Assembly: GCA_963619335.1 (NCBI GenBank)
Contig: CAVEVP010000002.1
Location: 30,003-94,002, forward strand
Direction of reading: 5' to 3'
DNA from: Clostridiales bacterium
GTDB taxonomy: Bacteria; Patescibacteriota; Saccharimonadia; Saccharimonadales; Saccharimonadaceae
Length of the DNA stretch: 64,000 nt
Below, piece by piece: positions 1-64,000 of this stretch (position 1 is the stretch's first letter; each line of letters begins with the position of its first letter). A model generated the notes under the pieces. That model was not told where the DNA came from. It was given only the letters and a program-made list of their open reading frames with translations, and made no database searches. Both the position numbers and the translations under genes were made by a program.

Positions 1-2
1 TC

Positions 3-3078
<3,076 letters not shown>

Positions 3079-3148
3079 TCCGGCGGGAGAGACTTCGTCA
3101 CTCCCTTCTCGTCACCAACTAAAAAAAAGACCGCAGGTCTTTTTCAGT

Positions 3149-3223
3149 TGGTGATCTCGGCGGGAGTCGAACCCGCGTTGACGGGATGAAAACCCGTTGT
3201 ACTAACCGTTATACTACGAGACC
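3149..3223 (-). tRNA. tRNA-Glu(TTC)
   Basis: Reverse complement GGTCTCGTAGTATAACGG...ACGGG-TTTTCAT-CCCGT...GGTTCGACTCCC...ACCA forms a cloverleaf. Confidence 0.93.
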
Positions 3224-3323
3224 GGTTATATATATTATAGCAAAAAAAATAGAAATTGCAAGGAAAAATGGGCGAGCAAGGGGGATTTGTAAAAAACAGG
3301 GAGGGTATGGTATGATAGTAGGT

Positions 3324-4754
3324 ATGAGCAAATTATTTAAAAGAACAAAAATTTTAGCAACGATTGGGCCGGCGACGAATTCGGCAGAAATGGTGGAGGC
3401 GGTGATTATGGCGGGGGTAAATGGCTGCCGACTGAACTGCTCACATGGTTCGAACGAAGAACGCGACCAGCAAATTAAGTGGATTCGGGCGGCGGCAGCG
3501 AAAAAAGGGCGGTCGGTGGCGATTTTGCAGGATTTGCAGGGACCGAAAATTCGGCTGGGGACTTTGAAAGACAATCATTTGGAACTAAAAAAAGGCGACG
3601 AACTTGTGCTGGAAGCCAAGGAATTTGAACATGATGGCGGAATGGTAGTGCCGGTGCAGTATAATTTGGCGGAAAAAGTGAAAGTCGGCGAGCCGTTGTC
3701 GATGTTTGATGGCAAAGTGAAGTCGGAAGTGATTGAAATTGTTTCGGAGACGGCGATTAAGGTAAAAATTTTGAACGACGGTTTTATTATGTCGAAAAAA
3801 GGGTTGAATTTGCCGGATACGGATTTCGGCGGGGATATTTTGACACCGAAAGATTTGGCGGACATTGAATATGGCGCGGGGTGTGATTATGATTATGTGT
3901 CGTTGTCGTTTGTACAGAGCGCGCGGGATATTGAAAAATTGAAACAATTATTGTTATCGCACGGCTCGACGGCGAAAGTGATTGCGAAAATTGAGACTAA
4001 AAAAGCGATTGAGACGGATAAGAATTTGGAAGAAATTGTCGAGGCGGCGGACGGGATTATGGTGGCGCGCGGAGATATGGCGGTCGAGGCGGGGGCGGAA
4101 GTGGTGCCGATTGTGCAACGGAAGTTGATCGCGATGACGCGGGCGCATGCGAAGCTATGCATCGTGGCGACACAGATGTTGTCGTCGATGGTGGAAAGTC
4201 CGGAGCCGACGCGGGCGGAAGTTTCGGATGTGGCGACGGCGGTGGTGCAGGGGGCGGACGTGGTGATGTTGTCGGACGAAACTGCGAACGGAAAATACCC
4301 GCTTGAGACAGTGCAGGAAATGAAAAAAGTGATTTTATACACACAAAATCACTCGCGACTAGCGCCGATTAAACAAAGGCCGGAAGGGGAATCGGTGATT
4401 TATGATGCGATTTCGAGCGCGGCGGCGAGAATGGCAGAGCAAATCGAGGCGGATGTGATTGTGTGCCAGACGGCGACGGGGGCGACGGCGACAGCGATTG
4501 CGGCGCAACGACCGAATTTGCCGATTGTGACGGTGACTTCGAACCAGCGGGTGGCAAATCAAATGGCGCTAGTGTATGCGAATTCAGCGTTTTGCCGGCC
4601 GTATGCGGAAGATTTTGGGTATAATTTGGCGAAAGAACTTAAAGATGCCGGATATTTGCACGCAAAAGAGGGCGAGAAGGATTTGCTTGCGGTGATTGCG
4701 TCGGGGGACAGGAACAAAGTTGGGACGGATACGATTAAGGTGAGGCAAGTTTAG
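3324..4754 (+). CDS. pyk: Pyruvate kinase
   Basis: RTKILATIGPA, DLQGPKIR, IAKIE, MVARGD, ATQML, MLSDETANG motifs. Confidence 0.97.
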   Translation: MSKLFKRTKILATIGPATNSAEMVEAVIMAGVNGCRLNCSHGSNEERDQQIKWIRAAAAKKGRSVAILQDLQGPKIRLGTLKDNHLELKKGDELVLEAKEFEHDGGMVVPVQYNLAEKVKVGEPLSMFDGKVKSEVIEIVSETAIKVKILNDGFIMSKKGLNLPDTDFGGDILTPKDLADIEYGAGCDYDYVSLSFVQSARDIEKLKQLLLSHGSTAKVIAKIETKKAIETDKNLEEIVEAADGIMVARGDMAVEAGAEVVPIVQRKLIAMTRAHAKLCIVATQMLSSMVESPEPTRAEVSDVATAVVQGADVVMLSDETANGKYPLETVQEMKKVILYTQNHSRLAPIKQRPEGESVIYDAISSAAARMAEQIEADVIVCQTATGATATAIAAQRPNLPIVTVTSNQRVANQMALVYANSAFCRPYAEDFGYNLAKELKDAGYLHAKEGEKDLLAVIASGDRNKVGTDTIKVRQV

Positions 4755-5830
4755 TTTTGAATGGCGGCGAGACCGGGGAGAGTTTTGCCGAGTAAGAATT
4801 CGAGAGCGGCGCCGCCGCCGGTGGAAACGAGGGAATAGCTGAGGTTTGGGTGTTCGCACATTAGGTTTTCGACAAAGCCGGTGGTATCGCCACCGCAAAT
4901 AATGGTCGTGGCGGCGGTTTTTTCGCCGATGAGTTCGGCGGCGAGGGTGCTGGAAGTGGCGTAGGCTGGGTCTTCGGCGTAGCCAAGTAGGCCATTCCAG
5001 ATGATAAGATCAGAGTCAATGATTAACCCGGCGAGCTGGCCGGCCGAGAGCGGACCGATATCGAGTTTACGACCGGCATTGTCTTCGTCGAAATCGTCGG
5101 CGACGAGGACGTTGGGCAGAGCGGATTGATAGCCGTCAGCGGCGATTTTGCCGCCCACAAAAACGCAGTCGAAATCCGGTGCAAGCTTTGTGATTAAGGG
5201 CTCTTTATCTTCGACTTTGGCGCCGCCAATGATAAGCAGTTTTTTGCCGGAGGTTTCGGCGTTTAACACGGCGCTTAAATTGGCGACTTCGTTTTCGACT
5301 AGGAAGCCGGCATAAACGGGCAAGAATTTTTTTACGGCGTCGGTCGAGGCGTGGGCGCGATGAACGACGGCAAAACCATCTTGGACGAAGGCTTCCGCGC
5401 CGGTTGCGTCGATAATCGATTTAATGAAGTCGGCGGAATTGGCTTTTTCGCTGGCGTCGAAGCGGAGATTTTCAAGTAGGGCGACTTTGATGCTGTCGGG
5501 AATGGGGATTTTTTTGCCGGCGACGGGCAGAGGGTAAAAACCGAGTTTGGTTTTGTCTTTAAATTCGGGTAATTCCTCGGCTAGAAGTTTTCGCAAATCG
5601 TCCGCTACGGGCGAGAGCGAAAAAGCAGGGTCGGGCGTGCCGTCGGGGCGACCGAGATGAGAGATTAAAATTAGACGCTTGGCGCCGTGGTCGAGCAGAT
5701 ATTTTAAAGTCGGCAGGCTGGCGCGAATGCGTAAGTCGTTTTCGATCGCCCCGTTTTTTAACGGGACGTTATAATCGACCCGAACTAAAATTATTTTGTT
5801 TTTGATGTCTAAATCGCGAATTGTTTTCAT
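4751..5830 (-). CDS. pgk: Phosphoglycerate kinase (compact)
   Basis: RVDYNVP, SHLGRP, LENLRF, HRAHAS, GGAKV, STGGGA motifs. Confidence 0.96.
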   Translation of the reverse strand: MKTIRDLDIKNKIILVRVDYNVPLKNGAIENDLRIRASLPTLKYLLDHGAKRLILISHLGRPDGTPDPAFSLSPVADDLRKLLAEELPEFKDKTKLGFYPLPVAGKKIPIPDSIKVALLENLRFDASEKANSADFIKSIIDATGAEAFVQDGFAVVHRAHASTDAVKKFLPVYAGFLVENEVANLSAVLNAETSGKKLLIIGGAKVEDKEPLITKLAPDFDCVFVGGKIAADGYQSALPNVLVADDFDEDNAGRKLDIGPLSAGQLAGLIIDSDLIIWNGLLGYAEDPAYATSSTLAAELIGEKTAATTIICGGDTTGFVENLMCEHPNLSYSLVSTGGGAALEFLLGKTLPGLAAIQN

Positions 5831-5882
5831 TTTTCTATTATAACATATTTACGGATTATGCGTCGTGTGATATAATTTTTTT

Positions 5883-7433
5883 ATGGCAAGAACGAAAACT
5901 TATCAAGAAGTGATTGGCGAAACGATCGAGCAAATGCGGATTGAGAAGGATTGGACGCAGGAAGATCTCGCGAATGCGGTGGGGACGTCGCAGTCGGCCA
6001 TTCACCGAATTGAAAAGGGGCGGCAAAACATTTCTCTGGAAATGATTAAAAAGTTGTCAGAGGCGTTGGGGAAGCAAATTCTCTCTATAAACGACTCGGT
6101 TTCGCAGAGTTATCGCATTCGGGGCGGGAAGGAATTAAAGGGCGAAATCACGGTGAATACGTCGAAAAATGCGGCGGTGGCTTTGCTCTCGGCGTCGCTT
6201 TTAAATAGCGGGCGGACGGTGCTTCGGCGGCTTGCGCGGATTGAGGAAGTGTTTCGGATTATTGAGGTTTTAGAGTCGATTGGGGTGAAATGTCGGTGGA
6301 CGAACCGGCGGCGGGACCTTGAAATTATATCACCGCGTGAATTAAAGCTGGACGAGATGGATATGGAAGCGGCGCGGCGAACGCGGTCGATTATTATGTT
6401 TTTAGGACCTTTACTTCACAAATATCAGAAATTTCAAATTCCCTATGCCGGCGGGTGCTCGCTTGGGACGCGGACGGTGGAGCCACATTTGAAGGCGCTG
6501 GAGAGTTTCGGGCTGAAAGTTGATGCGGTGAAAACGCCTGGGTTTTATGAGATCGAGGTCGACCAAGAAATTTTGCACAAAAAAGATAAGCGCTATATTG
6601 TGCTGACCGAGCGGGGCGATACGGTGACGGAAAATGTACTAATGGCGGCGGCCATGAGCATGGGCGAGACGACTATTGTAGGTGCGTCGCCGAATTATAT
6701 GGTGCAAGATTTGTGCTTTTTCTTGGAGCGGATGGGGGTGAAGATTGCGGGGATTGGGACGACGACGCTGAAAGTGTATGGGCGGCCGTATTTTGACATG
6801 GAGGTGGAATATAATATTTCGGAAGACCCGATTGAAACAATGAGCTTTATTGCGGCGGCGCTGGCGACGCATTCGGAGATTAAAATTCTGCGCGCGCCGA
6901 TTGAGTTTTTGGAAGTGGAACTCGAAGTTTTGAAAAATATGCACGCGAATTTTGAAAAGTCGCCGGAATATGCGTCGGCGAATGGGCGGACGAGGCTGGT
7001 GGACCTCACGATTAAAAAATCGGAGCTCACCGCGCCGGTGGATAAAATTCATCCAATGCCGTTTCCTGGGCTGAATATTGACAATTTGCCGTTTTTCTCG
7101 GTGGTTGCGGCAGTGGCGAAAGGGCGGACGTTAATTCACGATTGGGTGTTTGAAAATCGGGCGGTGTATACGACGGAGCTTGCGAATTTAAATGCGAAAG
7201 TGGAACTCCTCGACGCGCACCGCGTGTATATCGAGGGGCCGACGAATTGGCGGCCGGCGGAATTAGTCGCGCCACAGGCCCTACGGCCGGCAGTGGTGAT
7301 TTTGATTGGAATGCTGGCGGCGCCCGGGCAGTCTATCCTGCGCAATGTTTACCCGATTAACCGCGGATATCAGGATTTTGCGGCGAGGCTCCGACATCTC
7401 GGGGCGGATATTGCGCCGCTGACTGGGATTTAG
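5883..7433 (+). CDS. murA: UDP-N-acetylglucosamine 1-carboxyvinyltransferase with N-terminal XRE-type HTH
   Basis: TQEDLANAVGTSQSAIHRIEKG HTH followed by SKNAA, AGGCSLGTR, PFPG, FENR, RGY MurA motifs. Confidence 0.92.
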   Translation: MARTKTYQEVIGETIEQMRIEKDWTQEDLANAVGTSQSAIHRIEKGRQNISLEMIKKLSEALGKQILSINDSVSQSYRIRGGKELKGEITVNTSKNAAVALLSASLLNSGRTVLRRLARIEEVFRIIEVLESIGVKCRWTNRRRDLEIISPRELKLDEMDMEAARRTRSIIMFLGPLLHKYQKFQIPYAGGCSLGTRTVEPHLKALESFGLKVDAVKTPGFYEIEVDQEILHKKDKRYIVLTERGDTVTENVLMAAAMSMGETTIVGASPNYMVQDLCFFLERMGVKIAGIGTTTLKVYGRPYFDMEVEYNISEDPIETMSFIAAALATHSEIKILRAPIEFLEVELEVLKNMHANFEKSPEYASANGRTRLVDLTIKKSELTAPVDKIHPMPFPGLNIDNLPFFSVVAAVAKGRTLIHDWVFENRAVYTTELANLNAKVELLDAHRVYIEGPTNWRPAELVAPQALRPAVVILIGMLAAPGQSILRNVYPINRGYQDFAARLRHLGADIAPLTGI

Positions 7434-7508
7434 GATAAGAAAAGGTGGCTTTTGACGGGACGGGGACAACTTTTAACTTAAGCCTGAAAAATTTGTTATA
7501 ATATAGTA

Positions 7509-9533
7509 ATGGATAGAATTCTGGAGGGACTGAATCCGGCGCAAAAAGAGGCGGTTGAGACTTTGGAGGGGCCACTGCTGGTGCTTGCGGGGGCGGGTTC
7601 GGGCAAAACTAAAACGCTGACGCACCGAATTGCGAACTTAATTCAGCACGGTACGAGACCGGGGAATATTCTCGCGGTAACTTTTACAAACAAGGCGGCG
7701 CGGGAGATGCGGGAGCGGTTGTTTAAATTGCTGTACCCGGCGGAAACTGAGCCGGCGCCGCGGTCATTTATGCCGTTTATGGGGACTTTTCACGGAATTG
7801 CGGTGCGAATTTTGCGTCAGGAGGCGGACGTGATGGGATTGAATCGGAATTTTACGATTTATGATATGGACGACCAAATAACCTTAATTCGGCGGGCGAT
7901 TAAACGGCTGAATTTTAGTGATGACAAAAGTTTGAAGCCGAAATCGGTGCAATCGGCGATTTCGAGTGAAAAAAATCAGGGGCATACGCCAGAACAATAC
8001 GCGGAAACGGCGTATTATCCGCGCCAACAAAAAATCGCGCGGATTTTTGAGCAATATGAAAAGGAAAAGGGTGAGGCGGGGGCGTTGGATTTTGACGATT
8101 TACTACTTAAGGAGTTGGAATTAATACAAAAGTTTCCGGAAGTGCGGGAAAAGTGGCGGCGGAGGTTTGAACATATCTTGATCGATGAATATCAGGACAC
8201 AAATATGGTGCAATATCAAATTATCAAACTACTAGTGAATGAAAAACGGAATTTGTGCGTGGTGGGGGACGATTGGCAGTCGATTTATTCGTGGCGGGGG
8301 GCGGATTTTACGAATATTTTGAATTTTGCGCGGGATTTTCCTGGGGCGAAAGTGATAAAATTGGAACAAAATTATCGTTCGACGGGGAATATTCTGGAGG
8401 CGTCGCAAAAAGTGATCAATTGCAACAAAACGCGGACGGAAAAGACGCTGTTTACAGAGGCGGGGGCGGGGGAGCCGGTGGAAGTCGAGGGGCTACGGGA
8501 CGAAACGGAAGAGGCGCAGTTTGTGGCGAGAAAGATTTTGCAACTGAAAAGAGCGTCTCTAAGGTTTAGTGATTTTGCGGTACTGTATCGGACGAATGCG
8601 CAGTCGTATAATTTTGAAAAAGTGTTTATGAGTATGCAAATCCCGTATAAAATCGTCGGCGGGGTGCGATTTTACGACCGGAGAGAGGTAAAGGACGTGC
8701 TGGCGATTTTGAAAGTGATGCAAAATCAGCACGACACGGTGAGTCTCGCGCGGGTGGTGGGGAATGTATTGTCGGGAATTGGCGACACGACGCTGGCGAA
8801 GATATTGGATTTTATGGAGGCGATAAAAGACGAGCCGAAACCGCTACTAAATGCGGATCTACTCGGTGCGATTAAGACTGCAAAAGGGCGGGCGGCGTTT
8901 TCTAAACTAACGAATTTGATAAAAACGACGCCGACGGACGAAAATCCCGGCGAGACGGTGAAAAAGATTGTAGAATATTTTGATTTTAAGACTTTGACGG
9001 ATGATGGAACGCCGGCGGGCGAGGAACGGATGCGGAACTTGGAGGTGCTGGCGGGAAATGCGGCGGAATATGAGAGTTTGGAAGAGTTTTTAGCGGACGC
9101 GACGTTGATGTCGTCGGCGGACGAGAATGTGAAAGAAGATGCGGTGGTTTTGATGACGCTTCATGCGGCGAAGGGACTGGAGTTTCCGGTGGTGTTTTTA
9201 GTAGGGATGGAAGAGGGGCTGTTTCCGAACGACCGGTCGGCGGATGATGAAGGCGAGCTGGAGGAGGAGCGGCGGCTGGCATATGTGGGGATGACGCGGG
9301 CAATGCAACGATTATTTTTAACCTATGCGGGGCAGAGGTTTACGTTTGGAAATCGGAACTTTTCGGTGCCGTCGCGGTTTTTGACGGAGATAGGATATCA
9401 GCCACGGTGGGCGGGGGAAGACTACGCGGACCGGGACGGGGATGAGTTTTTGGACAGCGAATTTACGGATGATGAGCTTAGCGGCGACGGGGCAAACGAC
9501 CCGTTTCCGGAAGACCTGCCGGTGTTTGAATAA
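7509..9533 (+). CDS. pcrA: UvrD/PcrA superfamily 1 DNA helicase
   Basis: AGAGSGKT, TFTNKAA, DEYQD, GDDWQSIYSWRGA, QNYRST, HAAKGLEF, YVGMTRA. Confidence 0.95.
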   Translation: MDRILEGLNPAQKEAVETLEGPLLVLAGAGSGKTKTLTHRIANLIQHGTRPGNILAVTFTNKAAREMRERLFKLLYPAETEPAPRSFMPFMGTFHGIAVRILRQEADVMGLNRNFTIYDMDDQITLIRRAIKRLNFSDDKSLKPKSVQSAISSEKNQGHTPEQYAETAYYPRQQKIARIFEQYEKEKGEAGALDFDDLLLKELELIQKFPEVREKWRRRFEHILIDEYQDTNMVQYQIIKLLVNEKRNLCVVGDDWQSIYSWRGADFTNILNFARDFPGAKVIKLEQNYRSTGNILEASQKVINCNKTRTEKTLFTEAGAGEPVEVEGLRDETEEAQFVARKILQLKRASLRFSDFAVLYRTNAQSYNFEKVFMSMQIPYKIVGGVRFYDRREVKDVLAILKVMQNQHDTVSLARVVGNVLSGIGDTTLAKILDFMEAIKDEPKPLLNADLLGAIKTAKGRAAFSKLTNLIKTTPTDENPGETVKKIVEYFDFKTLTDDGTPAGEERMRNLEVLAGNAAEYESLEEFLADATLMSSADENVKEDAVVLMTLHAAKGLEFPVVFLVGMEEGLFPNDRSADDEGELEEERRLAYVGMTRAMQRLFLTYAGQRFTFGNRNFSVPSRFLTEIGYQPRWAGEDYADRDGDEFLDSEFTDDELSGDGANDPFPEDLPVFE

Positions 9534-9559
9534 TTATCGGTGGTGATTTTATTGGTGCT

Positions 9560-11437
9560 TTGGGCGATTTTTTAGGTTTACATGATTTTTGGGCTTTTGG
9601 TAAGCTCGGCGCTAATATTGCGGGGGTTGTGGCGCTAGTGCTTGTTGGCGGAGTGGTGCTTAGTGGAGCGATGCTCGGCGGGGAGGAGGTGTTTGCTACC
9701 GCCTCGTCGCTCACGGTTTCCATTTCCGGCAACCCGACGATTAACTTACCGCCGTCCGCGGAGGGGAAGTTTGCGGATTCGGGCGACGAAACAATTAGAG
9801 TCGTGACGACGCACGCGGCGGGGTATGTTTTGACGGTGAAGGCCAGCGACACGACCGGGCTAAAAAACTCTTCCGGCACGACCGGGTTTACGTCTATTTC
9901 CTCGGCGGTTCCGGCGGAGACTTTTGATACAAGCGCGTATAATGGCAAGTGGGGATACAAGCCGAGTAAATTAAACAGCACGGCGAACACAAATTATCTT
10001 CCCGCCCCGACAACCACGGGCAGCACGATAGATTCCGTATCTAACGCGACGAGCAATAATTATACGGTTTCCATTGGCGCACGGGCAGATATTAATACGG
10101 CGATTGATAATTATTCTAACATTTTTGTGTTTACTGTCACCGCTAACCCGACACCGTATAAAATTACCTATAACGCCAATACCACGGACACGGTGAGTAA
10201 CATGCCGAGTAATGTTAGCGCGAGTTCAGCGACGGAGGCGGTCACGATTAGCTCTAACTCCCCGACGCGGAGCGGTTGGTATTTTACAGGTTGGAATACT
10301 TCGGCGAGCGGAGATGGGGCGAGCTATGTTAAGGGGAGTAGTTTCGCATTGAATCAAACTACGGCGAGTAACATTTTAACACTATACGCTCAATGGAGCT
10401 GCACGCCGGGATATATCTGCTATAGAAGTAATGCTGGCACGGACACGGTGGAAGGTACTATGGCAGACCAGAGTGTAGGTACGAGTGCGACTTCGGCAAT
10501 GCTTCAAGGTTATAATTATAAGCGAAGTGGCTACGCTTTTCTTGGATGGAGTACGCAAGAGAATCCAACTATTAATACTGTTAATATTTATGGACCGATG
10601 CAAACAATAGCTTTTGATGCTTTGACTACGGAAGGATTAAACCTTTATGCCGTATGGCTTCCAAAGTCTACAGAATATACAATGCAGATTTTCTCGGATA
10701 GCGTTTGCTCGTCCAAGCTGACAGTGCCGGCGACTTATAATGCGACTACGGGTACGTTTGGAGTATCCGAAAAAACATTTATTGCTCTGGAGGATACCCG
10801 CGATAGCAATGTCTATGTCGTAGGAAAATTGACGGATGGTAAATGTTGGATGTTAGAAAACTTAAGATTGGGTAATTCGGTAACGATTTCTAGTGCAAAC
10901 ACACATAACCCAATTTCTAGTTTTACGAGCCTTTCGACAAGTTCGAATTCATGGTGTACCGAGGGCAGCACTAGTTGTTTTAATCAAAAAAAGTTAAATA
11001 CGAATAATATGAACATGAATGGATCCTATACTAGTAATTGGTATGGATATGGTAATTATTATAACTGGTATTCGGCGACGGCGGGGAATGGGACTTATAG
11101 TAAGTCTTCAGGCTCAGTGACGGGCGACCTTTGCCCAAAAAACTGGAAATTGCCCATAGGCGGGCAGGTGACGGAAAAAGGCTCGTTCTATGGTCTCGCT
11201 AATTTAACAGGCGCAACAAGTTCAAATGCGACGAGTTCGAATAAGATGCGTCAATTCCCTAATAATTTTGTTTATTCTGGATATTGGGAATCCGGTTCGG
11301 CAACAGGACGTGGCACGGGTGGACATTACTGGTCATCCACGACGTATATGTATATCAATTTTTATTTAATGCAACATCTATATACCCAGGTACTTATCAC
11401 AATTCTAAATATTACGGACTGTCCGTGCGTTGCGTAA
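9560..11437 (+). CDS. Ser/Thr-rich surface protein with InlB B-repeat-like modules and C-terminal FISUMP (Fib_succ_major)-like domain; C-terminus apparently frameshifted
   Basis: N-terminal hydrophobic stretch; 'GWYFTGWNT...LYAQW' and 'GYAFLGWST...LYAVW' repeats; 'DTRD...GKCWMLENL', 'YGNYYNWYSA', 'CPKNWKLP', 'YWSST'; start codon uncertain. Confidence 0.8.
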   Translation: MGDFLGLHDFWAFGKLGANIAGVVALVLVGGVVLSGAMLGGEEVFATASSLTVSISGNPTINLPPSAEGKFADSGDETIRVVTTHAAGYVLTVKASDTTGLKNSSGTTGFTSISSAVPAETFDTSAYNGKWGYKPSKLNSTANTNYLPAPTTTGSTIDSVSNATSNNYTVSIGARADINTAIDNYSNIFVFTVTANPTPYKITYNANTTDTVSNMPSNVSASSATEAVTISSNSPTRSGWYFTGWNTSASGDGASYVKGSSFALNQTTASNILTLYAQWSCTPGYICYRSNAGTDTVEGTMADQSVGTSATSAMLQGYNYKRSGYAFLGWSTQENPTINTVNIYGPMQTIAFDALTTEGLNLYAVWLPKSTEYTMQIFSDSVCSSKLTVPATYNATTGTFGVSEKTFIALEDTRDSNVYVVGKLTDGKCWMLENLRLGNSVTISSANTHNPISSFTSLSTSSNSWCTEGSTSCFNQKKLNTNNMNMNGSYTSNWYGYGNYYNWYSATAGNGTYSKSSGSVTGDLCPKNWKLPIGGQVTEKGSFYGLANLTGATSSNATSSNKMRQFPNNFVYSGYWESGSATGRGTGGHYWSSTTYMYINFYLMQHLYTQVLITILNITDCPCVA

Positions 11438-11652
11438 CTGGTTCTTAGTGTTCTTGTTATTTTTACATACTTTCTGGTCTATTTTTTGCTACGCAAAAAA
11501 ATAGACCAGCCTCACGGCTCGGAAAATAATAAATAAATTTATTATTTTCTCTCGCTCGTTCGCGTGGTCTTTTTTACTACGTAAAAAGACCATAGGGCGT
11601 CGCCTTGGTCTAAAAAAGAACGAGTTCTTTTTTAGACGCTCGTCTCCTACTA

Positions 11653-11728
11653 TGGTCAGGGTGATCGGACTTGAACCGACGGCCTCAGCGTCCCGAACGC
11701 TGCGCGCTACCAACTGCGCCACACCCTG
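11653..11728 (-). tRNA. tRNA-Pro(CGG)
   Basis: Cloverleaf with CAGCG-TTCGGGA-CGCTG anticodon arm and encoded CCA. Confidence 0.93.
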
Positions 11729-11749
11729 AAATGGTGGTTTTGTGATTTT

Positions 11750-11826
11750 TGGTCGGGGCTAGGAGATTTGAACTCCTGACCTCACGCACCCCATGCGTGC
11801 GCGCTACCGAGCTGCGCCAAGCCCCG
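11750..11826 (-). tRNA. tRNA-Pro(GGG)
   Basis: Cloverleaf with CACGC-ATGGGGT-GCGTG anticodon arm and encoded CCA. Confidence 0.93.
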
Positions 11827-11838
11827 AGAGGTGCGGAA

Positions 11839-11914
11839 TGGTCTGGGTGACTGGACTTGAACCAGCGGCCTCGACTTCCCAAAAGTCGCGCGCTACCAAC
11901 TGCGCCACACCCAG
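11839..11914 (-). tRNA. tRNA-Pro(TGG)
   Basis: Cloverleaf with CGACT-TTTGGGA-AGTCG anticodon arm and encoded CCA. Confidence 0.93.
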
Positions 11915-11980
11915 GCGTAATATAATTATAGCACATTTTAAGGAAAATATGGTAAAATAGAGATATTAAGGAGAGGAAAA

Positions 11981-13909
11981 ATGGCAGAAAAAACAGAAAT
12001 GCCGGCGGGGCGAAAAAATGGAGCAAATAATAAGTCCAATACGGCGCGAAGTTTGGTGTTTATGATTTTAGTGATTTGTGTGTGTGGGTTTTTGTTGGCG
12101 CGGATGAACCAGGGGGCGGTCGAGATGAAAGAAGTGCCAATCTCGGACGTGATTTCGCGGGCGAACGATCCGAACGGGGATATTGAAAAGATTACGGTAA
12201 TTGGCGACACGCTTGAAATTACTTTGAGAGGCGAAAAGACGGCGACGGAGACTTCGCGTAAGGACGCGAGCGGGACGCTGTATGATCAGGGGCTGAAAAA
12301 TTATTGCGCGGAGGTGGAGAACACCGACGAGCGGGCAAGTTGTGAAGAAAATTATCCGACGATTGAGTATAAAGAAGATATTAATACGTGGGGAATTGTG
12401 CTGGATGTCGCGATTACAGTGGTGCCGATTCTCGCGGTGATTATCTTTTTGTCGTGGATGATGCGGCAGGCGAATGCGGCGAATAATTCGTCAATGGGGT
12501 TTGGCAAGTCGCGGGCGAGGCTGTACGGGCCGGATAAGAAAAAAGTGATGTTTAAGGACGTGGCGGGGAACGAGGCGGCGAAGCAGGATTTGATGGAAAT
12601 TGTGGATTTTTTGAAAAGTCCGAAAAAATACGAGAAACTAGGGGCGAAAATTCCGCGCGGGGTGCTACTCGCGGGCGAGCCCGGGACGGGGAAGACGTTG
12701 ATGGCGCGCGCGGTGGCGGGCGAGGCGAATGTGCCGTTTTTCTCGATTTCGGGTTCGGAATTTGCGGAGATGTTTGTTGGGGTCGGGGCGTCGCGGGTGC
12801 GAGATTTGTTCTCGAAAGCGAAGAAAAATGCGCCGTCGATCATCTTTATTGATGAAATTGATGCGGTGGCGCACAAACGTGATGCGCGCGGAGGCGCGGG
12901 GCGCGAAGACGAACAGACTTTGAACCAGATTTTGGTCGAAATGGACGGATTTGATAATGATTCGGGGGTGATCGTAATGGCGGCGACGAACCGGGTGGAT
13001 ATGCTGGATAAGGCGTTGCTGCGGCCGGGGCGGTTCGATCGGCACGTGAATGTGACTTTGCCGGAGCGAAAGGATCGGTTGGAGATTTTGAAGGTACATT
13101 TTAAGGGGAAACCGATTGAAGAAGGGGTGGACCTTGAGGCGCTGGCGAAGAAAACGGCGGGTTCGTCGGGGGCGGATCTGGCGAATATTGCGAATGAAGC
13201 GGCGATTACGGCGGCGCGCGAAGGTCATAAGGCGATTTCGAATGCGGATTTGACGGAGGCGTTTGAGCGGGTGGCGATTGGACCGGAGCGAAAATCGAAG
13301 GTGATGAATGAAAAAGAGCGGAAAATTACGGCCTATCATGAGGCGGGGCACGCGATTGTCGGGCATGTGTTGCCGGATTCGGATCCAGTACATAAGGTGA
13401 CGATTATTCCGCGCGGTTCGACGGGCGGGGTGACGTGGTTCTTGCCGCCGGAAGATCGAAGTTATAAGAGTATTTATGATTTGAAGGATATTCTCGCGCG
13501 GGCAATGGGCGGACGGATTGCGGAAAAATTGATTTTCGGAACGGATGCGGTAACAACAGGGGCGTCTTCGGATCTTAGCAACGTGGCGGAGCTCGCGAAA
13601 TCGATGGTGGTTGAAGAGGGGATGGGCTCGAAGTTGCGCAACTCAGTTTTCCCGAATGAAAAAACGGGTTATTATACGATTACGGCGGGGAAGCCATATT
13701 CGGAAAAGACGGCGGAGCTGATCGATGCGGAGATTAAACAACTCGCGGATGAGGCGGCTGGACGTGCGGAGATGGTGCTCCGAGCGAATAAGAAAGTGTT
13801 GGACGCGCTCGCGGAGGCGCTGCTTGCGCATGAAACTTTGGAAGAGAAGGAACTGGAGCCGATTCTCGCGGCAGCGAAGTTGCCAGAGGGGGCGAAATTG
13901 CATTCGTAG
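11981..13909 (+). CDS. ftsH: ATP-dependent zinc metalloprotease FtsH
   Basis: Two TM segments, [30 protein letters not shown]. Confidence 0.97.
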
Positions 13910-13988
13910 GGGCGTGATTTGGGAGATTTGGCGGTTTTTAAGCGGAATTTGAGAAGAATTTAGAAGCGAAAATTAAAAAGGAGGAAAA

Positions 13989-16511
13989 ATGGAGCGATTA
14001 TTAGAGTATTTTACACCGGAAAAATATGTTTTAAATTTGACGGTTGATAAGGGGCGGAAGACGATCGGGGGCGTGGTTGAGGTTTTGGGGGTAGCAAAGG
14101 CGGAAACGGTGAAGTTTCACGCGGTGGGCTTATCCGTTAGCTCGGTGCTGGTGAATGACGAAAAGGCGGATTTTGAAACCCGAGATGGGGTTCTTAGCGT
14201 TTTTAAGGTACCTAGGAGCGAAATTAGGGTCGAAATAGGGTATGAGGGCGGTTTGAATGAAAATATGCAGGGAGCGTATCTGTCGACATATGAATATCAG
14301 GGGCGAACAGAGATGATTGTGGCGACGCAGTTTGAGAGCCATTATGCAAGGGAGGCGTTTCCATGTATTGATGAGCCGGCTGCGAAAGCGGTGTTTGAGC
14401 TCACGATTACTGTGCCGGACAAAGATGATTTGGTGCTAGCCAATATGCCGGCAGTTTCCAAGGAGCCTCAACAAAAGTATCGTTTGGGGTCGCGTCCGGC
14501 CAGCCCGTCGCCACGGGTGGCCGGCGCTAAGCCTCGCGCTGCCGCGCTCCGGAATCCCCCAAACAATACCTTTGTTTCGGCTAAATACACCACCGTCTTC
14601 GAGCCGACGCCGCGGATGTCGACGTATCTGCTCGCGTTCGTGGTGGGGAAGTTTCAGGGGAAAACGGTGAAAAATGCGCATGGGACGGAGATTACGACCT
14701 ATTGTTCGCTGGCGCAGGAACTCGACGCGGTGGATTTTGCGAATGAGGTGGCGGCGAAATCGCTCGAGTTTTATGATGATAATTTTGGGGTGAAGTACCC
14801 CTTAAAAAAGCTTGATCAGATCGCATTGCCGGATTTTGAGGCGGGGGCGATGGAAAACTGGGGGCTGGTGACGTATCGGGAATCGATGATGCTGGCGGGG
14901 AAAAATGCGACGCTGGGGACGAAAAAGTCAGTGGCGCTGACGGTGGCGCACGAATTGTCGCACCAGTGGTTCGGGGATCTTGTGACGATGGCGTGGTGGG
15001 GCGATTTGTGGTTGAATGAGTCGTTTGCGAGCGTGATGGAATATTTCGCGGTCGATCACGCATATCCGGAATTTAAGATTTTTGAGGGCTTTTTCACGGG
15101 CGATTGTTTTTCGGCGCTGTCGCGGGACGCGTATTCGGGCGTGCAGTCGGTTCATCAAGACGTAGCGGATCCGGCGGAAATTGCGACGCTGTTTGACGGG
15201 GCGATTGTGTATTCGAAAGGCGCGCGGTTGATGCTAATGTTAATTCGGATGATGGGCTGGGATGAATTTTGCCGAGGAATTCGGGACTATTTTGAGAAAT
15301 TTAAATATCAAAATACGGTGGGGGACGATTTGTGGGCGTGTTTGACGAAATATGCGGAGTTTGATGTTGGGAAAATGATGCACGCGTTCATCGATCGGCC
15401 GGGGTATCCGGTTTTGACGAGCAAAAACGGGAATTTTGAGGAATTTGAGCAGCAACGATTTTTGCTGGACGGCGAAATGGCGGGATCGGACTGGCCGCTG
15501 CCGAAAATTACGGAGGATATGAGTGGACATTATGTGTTGAATTTGTCGGAGGCGGAGTTTGAAGAGAGGTTGGCGCGGTTTGATGAGCTGAATTTGGAGG
15601 AAAAATTAAGGCTGTTGATCGATCGGTCGCTGGTTTGCCGGACAAAATTGGCGTCTTCAGAGTCGCTGTTACCGTTAATTGCGAAGTTTCGGGACGAAAA
15701 TTCGGCGGCGGTGTGGAATATCGTGGCGGTGATTGTCGGGCAGCTGAAAATTTTCTGCGAGCCGGATTCGGAGGCGGAAAAGCAGTTGAAAAAGTTTGTG
15801 GGGGAATTGGTCGAGCCGAAACTCGCGGAAGTGGGGCTAGTGACGCGGGCAGATGACGATGAAAATACTTTGCGGCTGCGGGCGGTGCTGTCAGGGCTGG
15901 ATTATTATGCGGAAAATGCGGAGAATTTAAAAGTTTTGGCGGATTTATATACGCGAGATTTTGCGAAATTGGACGCGGAGACGCGGGATGCGGTGCTGGA
16001 CGCGAAAATTTATTTTGAGCCGGAGATGGCGAGCGAATTTTTGGATGCTTATCGCGAGACGGCGGATCCGGATGTGAAGTTTGATTTGCTGTTTGCGACG
16101 ACTTTGGCGCGGGACGAGAAAGTTTTGGCGCGGATGGTGGAAGTTTTAAATGATGTTGAGCTGGTGAAACCGCAGGATCAATTACATCTGTTTATTTACC
16201 TGTTTAGAAATACGCGGGCGCGAAAAATGGTCTGGCAGTGGCTAGTGGCGCACTGGGATTTTGTGAAAAAAATGATGGGCGACAAGTCACTGGACGCGTA
16301 TCCGCGATATACGGCGAATTTGATTCGCACCGAGGAAGGATTTAAGGCGTGGCAGGAATTTTTCGAGCCGATGCGAGAAGATCCGGCTTTGAAGCGGGCG
16401 ATTGAAATTGGTGAGAAAGAAATTGCGGCGAGGTTAGAACTGATTAAAAATGACCGCGAGGCGGTAGAAAAAGCGTTAAAAAATGACCAAGCATGGTCAC
16501 TAACGGATTAA
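13989..16511 (+). CDS. pepN: M1 family aminopeptidase with an in-frame palindromic insertion
   Basis: TQFE...AFPCIDEP, GAMENWG, HELSHQW-x-E, VYSKGA. Confidence 0.93.
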   Translation: MERLLEYFTPEKYVLNLTVDKGRKTIGGVVEVLGVAKAETVKFHAVGLSVSSVLVNDEKADFETRDGVLSVFKVPRSEIRVEIGYEGGLNENMQGAYLSTYEYQGRTEMIVATQFESHYAREAFPCIDEPAAKAVFELTITVPDKDDLVLANMPAVSKEPQQKYRLGSRPASPSPRVAGAKPRAAALRNPPNNTFVSAKYTTVFEPTPRMSTYLLAFVVGKFQGKTVKNAHGTEITTYCSLAQELDAVDFANEVAAKSLEFYDDNFGVKYPLKKLDQIALPDFEAGAMENWGLVTYRESMMLAGKNATLGTKKSVALTVAHELSHQWFGDLVTMAWWGDLWLNESFASVMEYFAVDHAYPEFKIFEGFFTGDCFSALSRDAYSGVQSVHQDVADPAEIATLFDGAIVYSKGARLMLMLIRMMGWDEFCRGIRDYFEKFKYQNTVGDDLWACLTKYAEFDVGKMMHAFIDRPGYPVLTSKNGNFEEFEQQRFLLDGEMAGSDWPLPKITEDMSGHYVLNLSEAEFEERLARFDELNLEEKLRLLIDRSLVCRTKLASSESLLPLIAKFRDENSAAVWNIVAVIVGQLKIFCEPDSEAEKQLKKFVGELVEPKLAEVGLVTRADDDENTLRLRAVLSGLDYYAENAENLKVLADLYTRDFAKLDAETRDAVLDAKIYFEPEMASEFLDAYRETADPDVKFDLLFATTLARDEKVLARMVEVLNDVELVKPQDQLHLFIYLFRNTRARKMVWQWLVAHWDFVKKMMGDKSLDAYPRYTANLIRTEEGFKAWQEFFEPMREDPALKRAIEIGEKEIAARLELIKNDREAVEKALKNDQAWSLTD
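14465..14581. repeat. Family B palindromic element, copy B1, inside pepN
   Basis: Core CGCGTCCGGCCAGCCCGTCGCCACGGGTGGCCGGCGCT..CCTCGCGCTGCCGCGCTCCGGA flanked by arms ACAAAAGTATCGTTTGGGG / CCCCAAACAATACCTTTGT. Confidence 0.88.
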
Positions 16512-16561
16512 TTTAACGGTATAACTTCTATTATACCACAGATTGTTCTAAAAGTCAATAG

Positions 16562-16648
16562 TGGTGCCCGAGGCAGGACTTGAACCTGTACGATATTGCT
16601 ACCACTAGCACCTGAAGCTAGCGCGTCTACCAATTCCGCCACTCGGGC
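16562..16648 (-). tRNA. tRNA-Leu(CAG)
   Basis: GCCCGAGTGGCGGAATTGGTAGACGCG-CTAGC-TTCAGGT-GCTAG with long variable arm, CCA end. Confidence 0.93.
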
Positions 16649-16718
16649 CTGTGTTTATTATAACATATTTTTTGAAAAAATGCGGGATATGATATAATTA
16701 AAGCAACTCGGAGGTAAA

Positions 16719-17843
16719 ATGATTACAGTAAATTTTGAACCAGCAATGGATGAAGCGAAAACCGCGGAGATTTTGAAGGAAATTGCGCGGGATAAAATGG
16801 GGGGGTGGTTGGAATTGCCGCGGAAGTTTGATATGGGGGAGTTTGTGCGGATTAAAGAGGCGGCGAAAAAAATTCAGGAAGAAAGCGAATATTTGGTTTG
16901 TATTGGGATTGGGGGGTCGTATTTGGGGCATCGGGCGGCGATCGAGGCTCTGCGGCCGCGGTCGGAGACGAAAATTATTTATGCGGGGAATTCGCTGTCG
17001 AGGCGGGAGCTCGAATATGCGCTGGAAAAAGTCGGCGACCACGATTTTTCGGTAAATGTGATTTCAAAATCGGGCACAACGCTCGAGCCGGCGGTGGCGT
17101 TTAATGCGTTTAAACGGAAATTGATTGAAAAATATGGCGAGGCGGAGGCGGCGAGCCGGATTTATGCGACTACGGACCGCAAAAAAGGTGCCCTACACGA
17201 TGAGGCGGTGGCGGCGGGCTACGCGCGGTTTGTGGTGCCGGATGATGTCGGCGGGCGCTATTCGGTTTTGTCGGCGGTGGGGCTGCTACCGATGGCGGTG
17301 GCGGGAATTAATGTTGATAAGCTATTGGAGGGGGCGGCGACAGCGGTGGAAACGGCGGTTGAGCCGGCGACAAAATACGCTTGGATGCGATATGAACTGG
17401 GACGAAAGGGCTACGATACGGAAGTTTTTGCGAGCGCGGAGCCGGCGACGATGTATTTTAGCGAATGGCTAAAACAGTTGTTTGGCGAAAGTGAGGGTAA
17501 GGGGAAACAGGGTGTTTTTCCGGCGAGCGTGATTTATTCGACGGACCTACATTCGCTGGGGCAGTTCATGCAGGACGGGCGAAGGAATTTGTGGGAGACG
17601 ATTATCGATTATCCGACCGACGAACAAAACGCGAAAGTGGTGACGGCAGTAAGAGCCGCGCACACGGAAGGCGGGATTTTAGTGTTAAATATCGGGGTGC
17701 CGTCGTTTGATGAGATAGGATTTGGGGAGTTGATTTATTTCTTTGAGCTGGCGTGCGCGGTGTCGGCAAAATTATTCGGAGTAAATCCGTTTGATCAGCC
17801 GGGGGTGGAGGCGTATAAAGCGGAACTTAAGCAGTTATTATAG
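16719..17843 (+). CDS. pgi: Glucose-6-phosphate isomerase (compact)
   Basis: GIGGSYLG, SKSGTTLE, VGGRYSV, QLFGESEGK, DLHSLGQ, PFDQPGVEAYK. Confidence 0.95.
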   Translation: MITVNFEPAMDEAKTAEILKEIARDKMGGWLELPRKFDMGEFVRIKEAAKKIQEESEYLVCIGIGGSYLGHRAAIEALRPRSETKIIYAGNSLSRRELEYALEKVGDHDFSVNVISKSGTTLEPAVAFNAFKRKLIEKYGEAEAASRIYATTDRKKGALHDEAVAAGYARFVVPDDVGGRYSVLSAVGLLPMAVAGINVDKLLEGAATAVETAVEPATKYAWMRYELGRKGYDTEVFASAEPATMYFSEWLKQLFGESEGKGKQGVFPASVIYSTDLHSLGQFMQDGRRNLWETIIDYPTDEQNAKVVTAVRAAHTEGGILVLNIGVPSFDEIGFGELIYFFELACAVSAKLFGVNPFDQPGVEAYKAELKQLL

Positions 17844-18771
17844 TGCCGGCGGAGCCGTCTAAAGCTGAACTTAAATGTTCGATATCGGTGATGAGGCTAA
17901 GTTTGCGAGTTTTGTGGGTGGAAAATTTAATCGCGGCTTCGACTTTGGGGAGCATGGAGCCGGGTTTGAAATGGCCGTCTTTAATTAGTTTTTTAAGCTC
18001 CGCGGCGGAAATTTTGGAGAGGGCGGTTTGAGTGGGCGTGTTGAAATTTAAATAAACGTTTGGCACGGCGGTGATAGAGGCGAAAATGTCGGCGCGAGTT
18101 AGTTCGGCGAGTTTTTCAGCGGCGTAATCTTTATCGATCACAGCGTCGATACCTTTCAAGCGTTTTAAAACTTTAGTGCGGACGACTGGAATGCCACCGC
18201 CGCCAGCAGCGATAACGATAACGCCGTTTTGGGCCAGTTCAATAATGGTTTTTTTCTCGACGATATCGACGGGCTTTGGCGAAGCGACAACTCGGCGCCA
18301 ACCGCGACCGGCGTCTTCTTTAACCATCCAATGATTTTTGCGGGCGAGAGCGCGAGCGGTGTTTTTGTCGTAGAATTGGCCGATAGGTTTGGTTGGATTT
18401 TTGAAGGCAGGGTCGGAACGATTAACTACGACTTGAGAAATAATAGTGGCGATTTTTTGAGAACGACCGCGTTTGATGAAAGCATTGTTGATAGCTTGGG
18501 TGAGCCAGTAGCCGATTTGGCCTTGACTCATGGCGACGGCGGTTTCGAGAGGCATGGCGGGCGCGGCGGCGCTTGCGGCGGATTCTTCGTGAATTAAAAT
18601 ATTGCCGATTTGCGGGCCGTTGCCATGGACGATAATAATTTCATATTTTTGCGCTAAGTCGGCAATGGCTTCGCCGACGGTTTCGGCGATTTTTTTCTGG
18701 GCGTCGGCAGTGTTTTCACCATTTTTTTGCAGGGCATTACCACCAAAAGCAAGTACAATTCGTTGTTTCAT
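17827..18771 (-). CDS. arcC: Carbamate kinase (AguC/ArcC)
   Basis: GGNAL, HGNGPQIG, NPTKPIG, EDAGRGWRRVVASP, GGGGIPV, AVIDKD, GSMLPKVEAA. Confidence 0.95.
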   Translation of the reverse strand: MKQRIVLAFGGNALQKNGENTADAQKKIAETVGEAIADLAQKYEIIIVHGNGPQIGNILIHEESAASAAAPAMPLETAVAMSQGQIGYWLTQAINNAFIKRGRSQKIATIISQVVVNRSDPAFKNPTKPIGQFYDKNTARALARKNHWMVKEDAGRGWRRVVASPKPVDIVEKKTIIELAQNGVIVIAAGGGGIPVVRTKVLKRLKGIDAVIDKDYAAEKLAELTRADIFASITAVPNVYLNFNTPTQTALSKISAAELKKLIKDGHFKPGSMLPKVEAAIKFSTHKTRKLSLITDIEHLSSALDGSAGTIITA

Positions 18772-18822
18772 AAGTTAATTATACCACTTGTGCTTTTTTT
18801 AAAAAACTATATAATAATAAGT

Positions 18823-19839
18823 ATGGATGGGTATACTTTAGCGCACCAAAAACCAACACACAAAGATTTTTTGGACACGACCGATTTTGAACAATCCGAA
18901 ATTATGGATATTATTAATACTTCGCGAATTGTGCGAGATTATATTAAGGACGGAGGGTTTTTAAATTCACTGTTTCACAAGACTTTGGCGATGTTGTTTG
19001 AGCAAAAGTCGACACGGACGCGGATTTCGTTTGAGGTGGCGATGGCACAACTGGGCGGGCATGCGTTGAATTTGGCGCCGGGAGCGATCCAGTTGGGTGC
19101 GCACGAAACGATTGAAGACACGGCGCGGGTGTTTGGGCGAATGTGCGACATGGCGATGGCGCGAGTGGATCGGCATGAGTCGATTGAGGCGCTGGCGAAA
19201 TATGCGGAAATCCCGGTGATTAACGGGATGAGCGACCGAGTGCATCCGACGCAGGGGGTGGGCGATATGATTACGGTGCTGGATCATTGGCCAGCAGGGA
19301 AAAAGCCGAATGAGGTGAAGTTCATTTTTGTGGGCGATGCGACACAAGTTTGCAATACTTTGTGCGAAATTACGACCAAACTCGGGTTTAATTTTGTGCA
19401 TTTTGGGCCGGAAAATCACAAAATTGCGGATGAATGGCTGGAAATTGGCAAGAAAAATGCTGAAAAATATGGCGGAAGTTGTATGTGGAGCGACGACGAA
19501 GCGGTGCTCGCGGGGGCGGACTTTATTTATACGGATGTGTGGTATGGGCTTTACGATAAAGAAACGCCGAAAGAAGTTTATATGGCAGATTTTTATCCAA
19601 AGTATCAAGTGAATGCAGAAATGCTTGCGAAAACCGGCAATTCGGCGGTGAAATTTATGCATTGTTTGCCAGCAAACCGCAACGAGGAAGTCACGGATGA
19701 AGTTTTGGACGGGCCGAATTCGGCGGCGTGGGACGAAGCGGAGAATCGGTTGACCGCGCAGAGGGGACTGGTGTTGTATTTTGGTGGTGTCGCACAAGCC
19801 ACCTTAAATTATATTAAGCAACAGAAGGAGGCAAAATAA
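18823..19839 (+). CDS. ptcA: Putrescine carbamoyltransferase (AguB/PtcA)
   Basis: STRTR, HPTQ, HCLP transcarbamylase motifs, with YTDVWYGLYD loop characteristic of putrescine rather than ornithine transcarbamylase (DxxxSMG); adjacent to aguA. Confidence 0.9.
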   Translation: MDGYTLAHQKPTHKDFLDTTDFEQSEIMDIINTSRIVRDYIKDGGFLNSLFHKTLAMLFEQKSTRTRISFEVAMAQLGGHALNLAPGAIQLGAHETIEDTARVFGRMCDMAMARVDRHESIEALAKYAEIPVINGMSDRVHPTQGVGDMITVLDHWPAGKKPNEVKFIFVGDATQVCNTLCEITTKLGFNFVHFGPENHKIADEWLEIGKKNAEKYGGSCMWSDDEAVLAGADFIYTDVWYGLYDKETPKEVYMADFYPKYQVNAEMLAKTGNSAVKFMHCLPANRNEEVTDEVLDGPNSAAWDEAENRLTAQRGLVLYFGGVAQATLNYIKQQKEAK

Positions 19840-21305
19840 TGCCGCAGAAAAAACGTAAATTCAGACTGTTTTCGGCAGTGCTCGCGACAGTCTGTATAAT
19901 CTTGGTGGGGGACGCAGTCGCGCCGACAGCATCGATTGGTAATTCAATGTATGTGTGGTGGCTGATTATGATTATTGGGTTCTTTATTCCCTATGCGTTG
20001 ATTTCGGCGGAGCTCGGGACGCAATATCCGTCGGAAGGAGGGATGTATACCTGGATTAAAAAGGCGTTTAGTAAAAAGTGGGCGTCGCGCGTGGCGTGGT
20101 TTTATTGGGTAAATTATCCCTTGTGGATTGCATCGCTTGCGGATTTGATTACGTCGCTACTCATGCAAATGCTAGGGGTGGAAATGGAAATTTGGATGGT
20201 GCTCGCGATACAGCTATTCTATACGGTATTGGTGACAGTGCTGGGAATGCTCCGAATTTCGCAGTCGGCGTGGGTATCAAATCTCGGCGCGATAATTAAG
20301 TTTTTAATTCTCGGTGGGATTTCGGCGCTAGGAATTTATGTGTTCTGTACGCAAGGGACAATGAATCCGGTGGAATCGTGGCATGATTTTGTGCCACTGC
20401 TTTCGGCGGATGGAGGGATTGATTGGACGGGGTTAGCGTTCGTGTCGTTAATTATCTTTAATATGCTGGGATTTGAAGTGGTGGGGACGTTTGTGGACGA
20501 TATGGACAAGCCCAAAAAACAAATTCCGCAAGCGATTATCCTTGGCGGGGTGCTGATTGCGATATTTTATATTTTGCCGTCGTTTGCGATTGGGGTGGGG
20601 ACGGAATTTTCGGAGATCTCGACGGATACGGGGCTTTTAGATTCGTATGAGATCTTAATGGAACACGCCGGGTTTTCGGTGGCGGCGATTAAATCGATTA
20701 TTGTAGTGGTGGGGTCGCTGTTTATTCTGACGCTAATTTCGAATATTTCGTCGTGGAATTTTGGGGTATATTCGGTGATCGCGTATGCGGCGGAAGACGG
20801 GATGTTCCCGAAATCTTGGACTAAGCGCAATAAAGACGGCGTGCCGTATATGGTCGGGGTGTGGACGGGGGTGGTCGCGGTGGTACTAGCGGTAGCGGGA
20901 ATTATTCTAGCGTATTGTTTCCCCGAATGGGAAGCCGGTTCGAATATGTTTTGGGCGTTCTTTGATTTGTCGCTAGTGTGTTTGCTACTATCATATATTC
21001 CGATGTTTGCGGCGTTTATCAAATTACATAAAGACGGCAAACAAGTGAAAAACGGGTATTGGATTAAGACTGGATCGGTGATGAGGTGGGTGCTAGGGGT
21101 AGTGCCATTAATACTGCTCGGAATTTCGTTGTTATTTACCTTAGTGCCGGAGTTTTCGCTTGAGGCAATCGAGGGGAATATGACTTTGATTGTATCATCG
21201 GTGATTTGTGTGGTGATTGGGGAAGTAATGATTGCAAATATGTCGCGTAAAGATAAGCAAAAAAAGTTAGCTAAAAAGTCAACAAGAAAGGTGGCCAAAA
21301 GATGA
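19839..21305 (+). CDS. aguD: APC-family transporter, probable agmatine/putrescine antiporter
   Basis: About 12 TM segments, AELGTQYPSEGG, GFEV motif; lies between ptcA and aguA. Confidence 0.82.
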   Translation: MPQKKRKFRLFSAVLATVCIILVGDAVAPTASIGNSMYVWWLIMIIGFFIPYALISAELGTQYPSEGGMYTWIKKAFSKKWASRVAWFYWVNYPLWIASLADLITSLLMQMLGVEMEIWMVLAIQLFYTVLVTVLGMLRISQSAWVSNLGAIIKFLILGGISALGIYVFCTQGTMNPVESWHDFVPLLSADGGIDWTGLAFVSLIIFNMLGFEVVGTFVDDMDKPKKQIPQAIILGGVLIAIFYILPSFAIGVGTEFSEISTDTGLLDSYEILMEHAGFSVAAIKSIIVVVGSLFILTLISNISSWNFGVYSVIAYAAEDGMFPKSWTKRNKDGVPYMVGVWTGVVAVVLAVAGIILAYCFPEWEAGSNMFWAFFDLSLVCLLLSYIPMFAAFIKLHKDGKQVKNGYWIKTGSVMRWVLGVVPLILLGISLLFTLVPEFSLEAIEGNMTLIVSSVICVVIGEVMIANMSRKDKQKKLAKKSTRKVAKR

Positions 21306-22396
21306 AACTAAATTCAACGCCAAAAAATGACGGTTTTTACATGCCGTCGGAACTTGCGGAACATAAATGTACGTATGTGTTGTGGCCGGAACGACCGGAC
21401 AACTGGCGCGGCGGAGCGAAGCCAGCGCAAAAGGCTTTTCGCGAAGTGGTAGAAAAAATTGCGAAGTATGAGCCGGTGGTGCTGGGGGTGAATTCGTCGC
21501 AATATGCGCACGTACTGGGTATGAATATGAAAAATGTGGCCGTGGTGGAGATTTCGAATAATGATTCGTGGATTCGGGACACGGGCGCGACGATGGTGAT
21601 TAATGGTCAGGGCGAAATGCGTGCCGTGGATTGGGAATTTAATGGTTATGGCGGGTTGTTTAACGGAATTTATTTTCCGTGGGATTTGGACGACGCGATT
21701 GCTGCCAAAATGGCGGCGATTGAAAAAGTGGACCGGTATCGGACGGACGGTTTTGTACTGGAAGGAGGGTCGGTACATAGTGATGGCGAGGGGACTTTGC
21801 TCGTAACCGAAGAAACTTTGTTGGATGAAGGACGCAATCCGGGCATGAGTAAAGCGGAAATTGAGGCAAAGTTGCTTGAATATTGTGGCGCGGAAAAAGT
21901 ACTGTGGATCCCGTACGGGATTTACAAAGATGAAGATACGAACGGGCATGTGGATAATATTTGCCAATTCGTGGCGCCGGGGAAAGTAGTGCTGGCATGG
22001 GAAGATAATATTTCTGATCCGCAACACGAACGGTCGGTGCGAGCGTTAGAATATTTGGAGAGCGAAACTGATGCACGTGGGCGAAAGCTCGAAATTGTCA
22101 AAATTCACGTGCCGAGTCCGGTGACGATTACTAAAGAAGAATCGGAAGGCGTGGATGTGGTCGAGGGGACGTTCCCGCGCAATGAGGGCGATCGGTTGCC
22201 GGCGTCGTACATTAATTATTATAACTGTAATGGGGCGATTATTTTGCCGGTCTTTAATGACCCGCGAGACGAGGAAGCGATTCGGACTCTGCAGGCGTGC
22301 TTTCCAGACAGGGTGATTGAGCCGGTATATGCGCGTGAGATTTTACTCGGTGGCGGAAATATTCATTGCATTACGCAACAGGTGCCAAAGGCATGA
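21302..22396 (+). CDS. aguA: Agmatine deiminase
   Basis: WPERPDNW, DSWIRD, LEGGS, TNGHVD, GGGNIHCITQQ. Confidence 0.95.
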   Translation: MKLNSTPKNDGFYMPSELAEHKCTYVLWPERPDNWRGGAKPAQKAFREVVEKIAKYEPVVLGVNSSQYAHVLGMNMKNVAVVEISNNDSWIRDTGATMVINGQGEMRAVDWEFNGYGGLFNGIYFPWDLDDAIAAKMAAIEKVDRYRTDGFVLEGGSVHSDGEGTLLVTEETLLDEGRNPGMSKAEIEAKLLEYCGAEKVLWIPYGIYKDEDTNGHVDNICQFVAPGKVVLAWEDNISDPQHERSVRALEYLESETDARGRKLEIVKIHVPSPVTITKEESEGVDVVEGTFPRNEGDRLPASYINYYNCNGAIILPVFNDPRDEEAIRTLQACFPDRVIEPVYAREILLGGGNIHCITQQVPKA

Positions 22397-24033
22397 GGAA
22401 GGTAGTACTCGCGGTACTAGACGGCGTGGGGCTGGCGCCGGATAGCAATGGCAATGCGGTGGCAAAAGCGCGGACGCCGTGGCTGGGGCATGCAGTGCGG
22501 GATTATCCGCACGTGGCGCTCGAGGCTTCGGGCGAAGCGGTGGGATTGCTTCCTGGACAAATGGGAAATTCCGAAGTGGGGCATAGCACAATGGGGGCGG
22601 GACGGATTATCCAGCACGGGATTGCGCATATCGAAACGGCGTTTTTGAGCGGCGAAGTGTTTCGGTCGGATGCGTGGCACGGGGCGATAAAACAGGTTCT
22701 AGGCGGTGCGGAAGACGAAAATAACAGGGAGGCGGTTGACAAAACGCTTAAGGTGTGCTATAATGGGGGGATGGGCTCGCGAACGCTACATTTCGCGGGG
22801 ATTTTCTCGGACGGGGGAGTGCATAGTCATATTTCACATCTTGAACAAATGGTGGAAGAGGCGTACAAGGAAGGCGTGCGGCGAATGCGGGTGCATGCGA
22901 TTTTTGACGGGCGAGATGTGGCGCCGACGAGTGAGCCGAGATATATTCGGCGGTTTGAACAATTTGCGGCGAAATTTACTGATGCGGACATTCGGATTGC
23001 GTCGGGCGGGGGGCGAATGACGACGGTGGCGGACCGATATGAAAATGATTGGACGGTAGTGGCGCGAGGCTGGGATATGATGGTAAATGGCGAGGCGGAT
23101 TATTACTTCAAGACGGCGGAAGAGGCGATTTTGACTTTGCGGCGAGTGTATCCGGACATTCAGGACCAAAATTTGCCGGCGTTTGTGATCGTGGATGAAC
23201 ATGAACAGCCGGTGGGGAAAATTGAAAAAAGCGATGCACTAATTTATTTCGATTTTCGGGCGGATCGGGCGATTGAAATTGCACAGGCATTCACGTATTG
23301 GGATTTTCCGTATTTCAACCGGGGTAAATATACGCCGAATGATGTGTATTTTGCGGGAATGACGGAATATAATTCGGATACGCACGTGCCTGAGCATCAA
23401 TTAGTGGCGCCGATTAAGATCACGGATACTTTAAATCAATTTTTGGGGACGAATGGGACGAGGCAACTGGCGTGTTCGGAGACGGTGAAATTTGGGCATA
23501 TTACATATTATTTCGACGGCAATAGTTATGACAAGGCGCCGGGCGAGGAATTTGTGGAAATTCCGTCGTTTGCGGAGCCGTTTGAAGACCGGCCATGGAT
23601 GAAAGGTGCGGAAATTGCGGATACGGTGATTGAAAAGTTGAAAGATTATGATTTTGTGCGAGTAAATTTTCCTGGTGGGGACATGATTGGACATACGGCG
23701 AATATGAGCGCGACGATTTTAGCAATGGAGGCGATTGATCTGGCTTTGAGGCGGATGGCGGAAAAAGTGGATGAACTTGGCGGGGCGCTAGTGGTGGTGG
23801 CGGACCACGGTAATGCGGAAGAATTGTTGGATAAAAACGGCGCGCCGAAAACTTCGCATACAACCAACCGGGTGCCGTGCATTATTTATGATAATGCGAG
23901 CAATGGCGCGTATCGGTTGGCGCGGGTCGAGAATGCGGGGCTGGCAAATCTCGCGGCGACGATTACGGATTTAATGGGTGTAGAAAATCGACCGGAAAGC
24001 TGGGAACAGTCGCTGATTGAAGGAGCTAACTAA
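22393..24033 (+). CDS. gpmI: 2,3-bisphosphoglycerate-independent phosphoglycerate mutase
   Basis: LDGVG, GQMGNSEVGH, DGGVHSH, DGRD, FRADR, DMIGH, ADHGNAE, HTTN; ATGA overlap with aguA stop. Confidence 0.95.
   Translation: MRKVVLAVLDGVGLAPDSNGNAVAKARTPWLGHAVRDYPHVALEASGEAVGLLPGQMGNSEVGHSTMGAGRIIQHGIAHIETAFLSGEVFRSDAWHGAIKQVLGGAEDENNREAVDKTLKVCYNGGMGSRTLHFAGIFSDGGVHSHISHLEQMVEEAYKEGVRRMRVHAIFDGRDVAPTSEPRYIRRFEQFAAKFTDADIRIASGGGRMTTVADRYENDWTVVARGWDMMVNGEADYYFKTAEEAILTLRRVYPDIQDQNLPAFVIVDEHEQPVGKIEKSDALIYFDFRADRAIEIAQAFTYWDFPYFNRGKYTPNDVYFAGMTEYNSDTHVPEHQLVAPIKITDTLNQFLGTNGTRQLACSETVKFGHITYYFDGNSYDKAPGEEFVEIPSFAEPFEDRPWMKGAEIADTVIEKLKDYDFVRVNFPGGDMIGHTANMSATILAMEAIDLALRRMAEKVDELGGALVVVADHGNAEELLDKNGAPKTSHTTNRVPCIIYDNASNGAYRLARVENAGLANLAATITDLMGVENRPESWEQSLIEGAN
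22736..22764 (+). promoter_or_regulatory. Consensus sigma70 promoter inside gpmI
   Basis: TTGACA-17 bp-TATAAT with extended -10 TG; in-frame ATG 6 nt downstream at 22771. Confidence 0.7.
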
Positions 24034-24054
24034 GAACGTTTAGGGACTGCGGGT

Positions 24055-24885
24055 TTATTTTCCGCAGACGACATTGTTGGCGTGGAGCCAGCCTTCGACC
24101 GAACCGCCGTCTAGGTATTGGCCGGAAGTCGGGGCGACACGCATGACGCCACCGTTTTGAATGAACTCGTCGATTGGGTCGGTGACAAGATATTCTTGAT
24201 CGAGCGGACCGAAATCGTGTGTATTGACGTATTTGACGATAGTTTGCAAAAGTTCCGGCGACATGATGTATTTCGAAACGTTAATGAGGTTGCTCGGTGC
24301 TTCTTCGGGGGTGGGTTTTTCGACTACGCTGACGAGCTTGCCGTTTTTGGCCGACAGGACGCCGTATTTTCCGATATCATTTTTGTCAATTTCGACACCG
24401 AGGATAGCAGAGTCGGTCGGACTTTCGAGAGAGTTAATTAAAGACATGGCGGCAGATTCGCCGTCTGGATTCCAAATAAAATCGTCGCCCATAAAAACTA
24501 ACACCGGCTCGTTTAAATTATATTCTTCGACGACCATGGCGATTGGCACGGCAGTGCCGTATTTACCGGCGGGGTCTTGGACTGTGTAGTGAATCGTGAC
24601 GTCGTCCGGCAAAGTTTTCGCGAGTTTTAGCCGGTCGGACTTACCGCGCGCGGTGAGATATTGATTGAGGGCTAAGTTGTCTTTATAGAATTCTTGCACT
24701 TGGCAAGGCTCGACGTTCGAGATAACCATATAGATATCTTTGACGCCCGCCTTGATAAGTTCTTGGACCGAATAATCCACCAGCGGACGGTTCCCGACCG
24801 GGAGCATGGATTTTTCGATAATTTTGGTAATCGGTAGCCGGCGAGTACCCCAGCCCGCCACCGGAATAATAGCTTTCGTAATCAT
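24055..24885 (-). CDS. Sugar-phosphate nucleotidyltransferase (GalU-like)
   Basis: KAIIPVAGWGTRRLP, KSMLP, GDD, VEKP; start may be 24894. Confidence 0.85.
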   Translation of the reverse strand: MITKAIIPVAGWGTRRLPITKIIEKSMLPVGNRPLVDYSVQELIKAGVKDIYMVISNVEPCQVQEFYKDNLALNQYLTARGKSDRLKLAKTLPDDVTIHYTVQDPAGKYGTAVPIAMVVEEYNLNEPVLVFMGDDFIWNPDGESAAMSLINSLESPTDSAILGVEIDKNDIGKYGVLSAKNGKLVSVVEKPTPEEAPSNLINVSKYIMSPELLQTIVKYVNTHDFGPLDQEYLVTDPIDEFIQNGGVMRVAPTSGQYLDGGSVEGWLHANNVVCGK

Positions 24886-24940
24886 AATACCCATATTATA
24901 ACATAGTGTGGTATAATCAAGGTATAAAAACGAGGTAGCT

Positions 24941-26632
24941 ATGCTAAAAATCAAGAATCAACAACGTGATCCGATAGTGCCACCTTTGAGTATTTCGGCA
25001 CTGTTTAATTTGTCAAGTTTTCGGCATTGGAGCGATACGGTTGTGAATCAGAAAGAGTTAAACTTTACCCGGCGAGAGCTAAAACGCGATCGAAAAATAT
25101 TAGCCAAGGCGTTTCTCGTACTGGGAGTTAAAAAAGGCGATATTATCACAGTTTATACAGCGCGTTCAATGTATGATAATATCGTGATTTTTTTAGCGGC
25201 GAATAAAATTGGGGCGATTGTGTCGTTTCTGGACGAAAAAACGCCACGCGATACGGTGCTCCGGCATATTGAAGAGTTCAAATCTTCGCTAGTTATTGTG
25301 CAAAATAAAACTGCAGGGCGGATCAAAGATTTGAAAAAAGATGCAAAAACGGTCAAAAATGTGATTAATTTGACTTCGGATTATGATGAAAAGGAGTTTG
25401 AGACGACAATTTTGGAAACTTTTATGCTGGGAAAAAAGTCGCTCGTGGAAATTGCGGAGACTTATCGCGGATGGGTGCCGAAAAATATTTTGGGCGGGCG
25501 GAATGAAGCGATTATCACATTTACTTCGGGTTCAACTTCGGGGCCGAAGCCAATGGTGTTTACGAATAAAAATTTGATTGCGGCGGCATTGTTTTCGAAA
25601 GCGGCGTCGGGAATTAAAATGTGGGACAAGGATATTAAAACTTGGCTGTCGTTTGTGAAATTCGATTGTCCGTACGGATTTTGGACCTCGGTGATGACGC
25701 CGATTATTGGCGGGAGTTCGGTGATTTTGACGCCGGACATTAACGAAAAAAATTTGGATTATTATTTTAGTAAGCCGATTAGCGTAGTGCAGGCGGTGCC
25801 GCTTTTGCTCGATATGTTGTCGAAAAATCTATCGCCGGAGGTGGATTTGTCGGCGACAAAAATGTATATTTCGGGTGGGGAGCGGTTAGAAAAAAATGCT
25901 TCGGCGGCGGCGGTGGAGTTTTTCAAGACACACGGCGCGACGGTGAAAATGTGTAATGGTTATGGCGTGGGGGAATGTCTCGGAAGTATTACGGTCGCGG
26001 TCGGCTCGACATATCATCCAGACACGGTCGGGAAAATTGTACCCGGGGCGCATGTGATGATTCTTGATCCGGAGACGGGCGAAGAATTAAATTTTGGACG
26101 GTCGGGGATTTTGTACGTGCATGGGAAGCATATTTTAAGTCGGTATTATAACCGGCCGGAGCTGACGGAAGAAAAAATTATCAAAGTAAATGGGCGGCGG
26201 TTTGTAAATACGGGCGATCTCGCGACAGTGTCGGAGACGGGATTTATTACTTTGATTGGGCGGGCAACGTTCTTTATTAATAATTTGCCGGCGAAAGTAT
26301 ATTATGAAGTAGTGAGGCTGGCGGTGGCGAAGTCGGATTTAGTCGAGCGGTGCTATGTGGTTAAGGGGCCGGATGCGAAATTGAAACTCGCGTCGTATGC
26401 GTTTGTGGTAACGAAAGAGGGCGTGGGGCATAATAATCAAGTGCGCCGGCAGATTGTAACCGACGCGACAAGGCCGTTTTACATCGGCAAGCGACGAATG
26501 ATTTTGAAGCCGTATGAGTTGCCGCGGAAAGTAGTGTTTTTAGACGCGTTGCCACTAACTAAGGCGAATAAAATTGATTTTCGAAAGTTGGAAAAAATGG
26601 CGAGAGAGATGGGTACGGAGGCGGGAAAATAA
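24941..26632 (+). CDS. Class I adenylate-forming enzyme (acyl-CoA synthetase-like)
   Basis: FTSGSTSGPK, GYGVGE, TGDL, LPLTKANKID core motifs. Confidence 0.85.
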   Translation: MLKIKNQQRDPIVPPLSISALFNLSSFRHWSDTVVNQKELNFTRRELKRDRKILAKAFLVLGVKKGDIITVYTARSMYDNIVIFLAANKIGAIVSFLDEKTPRDTVLRHIEEFKSSLVIVQNKTAGRIKDLKKDAKTVKNVINLTSDYDEKEFETTILETFMLGKKSLVEIAETYRGWVPKNILGGRNEAIITFTSGSTSGPKPMVFTNKNLIAAALFSKAASGIKMWDKDIKTWLSFVKFDCPYGFWTSVMTPIIGGSSVILTPDINEKNLDYYFSKPISVVQAVPLLLDMLSKNLSPEVDLSATKMYISGGERLEKNASAAAVEFFKTHGATVKMCNGYGVGECLGSITVAVGSTYHPDTVGKIVPGAHVMILDPETGEELNFGRSGILYVHGKHILSRYYNRPELTEEKIIKVNGRRFVNTGDLATVSETGFITLIGRATFFINNLPAKVYYEVVRLAVAKSDLVERCYVVKGPDAKLKLASYAFVVTKEGVGHNNQVRRQIVTDATRPFYIGKRRMILKPYELPRKVVFLDALPLTKANKIDFRKLEKMAREMGTEAGK

Positions 26633-26691
26633 GCCGACGCGAAGAGCTGGCGTAAAACTTGAGCGGAGCTTAAAAACTAGCAAAATAACAA

Positions 26692-26718
26692 TTAGCACTC
26701 TTGACGATTGAGTGCTAA
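26692..26718. promoter_or_regulatory. CIRCE operator (HrcA binding site) overlapping the clpC promoter
   Basis: Exact TTAGCACTC-N9-GAGTGCTAA; -35 TTGACG at 26701 and -10 TATACT at 26724. Confidence 0.95.
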
Positions 26719-26735
26719 TTTGATATACTGGGGTT

Positions 26736-29204
26736 ATGCAAGCAGAATTTAGTGAAATTATGAATAATTTGTCCGAAAATGCGCGATTTGCGTTGCAGAG
26801 GGCGGATGTTTATAGTAAAAAATACAACAATGGCTATATGGGGACGGAGCATTTGCTACTGGGGATTTTGGCGATGGATGTTTCGATGGGGGCGAGTATT
26901 TTGCGAACGGCGGGGGTAACGGTGGATGATGTGGAAAAGGCTTTGAATAAAGTGGCGGTGGAAGTGCCGGGGAGCGACATGGCAATGATGTCGCTGTCGG
27001 AGGCAGTGATTTTGACGTTGAGGATGGCGCAAAGTTTCGTGAAAGAGAGTGGGCTAAGCGTAATTGGGACAGAACATATTTTGTATGCTTTACTTTCGCA
27101 GCCGAATTCGCGGGCGTCGTTGATTTTAACGGGGCTGAAAGTGGACGCGGAAAAGATTTTAGATGAAATTGAGGATTTGGTGGACGAGGAGACTAAGGAC
27201 GAGCAGAACAAGGCGGAAAAAGCGAAGTATATTAAGTCGTCCGGGGTGCGGTTTTTGAAAAAATATGGCAAGGATTTGACGGAGGAAGCGCGCGCGGGGC
27301 GACTGGATACGGTGATTGGGCGCGAAAGTGAAATTGAGCGAGTAGTAACGGTATTGTCGCGGCGGACAAAGTCTAATCCGGTTTTGATTGGCGAGGCGGG
27401 GGTCGGGAAAACGGCGATTGTGGAGGGGTTGGCCACGCGAATTGTAAAAAATGAAGTGCCGGGGAACTTGGTCGGAAAACATATTTATCAAGTGGATTTG
27501 TCGTCGGTGGTGGCGGGGACGAAGTTTCGGGGCGAGTTTGAGGAACGAATTAAGGGGATTATTGACGAAGCAATGAATGATGAGACGATTTTGCTATTTA
27601 TTGATGAAATTCATTTGTTATGCGGGGCGGGGTCGAGCGAGGGCTCGATGGATGCGGCGAATATTTTGAAACCAGCGCTGGCGCGAAATTCGATTAACTT
27701 AATTGGCGCGACGACGCTGGACGAATATCGCAAAACGATTGAAAAAGATAAGGCCCTGTCGCGACGGTTCCAGACGGTAATGGTGGAAGAGCCGAGCGCG
27801 GTGGTGACGCTGAAAATTTTGAAGGGGATTAAGAATCATTATGAAAAACATCACGGCGTAAGCATTCCGGACGAAGTTTTAGAGACGGCGATTATGATGT
27901 CGCAACGATATATTAACGATCGGTTTATGCCGGACAAGGTGATTGATATTATTGACGAGGCAAGTGCGATTTGTAAGGTGGCGGCGGACAAAAAAGGTGG
28001 GGGCAAGTATAAGAAAATGAAAATCGAAAAGGCGCAGCTGGAAGAAAAAATAATGGTGGCGGCAGAAAAAGAGGATTTTGAGAAAGCGGCGGAATTTAAA
28101 ACGAGACTGGCGCAACTGGAAAAAAGAATTAAAGAATTGGAAAAGTCGGGCGCGAAAGAAGAAGAGATGCCGGTGCTTACGGAAGAGAATTTGGCGACGG
28201 CGGTGTCTTTAAAAACGGGAATTCCAGTGTCAAAAGTGCATGGCAGTGAAATGAAAATGTTGATGGGGCTGGAAGATGAGCTAAATAAAGCTGTGGTGGG
28301 GCAAGAAGAAGCAGTAAAGGCAGTGGCGAAAGCGATTCGGCGGGGGCGAAGCGGAATTGCGGACTCTAGGCGGCCGATTGGTTCGTTCCTATTTATGGGC
28401 CCGACGGGCGTAGGTAAGACGGAGCTCGCGCGAGTGATTGCGCGGGAAGTGTTTGGGGGTGAGAATGCATTGATTAAAATTGATATGTCGGAATTTGGCG
28501 AAAAGCACAATGTGTCGCGGCTGGTCGGGGCGCCGGCGGGGTATATTGGGTATGATGATGGCGGGAAATTGACCGAGGCGGTGCGACGCAAACCGTATTC
28601 GGTGATTTTGTTTGATGAAATTGAAAAGGCGCATCCAGACGTGTTTAATTTGCTACTGCAGATTTTGGAAGACGGCGTGCTGACGGATGGACAAGGGAAT
28701 AAAATTAAATTTAATAATACGATTGTGATTTTGACGTCGAACCTTGGCTCGGCGGACATGTATCGCGAGAGCGAACTCGGATTTAAGGCAAAAACGAAAC
28801 AGGATAAGAAAGTGTTGGAACAGGAATATGAAGAGAATAAAGAATACGCGATGAAAGCGCTGAAAAAAGTGATGCGACCGGAGCTGATCAATCGGTTGGA
28901 TGATATCGAAGTGTTCCATGCGCTGACCAGGAAAGATGTGGAGAAGATCTTTGATAACCTAATAAATGAGTTAAAGAAACGGTTGGCGACGAAAGGAATT
29001 GGGCTGAAAGTGGAGGAAGAAGCGAAAAATTATTTGATTGAAAAGGGCTATGATCCAAAAAATGGGGCGCGGCCGCTGAGGCGCTGCATTGAAGATGAAG
29101 TGGAGTCGCTGTTATCGGAAAAGATTATTGCGGAAGAGCTAGTAAAAGGTGATATTCCGGTGCTGAAATTGAAGAAAGGTGAATTGGTGCTAGAAAAAGC
29201 GTAG
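26736..29204 (+). CDS. clpC: ATP-dependent Clp protease ATPase subunit
   Basis: Two Clp-N repeats, two AAA+ modules ([16 protein letters not shown]), short UVR-like middle domain, LGF loop. Confidence 0.92.
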
Positions 29205-29297
29205 AAAAGTTTTAAGAAAAGTATAATCGGAGGCAAAACAAGCATAAAATGCGATTTAACAGGGGGAGAAAAAATCATAATCCAGAAAGGAGAAAGC

Positions 29298-29888
29298 ATG
29301 AAAAATTATAAAAATTATTTGGTCCCGACGGTGGTCGAAGAGACAAATAAGGGTGAACGGGCGTATGATATTTATTCTCGGCTGTTAAACGACCGGATTG
29401 TGTTTCTTGGCGAGGAGGTGAATTCGCATACGGCGAATCTCGTCGTGGCACAACTTTTGTATCTCGCGCACGAGGACCCGAAAAAGTCGATTAAGCTATA
29501 TATTAATTCGCCTGGCGGGAGCGTGTATGACGGGCTGGCGATTATTGATACAATGAATTATATTGAGCCGGATGTGGAGACGATTGGAATTGGGCTGCAG
29601 GCGTCGATGGGGGCGATGCTGCTGTCGTCGGGCGCTAAGGGTAAGCGGTATTGTTTGCCGAATGCGCGGGTAATGATTCATCAGCCGTCGTCGGGAACGG
29701 AGGGGAAAATTACCGATCAGGAAATTATGTTAAGGGAAGGCGTGTTTTTGAAAAAACGGCTGGCGGAGATTTTTGCAAAAAATACAGGGAAAGATTTGGC
29801 GCAGGTAGAGAAAGATATGGATCGGGACAATTGGATGAGCGCGGAAGAGGCGCTGAAATACGGAATTATTGACGAGATCATTAAATAA
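29298..29888 (+). CDS. clpP: Clp protease proteolytic subunit
   Basis: [25 protein letters not shown]. Confidence 0.97.
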
Positions 29889-30319
29889 TGAAATATGAAT
29901 TTTGGACGGACGGAAGTGCGCATCCGAACCCTGGGCCTGGCGGTTTTGCGGTGATTGAAGTGCGAGGATGGGTGGCCAAGCCGGTGATACTGGGGTCCGA
30001 GAAAAAATCTTCGAATATTCGAATGGAGGGGTGGGCGATTTTGATGGCAATGCGCCGAACTGGCGCGGAAAAGTGTGAAATTCATACAGATTCGCAGTTT
30101 TGGATCAACGTGATTACAAAATGGATGAATGGGTGGGCGAGAATGGGCTGGAGAAAAGCGAGGGGCGAGATTAAAAATTTGGATATTGTGCAAAAAATAT
30201 ACAAAGTTTATGACCCGAAAAGAATGAAATTGATTTGGGTGCGGGGGCACGAGGGGACGGAATATAACGAAATGGCGGACGAATGGGCAAAACGGGCGCG
30301 AAAAGGCGCGAAATTATGA
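29888..30319 (+). CDS. rnhA: Ribonuclease HI
   Basis: TDGS..NPGPGG, NIRME, TDS, WVRGH..NEMAD. Confidence 0.93.
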   Translation: MKYEFWTDGSAHPNPGPGGFAVIEVRGWVAKPVILGSEKKSSNIRMEGWAILMAMRRTGAEKCEIHTDSQFWINVITKWMNGWARMGWRKARGEIKNLDIVQKIYKVYDPKRMKLIWVRGHEGTEYNEMADEWAKRARKGAKL

Positions 30320-30331
30320 TATAATTAAGGC

Positions 30332-31567
30332 ATGAAATTATCAGAAGAGTTGATCTATCGGGGATTTAAGGCCGAGACGACAATCGGGGACGTGGCGGAG
30401 TTGGATACGCGGGCGTCGAAAAAGTTTTATTGGGGCGCGGACCCGTCGGCGGATTCGCTGACGATTGGGAATTTGGCGGCGCTGATGATGTGCGCGTGCT
30501 TTGTACGGCATGGGTATGAGCCGTATCTTTTGGTCGGGGGCGCGACGGGACAAATCGGCGACCCGAAAGAAAACGGCGAGCGGGATTTGAAAACTTTGGA
30601 CGAAGTGGAACACAACAAAAAGTGCATTCGGGAGCAGATTGAGCGAGTGGTGGCGGCGAAGAATGTGAAAATGGTGGATAATTTGGATTGGTTCTCGAAA
30701 ATTAACTATTTGGAGTTTTTGCGGGAAGTCGGAAAAGCGTTTTCAATGACGCAACTGCTCGACCGGCAATTTGTGCAGAACCGGATTGGTGATGGCGGGT
30801 CGGGGATTAGTTATGCGGAGTTTTCATACACTTTGATTCAAGGTTATGATTTTTTGCATTTGTTCCGCGAATACGGGATTTCTTTGCAACTATGCGGGGC
30901 GGACCAATATGGAAACTGTACGTCGGGCATTCATTTAATTCGACGGCTCGAGGGGGCGGACGCGGATGTATGGTCGACACCGCTAGTGATTGATCCGGTG
31001 ACTGGGCGGAAGTTTGGTAAAAGTGAGGGCAATGCGATTTGGCTCGCGAGTTCGGACAACGGGTCGGGGAATTATACTTCGATTTTTGACTTTTATCAAT
31101 TTTGGCTAAACCAGCCGGATGAGGCGGTGGAATATTTAATTAAGATTTATACTTTGCTGGAAAAAGAGGAGATTGAAGAAATTCTTACAAAGCATCAGGC
31201 GGAGCCGGAATTGAGGCTGGCGCAGAAAGCGTTGGCGCGCGGGGCGACGGAAGTGGTGCACGGGGTCGAAAATGCGCAGGCAGTGGAGAATTTGACAGAA
31301 GTATTGTTTGGGCGAGAGACGAATTTCGGGGAATTTTCGGGTGATGAGATTGTGGAGTTTGCGAAGTTTTTGCCGACGGTGAAAAAAGGGACGGGGCTGG
31401 TCGAGGCCTTGGTTTCGACGGGACTTGCGGAGTCGAAAAAGAAGGCGCGGGAGTTCGTGGCTCAGGGCGCGGTGTCGGTGAATGGGGTGAAAATAAAAGA
31501 CGACGTAGAGCTTGTACAAACGGCGTTGGTGAAAAAAGGTAAAAATAAGTTTTTGGTGGTTTGCTAA
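30332..31567 (+). CDS. tyrS: Tyrosine--tRNA ligase
   Basis: GADPSADSLTIGN, EFSYTLIQGYD, GADQYGN, KFGKS, C-terminal S4 domain. Confidence 0.95.
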   Translation: MKLSEELIYRGFKAETTIGDVAELDTRASKKFYWGADPSADSLTIGNLAALMMCACFVRHGYEPYLLVGGATGQIGDPKENGERDLKTLDEVEHNKKCIREQIERVVAAKNVKMVDNLDWFSKINYLEFLREVGKAFSMTQLLDRQFVQNRIGDGGSGISYAEFSYTLIQGYDFLHLFREYGISLQLCGADQYGNCTSGIHLIRRLEGADADVWSTPLVIDPVTGRKFGKSEGNAIWLASSDNGSGNYTSIFDFYQFWLNQPDEAVEYLIKIYTLLEKEEIEEILTKHQAEPELRLAQKALARGATEVVHGVENAQAVENLTEVLFGRETNFGEFSGDEIVEFAKFLPTVKKGTGLVEALVSTGLAESKKKAREFVAQGAVSVNGVKIKDDVELVQTALVKKGKNKFLVVC

Positions 31568-31583
31568 AGATTTATGGGGTTGC

Positions 31584-31611
31584 AAAAAACTGCTCGGGGG
31601 AGCAGTTTTTT
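31584..31611. terminator. Bidirectional intrinsic terminator
   Basis: AAAAAACTGCTC-GGGG-GAGCAGTTTTTT after tyrS. Confidence 0.75.
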
Positions 31612-31655
31612 AAAATAATGCGTGGTTGATGGGCGCGTGTTTTTGTAAGAGCATG

Positions 31656-31681
31656 AAAAAACTGCCCGAGCGGGCAGTTTT
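31656..31681 (-). terminator. Intrinsic terminator after rpmA
   Basis: AAAAAACTGCCCG-AG-CGGGCAGTTTT. Confidence 0.7.
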
Positions 31682-31690
31682 GAATAGCGT

Positions 31691-31963
31691 TTAACGAACT
31701 TCGACGCGAACGCGAGGCGAGCTTTTGCCGGAGAAGTGGGTCTTCTTTACTTTGGTAAAGACAACGACACCGTCTTTCGCGGCGTGAATGGTGAAGTTGT
31801 GCGACATATAAGTGCCTGGGCCGGAGAGTTTCGTGGCGCCAGTTTGGCGAACTAGAACTTCACCGTTTTTGACTTTTTGGCCACCAAAGCGTTTGACGCC
31901 GAGACGTTGGCCAGCATTGTTGTGGATATTTTTGGCGGTACCGCCAGCTTTAACATGTGACAT
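31691..31963 (-). CDS. rpmA: 50S ribosomal protein L27
   Basis: MSHVKAGG...RLGVKRFGGQ...VRQTG. Confidence 0.95.
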   Translation of the reverse strand: MSHVKAGGTAKNIHNNAGQRLGVKRFGGQKVKNGEVLVRQTGATKLSGPGTYMSHNFTIHAAKDGVVVFTKVKKTHFSGKSSPRVRVEVR

Positions 31964-33250
31964 TTACTTTTTCCTTAAAATTATTATATCTCTCGCGACA
32001 ATTTGGCCCTCTCGATAATAAAGAAGCCCCGCGCGCGTTTTATTATTAACATTATACCCCATATTTTCGATATCGTCAAGAATTTTCAGGCGAGAATAAG
32101 TCTGATCGGGGCGAAGCCAAGCGGGGGCGGCTAATACGACGGGGGTGCTCGGCGCAATTTGGCTAGACAAGTTCTTTAAAAAGCCTAAGATGATGACTTG
32201 GCATTCTTGTTTGACGGTTTTTAGGGCAATGTCGGCAGGGATGTTTGAAAAAGGTCGGCCGAGGTAGCCTTCGCAGGCCACGGCGTCGACATGGGGCCAT
32301 TTATGGCTTGTCGCGTCACCGACAGAAATCTGAAAAATACTTTCCTGAGGACCGTAAGCTTGGGCGAGCGCCCTTGAGCGTGTCCGAAGGGAAGTATTTT
32401 CGGGTTTTTCTGGTTTGATAGTCGAAGTAATTCGAGAATTGTCTTCTCTCGGGGCGCGTCCGGCCGGCCCGTCGCCACGGGCGGCCGGCGCTGTTCCTCG
32501 CCTTGCCAGGCTCCGGATCCCCTCGAGATGAACAATTCTCGAATCAGCCAACCATTTCAAATTTCTCTCAGAATATTTGACCATGCGTTCGTCGATATCG
32601 GTGCCATAGACTTGGAAACCCATAAGCAGGGCTTCTTGCAAAAGGACACCGGTGCCGCAAAACGGGTCGAGCAGGGTGGCGGGTTTTGTGATAGGGCCAC
32701 AAAGATTGACTAAAATTTGGGCGAGTTTGGGCGGGAGCATGCCGACCTTAGCGTCGCGCGCGGGGCGAGCTTGGTCGCGGCGAGCGTAAGCGTCGATATC
32801 TTGGACGCCAATGACGCGAAAATAGTCGCGATTGGTTTTAATTAGTTCGATTTTACGGGCGTTTTTGCCGGAAAGTCCGTTGTGGAGAGAAGTGGCGGTC
32901 GATAATACGGCGGTTTTGTTTTCGACGATACGCACAGAACGACCGTGGCGGACGAGAATTTTTTTCAGTTTCAAGCCCTCGGCGGTGGCAGATTTTGCGG
33001 AAGCGGTGCTCGAATAGTCGGAGAGACCGAAAGTGATTTTGCCTTCGGGCAAAGTTTGGAAAAAATTGAGCGGTTTTTGCGGAAGCTCGACAGCGAGTTT
33101 AAGACTGCCGCCGAGAAAATCGATATTTGGCGTAGTGTCGGTAGTAAAAGTGGCGAGTTCGGAGGAGATTTGGCGAACCTCGGAAAATAAGCTCTCGAGT
33201 TCGGCGAGAGAAAGTTCGGATTGGCGACCCAGGACGGCTAGATATTTCAT
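31964..33250 (-). CDS. SAM-dependent RNA methyltransferase (Trm11/UPF0020-like) with two in-frame palindromic insertions
   Basis: GMLPPKLAQILVN, LLDPFCGTG, GTDID; about 75 aa of extra sequence encoded by elements A2 and B2. Confidence 0.82.
   Translation of the reverse strand: MKYLAVLGRQSELSLAELESLFSEVRQISSELATFTTDTTPNIDFLGGSLKLAVELPQKPLNFFQTLPEGKITFGLSDYSSTASAKSATAEGLKLKKILVRHGRSVRIVENKTAVLSTATSLHNGLSGKNARKIELIKTNRDYFRVIGVQDIDAYARRDQARPARDAKVGMLPPKLAQILVNLCGPITKPATLLDPFCGTGVLLQEALLMGFQVYGTDIDERMVKYSERNLKWLADSRIVHLEGIRSLARRGTAPAARGDGPAGRAPREDNSRITSTIKPEKPENTSLRTRSRALAQAYGPQESIFQISVGDATSHKWPHVDAVACEGYLGRPFSNIPADIALKTVKQECQVIILGFLKNLSSQIAPSTPVVLAAPAWLRPDQTYSRLKILDDIENMGYNVNNKTRAGLLYYREGQIVARDIIILRKK
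32323..32412. repeat. Family A palindromic element, copy A2 (reverse orientation)
   Basis: GAGGACCGTAAGCTTGGGCGAGCGCCCTTGAGCGTGTCCGA flanked by arms CAGAAATCTGAAAAATACTTTCCT / AGGGAAGTATTTTCGGGTTTTTCTG. Confidence 0.9.
32431..32543. repeat. Family B palindromic element, copy B2
   Basis: CGCGTCCGGCCGGCCCGTCGCCACGGGCGGCCGGCGCT..CCTCGCCTTGCCAGGCTCCGGA flanked by arms TTCGAGAATTGT / ACAATTCTCGAA. Confidence 0.88.
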
Positions 33251-33285
33251 TTTTTAATTATATCATAATATGGTATAATTTTTTT

Positions 33286-34332
33286 ATGGCAAAAATGAAG
33301 AAGCTTAAACTTTCTTTTCGGACAGTGTTGACTTTGTTTACGTTTGTTTTGGTAGGTTATGTAATTTACCAAAACTGGGCAGATATTGTGGAGACAATGG
33401 AGCATCTTGGCGACACGAATGTGTTTGTGCTTTTGCTATTAATTCCGGAGCAGTTGTTTATGTACTACGCGTGTGGGCAGATTTTCTTTTCGTATCTCAA
33501 AAAACAACGCAATATTAGTAAAATTAGCAACAAAGAAGTGCTAGGGATTTCGACGGAGTTGAATTTTGTCAACCACGCGGTACCGGCGGGAGGGATTGGA
33601 GGGCTGGCGTTTCTGACTTATCGGTTAAAACCGATGAATGTGACGGCGGGGCAGGCGTCGTTTTTGTATCTGTTCCGGTATGCGGTGACGACAGTGGTGA
33701 ATTATTTACAGGCACTGGTGGCGATTATTATTTTGCTAGCGGCGGGACTGATGCCGGAGTCGGCAATGTGGATTGTGCCGGTGACGTTTTTGATGAATAC
33801 GGCGGTGGCGGGGGTGCTGTGGTTTATTGTGTTTGTGGCGAGTAGCAGACGACGAATTGACTTTTTTGCGAAGATTGTCGAAAAAACGACGAGTTTTGTG
33901 GCGCGAAGTTTGACTTTTGGGCGGAAAAAATATTTTGTGAAGAGCGTGAAAATTCAAGCTTATTTTTCGGACATTCATGAAAGTTTGAAAATTGTAAAAA
34001 GAGACAAACAAAATCTGAAGCGACCGTTTGGGTGGGGGCTGGTGTATAGTTTGTGTGAAGTGGGGACATATTATATCGTGGCGCTGTCGCTTGGGAGGCC
34101 AGAACTGCTACTATATATTATGGTGGGCGAGGCGATCGGGTCGGTGTTTGACGGGATTGTGCCGTATGGGCTGTATGAGCTGGGGATGGCGGGGGTGATG
34201 ATTGCGCTCGGGGTGGATTTTCCGACGGCGACGATTATTACAGTGATGACGCGGGTGATTACGTTGGTATTTACGGTGGCGTCGGGAGTGGTGCCGTATT
34301 ATAAAGCAATGAAAGGGAAGCAAAATGAATGA
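33286..34332 (+). CDS. Lysylphosphatidylglycerol synthase TM / flippase-like membrane protein
   Basis: Multi-TM with FVNHAVPAGGIGG and GLYELGM...RVIT pattern. Confidence 0.75.
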   Translation: MAKMKKLKLSFRTVLTLFTFVLVGYVIYQNWADIVETMEHLGDTNVFVLLLLIPEQLFMYYACGQIFFSYLKKQRNISKISNKEVLGISTELNFVNHAVPAGGIGGLAFLTYRLKPMNVTAGQASFLYLFRYAVTTVVNYLQALVAIIILLAAGLMPESAMWIVPVTFLMNTAVAGVLWFIVFVASSRRRIDFFAKIVEKTTSFVARSLTFGRKKYFVKSVKIQAYFSDIHESLKIVKRDKQNLKRPFGWGLVYSLCEVGTYYIVALSLGRPELLLYIMVGEAIGSVFDGIVPYGLYELGMAGVMIALGVDFPTATIITVMTRVITLVFTVASGVVPYYKAMKGKQNE

Positions 34333-35569
34333 TGACCTTGAATGGTGGGATGACGAAGACGAAGAAGAGGCTGAAGCCGAGTTTTTAGAAAGAGAAGAAA
34401 GATTTTTGCGAGGGACGATAAGGGATGATGCACTGACGCCAACGCAGTTTTTGGACGAGGTGAATGAATGTTTGAAATATGACTGTGGCGAGAGAACGAT
34501 TAAAGGCGAGGTGGCGAGTTTTAAGATAAATCAAGGCAAGTGGGTGTTTTTTGATTTGAAAGACGAAAAAACTAGTGTGAACTGTTTTATGCCGGTGTGG
34601 GATTTAAGGGTTGAACTGGAAGACGGGATGACGGTGGTGGTGAGTGGCGAGCCTGGAGTAACAAAATGGGGCAAGTTTTCGGTAACGGTGAAACAGATTA
34701 TGCCGGTGGGCGAGGGGTCGCTGAAAAAGGCGTACGAGCTGCTAAAAAAGAAATTAACGAAGGAGGGGCTGTTTCGGCCAGAGAAAAAACGGAGAATTCC
34801 GGCGGATTTAAGCAGAATTGGGGTGATTTCGTCGAAACAGGCGGCGGGATTTGCGGATTTTGTGAAAATTTTGAATGAAAGGTGGGGCGGGCTGAAAGTG
34901 CAAGTTGCGCACACGCAAGTGCAAGGGCTTGGAGCGCCGGATCAGATTATTCGGGCGCTGAATTATTTTAACGAGCGAGGCGAAGTGGAGATAATTGCGA
35001 TTTTGCGCGGGGGCGGGAGTGCGGATGATTTGGCATGTTTTAATGACGAAAAGTTAGTGCGAGCGGTGGCAATGTCGAAAATTCCGGTGATTTGCGGGAT
35101 TGGACATGAGGTAGATGAAAGTTTGTGTGATTTGGCGTGCGACGTGAGGGCGTCAACGCCGTCGAATGCAGCAGAAAAGTTAACGCCAGTGGCGCGAGCA
35201 AATGAAATGGCGAGAGTGCGACGGGTAATGCAAGATGTGATGCGGAAAGTGAATGACGAGATTATGGACGAGGCGGAAAATGTGAGCGCGCGAATGCAAA
35301 AGTTGGGGCGGGAGATGGTGGCGAAGATCAATGCGATTTGTGAAGATAAAATGGTAAAGATTACGACGATCGTGAAAGACAAATTGAATAGGACTTGTGG
35401 CGAGATTGAGGGGAAGATGAAACTGCTAGAAGCGCTGAATCCGGAAAAAGTGTTGAAGCGAGGCTATGCGATTTTGAGCGGGAAAATCTCGCCTGGAAAT
35501 GTTGTAAAAATCACAACATTTGAGGCGGAAATTGATGCCGAAGTAAAAAAAGTGAAAGAAAGGAAGTAA
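34325..35569 (+). CDS. xseA: Exodeoxyribonuclease VII large subunit
   Basis: GEV...FFDLKD OB fold, RGGGSADDL, GIGHEVD, TPSNAAE, LKRGYA. Confidence 0.95.
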   Translation: MNDDLEWWDDEDEEEAEAEFLEREERFLRGTIRDDALTPTQFLDEVNECLKYDCGERTIKGEVASFKINQGKWVFFDLKDEKTSVNCFMPVWDLRVELEDGMTVVVSGEPGVTKWGKFSVTVKQIMPVGEGSLKKAYELLKKKLTKEGLFRPEKKRRIPADLSRIGVISSKQAAGFADFVKILNERWGGLKVQVAHTQVQGLGAPDQIIRALNYFNERGEVEIIAILRGGGSADDLACFNDEKLVRAVAMSKIPVICGIGHEVDESLCDLACDVRASTPSNAAEKLTPVARANEMARVRRVMQDVMRKVNDEIMDEAENVSARMQKLGREMVAKINAICEDKMVKITTIVKDKLNRTCGEIEGKMKLLEALNPEKVLKRGYAILSGKISPGNVVKITTFEAEIDAEVKKVKERK

Positions 35570-35570
35570 A

Positions 35571-35780
35571 ATGGCAGAAAATAAAAGTGAAAATAAGAAT
35601 TTGAATGAAAAAATCAATGAATTGGACGAAAAGGTGGAGTGGTTTTATTCGGATGAGTTCAATCTCGGTGAAGCGGTGAGCCGATATGAAGAGGCGACGA
35701 AATTGGCAAAGGAAATTAATACGAATTTAAAGGAGCTGAAAAACGAAATCGAGTTTTTGGCGAAAGATTTTAGTAAATAA
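35571..35780 (+). CDS. xseB: Exodeoxyribonuclease VII small subunit
   Basis: 69 aa helical protein immediately after xseA with L..AV..YEEA..L pattern. Confidence 0.85.
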   Translation: MAENKSENKNLNEKINELDEKVEWFYSDEFNLGEAVSRYEEATKLAKEINTNLKELKNEIEFLAKDFSK

Positions 35781-35814
35781 TTAGACAAAACGGAAAGTAT
35801 GATATAATAAGCTT

Positions 35815-36642
35815 ATGGATAATGGTCAAATAAATGGCATGAATGGTTTTGGCGGGGCGAGCGGTGCTGACGGCAGCGGTATGAATAGCGTGGGCGGAAT
35901 GCAACCGGTGCAGCCGATGGGGACGCAATACGGTCCGAACGGGATGCCGATGGTGCAACAAGTGGAAATGTCGATAAAGCCGAAAAAAGATATCGCGGGG
36001 CTGATTAAGACGATTGTAATTGTGGCGTTGTCGCTAGTGGCGGTGACGTTTATTGGGCTGTTTATTTGGATGACAATTCAATATACGAATGTGTCGACGG
36101 ATGTGAATGGGCAGATTGAAGTGGCGGTGGCGGAAGCCAAAGATGAGCAGGCGACCAAGGACGAAGCGGAGCGATTGGAATCAGAGAAATATCCGTATAA
36201 GACTTTTGCGGGGCCGGTGGATTATGGACAATTGTCGTTTGAATACCCGAAAACGTGGAGCGTGTATATTGCGGCGGCGGCGACCAGCTCGACGGGCGAT
36301 TTCAATGCTTATTTCAATCCGATTCAGGTGGATGCGGTGGGCAAGGAAACTGTGAATGCGCTAAGAGTGACGATTCGGGACGAGAGTATTGACGAGGTAT
36401 CTAAGGAATATCAAAAAGTGATGGACAAGAAGAATTCAAATCTTACAATGGAGTCGGTGACGATTGGTAAAAACGGGAATATTACAGCGAATAGATACAC
36501 GGGAACGATTCCGAACACAAGTTTGTCGGGATATATTGTAACCTTTAAGATTCGGGATAAAACTGCGGTGCTGCAAACTGACTCGGTGCTGTTTAAAGAT
36601 GATTTTGACAAGTTGCTTGGGACTGTGACATTTAACGAATAA
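35815..36642 (+). CDS. Single-pass membrane protein of unknown function
   Basis: Gly/Met/Gln-rich N-terminus, one TM helix, 'FEYPKTWS' extracytoplasmic domain. Confidence 0.75.
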   Translation: MDNGQINGMNGFGGASGADGSGMNSVGGMQPVQPMGTQYGPNGMPMVQQVEMSIKPKKDIAGLIKTIVIVALSLVAVTFIGLFIWMTIQYTNVSTDVNGQIEVAVAEAKDEQATKDEAERLESEKYPYKTFAGPVDYGQLSFEYPKTWSVYIAAAATSSTGDFNAYFNPIQVDAVGKETVNALRVTIRDESIDEVSKEYQKVMDKKNSNLTMESVTIGKNGNITANRYTGTIPNTSLSGYIVTFKIRDKTAVLQTDSVLFKDDFDKLLGTVTFNE

Positions 36643-36659
36643 TCTGTTATAATGGGGGT

Positions 36660-37346
36660 ATGGATAAGGAGGTCGACGGGATTTTGGTGGCGGCGCATGA
36701 ACTGAAAGCGCCGTTGGCGGTGTTAAGGCAACTGGCGCTCAATTTGCCCGGGATGGACACGGGCGGCGAGCGGATGCGCGACGAGATGGTAAGTGTGTCG
36801 GAACGGGCAATTCGGCAAGTGAATGATCTAGCGAAAATGCGGAGGCTTGAAGATGGATTGTTTACTATGGAGCCGGTGGCGGTGCGATCGGTGTGTGACG
36901 AAGTAACGCGGGAATTAAATTACCTGTTTGCGTATAATCGGCGGGAGTTGGTGATTAAGTATGCTAATCGGGCAAGGCTGGTGGTGGCAAATCGGGAAAT
37001 GCTACATAGCGTAGTGTATAATTTTTTGCTGAATGCGATGCATTATTCGGGCGAGGGAACGCGGGCGGAGCTGGTGGTGCGAGATGTAAAAGAAAATGTG
37101 CGAGTGGAAATTCGGGATTTTGGGCCGGCGCTGCCGATGGATGTGTGGCGCGAAATGCGACGCGGGTGGATTGAGAAACCGACTTCGATTGCAATGCGTC
37201 CGGGGTCGTCGGGGCTGGGGCTGTTTATCGCGTCGAGATTTTCGCGAATGATGAATGCTAAGGTCGGAGCGGTACGTCATCGCGACGGGACGAGCTTTTT
37301 TGTAGAATTGCCGGTTTCGCGGCAGATGAGTTTGTTTGAGTTATGA
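36660..37346 (+). CDS. Sensor-less histidine kinase (HisKA + HATPase)
   Basis: AAHELKAPL H-box at N-terminus, NFLLNAMHY, DFGP, GLGLFI. Confidence 0.85.
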   Translation: MDKEVDGILVAAHELKAPLAVLRQLALNLPGMDTGGERMRDEMVSVSERAIRQVNDLAKMRRLEDGLFTMEPVAVRSVCDEVTRELNYLFAYNRRELVIKYANRARLVVANREMLHSVVYNFLLNAMHYSGEGTRAELVVRDVKENVRVEIRDFGPALPMDVWREMRRGWIEKPTSIAMRPGSSGLGLFIASRFSRMMNAKVGAVRHRDGTSFFVELPVSRQMSLFEL

Positions 37347-37693
37347 TTTTAATAATTGATGATGATGAAATTATGGCGGAGTGCATTGCGCGGGGATGCG
37401 GGGAGCGAGAAACACGGATTTTTAGTAATGCGATTGATGCGATGAACTTTATTGCAGAAACTGGCGCGCCGGAAATGATTTTTTTGGATATTTTGTTGGA
37501 CGGGCCGGATGGATTTACGTTTTTGAATGAGCTAGTGTCGTATGAGGATACCAACGTGGTGCCGGTGGTGGTAGTGTCGTCGCTGGATTTTACAGGGCGA
37601 GATTTGGCAGTGTATAATGTGGTAAAAATTTTGCATAAAGACACAATGGTGCCGGCGGAAATTAAGGAATTGGCGGCGAAATATGCGAAATGA
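37343..37693 (+). CDS. Single-domain response regulator
   Basis: ILIIDDD, FLDILL..PDG, VVSS, K motif; ATGA overlap with kinase. Confidence 0.88.
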   Translation: MILIIDDDEIMAECIARGCGERETRIFSNAIDAMNFIAETGAPEMIFLDILLDGPDGFTFLNELVSYEDTNVVPVVVVSSLDFTGRDLAVYNVVKILHKDTMVPAEIKELAAKYAK

Positions 37694-38357
37694 AGATTTG
37701 AAAACTGAAGGAATAATTTTGAGGCGGACGAATTATGCGGAAGCGGATCGGATTTTGAATATAATTACGCCGGTGGGTAAAGTGGCGGCAATAGCGAAAG
37801 GCGTAAGGAAGCCGAAATCGAAATTGGCGGGGGGCGTGGAGATGTTTTGTTTGTCGGAGCTGGTGGTTCACCGAGGAAAGGGAGAGCTGGGAATTATTAC
37901 GAGCGCTAGAATGAAAAAACAATATGGCGAGATTGTGAAAGATTTAGAGCGGATGGAGATAGCGGCGGAAATATTGAAAAAAATAGATAAGGCCGCGGAG
38001 GGGGTCGGGCAGGGCGAGTTTTTTGAGATTTTGAGACAGAGCTTGGAGGGGTTGAATAACGGAATGGATTTGAAATTGGTGGTAAGTTGGTTTCGGTTGA
38101 ATTTTAAACGAGCAAGCGGGGAAGAAATGAATTTGTATCGAGATAATACGGGTGAAAAGTTGGCGGAGGGTCAGCGATATGATTGGCTAGGGGCGGAGGA
38201 GGCGTTTATGGTGAGTGAAAATGGGGAAGCGGGGGTGAATGAGATTAAGATGCTGAGATTAATGGCGACAATGGACCTTGCGGTGGTGGGGCGGATTAAA
38301 GTGAACGCGGAGTTAATTTGGCGAATTTATGATATAATTAAAAAATGGGAAAGTTAG
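37683..38357 (+). CDS. recO: DNA repair protein RecO
   Basis: GIILRRTNYAEADRIL...GKVAAIAKGVRKPKSKL. Confidence 0.92.
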   Translation: MRNEDLKTEGIILRRTNYAEADRILNIITPVGKVAAIAKGVRKPKSKLAGGVEMFCLSELVVHRGKGELGIITSARMKKQYGEIVKDLERMEIAAEILKKIDKAAEGVGQGEFFEILRQSLEGLNNGMDLKLVVSWFRLNFKRASGEEMNLYRDNTGEKLAEGQRYDWLGAEEAFMVSENGEAGVNEIKMLRLMATMDLAVVGRIKVNAELIWRIYDIIKKWES

Positions 38358-39697
38358 AAGATGTTGTAAGTTTGTGTAAAAGGCGGGGATTTATTTTCCA
38401 AGGCTCGGAAGTGTATGGGGGAATGGCGGGGACTTGGGATTATGGCCCGCTAGGGGTGATGTTAAAGAAAAAAGTGATGGACGCATGGTGGAAGTTTTTT
38501 GTGGAAGACCGGGAAGATATGTTTGGGGTGGATGCGGCGATCTTGATGAATCCGCGGACTTGGGAGGCGTCGGGACATACGGCGACTTTTGCGGACCCGT
38601 TAGTGGAATGCAAGGAATGTAAATCGCGGTTTCGGGCGGATAAAATTGCCGAAGGCATTAGTGAAAGTGTGACGACGGAGGAATTTTTGGCGACGCATAC
38701 GAAGTGCCCGGTTTGTGGCAAAGAAAATTGGGGGCCGATTCGGAAGTTTAATATGATGTTTGCGACGCATGTCGGGGCGGTGCTACCGGAAGATGTGGCG
38801 GATAATCCGGAGCTGGCAGAAAAAGGGATTGCGTATTTGCGACCAGAAACGGCACAGGGGATTTTTACGAATTATAAAAACGTGGTAGATACGATTTATC
38901 CGGATTTGCCGTTTGGAATTGCGCAACAGGGCAAGGCATTTCGGAATGAGATTTCGCCGCGAGATTTTATTTTGCGAGATCGGGAATGTTCGCAAATGGA
39001 AATTGAATATTTTGTGGCGCCGGAGACTTGGGAAGAGAATTTTGAGAAAATGCGGGCGTTGCAACATGAGTTTTTGGAGCGAGTGATAGGACTGTCGGCG
39101 GAAAATATTCATGAATTAGAAGTTCCGGCGGAGGATCGGGCGCATTATAGCAAGCGGACGATTGATTTTATGTTTGATTATCCGAATAGTGAGGAAGAGT
39201 TAATGGGGCTAGCATATCGGACGGATTTTGATTTGAACAATATTCAGCGCGAGAGTGGCAAAAATATGGAATATCGCGATAAAAAGACGGGCGAGGCGTT
39301 TGTGCCGCACGTGATTGAACCGTCGATTGGGGTGGAGCGGTTGTTTTTGGCGATTCTTGCTACGGCGTATGAGGAAGAAACGGTGGACGGGGTAGTGCGA
39401 ACGGTGCTAAAACTGCCGAAAAATCTGGCGCCGTATCGGTTTTGTGTGTCGCCACTACTTAAAAACAAGCCGGAGCTAGTAGAAAAGGCGCGGGAAGTTT
39501 ATGTGAAATTGCGCGAGAAATATAGTAATGTTGCGTGGGACGATTCGGGGAATATTGGCAAGCGTTATCGCAAGCAAGACGAAATTGGGACTTATGAATG
39601 CGTGGTGGTGGATTTTGAAACCTTGGAAAATGACACGGTGACGGTGCGTAATCGGGATACGATGAAGCAAGAGCGGGTGGGGATTGCGGAGCTGTAA
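38345..39697 (+). CDS. glyQS: Glycine--tRNA ligase (homodimeric alpha2 type)
   Basis: KRRGF, DYGPLG, LRPETAQG, FRNEISP, HVIEPSIG, IGKRYRKQDEIG. Confidence 0.94.
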   Translation: MGKLEDVVSLCKRRGFIFQGSEVYGGMAGTWDYGPLGVMLKKKVMDAWWKFFVEDREDMFGVDAAILMNPRTWEASGHTATFADPLVECKECKSRFRADKIAEGISESVTTEEFLATHTKCPVCGKENWGPIRKFNMMFATHVGAVLPEDVADNPELAEKGIAYLRPETAQGIFTNYKNVVDTIYPDLPFGIAQQGKAFRNEISPRDFILRDRECSQMEIEYFVAPETWEENFEKMRALQHEFLERVIGLSAENIHELEVPAEDRAHYSKRTIDFMFDYPNSEEELMGLAYRTDFDLNNIQRESGKNMEYRDKKTGEAFVPHVIEPSIGVERLFLAILATAYEEETVDGVVRTVLKLPKNLAPYRFCVSPLLKNKPELVEKAREVYVKLREKYSNVAWDDSGNIGKRYRKQDEIGTYECVVVDFETLENDTVTVRNRDTMKQERVGIAEL

Positions 39698-39800
39698 AGT
39701 TGTAAAATTGAATGATTGGCGGTCGGCGAGGCAGTGGCGGAGTACGGGCTTGTCTTTTGAAAGTGGTTATGATATTATTAAAATAATAATAGGAGGAAAA

Positions 39801-40331
39801 ATGGCTAAAGAGTCGAAAAAAGAGAATAAAAACTTAATCGTGGGGGGGATTTGTGCGGTTGTGGCGATTGTGGTGGTGGTGATTATCGCTGTGGCAGTGG
39901 CGACGACGGGCAGTGGAAAACTTGGCGATAGCTATTTTGTGTCGGATGGCGAGAAGTACGTGTTGACGATAAATACTGAAAATATGGAACTCGGCGACGG
40001 CGACGAGGAATATGTGCCGGTTAAGGCACATATGGTGTATTATTATTCTGGCGACGAAATTACGGGAGCGAAGGCGTATTATGAATACAAGGACGCGGAG
40101 ACAGCCAAGGCGGCGCTCGCGGCGATGAAAGAGGCTGCTGGGGACGAGCTTGATGGGACGACGGTCGAAGACAAATATATTGTTGCGACGATTGATGCGT
40201 CGGAATACGAGGGGATGACGGCGTCGGATGTGAAGTCGCAGATTGAATTTATGGAAGCGCTGGAAAATATGGATTATAGTGAAGACGAAGTTGAGGAGAC
40301 TGACGGCGCGACTGACGAGGCGACTGAGTAA
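39801..40331 (+). CDS. Membrane-anchored acidic protein of unknown function
   Basis: AGGAGG RBS before ATG 39801; one TM helix followed by an acidic domain. Confidence 0.75.
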   Translation: MAKESKKENKNLIVGGICAVVAIVVVVIIAVAVATTGSGKLGDSYFVSDGEKYVLTINTENMELGDGDEEYVPVKAHMVYYYSGDEITGAKAYYEYKDAETAKAALAAMKEAAGDELDGTTVEDKYIVATIDASEYEGMTASDVKSQIEFMEALENMDYSEDEVEETDGATDEATE

Positions 40332-40344
40332 AAAAAGTTAGTAT

Positions 40345-40373
40345 AAAAACCTCCTTTTTGCAGGAGGTTTTTT
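40345..40373. terminator. Intrinsic terminator
   Basis: AAAAACCTCC-TTTTGCA-GGAGGTTTTTT. Confidence 0.75.
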
Positions 40374-40481
40374 GGTTCGGTAAAGTTTTGGTAAATTTTT
40401 GGGTTAGTGGCACTCAAAAAACCCTCTTCGCGAGGGTTTTTCTGGGAGCCCCCTTTCCAAACGGGGGAAATGAAAAGGAGA

Positions 40482-41006
40482 CTATTTAAAACGCGCGATA
40501 GCGTCGGCGATAACTTTTTTCGCGACCTCAACGCCTTCGAAGGATTTGACCTCGGTGGTACCCGGTTTTTTCAGGTCTTTGTAGTGGTTGAAATGGAATT
40601 CAATTTGTTTCAAAGTCTGCTTCGGCAAATCTTCGAGCGAATTGTAGGCGTCGCCGTTGTTGCGGTCGTCGGCAGGGACGCAGATGATTTTATCATCAAC
40701 TTCGCCGCCATCGACAAATTTCATCACGCCGAGAATTTTGGCTTTCATCCAGATGCCAGTAGTGAGAGGCTGGTCAGTAATCATAAGGACGTCAAGTTCG
40801 TCACCGTCTTCGTCCAGAGTTTGCGGAATGAAACCGTAGTTGCAGGGTTTCGCGAAAGCCATTGGTTCGACGCGGTCCAGCATAAAACAGGCATGCTTAC
40901 GATCCCATTCGATTTTGTGGTTGGAACCGGTTGGGATTTCGATCACGACGTTCAGTTCGCCGTTTTCGTAATCGCCCGGGGTTAAAACTTTATTAAAATC
41001 TGCCAT
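40482..41006 (-). CDS. ppa: Inorganic pyrophosphatase (family I)
   Basis: IEIP, NYGFIPQT..EDGDELDV, DGGEVDDK, FNHYKDL. Confidence 0.95.
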   Translation of the reverse strand: MADFNKVLTPGDYENGELNVVIEIPTGSNHKIEWDRKHACFMLDRVEPMAFAKPCNYGFIPQTLDEDGDELDVLMITDQPLTTGIWMKAKILGVMKFVDGGEVDDKIICVPADDRNNGDAYNSLEDLPKQTLKQIEFHFNHYKDLKKPGTTEVKSFEGVEVAKKVIADAIARFK

Positions 41007-41043
41007 AAAAGCTCCTTTATATTACCCATTTATTATAGCATAT

Positions 41044-42432
41044 TTAGAGAAAAGTGGAAGGTTCGGACGGGTCGGTCCAAAAGTCGGTTGGGTCGGCTTT
41101 GGGGACGTCGGTTTCGAGTAAGTTTTCGGTTAAGAAATTAAAAGTGCGAGATTTGCCGGTGGCGAAATCTTTGACTTGTAATTTGCCGGTCTCAACTTCT
41201 TTTTCGCCGACAACAATGCCGTTGGCGGCGATTTTGGAGGCATAAGCTAACTTTTCGCCGAGTTTTTTGTCTAATAAAACGACGTCGGCGCTGTGATTTT
41301 TAGCGCGAAGCTCACTGGCGAGCTTGAAGGCGAACTCGATTTCTTGTTCAGAAAAGGGAATTAGGGCATATTCGGTGAGTTTTTGAGTAGCGGAATTTAA
41401 CAAACCGTTTTCGGTGAGGGTGAAAAAGAGGCGAGAAAGACCAATGGAGCCGCCGACGCCTGGGAAAGTTTTGTTTGAAAAGTGCTTGGTGAGGTTTTCA
41501 TAGCGACCACCACCACAGACTGAGCCGAGGTTTTTATGCTCGGGCAAAATGAATTCAAACACGGTGCCGGTGTAGTAATCGAGGCCGCGAATGATTTTGA
41601 GGTCGGCGGTAATTTCGTTTTTGAAGCCTATAGCTTCAAGTAGCCCTAAGGTTTGGTCGAGTTCAGAGACGCCGAGTTCAAAAGTGGCGTTTTTGATGTC
41701 GAGATTTTCGAGGGCCTTAATAATTTCGGAGCGCTCACCGTTTAAATTGATAAAATTTAAGATAACTTCGACTTGGATTTTGGCGAGTTTTAGGTCTTCG
41801 AGGGCAACTTTGGTCTGTTCGGGGGTGACTTTTTCGGCGTGGTCGATAATGTTGCTGATGGCGGGAGTTTGGTCTTTGAGATTTAGGGCTTCGAGCAGGC
41901 CGGCGAGGATTTTGCGGTTGGAAATGCGGGCTAGAACTGGCGTGCCGAGGTCGAAAACGCGGAAAGCTTCGAGCAGGGTGGCGATAACGTCAGCGTCGTA
42001 GGCGAGGGGGAGTTTGTCGCGGCCAATGACGTCGATATCGCATTGGTAAAATTCGCGAAAGCGGCCTTTTTGAGCGCGTTCGCCGCGGAAATTAACGCCG
42101 ATTTGTTGGACTTTGAAGGGAAAGTCTAACTCGTTTTCGTGTTCGATGACGTAGCGAGCCAGCGGAACGGTGTGGTCGAAACGGAGGGCTTGGGTGGCTT
42201 TAGTCGCGGTTTTGTCGCCGGTTTTTTTGACTTCGTAGATTTGTCTTTCGGTGTCGCCGCCGGCTTTAGCAAAAAGAATTTCGGTGCGTTCGATAAAAGG
42301 AGTTTCGACATTTTTGAAGCCGTGTTTGGAATAAGTTTCGGAAATTTTGGCTTTAAAATCGTCGAAAGTGGCCTGAATTTCTGGTAAAAACTCGTCGGCG
42401 CCAGAAATTGGGGAAGTATTTATCTTTTTCAT
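41044..42432 (-). CDS. hisS: Histidine--tRNA ligase
   Basis: LRFDHTVP, RGERAQKGRFREFYQCD, RGLDYYTG, GGGRY, GLSR. Confidence 0.96.
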   Translation of the reverse strand: MKKINTSPISGADEFLPEIQATFDDFKAKISETYSKHGFKNVETPFIERTEILFAKAGGDTERQIYEVKKTGDKTATKATQALRFDHTVPLARYVIEHENELDFPFKVQQIGVNFRGERAQKGRFREFYQCDIDVIGRDKLPLAYDADVIATLLEAFRVFDLGTPVLARISNRKILAGLLEALNLKDQTPAISNIIDHAEKVTPEQTKVALEDLKLAKIQVEVILNFINLNGERSEIIKALENLDIKNATFELGVSELDQTLGLLEAIGFKNEITADLKIIRGLDYYTGTVFEFILPEHKNLGSVCGGGRYENLTKHFSNKTFPGVGGSIGLSRLFFTLTENGLLNSATQKLTEYALIPFSEQEIEFAFKLASELRAKNHSADVVLLDKKLGEKLAYASKIAANGIVVGEKEVETGKLQVKDFATGKSRTFNFLTENLLETDVPKADPTDFWTDPSEPSTFL

Positions 42433-42471
42433 ACTTTTAATTATAGCACATATGTGATATAATGACATTAT

Positions 42472-42547
42472 GGTTCTGTAGCTCAGTTGGTAGAGCAGAG
42501 GCCTGAAGAGCCTTGTGTCGCTGGTTCAAGTCCAGCCGGAACCACCA
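42472..42547 (+). tRNA. tRNA-Phe(GAA)
   Basis: Cloverleaf, GAGGC-CTGAAGA-GCCTT anticodon arm, CCA. Confidence 0.93.
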
Positions 42548-42556
42548 ACCGTCGTT

Positions 42557-42633
42557 GGGTCGGTAGCTCAGCTGGTTAGAGCACGGGCCTTTTAAGCCCG
42601 GTGTCGAGGGTTCGAGCCCCTCCCGACTCACCA
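42557..42633 (+). tRNA. tRNA-Lys(TTT)
   Basis: Cloverleaf, CGGGC-CTTTTAA-GCCCG anticodon arm, CCA. Confidence 0.94.
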
Positions 42634-42683
42634 CTCATTGGTTCCAGTTAACAATTTCGAACTGGGAACCCCCGTTCTTCGAA

Positions 42684-42713
42684 TCGAGGGTTCGAGCCCC
42701 TCCCGACTCACCA
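42684..42713 (+). repeat. Exact 30-bp direct repeat of the tRNA-Lys 3' end (att-like)
   Basis: TCGAGGGTTCGAGCCCCTCCCGACTCACCA identical to 42604-42633. Confidence 0.9.
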
Positions 42714-42817
42714 AGCTTTCGAGCAAAAAACAAAACTTGTTTTGTTTTTTAGAGAAAGCGCAGGTGAGTGAAAATTTCGCGAAGCGAAATTTGTCCTCAC
42801 CATACTTTATGTTAAGA

Positions 42818-42894
42818 GGGCGGTTAGCTCAGTTGGCTAGAGCGCGTCTTTGACGTAGACGAGGTCAGAGGTTCGACTCCTCTATCGCCCACCA
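42818..42894 (+). tRNA. tRNA-Val(GAC)
   Basis: Cloverleaf, CGTCT-TTGACGT-AGACG anticodon arm, CCA. Confidence 0.93.
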
Positions 42895-42908
42895 CAAAAC
42901 TTGAAATT

Positions 42909-42941
42909 CTAAAAATCCCCCGCAAAGCGGAGGATTTTTGA
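42909..42941. terminator. Bidirectional terminator
   Basis: CTAAAAATCCCCCGC-AAA-GCGGAGGATTTTTGA between tRNA-Val and a convergent gene. Confidence 0.7.
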
Positions 42942-42955
42942 GATGAGCGCGAAAA

Positions 42956-43393
42956 CTATTTTTTCTTAGTGTTTTCGGAGATATTCTCGGTGTTGCGCCA
43001 AATCATGACGAACATCATGCCCGCTTCATAAATCAAGCGGATGATGATTGGCCCAAGAATGAGTGTAAGGAAGAAATCAACCACGCCAGCACTGCCTTGG
43101 CCCAAGAAGGCAAACGAGAATAAGATGATAAAAATAGTGGCGATATAGTAAAAACATTTTAAAATCGCTTCCAGCCACATGGTTTTGAAAGCGAGAAAGT
43201 CTTTCAACCACTTTAAGAATTTGCTTTTAGGCTCGGTTTTGCTTTTGACGAACAAGAAGTAGGTCAAAATGCCGCCAACCAGCGCCAAAATGCTGGCGAT
43301 AACGACCCAAGTTTCTGCTTCGCTAGAGATAGAGACGGTGGCAGAATTGGTGTTGAAGAGGCTAGAATCTAGCCCATAATAAGAATTATTCAT
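42956..43393 (-). CDS. Small membrane protein of unknown function
   Basis: 145 aa, three hydrophobic segments, AAGGAG RBS. Confidence 0.72.
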   Translation of the reverse strand: MNNSYYGLDSSLFNTNSATVSISSEAETWVVIASILALVGGILTYFLFVKSKTEPKSKFLKWLKDFLAFKTMWLEAILKCFYYIATIFIILFSFAFLGQGSAGVVDFFLTLILGPIIIRLIYEAGMMFVMIWRNTENISENTKKK

Positions 43394-43468
43394 TTATTCT
43401 CCTTTATTATATTAATTCTATTTTAGCATAAAAACGCCAAAATCAAGAAAATTCGGTATAATAGAGTT

Positions 43469-44641
43469 ATGAATAGGGTGCCACTAGCGGAGCGGATGCG
43501 GCCGCGGAAGTTGTCGGAAGTTTTGGGACAGGAAGCGATTATTGGCGAGGGGAAGATTTTGACGGAAATCGCGAAAAAAGGCGAGCCGGTGAATTTGATT
43601 TTTTGGGGGCCGCCGGGGACTGGAAAAACGACTTTGGCGCGAATTTTGGCGCAGGAATTTCAGGCGGATTTTATTGAAATTTCAGCGGTGACGGCGGGGA
43701 AAAAAGATGTGGAAGAAGTGGTGGCACGGGCGAAAGTGAATTGGAATTTGAAAACGCGGACGGTGCTTTTTGTGGACGAAATTCACCGGTTTAATAAGGC
43801 GCAACAAGACGCATTTTTGCCGCATGTGGAAAGCGGGTTGATTACGCTGATTGGGGCGACGACGGAAAATCCGTCGTTTGAAGTAATTTCGCCGTTGTTG
43901 TCGCGGTCGCGGGTGGTGGTGATTTCGGCGTTATCCAAAACGGCGATTTTAGAGGTTTTACGGCGGGCGGTAAAAGCGGAAAAGGCGACAAAACGAGTGT
44001 CGAAAAAGGCTTTAGATTTAATTGCGGAGCTTTCCGGCGGGGATGCGCGGAGTGCGCTCGGGGATCTCGAGTTGGCGCTGTCGCTGGCGGAAAAAGTGGA
44101 TGAAAAAGTGGTGCTTGAGGCGGCGGGGCGGAAAATGCCTGGGTATGACAAAAAGGGCGATAAACATTATGACACAATTTCGGCATTTATCAAGTCGATG
44201 CGAGGGTCGGACGTGGACGCGGCGCTGTATTATCTCGCGCGGATGGTCGAGGCGGGAGAGGATCCGAAGTTTATCGCGCGGCGGATGGTGATTTTTGCGA
44301 GCGAGGATATTGGTCTCGCGGGGAACGGGGCACTGAGTCTCGCGACGGCGTGTTTTCAAGCGGTGGAACGGGTCGGAATGCCGGAGTCGGGACTGATTTT
44401 GGCGCATACGGCGGTGGCGTTGTCGCTATCGAAAAAGTCGCGGCGGACGACGGATGCGTGGTTTAGGGCCTTGGAACTCGCGCGTAAGTCGCCAAACGAG
44501 CCGGTGCCGGTGTGGCTTAGGAACGCGCCGACGAAATTGATGGAAGATCTCGGGTATGGTAAGGGGCAAAAATGGGAGGCGGGATTTCATCTCGACAAAA
44601 ATTATCTACCGGATAGCATCAAAAATCAGAAAATTTGGTAG
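43469..44641 (+). CDS. rarA: Replication-associated recombination protein A
   Basis: PLAERMRP, WGPPGTGKTT, DEIHRFNKAQQD, ISAFIKSMRGSD, ASEDIG. Confidence 0.95.
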   Translation: MNRVPLAERMRPRKLSEVLGQEAIIGEGKILTEIAKKGEPVNLIFWGPPGTGKTTLARILAQEFQADFIEISAVTAGKKDVEEVVARAKVNWNLKTRTVLFVDEIHRFNKAQQDAFLPHVESGLITLIGATTENPSFEVISPLLSRSRVVVISALSKTAILEVLRRAVKAEKATKRVSKKALDLIAELSGGDARSALGDLELALSLAEKVDEKVVLEAAGRKMPGYDKKGDKHYDTISAFIKSMRGSDVDAALYYLARMVEAGEDPKFIARRMVIFASEDIGLAGNGALSLATACFQAVERVGMPESGLILAHTAVALSLSKKSRRTTDAWFRALELARKSPNEPVPVWLRNAPTKLMEDLGYGKGQKWEAGFHLDKNYLPDSIKNQKIW

Positions 44642-44659
44642 CGGCTACCCTCAGCCAGT

Positions 44660-44838
44660 GCGAATAAACTTCTACAGTATTTTTGACAGCTGGACTTGAA
44701 AAATAAAAATGTCATACGCTGGACAGCCGGCAGAACCGCCCCCCTACGGGGCGAACCTGTCGGTGTCGTCAGGAATATACATTTTTATTTTTTCAAATCT
44801 AAAATACGCTGCCAAAAATACTGTAGAAGTTTATTTGC
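44660..44838. repeat. Long imperfect palindrome (about 180 bp) between convergent genes
   Basis: GCGAATAAACTTCTACAGTATTTTTG ... CAAAAATACTGTAGAAGTTTATTTGC with nested AT-rich and GC-rich stems. Confidence 0.85.
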
Positions 44839-45592
44839 TTTCTAAACCGGCGTTGAAGTACATGAGGACGTAATTGTAATCCCAAGAGAGGTCGAAGCCG
44901 GAGGAAGTGTAAGAGTTAAACTTGAAATAGGGCATGCCGCTAGCGAGTTTGACGGTTTTTGCGGCGTTTTGTTGGATTTCGGAGAGGGTTTCGTCGTTTT
45001 TTACGCAATTTTCGAATTTGTCGCCGAGCCCGACGGATTTACCGACGTTAATCCAATAAGATTTGTCGATTTTGGCCATTTTGGAGACGCCGGATTTACC
45101 GCTGTCTTTGAAGAAGTCGTTCCAGACGCTGGTGACGGCTTTGTTGTAATAATCCCAGAACTTGCCTTCGTTTTTGGCGCAATAAGTGCCGAGGGCCGAA
45201 TAACGGGAGTTAATCGGGTTGGATTCGCCGTATTCATAGAGAAAGTCCGAAAGGCGAACTTCGAACAAGATGTCGTTTTCTTCGAGATATTTTTGGAAAT
45301 CTTCTTCGTGCTCGACGATAGCGTTTTCAAAAGCGATACAATAGGGGCAGACGAGGTCAGAATAGACGATAAAATAGTTTTCGGCGTCGAGATTACCGAT
45401 AGTCATTTGCTCGTCCCAGACTTTTTCGGCGTTGCTGGGTTTGTGGCTGGTGCTGGTGAAAATGGCAACGGCAAGAAGCGCGATAATGGCGATAATGCCG
45501 ATAATTTTGGCGATTTTGGCGATACGATTGCCACGATTGCCGTCGGCAATTTTGGTGGCGACGGCGTCAGGGGTTGTTTTTTGATTATTCAC
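44831..45592 (-). CDS. Membrane-anchored DsbA/thioredoxin-fold protein
   Basis: TM helix, YSDLVCPYC, later conserved Cys pair and GMP (cis-Pro-like) loop. Confidence 0.8.
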   Translation of the reverse strand: MNNQKTTPDAVATKIADGNRGNRIAKIAKIIGIIAIIALLAVAIFTSTSHKPSNAEKVWDEQMTIGNLDAENYFIVYSDLVCPYCIAFENAIVEHEEDFQKYLEENDILFEVRLSDFLYEYGESNPINSRYSALGTYCAKNEGKFWDYYNKAVTSVWNDFFKDSGKSGVSKMAKIDKSYWINVGKSVGLGDKFENCVKNDETLSEIQQNAAKTVKLASGMPYFKFNSYTSSGFDLSWDYNYVLMYFNAGLESK

Positions 45593-46217
45593 TGATTACT
45601 CCTTTACTCTTTCTCTCGCGGTGTTTAGCGAGATAGCGCTCATTTATTATTATAACATAGACTTCTTTGCCGAGGCGTTTTAAGGATAAAACAGCGATAA
45701 GGACGGCGAGAATGGTGAGGACAGAGGAAACGGCGCCGGCAATAGCGAGACCACCGGTGGAAAAAATGGCACCGATCAGGGGCGTGATGAGGGTGACGCC
45801 ACAGGTTGGGCAGCCAGCGCCAAGGGCGATAAGGCCGGTGATAATGCCGGCGCTACCGAGGTTATCGGCAATTTTGGACGCGCTCTTTTCGGCGCGTTTT
45901 TTGTGGGCTAAAAGAGTGATAGTGCCGATTAAAATGCCTTGTAAAACAGAGATGAGAAAGATTGGGAGCCAGTCCAAGAAGGCGTGGTTAAAGCCAAAAA
46001 TGGCGAGAAAACTGTCGCCGAGGATTTTGAGGCTGCCCGCGAGGCCGGCAGCGGCCATGAGTTCGAATTTTCCGGTGCCGCCGGAAAGTAAATTCATTAG
46101 CAGTCCAAAAAAGAGAAAACTGGGGACAAAACCGCACCAAAAGGGCTTTTCGCGGGTGGCGAGCAGAATGCCACGCCCCGCCAAAACGAACTCGTCGAGC
46201 CATTTTCTCCAATTCAT
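45585..46217 (-). CDS. Multi-pass membrane protein with CxxC
   Basis: About 4-5 TM segments, AGCPTCG; overlaps the start of the DsbA-like gene. Confidence 0.75.
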   Translation of the reverse strand: MNWRKWLDEFVLAGRGILLATREKPFWCGFVPSFLFFGLLMNLLSGGTGKFELMAAAGLAGSLKILGDSFLAIFGFNHAFLDWLPIFLISVLQGILIGTITLLAHKKRAEKSASKIADNLGSAGIITGLIALGAGCPTCGVTLITPLIGAIFSTGGLAIAGAVSSVLTILAVLIAVLSLKRLGKEVYVIIINERYLAKHRERKSKGVISE

Positions 46218-46524
46218 ATGAATATTGTAGCATAGTTTAGCGGTTAAAAAAGAAAAAACACAAACGTGAAAGCAAAAAACCGAACGACGCGGGAAATAAC
46301 AGGGGTGAAAGTCGAAAAAATGATTAAATAAAATGCGGTTTTGTCAAGTATAATTACAACATGAAAAATCGTAAAAAACAAGGTTGACACAAGAACCGCC
46401 TATGCTAAAATAGAATTAAGTTCGGGCTGGAGTTGAGAACAGCCGGAACGATGGGAAGGGTGAGAATAGAGCGGAAAAAGGAGGCCGCTTTATTTTTTGG
46501 CTTAAGTGTGATATAATTATAGGT

Positions 46525-47568
46525 ATGAAGCTGACGAAAAAGTTCGATCGAGCTATTATTCTGGTGATTTTTGCGGTTTTTTTGTTGCTTACGGGTTGTT
46601 TTGTCAAAATTAAGGCAAATAGTACGTATGCGGAAGAGGCGGCTGTGGCGGAAAGTGGCGTGTTTGAGACTTTGGGGGCGAAATATGTGACTTTTTATGA
46701 TGATGGCGAGAAGCTGACCGTGAAAACAGAGGCGAAAACGGTGCAAGAGGCTTTGGAACGGGCGGGGATTTTGGTCTCGGCGGGGGATATTGTCGAACCT
46801 GGGGTAGAGGCGGAAATCAACGCGGATAATTTTCATATCAATATTTATCGGGCGCGGCCGGTGGTGGTGCGAGATGGGGCGATTGAAAAATATCTGATGA
46901 CGGCGAGCTATGATATGCGGACGATTATGGGCGAGGCAGGGATTACGGTGTATGATGGGGACGAGGTAAAAATGGTGCCGAATATGAATTTCTTGGAGAA
47001 TGGGACGGCGAGCGTGTACGAGATTACGCGAAATGGCGGGCGGACATTGACGGTGGAGGAAGAAATTCCGTTTGTTGAGGAACAGGTGAAAGATTATAAT
47101 CTTGCAGTGGGAACTTCGGAAGTGCGACAGCTCGGCGAGGTGGGGCTGAAAAAGAGTTATTATAATGTATTATACGTGGACAACAGGGAAGTTTCGCGGG
47201 AACTAGTTGGGGAAGAAGTGGTGCGTGAGCCGGTGGCGCGAGTGGTGGCGGTGGGGGCGAAAACTGCGGTGCGACCAGAGTGGAGCGTGTGTGCGGCATG
47301 GGCGAGAGAGGCGGGGGTGAGCGAAGACGACCTCGCTGCGGCGTTAGATTTGATTTACCACGAGAGTGGTTGCCGAGTGAACGCGACGAATTCTTCATCT
47401 GGGGCGTATGGTATTCCGCAGGCTTTGCCTGGGAGTAAAATGGCGTCGGCGGGGGCGGATTGGGAAACTAACCCAATAACTCAAATTCGGTGGATGGCAG
47501 GTTATGTTAGTCGTTATGGGGGATGGCAGGGAGCAGTTAATTTTTGGTATGCGCATGGGTGGTACTAA
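46525..47568 (+). CDS. Rpf-like protein: DUF348 ubiquitin-like domain, G5 domain and lytic transglycosylase domain
   Basis: TV.EAL..AGI, G5-like 'EEIPF...GEVG...VGAK', 'ESG...NSSSGAYGIPQALP...NPITQIRW' SLT motif; upstream of rsmA. Confidence 0.85.
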   Translation: MKLTKKFDRAIILVIFAVFLLLTGCFVKIKANSTYAEEAAVAESGVFETLGAKYVTFYDDGEKLTVKTEAKTVQEALERAGILVSAGDIVEPGVEAEINADNFHINIYRARPVVVRDGAIEKYLMTASYDMRTIMGEAGITVYDGDEVKMVPNMNFLENGTASVYEITRNGGRTLTVEEEIPFVEEQVKDYNLAVGTSEVRQLGEVGLKKSYYNVLYVDNREVSRELVGEEVVREPVARVVAVGAKTAVRPEWSVCAAWAREAGVSEDDLAAALDLIYHESGCRVNATNSSSGAYGIPQALPGSKMASAGADWETNPITQIRWMAGYVSRYGGWQGAVNFWYAHGWY

Positions 47569-48427
47569 ACAAACGGGGGCGCGGCGAGAAAAAGCACCGA
47601 AGCTAAAAAACAATAAGGCTTTGGGGCAACATTGGCTGTATAATCGGGCGATTTTAGAGGAAATTGCGGAGCTGGCGGCGGACGGGGAGGATTTTGGCGC
47701 TGGTTCTGAGGCAGATTCGGGCGCGGTTTCTGGCGCGTCGAAAGTTGCCGAAAAAACAGGGGTAGAGAAAGTGAGAACGTGTGTAGAAATCGGGCCGGGA
47801 CTAGGGACGCTGACGGCGTCGCTACTGAGGCGGTTTGAGAGGGTGATTGCGGTGGAATATGATGCGAAATTGGCGAAAAATTTGCCGGGGTCGTTTCCTG
47901 GGAAGAATTTAGAAGTGGTAAATGCGGATTTTCTAGAGGTAGATTTGGAATTTGACGAAGATTATGTTATAGCAGGAAATATTCCGTACTATATTACAAG
48001 TCCGATTTTAGAGAAGGTTTTGACTGTGTCGAAACTGCCTAAAAGAGTGGTACTGCTAATGCAAAAAGAGGTGGCGGAGCGGATTTTGAGCGAAAAAGAG
48101 ACGGTTTCGTCGTTGTTTGTGAAAAATCGGGCGGAAATGAAAGCGGGGCCGGTGGTTTTAAGGGGGGAGTTTACGCCGCCACCGAAGGTGGATTCGCAGG
48201 TTTTAGTGCTAGAACCGCACGCGCCAGAGGTGGACGAGGCGGTTTTTGACTTAATTCGGGCGGCTTTTAAGGCGCCGCGGAAGAAAGTGGTACATAACTT
48301 AACAGGGGTCGCTTCGAAAGACGAGCTTTTGGCGATTTTTTCGGATTTAGAATTAAATCCAGATGCCCGTCCTGGAGATTTACACTTGAGAGATTATCAA
48401 AAATTGTATGAAAAATTGCGTGTTTAA
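47555..48427 (+). CDS. rsmA: 16S rRNA adenine dimethyltransferase
   Basis: KALGQHWL, EIGPGLG.LT, GNIPYYITSP, QKEVAER, FTPPPKVDS; start approximate. Confidence 0.93.
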   Translation: MGGTKQTGARREKAPKLKNNKALGQHWLYNRAILEEIAELAADGEDFGAGSEADSGAVSGASKVAEKTGVEKVRTCVEIGPGLGTLTASLLRRFERVIAVEYDAKLAKNLPGSFPGKNLEVVNADFLEVDLEFDEDYVIAGNIPYYITSPILEKVLTVSKLPKRVVLLMQKEVAERILSEKETVSSLFVKNRAEMKAGPVVLRGEFTPPPKVDSQVLVLEPHAPEVDEAVFDLIRAAFKAPRKKVVHNLTGVASKDELLAIFSDLELNPDARPGDLHLRDYQKLYEKLRV

Positions 48428-48512
48428 GGCAATCAAAATATCTTTTTTCGGACACACTCAAGGCCGTTCGGCCAAGCCTACGGTCCTCAAAAAGGTATTT
48501 TGATTACTTTAG
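48424..48512. repeat. Family A palindromic element, copy A3 (intergenic), with partial 3' duplication at 48525-48543
   Basis: TCGGACACACTCAAGGCCGTTCGGCCAAGCCTACGGTCCTC flanked by AATCAAAATATCTTTT / AAAAGGTATTTTGATT. Confidence 0.88.
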
Positions 48513-48569
48513 ATAGGTCTGTAATCCTCAAAAAGGTATTTTGGCAAACAAATGTGGTATAATCGAGAT

Positions 48570-49814
48570 ATGTTAGATGTGAAGTTTATTCGTGAGAACC
48601 TGGAGCTGGTTGAAAAATCGGCCAAGGAAAAGGGGTATCAAATCGACATTCGGGAGATTTTGCGACTGGATGATGAGCGAAAAGAGAAATTGCAAAAAGT
48701 TGAGGAACTGAGGCGGGAACGGAATGAGATTGCGGCGAAAATGAAGGGTGGGAAGCCGGCGGAAGAGTTGATCAAGCAGGGGAAAAAGGTGAAAGAGGAG
48801 TTAGCCGAACTTGAAAGCGAGCTTGACAAAATCGAGAAAGAGTGCTATAATGGTTTGAAGAGGGTCCCGAATGTAATTTTCGAGGACGTACCGCTTGGGG
48901 GCGAGGAATGCTCGGTTGAGGTGAAAAAGTGGGGTGAAAATCGAGAAACAGGGGTGGATCACCTTGATTATGCGGTAAATCGCGATTGGGTGGACTTTGA
49001 GCGCGGAGCGAAAGTGGCGGGGGCGAAGTTTTATTATCTGAAAGACGGGTTGGCGCTGCTTGAAAATGCTTTATTGCAATACGGGCTGAAAAAAGTATTG
49101 GAGCACGGCTTTACGTTTATGACTGTGCCGGATATGGTGTCGTCTAAGGTGCTCGAGGGGTGCGGGTTTAATCCGCGGTCGTCGGAGCAGTCGGATGAAT
49201 ATTATATCGAGGGCGAGGATCTTGCCATGATTGCGACGGCGGAGATGCCTCTGACTGGCTATCACATGGACGAAATTATCGACGAAGATAAGCTACCTCT
49301 GTTCTATGCGGGATATTCGGCGTGTTTTCGTAAAGAGGCGGGGACTTATGGGAAATATACGCGGGGGCTGTTCCGAGTGCATCAGTTTAATAAGCTGGAA
49401 ATGTATGCGTTTTGTTTGCCAGAGCAAAGCAAGGAAATTCACGAGAAGATTCTGGCGATTGAGGAAGAAATTTGGCAGGGACTAGGGGTGCCATACCATA
49501 TTATTAACATTGCGGCGGGCGACCTTGGGGCACCGGCAGCGAAAAAATATGATATGGAATATTGGTCTCCGGTAAATCAAAAGTATCAAGAAATTACTTC
49601 TTGTTCAAACTGCACGGATTTCCAGGCGCGGGCATGCAATGTGCGGGCGCGCCGGAAAGATGGAACGGTGGAATTTGTGCATACCTTGAACGGGACGGCG
49701 ATTCCACTAGCGCGGGCGCTGGTGGTGATGATTGAGAATTTTGCCACGCCAGATGGAAAATTAAAGGTACCAGAGGTGCTGCGACCGTATCTGGGCGGAA
49801 AAGAAGAAATTTAA
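48570..49814 (+). CDS. serS: Serine--tRNA ligase
   Basis: MLDVKFIREN coiled coil, ATAEMPL, FRKEAG..GLFRVHQFNKLE, EITSCSNC.DFQAR, HTLNGT. Confidence 0.97.
   Translation: MLDVKFIRENLELVEKSAKEKGYQIDIREILRLDDERKEKLQKVEELRRERNEIAAKMKGGKPAEELIKQGKKVKEELAELESELDKIEKECYNGLKRVPNVIFEDVPLGGEECSVEVKKWGENRETGVDHLDYAVNRDWVDFERGAKVAGAKFYYLKDGLALLENALLQYGLKKVLEHGFTFMTVPDMVSSKVLEGCGFNPRSSEQSDEYYIEGEDLAMIATAEMPLTGYHMDEIIDEDKLPLFYAGYSACFRKEAGTYGKYTRGLFRVHQFNKLEMYAFCLPEQSKEIHEKILAIEEEIWQGLGVPYHIINIAAGDLGAPAAKKYDMEYWSPVNQKYQEITSCSNCTDFQARACNVRARRKDGTVEFVHTLNGTAIPLARALVVMIENFATPDGKLKVPEVLRPYLGGKEEI
48823..48851 (+). promoter_or_regulatory. Consensus sigma70 promoter inside serS
   Basis: TTGACA-17 bp-TATAAT with extended -10 TG. 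Confidence 0.6.
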
Positions 49815-49823
49815 AGGAGGAAT

Positions 49824-50186
49824 ATGATTGAAAATATTAACACTAGCGGAAAAGATTATAAGATTGATACTGCGTTGAATAAATATGTCGAGAAACGGCT
49901 GGGGAAGTTGGATCGATATTTGCCACGGGGGTCGAAAAAAGATGTGATTTTGAAAGTGGTGGTGGCAAAAGAGAATAAGGGCAAAAATGACCGTTATGAG
50001 CTTACGGCGACGTTGGAAATTCCTGGCGGAAAAGTGATTACGGCGAAAGATGAATGTTCGAATATTTTTGCGGGGGTGGATTTGGTCGAAGCAAAGCTTG
50101 CGGGGCAAATTCGGCGATTTAAGCTAGAGGTGCAACCGCATCGGCAAAAACGAAGCCTGAAAAATCTCTTTATTCGGCGCAAATAA
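49824..50186 (+). CDS. hpf: Ribosome hibernation factor (RaiA/HPF, short form)
   Basis: YVEKRLGKLDRY...FAGVDLVEAKL..QIRR; upstream of secA. Confidence 0.85.
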   Translation: MIENINTSGKDYKIDTALNKYVEKRLGKLDRYLPRGSKKDVILKVVVAKENKGKNDRYELTATLEIPGGKVITAKDECSNIFAGVDLVEAKLAGQIRRFKLEVQPHRQKRSLKNLFIRRK

Positions 50187-50216
50187 TATGGTACAATAGG
50201 GGGAGATTGGAGTATT

Positions 50217-52946
50217 ATGGCGAAAAAAGAGAAAAAACCAACTGATAAGTTGGCTGACCGAACAGCGTTAACGAAATTTTTACAGGGGGTGTTTGGTGAT
50301 GCGCAGAAAAAGATTTTGCGACGATTGTGGAAGCGGGCACAAGAAATCAATAAGTTAGAGCCGAAATATGCAAAAATGAGCGACGAGAAGTTGAAAGAGC
50401 AGTCGGATGTTTTTCGTGGAAAAATCCAAAAAGCGCTGAAAGTTGCTACGGCTGAGGAGGGGATAAATAAAACTGGAAAAAAGCGCCCGCCAGTGGATGA
50501 TAAAAAGATTTTGGACGAGATTTTGCCGGAAGTGTTTGCGGTGGCGCGGGAAGCGGCGAAGCGGGTGTCGGGGCTGCGTCCGTATGATGTGCAGTTGATC
50601 GGGGGGATGGTGTTAAACGATGGGGCTGTGGCGGAGATGAAGACCGGCGAGGGCAAGACTCTAGTCGCAATGTTGCCGGCGTATCTGAACGGGCTGACTG
50701 GGCGCGGGGTGCATGTGGTGACGGTGAACGATTATTTGGCACAACGGGACGCGGGCTGGAACGGGCCGATTTACGATTTTCTCGGGCTGTCGGTCGGGGT
50801 AATCGTAAATAATGCGTCGTATATTTATGATGCGGAATACGAGAACGAGGAACATGTCGACGAGCGGTTTTTGCACCTTAAACCCTGCACGCGAAAAGAG
50901 GCGTATGCGGCGGATATTACGTATGGAACGAATAATGAGTTCGGGTTTGATTATTTGCGAGATAATATGACTAGCGAAGTGCAATATCTGCGCCAACGGG
51001 AGCTGAATTTTGCGATTGTGGACGAGGTGGATTCGATTTTGATCGACGAGGCGCGGACGCCGCTCATTATTAGTGCACCGGCGGGGGATAATCCGGAAAG
51101 CTATTACCAATTTGCGAAGGTGGCGGCGAGATTGACGCCGGAAGATTATGTGTTTGACGAAAAACGGCGGTCGGTAACCTTGACGGACGCTGGAATTGAT
51201 AAAGTGCAGAAGATTTTAGGGGTGGATAACCTGTATTCGACTAAGAATACGCGCCTAGTGTATCATCTCGAACAGGCCATTCGGGCGGAAGTGGTGTTTA
51301 AACGTGATAAAGATTATGTGGTGACGAATTCAGGCGAAGTGATTATTGTGGACGAACATACGGGGCGGTTGATGCAGGGGCGACGCTATAACGAAGGTCT
51401 TCATCAGGCGATCGAGGCGAAAGAAGGGGTGGCGGTAAAGCAGGAATCGATGACACTTGCGACGATTTCGTTCCAGAACTTTTTCCGGTTGTATAAGAAA
51501 CTGTCGGGGATGACGGGGACGGCGTTTACGGAGGCGGAGGAGTTTCAACAGATTTACGCGCTTGATGTAATTCAAATTCCGCCGAATAAACCGATTCAGC
51601 GGGTCGATAAGGATGATTTGATTTATAAGACTAAGGCGGGGAAGCTAAAAGCGATTGCCGAGGAAGTAAAAAAATATCACGAAAAGGGCCAGCCAGTGTT
51701 GGTTGGGTCGGGTTCGATTGCAAATAACGAGGAAATTGCGCGGTATTTGGAGCAATTTGGCTTGCCGTACGAGATTTTGAACGCGAAGAACAACGAACGC
51801 GAGGCGGCGATTATTGCCAAAGCTGGCGAAAAAGGCGCAATTACGCTGGCGACCAACATGGCGGGGCGGGGGACGGATATTAAGCTCGGCGAGGGGGTGC
51901 GAGAGTTGGGTGGCTTAGTGGTGATTGGCTCGGAACGGCACGATTCGCGGCGAGTGGATAATCAGTTGCGGGGGCGGGGTGGTCGGCAGGGCGACCCTGG
52001 GACGACACAATTCTTCGTTTCTTGCGAGGACGATTTGATGCGGATTTTCCAAGGCGACCGGGTGAAGATGCTGATGACGAGATTGGGGGTGGATGAGGAT
52101 ACACCGATTCAGACCAAGGCGATCTCGCGGACACTCGAGGCAGCGCAAAAGCGGATTGAGGGCTTTAACTTTGATTCGCGCAAGAACGTGGTGCAATATG
52201 ATAACGTGATTAACCGGCACCGCAAGGTTGTCTATGCAATTCGGCGAAAGATTTTGAAGGGCGAGAATATCCAGTCGGAAATTCAGAGGCTGATGCGCGA
52301 AGAAGTGAAAATGCTGACAGAATTTTCGTCGCGAGTGAATAAGAATTTTGACACGGACTTTAAGGCAGTGTTTAATTTCGACGACGATTTAATTCACGGC
52401 ATTGGGATCATGCGCAAGGAAAAAGACCGCGAAAAGACAGCATTCGAGGCAGTGAAAGAAGCGTACGAAGAACAGGAAGAGAAATTTGGCGCGGAAATTA
52501 TGCGTAAAATTGAGCGCGAAGTGTATCTTAAGGTTTTGGATACGTTATGGATGCAGCATTTGGAGAATATGCAGCACCTGCGCGAGGGAATTCACTGGCG
52601 ATCGGTGGGGCAACGCGACCCGCTAGTGGAATATCGGAGTGAATCGCAGAAGCTGTTTGATGGCCTGCAACGGAATTTGAGGGAGGAAGTGCTGAGAATT
52701 TTGCTTGCGATTACACCGGCGGAAGCGGCGGAAGACAACGTCACGGACGGCGAGGAATATGAATCGGAGCTGACTAAGATGGCGGAGAGTCAGACCGAAA
52801 AGGGCGTGAATGAGATTTCGAAGGGAGAGAAGAACCTGGACGACGAATTTAAAGAGGTAAAGCCGAGTAAAAAGACTGCGCCGACGAAAAAAGCGACCAA
52901 GAAAAAAGCTTCGAAACGGAAGAAATCAAAATCGAAGCGGAAATAA
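50217..52946 (+). CDS. secA: Preprotein translocase ATPase SecA
   Basis: EMKTGEGKT, DEVDSILIDEARTPLIIS, ATNMAGRGTDI, QLRGRGGRQGDPG; Lys-rich tail with no SEC-C motif. Confidence 0.97.
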   Translation: MAKKEKKPTDKLADRTALTKFLQGVFGDAQKKILRRLWKRAQEINKLEPKYAKMSDEKLKEQSDVFRGKIQKALKVATAEEGINKTGKKRPPVDDKKILDEILPEVFAVAREAAKRVSGLRPYDVQLIGGMVLNDGAVAEMKTGEGKTLVAMLPAYLNGLTGRGVHVVTVNDYLAQRDAGWNGPIYDFLGLSVGVIVNNASYIYDAEYENEEHVDERFLHLKPCTRKEAYAADITYGTNNEFGFDYLRDNMTSEVQYLRQRELNFAIVDEVDSILIDEARTPLIISAPAGDNPESYYQFAKVAARLTPEDYVFDEKRRSVTLTDAGIDKVQKILGVDNLYSTKNTRLVYHLEQAIRAEVVFKRDKDYVVTNSGEVIIVDEHTGRLMQGRRYNEGLHQAIEAKEGVAVKQESMTLATISFQNFFRLYKKLSGMTGTAFTEAEEFQQIYALDVIQIPPNKPIQRVDKDDLIYKTKAGKLKAIAEEVKKYHEKGQPVLVGSGSIANNEEIARYLEQFGLPYEILNAKNNEREAAIIAKAGEKGAITLATNMAGRGTDIKLGEGVRELGGLVVIGSERHDSRRVDNQLRGRGGRQGDPGTTQFFVSCEDDLMRIFQGDRVKMLMTRLGVDEDTPIQTKAISRTLEAAQKRIEGFNFDSRKNVVQYDNVINRHRKVVYAIRRKILKGENIQSEIQRLMREEVKMLTEFSSRVNKNFDTDFKAVFNFDDDLIHGIGIMRKEKDREKTAFEAVKEAYEEQEEKFGAEIMRKIEREVYLKVLDTLWMQHLENMQHLREGIHWRSVGQRDPLVEYRSESQKLFDGLQRNLREEVLRILLAITPAEAAEDNVTDGEEYESELTKMAESQTEKGVNEISKGEKNLDDEFKEVKPSKKTAPTKKATKKKASKRKKSKSKRK

Positions 52947-53016
52947 TCCGATAATTCTATTATAGCACAAGCGTGATGAATTGTCAAGTGCGGGAGAAGT
53001 AAAAGATTAGAAAGAG

Positions 53017-54288
53017 ATGAAACATTCAGTTGAAGAGGTAAAGTTGAAGAATGGGGCGCAGGGGCTTTTAATTGATATTCCCGGTTCGAGCGTGATGGCG
53101 ACGAGATTTCAATTTCGGGCGGGGATGTTGTATGCGAAAAATAAGGAAGTTTATGAAATTCCGCATATTGTTGAACATCTTGCGTTTGGGGCGAACGCGA
53201 AGTTTAAGGACGAGCAGGCGTTTGAGGCAGAATTTACCAAAAATGGTGCGTATCATAATGCTTGGACGAGCGATATTTCGGTGTGCTATGAGACGGAGTG
53301 CGCGGATTTTGAGTGGGAACGGATTATGGAACTGCAACAGGTTTCGATTGCAGAGCCGAAATTTAACGAAGAAGAGTTGAAGGCGGAGAAAGCTAATGTG
53401 CGGTCGGAGCTCACGGGGTATATGAATGATTATTATCGACTGCTGTGGCCGCGGGTGCAACAGGCGGTGGGGGAAGATATTTTAGACTTGCCGGAGCGGT
53501 TAAAAACGATCCCGAACATTGAGTTAAAGGATATTCGGGAGCATTATCGGCGAACCCACACGGCGAAAAATATGCGGTTTATTATTGCGGGGAAAATTCA
53601 CGGGCGGCGGCGGCAGATTTTGCGGATGCTAGAAAATTGGGAGCTTAAAGAGGGACAAGAGTTTGAGATTCCGCTGACAGATTTACACGCGTCGGAGGCG
53701 GTGTCGATTCGGCGAAAGGATGCGTCGAACATCACGTTCGGGTTTTCGCTGGTAACGCCGCGATATTTGGAGCCGAGCGAAGTGTTTGCAATGAATTGTT
53801 TGAACCATATTTTGAACGGGACGACTAATTCCAAGATTTTTGGCGCGGCTAGGAAGCGGGGGCTGGTATATGGGATGGGGTCGTCGGTGGCGTCGAATGC
53901 GACGAATTCGTATTGGGACTTTGACGGGGAGGTGAATGTTGAAAATGCAGAGGCGCTGTTTGAGTTAATCCAGACGGAGTTGATGCGGGCGCTGAACGGA
54001 GATATTTTAGAGATGGATTTTTTGGCGGCGAAGTCGTACGCGCTGGGGCGGTTCCAGATGGGGGCGCAAACGCCGTCGCAGATTGCAGATTATTATGCGG
54101 ATGGTTTTTTTACCAATGGGTCGGTGCAAAAGTACGACGATATTCCGGAGCTGATTAAGGCGATCGATAAGGCAAAAATGGTGGAGCTGGCGCGGGAGTT
54201 TGCGGGGACGGGAATTCGGGGGTTTGCGGCAGTGTCGAGCGTGGAAAAGGCAGTGATTTCGGATTTGGAACAGAGGCTGAATTTTTAG
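53017..54288 (+). CDS. M16 family zinc peptidase
   Basis: Inverted zinc motif HIVEH, NAWTS, R.RGLVY. Confidence 0.88.
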   Translation: MKHSVEEVKLKNGAQGLLIDIPGSSVMATRFQFRAGMLYAKNKEVYEIPHIVEHLAFGANAKFKDEQAFEAEFTKNGAYHNAWTSDISVCYETECADFEWERIMELQQVSIAEPKFNEEELKAEKANVRSELTGYMNDYYRLLWPRVQQAVGEDILDLPERLKTIPNIELKDIREHYRRTHTAKNMRFIIAGKIHGRRRQILRMLENWELKEGQEFEIPLTDLHASEAVSIRRKDASNITFGFSLVTPRYLEPSEVFAMNCLNHILNGTTNSKIFGAARKRGLVYGMGSSVASNATNSYWDFDGEVNVENAEALFELIQTELMRALNGDILEMDFLAAKSYALGRFQMGAQTPSQIADYYADGFFTNGSVQKYDDIPELIKAIDKAKMVELAREFAGTGIRGFAAVSSVEKAVISDLEQRLNF

Positions 54289-55595
54289 AGATTTTTGACT
54301 AGGGCTTGGTACTGGGCGCCACGGTCGTAGACGTTTTGAAACATATCAAACGAGGCGGCAGCAGGAGACATGAGAATGACGGCGCGAGGGGAGGTTGCTG
54401 GGGTAGCAGCACTGGCGGCGGCAGAGTTGGCTGGGTCGTTAGCGCCAGTGGCGTCGGCAATTTCGGGCGCGCTGTCTTCGGCAAGGGTTTTTGCGGTCTG
54501 GACGGCTTCCTCGAGAGAGTGGGCAGGGGTAAAACGCGGGTCGTCGGGGTATTTTTCGAAAAGCGCCCGACCGGATTCGCCAATTAGGACGATATGTCTA
54601 ATTTGCGGGGCGCGGAGAATTTCGTAGAGCTCCGGCAAGTCGGCATTTGCGGTTTTGTCGCGACCGCCGATAATAACCGTAAGGTAGTCATTTTTGAAGG
54701 CATTCACGGCGACGCGGGTTGAGGAGGTGCCGGTTGAGAAATTGTCATCGTAGTAGGCGACGCCGTCGAGTTCGCGGAGAAATTCGAGGCGGTGAGGCAG
54801 GCCTTTAAAATTCGCTAAGCCGGCAATAATTTCGGATTTGTTTACGCTTAAATATTCATCTGGTGATATATTTTTATAACAGGCCACGGCGGCGATGGCG
54901 GCCAAGGCATTTTCAAAATTGTGCTGGCCGGGGAGCTTGACGGCGGTTTTAACTTCGGTCGGGACGGGGAAAGGATAGGCGATTTTTCGGGCCTTAGAGG
55001 TTTCGGCGATTTTTACCGTTTCGGGGTTGTTTTGATAATAAACCAGAAAATCGTTCGGGGTTTGGTGGGTGGTGATATGAGCCTTGGCGGCGAGATAATC
55101 GGCGTAATCCTTGTGAACGTTTAAGTGGTCGGGCTCGATTTGACCGATGACGGCGATGTGGGGAGATTTTTCGAGATCCCAGAGCTGGAAACTGGACATT
55201 TCATAGACGACAACAGAGGTGGGTTTTAAATTATCGAGCACTTCGATCGCCGGCGTGCCGATGTTGCCGACAAGGTAAGCGTCTTCGCCGGCGGCGTCGA
55301 GCAGGGCCTTAATGAACGAGCAAGTCGTGCCTTTGCCTTTAGTCGCGGTGACGCCGATAATCGGGCAGGGGCAGTGGTCGAAAAAGTAGCGGGTTAAGGT
55401 CGTTTCGTTCGGTAATTTCAGGGGTGGGATGGAAGGGCTGCGGAAAATTATATCATAGGATGAATAATCTTTGGCGGCGAATTCGGCCGGAGTGAGGTTC
55501 TCGAAAACGTCAAATTCGGCCGCTGCGAACTTATCCCTGAAGTATTTTTCGGCCGCTCGGCCTTCTTTGCCATGGCCTAGTAGTGCGATTCTCAT
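54285..55595 (-). CDS. murD: UDP-N-acetylmuramoyl-L-alanine--D-glutamate ligase
   Basis: TATKGKGTT, GNIG, EMSSFQL, PDHL, PHRLE, SPAAASFD.F..RG. Confidence 0.94.
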   Translation of the reverse strand: MRIALLGHGKEGRAAEKYFRDKFAAAEFDVFENLTPAEFAAKDYSSYDIIFRSPSIPPLKLPNETTLTRYFFDHCPCPIIGVTATKGKGTTCSFIKALLDAAGEDAYLVGNIGTPAIEVLDNLKPTSVVVYEMSSFQLWDLEKSPHIAVIGQIEPDHLNVHKDYADYLAAKAHITTHQTPNDFLVYYQNNPETVKIAETSKARKIAYPFPVPTEVKTAVKLPGQHNFENALAAIAAVACYKNISPDEYLSVNKSEIIAGLANFKGLPHRLEFLRELDGVAYYDDNFSTGTSSTRVAVNAFKNDYLTVIIGGRDKTANADLPELYEILRAPQIRHIVLIGESGRALFEKYPDDPRFTPAHSLEEAVQTAKTLAEDSAPEIADATGANDPANSAAASAATPATSPRAVILMSPAAASFDMFQNVYDRGAQYQALVKNL

Positions 55596-55615
55596 AAAAT
55601 AATTATAGCACAAAA

Positions 55616-55695
55616 AGCGCGAGACCTGTTTTCTTCGGACACGCTCAAGGGCGCTCGCCCAAGCTTACGGTCCGAAGAAAACAGGTCTTCGCGCT
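55616..55695. repeat. Family A palindromic element, copy A4
   Basis: AGCGCGAGACCTGTTTTCT-TCGGACACGCTCAAGGGCGCTCGCCCAAGCTTACGGTCCGA-AGAAAACAGGTCTTCGCGCT. Confidence 0.9.
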
Positions 55696-55716
55696 CTATA
55701 ATATCATGAGCTCGGC

Positions 55717-55848
55717 GCGCGTGAACTTATCTCTTTCGGACACGCTCAAGGCCGCTCGGCCAAGCTTATGGTCCTCAAGAGATAAGTTCACGCGCCTTAG
55801 CCAAGCTTACGGTCCTCAAGGAATAAGTTCACGCGTCTTAGTCAAGCT
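55717..55848. repeat. Family A palindromic element, copy A5, plus tandem partial duplication of its 3' half
   Basis: GCGCGTGAACTTATCTCTT-core-AAGAGATAAGTTCACGCGC, then GCCAAGCTTACGGTCCTCAAGGAATAAGTTCACGCG. Confidence 0.9.
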
Positions 55849-55855
55849 CGTGCTT

Positions 55856-56884
55856 TTAAGCAATAAGTTCGCGCGCTTCGGAAACCGAATGGGTTTCCAT
55901 GAGTTTGGCACGCAGGTCTTTCGCGCCCGGGAAGTTATTGATATAAATCTTGAAAAAATGCTTGAGAGATTCGTAAGGAATATGAGAATGGACGCTCGAG
56001 GAGCATTTGCGACAACGGGAGCAATCTTCGAAGCGAGCCCTGTAACGACAGGCGCGAGCGAGAAGGCACTGAGAAGGTTCGTTTGCATACTTCTCGAAGA
56101 GATCAAGATGCAGTTTCAAAAGCTCCATCAGCTCTTCGCGAGTCGGTTCGTGGTCGGTGAAGCAGAAGGGGTTTTCGAAGACGCCGCGGCCGATCATGAA
56201 ACCGTCGACTTCGGGGTGCGACGCGTGAAGCGCGAGCGCGTGGGCGCGGTTTTTGATGTCGCCGTTGATGATGAGCTTGGTTTCAGGGGAAATTTCGGCG
56301 CGCAACTTGACAATTTCGGGAATTAGTTCGTAGTGGGCGGGAACTTTGGACATTTCTTTTTTGGTGCGGAGATGGATGGTGAGGGCGGCGGGATGTTCGC
56401 GCAGCAAAAACGAGAGCCAATCGCGGTATTCTTCGGGAGAAGTCCAGCCAAGCCGAGTTTTGACCGAAACTGGCAACTTAGTCGCCGCGCGGGCATTTTT
56501 TAGACATTCGCGCGCAAGTTCGGGAGTTTTAATCATCGCCGCGCCGCCGCCGGCTTTATTGACGTGCTTATCGGGGCAGCCAAAATTCAGATCCACCCCG
56601 GCAAAACCGAGCGAAGCGAGCGCGGCGGCAAACTCCGAAAAGTGGGCGGGGTTTTTACCCCAAATCTGCGCAATAATCGGGGTGTCGGAAGGGGCGACCG
56701 CGACCCGTTCGAGGGCGTTGGCGCGGCCTTTTTCCGAGGCGTAGCTCGAAACATTGGTAAATTCGGTGAAAAAGAGGTCGGGGCGGCCGGCATGAGCGAT
56801 CACCTGACGAAAAATGATGTCGGTGACGCCCTCCATGGGTGCGAGGATTAAAAATGGTGTTTCGAGTTCGTCCCAAATGTTCAT
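55856..56884 (-). CDS. dus: tRNA-dihydrouridine synthase with an in-frame insertion near the C-terminus
   Basis: LAPMEGVTD, DLNFGCP, SVKTRLG, IHLRT, INGDI, MIGRG. Confidence 0.92.
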   Translation of the reverse strand: MNIWDELETPFLILAPMEGVTDIIFRQVIAHAGRPDLFFTEFTNVSSYASEKGRANALERVAVAPSDTPIIAQIWGKNPAHFSEFAAALASLGFAGVDLNFGCPDKHVNKAGGGAAMIKTPELARECLKNARAATKLPVSVKTRLGWTSPEEYRDWLSFLLREHPAALTIHLRTKKEMSKVPAHYELIPEIVKLRAEISPETKLIINGDIKNRAHALALHASHPEVDGFMIGRGVFENPFCFTDHEPTREELMELLKLHLDLFEKYANEPSQCLLARACRYRARFEDCSRCRKCSSSVHSHIPYESLKHFFKIYINNFPGAKDLRAKLMETHSVSEARELIA

Positions 56885-57046
56885 TTGTATATAATAACAT
56901 TTTTGCGAGAAAAAGGGAAATTTTGCGACGGGAGGGCCGGCAAGGAATAAAATCGGGGCTGGTTTCGTGGCGTGGGGGGGGTGCAGTCTTGCGACTTTGA
57001 TCGGCAAGGGACAAAATCTGGACCGGTTTCGTGGTATAATGGGGAT

Positions 57047-58117
57047 ATGCAGGAATTAGAGAAGAGGTTGGCGGGGCTTAAAGTTGAGTTTGGTGATTTG
57101 TATGCGAAAATGGGGATAAGTGAGAAGGCGGCGCGGGCGGCGGAGCTAGAAACAGAGGTGGCGGAGCCGGAAATTTGGAAAGATGTAAAAAAAGCGACGG
57201 AGAAAAATCAGGAACTGGCGAAACTTTCGAGTGAAATTCAGCCGTGGGAGCTGTTAAAAACCCAGATTGAGGATTTGACTGAGATGCTGGAAATTGCGGA
57301 TGCGGAGCTAAAGCCGGAGCTTGAGGGGCAGATTTCGGCGATGGAGAATGATTTTTCGGAGCTCAAAAAAACGCTTAGGTTTCGGGGCGAATATGACGGA
57401 GAAGATGCGATTTTGCGAATTACGGCGGGCGCGGGCGGAACTGAGGCGATGGACTGGGCGGGAATGCTCGAGCGGATGTATCTTAGGTTTTGCGAGCGCA
57501 AAGGGTTTAAAATGGCTTTGATCGAGCGGACGACGGGGGAAGAGGCGGGGATTAAGACCGCGGTGTATGAGATTTCAGGGGTGAATGCTTACGGGTGGCT
57601 GAAATCGGAGCACGGGGTTCATCGGTTGGTGCGGTTGTCGCCGTTTAATGCGAATAACTTGCGCCAGACATCGTTTGCGCTGGTGGAGGTGCTGCCGAAA
57701 ATTACCGCGGAAACAGGGGTGGAGATTGATGAAAAGGATTTACGGGTGGATGTTTATCGGTCTGGCGGGCATGGCGGCCAAGGGGTGAATACGACCGATT
57801 CGGCGGTGAGGATTACGCATTTGCCGACGAATACGGTGGTGGCGATTCAAAATGAGCGCAGCCAGATTCAAAATCGCGAGAAGGCGATGGAGATTTTACG
57901 GGGGAAATTGGTACAGATGCAACTTGAGCAACACGCGGCGTCTTTAAACGAGCTAAGGGCGGGCGAGTCGGCGGGCTGGGGGCAACAGATACGGAATTAT
58001 GTGTTACAGCCGTATAAATTGGTCAAAGATACGCGAACGGGGTATGAGGAGACCGATCCGGAGGCGGTGTTAGACGGGAAAATCGAGGGGTTTATTGACA
58101 AATTCTTAGGGATGTGA
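57047..58117 (+). CDS. prfB: Peptide chain release factor 2 (continuous ORF, no programmed frameshift)
   Basis: SPF tripeptide, GGQ motif, DWAGMLERMY, QIRNYVLQPY. Confidence 0.96.
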   Translation: MQELEKRLAGLKVEFGDLYAKMGISEKAARAAELETEVAEPEIWKDVKKATEKNQELAKLSSEIQPWELLKTQIEDLTEMLEIADAELKPELEGQISAMENDFSELKKTLRFRGEYDGEDAILRITAGAGGTEAMDWAGMLERMYLRFCERKGFKMALIERTTGEEAGIKTAVYEISGVNAYGWLKSEHGVHRLVRLSPFNANNLRQTSFALVEVLPKITAETGVEIDEKDLRVDVYRSGGHGGQGVNTTDSAVRITHLPTNTVVAIQNERSQIQNREKAMEILRGKLVQMQLEQHAASLNELRAGESAGWGQQIRNYVLQPYKLVKDTRTGYEETDPEAVLDGKIEGFIDKFLGM

Positions 58118-58123
58118 TATAAT
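58095..58123 (+). promoter_or_regulatory. Sigma70 promoter P1 for the r-protein operon region
   Basis: TTGACA-17-TATAAT overlapping the prfB stop. Confidence 0.7.
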
Positions 58124-58241
58124 GAGGAGATAGGGTTGTTTGGCGAAAACTTGGGGGATTGGGACTTAGGACAATAAAAGTATTTGACGAGAGTTAAAGG
58201 CGGAGCTTGGCGTTTTGAATAAAATTAGGTGATAAAGGGGG

Positions 58242-58270
58242 TTGTCAAGATAAAAAATTCGTGCTATAAT
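58242..58270 (+). promoter_or_regulatory. Sigma70 promoter P2 upstream of rplC
   Basis: TTGTCA-17-TATAAT with extended -10 TG. Confidence 0.75.
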
Positions 58271-58381
58271 GGGCGTATTAGCTAGATGAGAGGCAAGGTT
58301 CTCGGGGTTCTTACACTCTACCGAGGAAACCGGTCTGGTAATCTAGTTTTAAGAGTGTATAAAATAACGGAAAGGAATAGG

Positions 58382-59002
58382 ATGCAAGTCATTCTCGGCA
58401 CCAAAATTGGTATGACTCAGATCATCGGTGAAGATGGCGTTGTTACTCCGGTAACAATCCTCGAAGCTGGCCCTTGTACGGTGACTCAGATTAAAACTGT
58501 CGAAAGCGACGGTTATAACGCGGTACAAGTTGGTTTTGGTCAGGGTCGGAATCTGAGCAAGTCGGTTGCTGGCCACGCGAAAAAGGCCGGCGAAAACAAC
58601 AGTCCTAAGGTCCTGCGCGAATTTCGTCTTGAGACGATTCCGGAGGAAATGAAACTTGGGGATCAAATTACCGTGGAGAGTTTCAAACTCGGTGACAAGG
58701 TCGCGGTAACTGGAACTTCGAAGGGTAAAGGTTTTGCGGGGACCGTAAAACGACATAACTTTATCGAATCGCGCAACACGCACGGGTTCAAGGGGAACAT
58801 TCGGCGGGTTGGGTCGATCGGTTCGATGTATCCGCAAAAAGTCTGGAAAGGCAAGAAAATGCCTGGCCGGATGGGACATGAACAAGTGACGGTGAAGAAT
58901 TTGACCGTGGCGTATGTCGATGCGGAGAAAAATTTGATTGGGTTAAAAGGCGCAGTGCCTGGCCCGAACAAAGGAATTATAAGCGTGGAGGGAAAGGAGT
59001 AA
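58382..59002 (+). CDS. rplC: 50S ribosomal protein L3
   Basis: ILGTKIGMTQ, SKGKGFAG, KMPGRMG, KGAVPG. Confidence 0.97.
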   Translation: MQVILGTKIGMTQIIGEDGVVTPVTILEAGPCTVTQIKTVESDGYNAVQVGFGQGRNLSKSVAGHAKKAGENNSPKVLREFRLETIPEEMKLGDQITVESFKLGDKVAVTGTSKGKGFAGTVKRHNFIESRNTHGFKGNIRRVGSIGSMYPQKVWKGKKMPGRMGHEQVTVKNLTVAYVDAEKNLIGLKGAVPGPNKGIISVEGKE

Positions 59003-59003
59003 T

Positions 59004-59603
59004 ATGGCAACTTTGAATAAAGATGTTTTCGGTCTCTCGGTAGAAAATCACGAATTGGTGAAATTGGCTTATGATTCGTATCTCGCGAATTCGCGATCTT
59101 CGCACGCGAAAACTTTGAAACGGGGCGAAGTGCGCGGGGGCGGCAAGAAACCGTGGAAACAAAAAGGTACCGGTCGGGCGCGGTTTGGTTCGACACGTAA
59201 CCCGATTTGGCGACATGGTGGCGTGGCGTTTGGGCGCACCGGCAACGAAAACTTTACTAAGAAAATTGCGAAAAGTGCGAAACTTTTGGCCGTAAGGCAA
59301 GCTCTGAGCATGAAAAATGCCGAAAAAGCGGTGGTGGTTTTGGACAAGGAAGTAAAATTGACCGGCAAAACCAAAGACGCGGTGAAAGTGTTGAAAGATT
59401 TGAAGCTCGAAGACAAGAACGTGCTTGCGGTGGCGGCGGAGAAAACGCCGGAAGTTTTGCGTTCGACGAATAATTTGCCGAATGTGAAATTAGTGCGCGC
59501 GACTTATCTTAATGTGTTCGATATTATGAACGCGGATGCGATTGTATTTTCGGAAAAGGCCTTGAAGGAAACTGAAAAATGGTTAATCGGAGAGGAGAAG
59601 TAA
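59004..59603 (+). CDS. rplD: 50S ribosomal protein L4
   Basis: GGGKKPWKQKGTGRAR. Confidence 0.97.
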   Translation: MATLNKDVFGLSVENHELVKLAYDSYLANSRSSHAKTLKRGEVRGGGKKPWKQKGTGRARFGSTRNPIWRHGGVAFGRTGNENFTKKIAKSAKLLAVRQALSMKNAEKAVVVLDKEVKLTGKTKDAVKVLKDLKLEDKNVLAVAAEKTPEVLRSTNNLPNVKLVRATYLNVFDIMNADAIVFSEKALKETEKWLIGEEK

Positions 59604-59604
59604 G

Positions 59605-60009
59605 ATGGCGGAGACGAAAATGGAATTAAAGAAAATGCTTGAGCCGCGGGCGACGGAGAAAACTTATAATGAGCAAACCAAGCGAATTTACGTTTTTCCG
59701 GTGAAACGCGAAATGAGCAAACAAGCAATCGCAAAACAAGTTGAAGAGGAGTTTAACGTTAAAGTTGAAGAGGTGAAAACGCTGATTCGCAAGGGAAAGA
59801 AAACGCGTTTTAGCCGCGGCAAACACGCTTATCCTGGGATTACGCATCGCCAAGATAAGAAATTTGCGTACGTGAAACTCGCGGAAGGCAATTCGATTCG
59901 GGTGTTCGACGAAGAGCCGACGGAAGAAACTAATAAAACCAGCGCAAAGGAAGCCAAGGCCGCGAAAGCGAAAAAGGCGGACAAGAATGCAGGTAAGGAG
60001 AAGAAATAA
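59605..60009 (+). CDS. rplW: 50S ribosomal protein L23
   Basis: PRATEK, KKFAYVKL; operon position. Confidence 0.93.
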   Translation: MAETKMELKKMLEPRATEKTYNEQTKRIYVFPVKREMSKQAIAKQVEEEFNVKVEEVKTLIRKGKKTRFSRGKHAYPGITHRQDKKFAYVKLAEGNSIRVFDEEPTEETNKTSAKEAKAAKAKKADKNAGKEKK

Positions 60010-60845
60010 TGGGAATTAAAGCATATCGCCCAACCACTCCGGCGCAACGCCAGAAAACGACCGAGGATTACGATCAAATCACGACTAAAAAGCCGATGAA
60101 ATCGCTCCTCGCGCCAAAAAAACAACAAGCTGGGCGAAATAACAAGGGTCGGATTACGGTTCGACATCGCGGGGGCGGCGTAAAACGTCATTATCGGATT
60201 ATTACTTATAAATTGCCGGCGAATTTGACATTTACCGTGGAAGAAATTGAGTATGATCCGAATCGAAGCGCACGGATTGCGCGGGTGAAAGACGAAAATA
60301 ATGTCTATTATTACGTGATCGCCGATACGAAAATGACTAAGGGGACGAAGTTTAAAACTGGGGCGGAAATTGAGGTCGAGAATTCGAACCGGATGCCGCT
60401 TGAAAATATTCCAGTTGGTACTTTTGTCTACGGAATTGAGCTGAAACCTGGCAAAGGGGCGCAAATGGTGCGCGCAGCGGGCGCTTCGGCGCAGTTAATG
60501 GCAAAAGAAGGCGCGTATGCGACCTTGAAAATGCCATCGGGGGAAGTGCGCAAGGTTTTGGTGAAATGCGAAGCGTCGATCGGGACGGTTTCAAACGTTC
60601 AGCATCAAAATGTGAAAATCGGTTCGGCCGGACGCCGCCGCCGGAAGGGCATTCGCCCGACGGTTCGCGGTGTGGTGATGAACGCGGCGGATCACCCGCA
60701 CGGTGGTGGTGATGGTGGTCGTCACGGTTCGGGCAAGGCGCCACGCACGCCGTGGGGTCAGCTGACACTCGGTTATCGAACGCGTCATAATAAGAAAACT
60801 AATAAAATGATCGTGCGCAGTCGCCACGAAGGAAAGAGGAGATAA
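60009..60845 (+). CDS. rplB: 50S ribosomal protein L2
   Basis: [27 protein letters not shown]. Confidence 0.98.
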
Positions 60846-61132
60846 TGTCTAGGAGTCTGAAAAAAGGTCTATTTGTAGACTACAAACTCGCGAAAAAAGT
60901 GGCTGCTCTCTCCAGCGAAGACCGCACCGTGATTAAGACTTGGGCGCGCAGTTCGACGATTTCTCCGGAAATGGTCGGGCGAACGATTGCCGTTCATAAC
61001 GGTAAAGTTCACGTTCCGGTTTATATCTCGGAAAATATGGTTGGTCATAAGCTCGGGGAGTTTGCGCCCACGCGTAAATTCCGCCGCCATGGTGGTAAAA
61101 AAGCCGCTGAGGCTGCGAAAGGAAAGGGTTAG
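60845..61132 (+). CDS. rpsS: 30S ribosomal protein S19
   Basis: [19 protein letters not shown]. Confidence 0.98.
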
Positions 61133-61135
61133 AAT

Positions 61136-61549
61136 ATGACTGAAACCTATTTTGCACATGCTTATGAAAAAGGTATTGACAATCAACCGCGAAAAACTAA
61201 CATTGTCGCGAGTTTAGTGCGCGATCGTTATGTGGCGGATGCGGTGGTGATTTTAGAGCATACCCCGCGTCGAGCGGCGCGAGCAGTTTTAAAAGCGGTG
61301 GAATCTGCGAATGCTAATTTGTTAAATAACTCGGGGAAGTCGATCGACCCGAAAACGGTGCGAATCTCGCGCATTTTCGTGACTAGTGGCACAAGAATGC
61401 GCCGATACAAACCGGCTTCGCGTGGTCGAGCGCTGCCTTACGAGATTATTAGTAGTAATATATTCGTCGAGGTCGCCGGCGAAGAGAAAGTTAAAAAGAC
61501 CGCTGCGCCGAAGGAATCGGCAAAGGCGGACGCGAAGGAGAAAAAGTAA
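61136..61549 (+). CDS. rplV: 50S ribosomal protein L22
   Basis: PRK...SANAN, RYKPASRGRA; operon position. Confidence 0.93.
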   Translation: MTETYFAHAYEKGIDNQPRKTNIVASLVRDRYVADAVVILEHTPRRAARAVLKAVESANANLLNNSGKSIDPKTVRISRIFVTSGTRMRRYKPASRGRALPYEIISSNIFVEVAGEEKVKKTAAPKESAKADAKEKK

Positions 61550-61550
61550 T

Positions 61551-62177
61551 ATGGGCCAGAAGGTTAATCCCATCTCTTACCGCCTTCAACTGAGCCGAAA
61601 CTGGTCTTCGAAGTGGTTTACCCGCAAAGAAAATTTCCGGTTCTGGCTAGTGGAAGACGACAAAATTCGCAAAGTGATCGAGGAGCGATTTAAATCGCGG
61701 CCGACGATTGCGCGAATTGACATTGAACGCTCCGCGAACTTGACGACGATTACGATTGCTACCGCGAAAGCGGGGGCGGTGATCGGCAAACAAGGTTCGG
61801 GCATCAATGAACTAAAGAAACAACTCGAAAAGATCGTCGACGGTCCGATTCGAATTAACGTCGAAGAAGTGAAAAAACCGGAATTGAACGCAAAATTGGT
61901 TGCGGAAAATATCGGTTTTCAACTCGGAAAACGGATGAACTTCCGCCGCGCGGTGAAAATGGCTTTACAGTCATCGATGAATGCGGGCGCGAAGGGGGTG
62001 CGCATTGAAGTTGCTGGACGGTTGAACGGCGCGGAAATGTCGCGACGCGAGAAGTTTATCGAAGGTTCGGTGCCGCTACATACATTGCGCGCGGATATTG
62101 ACTTTTATTGTCATCACGCGCCGACAATTGCGGGCATCGTAGGAGTAAAAGTTTGGATTTATAAGGGGGAAAAGTAA
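61551..62177 (+). CDS. rpsC: 30S ribosomal protein S3
   Basis: [31 protein letters not shown]. Confidence 0.98.
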
Positions 62178-62178
62178 G

Positions 62179-62598
62179 ATGGCACTATTAGTTCCGAAAA
62201 AAGTTCCGCATCGCAAGGTGCGTAAAGGTAAAAACGGGGGGATCGCGACACGTTGTAATACGGTGGCGTTTGGGGAATTTGGTTTGATGTCGCTCGATAA
62301 CGAACGCGTCACTTCGCGTCAAATCGAGGCCGCACGTCAGGCGATTACCCGTTATGTGAAGCGTGGTGGTAAAATCTGGATTCGTATTTTCCCGCATACG
62401 CCGGTTTCAAAGAAGCCGCTGGATGTGAAAATGGGTTCGGGTAAAGGTGAGCCGCAATTCTACGTCGCGAAAGTGAAGGCGGGGACGGTGATGTTCGAGA
62501 TTGCGGACGTGCCGGAAGAAAAAGCGCGTGAAGCGCTCCGACTGGCTTCACACAAATTACCGGTGAAATGTAAAATAATTAAGAAAGAGGAGTTCTAA
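62179..62598 (+). CDS. rplP: 50S ribosomal protein L16
   Basis: [21 protein letters not shown]. Confidence 0.98.
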
Positions 62599-62599
62599 G

Positions 62600-62896
62600 A
62601 TGGCACACACTCTCATAGGGACAGTTACCTCCGATAAGCGTGATAAGACCATTACCGTTTCGATCGTAAGTCGAGAAACTCATCCGCTTTACCGGAAACA
62701 ATATAGTAAAACGCGAAAATATACGGCGCACGACGCTAAAAATGAGGCGAAAGTTGGCGATCGGGTCCAAATCGCAATGTCGCGACCGATTTCGAAGACG
62801 AAAGCTTATACTTTGGTGAAAGTAATTGAGAAAGCGCGCGGGACGGTTGAGTTGAAAGAAGACGTGAATGTCGCGGAAATTGGGGAGGAAAAGTAA
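62600..62896 (+). CDS. rpsQ: 30S ribosomal protein S17
   Basis: GTVTSDK.DKT, HPLY.K, AHD, RPISKTK. Confidence 0.97.
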
Positions 62897-63264
62897 TGAT
62901 ACAACAAGAAAGTAGATTAAAAGTTGCGGATAACTCTGGCGCGAAAGAGCTGGGAGTGATTCGGGTGCTCGGCGGGACGCGAGCGCGATATGCGCGAGTG
63001 GGTGATATCGTGACTTGTTCCGTAAAAGAAGCGACTCCGAACGGCAACGTGAAGAAAAAAGCGATTGTGCGCGCGGTGATCGTACGAACGCGGCAACCGA
63101 TTCGCCGTCCGGATGGTTCGACCATTCGTTTCGATGAAAATGCGGCGGTTTTAGTTAATGATGACAAAACTCCGAAGGGAACGCGTGTGTTTGGCCCGAT
63201 TCCGCGAGAATTGCGCGATAAGGGTTTCATGAAAATTATCAGTTTAGCACCGGAGGTACTTTAA
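62896..63264 (+). CDS. rplN: 50S ribosomal protein L14
   Basis: VADNSGA, FDENAAV, GTRVFGP. Confidence 0.98.
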
Positions 63265-63265
63265 A

Positions 63266-63568
63266 ATGGCACAGAATTTGAAAGTAAACGACAAGGTGCG
63301 GGTGATCGCTGGCGATGACAAAGGTCAAGAAGCGAAAATCGTGAAAATCGATAAAAGAAATGGCAAAGCGATGCTCGAAGGGCTGCGAGTGGTCGAACGG
63401 CACTTGAAGAAAACCCAATTCAACCCAGCGGGCGGCAAGAAAACCGTTCATCTCGGCATTGATTTGTCGAATTTGAAGCTGGTGGAGAGCGCGAAATTCG
63501 TGAAAACCGATAAAAAGGCGAAAGCGGATAAAAAAGCGAAGAAAACTGAAAAGAAAGGAGCTAAGTAA
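63266..63568 (+). CDS. rplX: 50S ribosomal protein L24
   Basis: D.VRVIAGDDKG KOW motif. Confidence 0.95.
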   Translation: MAQNLKVNDKVRVIAGDDKGQEAKIVKIDKRNGKAMLEGLRVVERHLKKTQFNPAGGKKTVHLGIDLSNLKLVESAKFVKTDKKAKADKKAKKTEKKGAK

Positions 63569-64000
63569 TGGCGGAAAAGAAAACGGCTGCCGCGAAAACG
63601 GCACAACCACGCTTAAAAGCTCTGTATAATAATGAGTTCAAAGCGAAACTGAAAGAGGAGCTTGGGCTGGAGAATATCAACCAAGTGCCGGAGCTGGTGA
63701 AGGTAGTGGTTTCGTCGGGCGTGGGTAAAAAACGCGAAGATAAGCGTTTTACCGAGACGGTGGAGCTGACTTTGAGTAAAATTACCGGTCAGGCGCCGAC
63801 ATCGCGACTGGCGAAAAAGTCGATTGCGACCTTTAAGATTCGGAAAGGTATGGGCGCGCCGGTGGGTTATCTCGTAACTTTGCGAAATGACAAGATGTAT
63901 GAGTTTGTTGACCGGTTGATCAATGTTGCCTTGCCGCACGTGCGTGATTTTCATGGCGTGCCGAAGAAATTCGATCAGCAAGGGAATTATAACTTAGGCA
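63568..64000 (+). CDS. rplE: 50S ribosomal protein L5, 3'-truncated by the window edge
   Basis: PRLK, NINQVP.LVKVV, ITGQAP...AKKSIATFKIRKG, VTLR, LPHVRDF.G, FDQQGNY. Confidence 0.95.
   Translation, partial: MAEKKTAAAKTAQPRLKALYNNEFKAKLKEELGLENINQVPELVKVVVSSGVGKKREDKRFTETVELTLSKITGQAPTSRLAKKSIATFKIRKGMGAPVGYLVTLRNDKMYEFVDRLINVALPHVRDFHGVPKKFDQQGNYNLG

Follow-up and report, generated by a model that had tools for sequence, protein, structure and literature searches.

Family B, a dispersed hairpin repeat within Saccharibacteria genes, as probable selfish DNA

We analyzed a 64,000-nucleotide stretch of DNA (hereafter the window) together with related genomes, and propose that the element family B, a dispersed hairpin repeat found in frame in housekeeping genes of gut Saccharibacteria, is likely a selfish non-autonomous DNA whose active form is predicted to be a single strand folded on itself during passage of the replication fork (we put the probability at roughly 0.6). 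By this account it is likely to be selfish DNA shaped at the replication fork and not a working RNA. More tentatively, we consider it possible that family B is an inside-out kind of mobile DNA, in which a hairpin tip lacking a transposase would insert its own copy into the newly synthesized strand at replication forks and gain its stem through an inverted duplication of the target, after which it would be exchanged between resident hairpins like a cartridge. If true, this would be a transposition route powered by host replication alone that continually rewrites the loops of essential proteins, and it would bear on how Rickettsia-type coding palindromes and CGTC-tagged REPs spread without a known transposase. 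The repeat itself shows a way in which several residues at once can change in essential proteins, here in one of the smallest bacterial genomes. The mechanism is testable by comparative genomics and plasmid assays because hundreds of related genomes show the same codons with the element absent, present, inverted, nested or with its core exchanged, along with the replichore bias.

The exact 36-nt core was found at 117 loci; among the 80 titles listed, 73 name Saccharibacteria or Nanosyncoccus and 7 read just “bacterium”, with no non-Saccharibacteria name. A relaxed motif was recovered from 83 of the 120 genomes of genus-level relatives (0 for the reversed-motif control) and from 2 of 200 other genomes of the same order. 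Each genome carries 12–22 copies, the majority of them in frame and within protein loops, as counted in the relatives G003, G107 and G032 (733, 670 and 664 kb) and not in the window's own genome; all relatives are incomplete metagenome-assembled genomes. Close relatives have empty sites. The core had no match in the viral contigs, phages or plasmids searched. No description of the family figures among the literature matches listed for repeats or palindromes of Saccharibacteria, Nanosyncoccus or Patescibacteria (a scope outside the subscription journals), and those listed for inverted target duplication all concern plant miRNA.

Family B and its host proteins in the window

Family B occurs just twice in the window, as a two-copy repeat with 77% identity across 91 nt. 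B1 lies in pepN, which codes for an M1 aminopeptidase with intact GAMEN and HExxH motifs (13989..16511, plus strand), and B2 in a gene for a class I SAM methyltransferase (31964..33250, minus strand; PF01170, with a weak match to TIGR01177). The cores start at 14491 and 32455, where the preliminary description had placed them, and the peptides it reported from both genes are indeed present in the ORF translations. The whole B1 hairpin (14464..14582, in frame in pepN, with minus as the better-folding strand) comprises an upstream arm (14464..14489, plus) bearing TC at 14468-14469 and a GGGG neck, a core (14491..14553, plus) and a downstream arm (14556..14582, plus) that is an inverted copy of the upstream one. 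The core forms a three-way junction of a long hairpin with the minus-strand loop GGCG and a small hairpin with the minus-strand loop GGCA and a GGA/GA internal loop. The B2 hairpin (32430..32544, minus; core 32455..32517, plus) is in frame in the methyltransferase and inverted in place in G003. The folding z-scores on the plus and minus strands are −5.9/−7.1 for B1 and −5.1/−6.8 for B2, with 0 of 200 shuffles equal or better for either copy.

The covariation claimed for the small hairpin holds: B1 has GCGC-TGCC-GCGC (14536-14547) versus GCCT-TGCC-AGGC (32500-32511) with the small stem GCCT/AGGC in B2, and the loop of both reads GGCA on the minus strand as described. The linker before CCTC is 3 nt long (AAG, GTT) and not 4 nt as given earlier. 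The B1 arm does have the TC/TC mismatch (14468-9 versus 14577-8), but this is not conserved, as these positions form pairs in the orthologous copy of G107. The outer arms are unrelated between loci, as had been noted, but homologous across species at the same locus. The tetranucleotide CGTC lies beside the stem in B1-type cores (14493-14496) and is replaced in sister cores.

In predicted structures, the pepN insert forms a loop of low confidence (residues 162-195) with a beta strand on either side, and the B2 insert, together with that of an adjoining element of another family, family A (32324..32410, plus), makes up a low-confidence loop (residues 241-302) in the methyltransferase. These inserts are low-pLDDT loops in otherwise confident models, and a solved homologue structure carries no insert. 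One arm of this family A element encodes the host beta strand FQISV preceding GDAT. The earlier proviso that orthologues might carry equivalent native segments is answered by short empty alleles at both sites: the pepN segment is 12-20 aa long in 40 of 79 distinct alleles versus 51 aa in the window, and the methyltransferase segment 13-27 aa in 7 of 24 parsed alleles versus 77 aa, the loci not parsed by motif (30 of 117 for pepN, 14 of 38 for the methyltransferase and 1 of 23 for truB) being left out of the counts. Copies of the B type lie within ORFs in 42 of 52 cases, and where orthologues differ in length, the difference is a multiple of three in 69 of the 72 coding comparisons, against 6 of the 24 non-coding ones.

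The suggestion that A and B belong to a general class of in-frame elements is borne out, with one architecture housing several cores: A, B and at least four sister cores, all found at common sites in pepN, the methyltransferase and truB. Most of these cores share a purine-rich GA..GG/CC..GA neck, and nested, half-deleted and duplicated copies are common. Re-use of the same sites across species is also seen in the overall tally of 119 copies at 47 sites.

Cores, arms and the folding strand

Cores track the genome and arms track the locus. The core of ~63 nt is common to dozens of loci, whereas the arms of ~25 bp are private to each locus and consist partly of host sequence and its inverted copy. 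In pepN, 5 alleles are reduced to precisely the modal 12-aa segment once the core and downstream arm are taken out, and in 12 of 15 cases a better score against empty alleles is obtained when the upstream arm is the one retained; for the window's own allele this test cannot tell the two arms apart (10.0 versus 10.8), and in the methyltransferase its signal is weak (6 of 10). The B1 upstream arm is homologous to the host-like arm of relatives, which starts from the conserved Pro following SN[MT]. For truB, the core-free alleles of G107 and G032 correspond to the 3' arm of G003; these alleles could be deletion products, because G005 and G112 have related arms. Among nine copies at the pepN site the arms evolve in concert, with 26 of 47 pairs compensatory. 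They are imperfect, retaining G-T pairs and a bulge of one base, for which a constant position was considered and rejected, as the extra base wanders from arm position 9 to 20. At some insertions (G107:C4:22171 and G032:C5:18171) most of the arm sequence is foreign to the empty allele, and near-identical arms occur at two sites within one genome; therefore, arms can also travel with the core. Both orientations were found at 15 of 25 shared sites, and the A and B elements of the methyltransferase are both inverted in G003.

Across 34 variable positions, cores at different sites differ by 6.8 within the same genome versus 10.6 between genomes (0 of 1000 permutations), and the arms are equally different in either case (11.5 versus 11.8 of 20 positions), the copies not being independent of one another. 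As strict orthologous pairs, with 6.5 of 34 core differences, are as alike as same-genome copies, lineage-specific bursts fit the genome signal as well as conversion does. A greater likeness of cores within a genome than at orthologous sites was lost under stricter orthology.

The two strands of the element are not equivalent. The same one strand folds better in 103 of 113 copies as RNA and in 108 of 113 as DNA. On this strand G-T pairs outnumber A-C pairs (88 versus 23), the extra bases of the 5' arm are purines in 84 of 93 cases, and GA/GA loops accompany these bulged purines. It is the C-rich strand at 36 of 47 sites versus 6 with the opposite arrangement and 5 ties. The G-rich strand is taken, as is well established, to be the leading strand, and the replichore was read here from GC skew. 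The bias holds in co-directional copies (34/49 and 28/36), in head-on copies (12/16 and 16/21) and in non-coding copies (9/9 and 19/26). That the folding strand lies on the C-rich strand whatever the direction of the gene points to DNA at the replication fork. As for host factors, SbcD scored above the cut-off in 1 of 120 genomes, and MutS was found in 0 of 5.

Mobilizing enzymes and other explanations

No mobilizing enzyme was identified and no insertion event observed in the genomes examined. Nevertheless, an HUH nuclease or a tyrosine recombinase might recognize the folded strand, as the integron integrase does attC, and insert or exchange cores at the neck, with the arms being homogenized later. 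We regard this as rather unlikely. In its favor are the two tyrosine recombinases in each of the five element-rich genomes, the CGTC beside the family B stem, as in CGTC REPs, and the sites with foreign arms. However, RYYYAAC/GTTRRRY boxes were seen in just 2 of 144 contexts, and neither G003 recombinase reaches the integron-integrase cut-off of 265 (scores of 121.6 and 107.7). The Y1 transposase, present in 7 of 120 genomes, is absent from G003, and the six genomes above the cut-off hold 0-4 motif copies, these genomes being incomplete. IS110, resolvase, Rep_trans and DDE_Tnp_1 were each detected in 0 of the 5 element-rich genomes, and rve in 2.

The GNRA-compatible loop could suggest a functional structured RNA (an antisense RNA, mRNA structure or ribozyme) built as a GNRA-capped three-way junction. 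Consistent with this are the tandem GA loops on one strand, the G-U-compatible pairs and the extensive covariation, with hairpin 1 being set by the search pattern itself in 104 of 144 contexts. However, the GGCA is one inherited sequence, seen in 143 of 173 contexts and never exchanged for another GNRA; 28 contexts, all of them sister cores, have non-GNRA loops, and two further ones are point mutants of GGCA that break the GNRA pattern. As the sister cores do without a GNRA loop, this reading is not supported. Moreover, the strand that folds is the sense strand of some genes but the antisense strand of others, and it switches at one and the same site, its orientation tracking GC skew rather than the gene; the sites are empty in close relatives; and promoter-like (2 versus 1.1) and terminator-like (3 versus 1.8) sites around B1 are near the level of shuffles. 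Nor does the core match a known ncRNA family, a possibility raised at the outset: nothing in Rfam came near the gathering score. We therefore hold a functional RNA to be distinctly improbable.

A SINE-like parasite of a resident diversity-generating-retroelement reverse transcriptase has even less in its favor. Each of the five element-rich genomes has two RVT_1 matches, and cDNA of lagging-strand sequence could conceivably anneal at the fork. However, the inspected reverse transcriptases, presumably of the DGR type, adjoin an Asn-rich template-repeat-like stretch or Fib_succ-like target genes, and so appear to have a job of their own. Their presence (81 of 120 genomes) shows no association with copy number (Fisher p 0.21-0.70), and at least 5 copies are present in 9 genomes negative for them. 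We would be still more surprised if these were host-beneficial chromosomal sites for replication restart, recombination or nucleoid organization: the re-use of sites across species and the link between orientation and replichore would fit such a role, but the motif was not found in 37 of the 120 genus genomes, and copies are often nested, half-deleted or duplicated. Finally, an intron or translational-bypass element removed from the message, with the long closing stem bringing its flanks together, can practically be discarded, as the frame is kept in the coding comparisons, the element can be read through in either orientation and conserved residues of the host are encoded by one of the arms.

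Relation to known repeats and other elements of the window

Among known systems, selfish hairpin DNA of the kind proposed here would by analogy work like the Rickettsia palindromic elements (RPE), but with an inside-out architecture, a likeness that rests on descriptions of RPE and not on their sequences. RPE are described, in the parts of PMC10969869 and PMC2229807 used here, as dispersed palindromic repeats of 100-150 nt, in frame in housekeeping genes as well as intergenic. Both are dispersed palindromes in frame in conserved genes of a reduced, host-dependent bacterium, without a known mobilizing enzyme; both have empty orthologues and an insert predicted to lie outside the folded core. 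RPE are, however, described with terminal inverted repeats of their own (12 bp in a table of PMC2229807), whereas no terminal inverted repeats common to copies were found here, arms from different loci of a single genome differing at 11.5 of 20 positions. What the copies of family B have in common is the tip alone; the long stem is particular to the locus, derives in part from the host and is maintained by compensatory changes. In-place inversion, core swapping and replichore bias also set it apart from RPE as described in these sources.

The CGTC-tagged REPs, which according to the portion of PMC3733652 consulted include RPE-4, RPE-6 and the Neisseria dRS3, resemble family B in having intragenic copies and no dedicated transposase, and its B1-type cores in having CGTC beside a stem-loop with a 4-nt loop. 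Their stem is of 8-9 bp and opens with A-T pairs, whereas that of family B is ~12 bp, bulged and GC-led with no CCA tail; the unit here is a three-way junction inside long private arms, and its sister cores lack CGTC. With integron attC sites, as far as the excerpts of PMC5027507 and PMC5371416 describe them, family B shares structure kept over sequence, extrahelical bases, one strand folding better through G-T pairs and purine-rich unpaired parts, and a preference for the leading-strand template. Unlike attC, it has no R boxes, cassette arrays or integron integrase and is dispersed inside genes. Like MITEs such as Correia, ERIC and RUP, in the sections of PMC2229807 that treat them, it is short, non-autonomous, hairpin-forming and sometimes fused to ORFs, but it is GC-rich and has neither shared terminal inverted repeats nor a visible direct target duplication. 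Its concerted arms, inverted spacers and host-coding arms recall the template-switch arm homogenization and spacer inversion of PMC8604942 and the coding palindromes of Nematomorpha (PMC6649704); these cases, in the extracts at hand, are without a shared dispersed core, and the arms here are imperfect.

Other elements of family A are present elsewhere in the window: one in frame in ligA (1471..1553, minus), at a site that is empty in G032; one upstream of serS (48425..48511, minus); and two with a duplicated half copy between the Mur ligase and dus genes (55616..55840, minus).

Family B in the window and among relatives

Family B is represented in the window by two hairpins, each with a shared core of about 63 nt clamped by two arms: B1 (14464-14582) lies inside pepN and B2 (32430-32544) inside a class I methyltransferase gene. 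The preliminary description had correctly recognized both host genes, the cores at 14491 and 32455 and the covariation of the small stem between B1 and B2; the linker preceding CCTC is 3 nt rather than the 4 nt it had given. Both hairpins fold better on the minus strand (folding z of -5.1 to -7.1), and the 64 kb of the window hold no third family B copy. The methyltransferase loop also contains, at about 32324-32410, an element of family A, a hairpin family of the same architecture with a different core. Convergent genes flank, at 44660-44838, a member of a third hairpin family, whose arms are nested; it is present in the close relative G032 and missing from the same site in two others, G107 and G003, and its core recurs at further loci.

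An exact 36-nt core pattern recovered 117 loci from the genome collection searched, and the 80 listed titles comprise Saccharibacteria (63), Nanosyncoccus (10) and “bacterium” only (7), many of them naming ruminant gut samples. A relaxed conserved-hairpin motif matched in 83 of 120 genomes of the closest relative's genus, where a reversed-motif control gave 0, and in 2 of 200 other genomes of the order with a single match each. The viral contigs, phages and plasmids searched for the core gave no match. That the core might be a known non-coding RNA family found no support in Rfam, where no family came near its gathering score. The three nearly whole relatives G003, G107 and G032 carry 22, 16 and 12 B-type copies, respectively, together with 9, 9 and 11 copies of family A and further hairpin families.

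Family B works like the Rickettsia palindromic elements (PMC10969869, PMC2229807) but lacks their shared terminal repeats, and resembles the CGTC REPs (PMC3733652) but lacks their characteristic stem and tail. It is likewise similar to attC sites but lacks the attC boxes. At the level of titles and listings, we found no description of the family in the literature. We conclude that the family B hairpin is a real, new form of protein-coding palindrome.

In-frame insertion into predicted protein loops

The preliminary description allowed that orthologous proteins might have equivalent native segments; instead, short alleles occur in relatives. The pepN segment, measured from SN[MT] to the F before xTP (30 of the 117 loci could not be parsed and were left out), is 12 aa long in 19 of 79 distinct alleles and 12-20 aa in 40 of them, as against 51 aa in the window. 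Of 24 parsed methyltransferase alleles, 7 have a segment of 13-27 aa, compared with 77 aa in the window. Among 52 B-type copies, 42 fall within ORFs. Where orthologues differ in length, the difference is divisible by three in 69 of 72 coding comparisons, as against 6 of 24 non-coding ones. As had been suggested for checking, AlphaFold models of both proteins place the inserts in low-confidence loops, between two strands in PepN (residues 162-195) and between a helix and the FQISV strand in the methyltransferase (residues 241-302); a solved M1 peptidase structure has no insert at the pepN site. Thus, the family B element is an insertion, and it is probably translated; an intron or bypass element is opposed by the conservation of frame, the loop placement and the insert-free M1 peptidase.

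Also found at these sites are B copies of both orientations, family A elements, sister cores, nested copies and remnants that are half deleted. More unrelated hairpin cores were seen at the same methyltransferase and truB sites (loci L241, L425, L434, L429, L430 and L421). In one group of relatives (L133, L135, L137, L141, L142, L149, L210, L212 and L216) the pepN loop bears a conserved, unrelated extension of 36-37 aa that is non-palindromic and weakly folding, indicating that the site tolerates inserts in general.

Strand bias, arms and core turnover

When 113 contexts are folded, one and the same strand comes out better in 103 of them as RNA and in 108 as DNA. On this folding strand, arm mismatches are G-T in 88 cases and A-C in 23, and 84 of 93 extra bases on the 5' arm are purines (both counts from 107 copies that are not independent). 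The folding strand coincides with the C-rich strand in 63 of the 83 clearly skewed copies of the three relatives and the window, in 55 of 74 copies at the remaining loci, and at 36 versus 6 of 47 sites after de-duplication; this bias is present whether the copy is in a co-directional gene, in a head-on gene or between genes. The window's skew is steady (+0.19 to +0.43), also within minus-strand genes, and B1 and B2 share one orientation on the C-rich strand despite their oppositely directed host genes. If the G-rich strand is the leading one, as is generally established, this puts the stable hairpin on the leading-strand template. The core stems covary. The GGCA loop, previously read as a GNRA tetraloop, is invariant in B proper, with non-GNRA loops instead in sister cores, and hence offers no evidence of an RNA tertiary motif. 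These sequence patterns point to the DNA strand and not the message.

Comparison of alleles indicates that the arms belong to the locus and that one of them is host-like. The arms of nine pepN-site copies can be aligned, and 26 of their 47 pairs show compensatory change; strict orthologues differ at 7.9 of 18 arm positions, as against 11.0 for unrelated sites. When the core and downstream arm are taken out, five pepN alleles are left with exactly 12 aa; the retained upstream arm is the better fit to empty alleles in 12 of 15 cases, the window's own allele not being among them. In the methyltransferase, several alleles have their FQ[IV]S strand encoded by the downstream arm, but the arm score is a weak test there (6 of 10). 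For truB, the G003 element has a 3' arm that corresponds to alleles of G107 and G032 that have no core and could be deletion products; the second arm of the G003 element repeats this 3' arm in inverted form, apart from a single-base gain and a single-base loss. Two observations speak against a simple host-arm rule: some insertions have arms consisting largely of sequence absent from the empty allele, and near-identical arms can be shared by two sites of one genome.

Both orientations are seen at 15 of 25 sites common to more than one genome. In the G003 methyltransferase gene, the B and A elements both have the opposite orientation to those of the window, G107 and G032, the bulge travelling with the core, and a flipped pepN copy aligns with other copies along its folding strand. 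Cores differ at 6.8 of 34 variable positions between loci of one genome and at 10.6 between genomes (0 of 1000 permutations), whereas arms differ equally in the two comparisons. The cores of strict orthologues resemble each other as closely as those within one genome (6.5 of 34 differing), so that the pattern fits conversion and lineage-specific bursts alike. Conversion has its best single case in G003:C12:9997 versus G107:C14:11405, in which the 21 listed 5'-arm bases are identical and the long-stem variant differs, both variants occurring at other G003 loci.

Proposed mechanism, enzymes and neighbouring features

Family B is most likely a selfish hairpin working as single-stranded DNA at the replication fork, by steps that we infer as follows. 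The founding insertion would bring an inverted copy of adjacent host DNA; template switching would then produce concerted arm evolution and in-place inversion, other copies would supply replacement cores, and selection on the protein would keep frame and loop position. Template switching is described in PMC8604942 and PMC6649704 as homogenizing arms and inverting spacers. The strand bias could arise in the copying step or through quicker loss of hairpins on the lagging-strand template, such faster loss being reported for attC sites in PMC5371416.

Y1 transposase occurs in 7 of the 120 genus genomes and was not found in G003; among five element-rich genomes, IS110, resolvase, Rep_trans and DDE_Tnp_1 were each found in none, rve in two and RecA in all. 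Each of the five has two tyrosine recombinases, both of those in G003 scoring below the integron cut-off, and two reverse transcriptase (RT) matches; RT presence does not track element copy number, and the inspected RTs look to be of the diversity-generating retroelement (DGR) type. SbcD exceeds its cut-off in 1 of the 120 genomes and MutS is found in none of the five, these genomes being incomplete; a scarcity of both proteins would allow long palindromes, and arms with mismatches, to survive.

In G003, the second tyrosine recombinase (278 aa; L322:6383-10100, C18) precedes four small genes of opposite orientation (presumably NYN-, PemK-, Fic- and DUF-like by motif) with repeated motifs between them; the layout is integron-like, but the score lies below the IntI cut-off. 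A DGR-like cassette in G107 (L406:379-2804, C19) comprises a 280-aa gene without an NCBIfam match, an RT with a relative in 81 of the 120 genus genomes, and, on the other strand, an Asn-rich stretch resembling a template repeat. The window gene at 9560-11437, with a Listeria-Bacteroides repeat and a weak C-terminal Fib_succ_major match, is followed by repeated short hairpins (11476-11620) and resembles a DGR target that has stem-loops downstream; an RT stands immediately past the end of the syntenic block in G032.

Downstream of several tRNA genes in G003, G107 and G032 (clusters 5, 19 and 23), the 3' end of the gene recurs as an imperfect inverted copy, the two surrounding a short hairpin. 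At G107:C5:8522-8761, G032:C13:14795-15038 and G003:C18:10630-10798, a gene 3' end is repeated inverted 100-170 nt downstream, enclosing terminator hairpins. At 42604-42713 of the window, a 30-nt tRNA 3' end is exactly duplicated 80 nt downstream. Finally, adjacent genes at 17827-22396 for an amino-acid-kinase-family protein, a carbamoyltransferase, an amino-acid permease and a Porphyromonas-type deiminase probably constitute an agmatine or arginine deiminase energy pathway.
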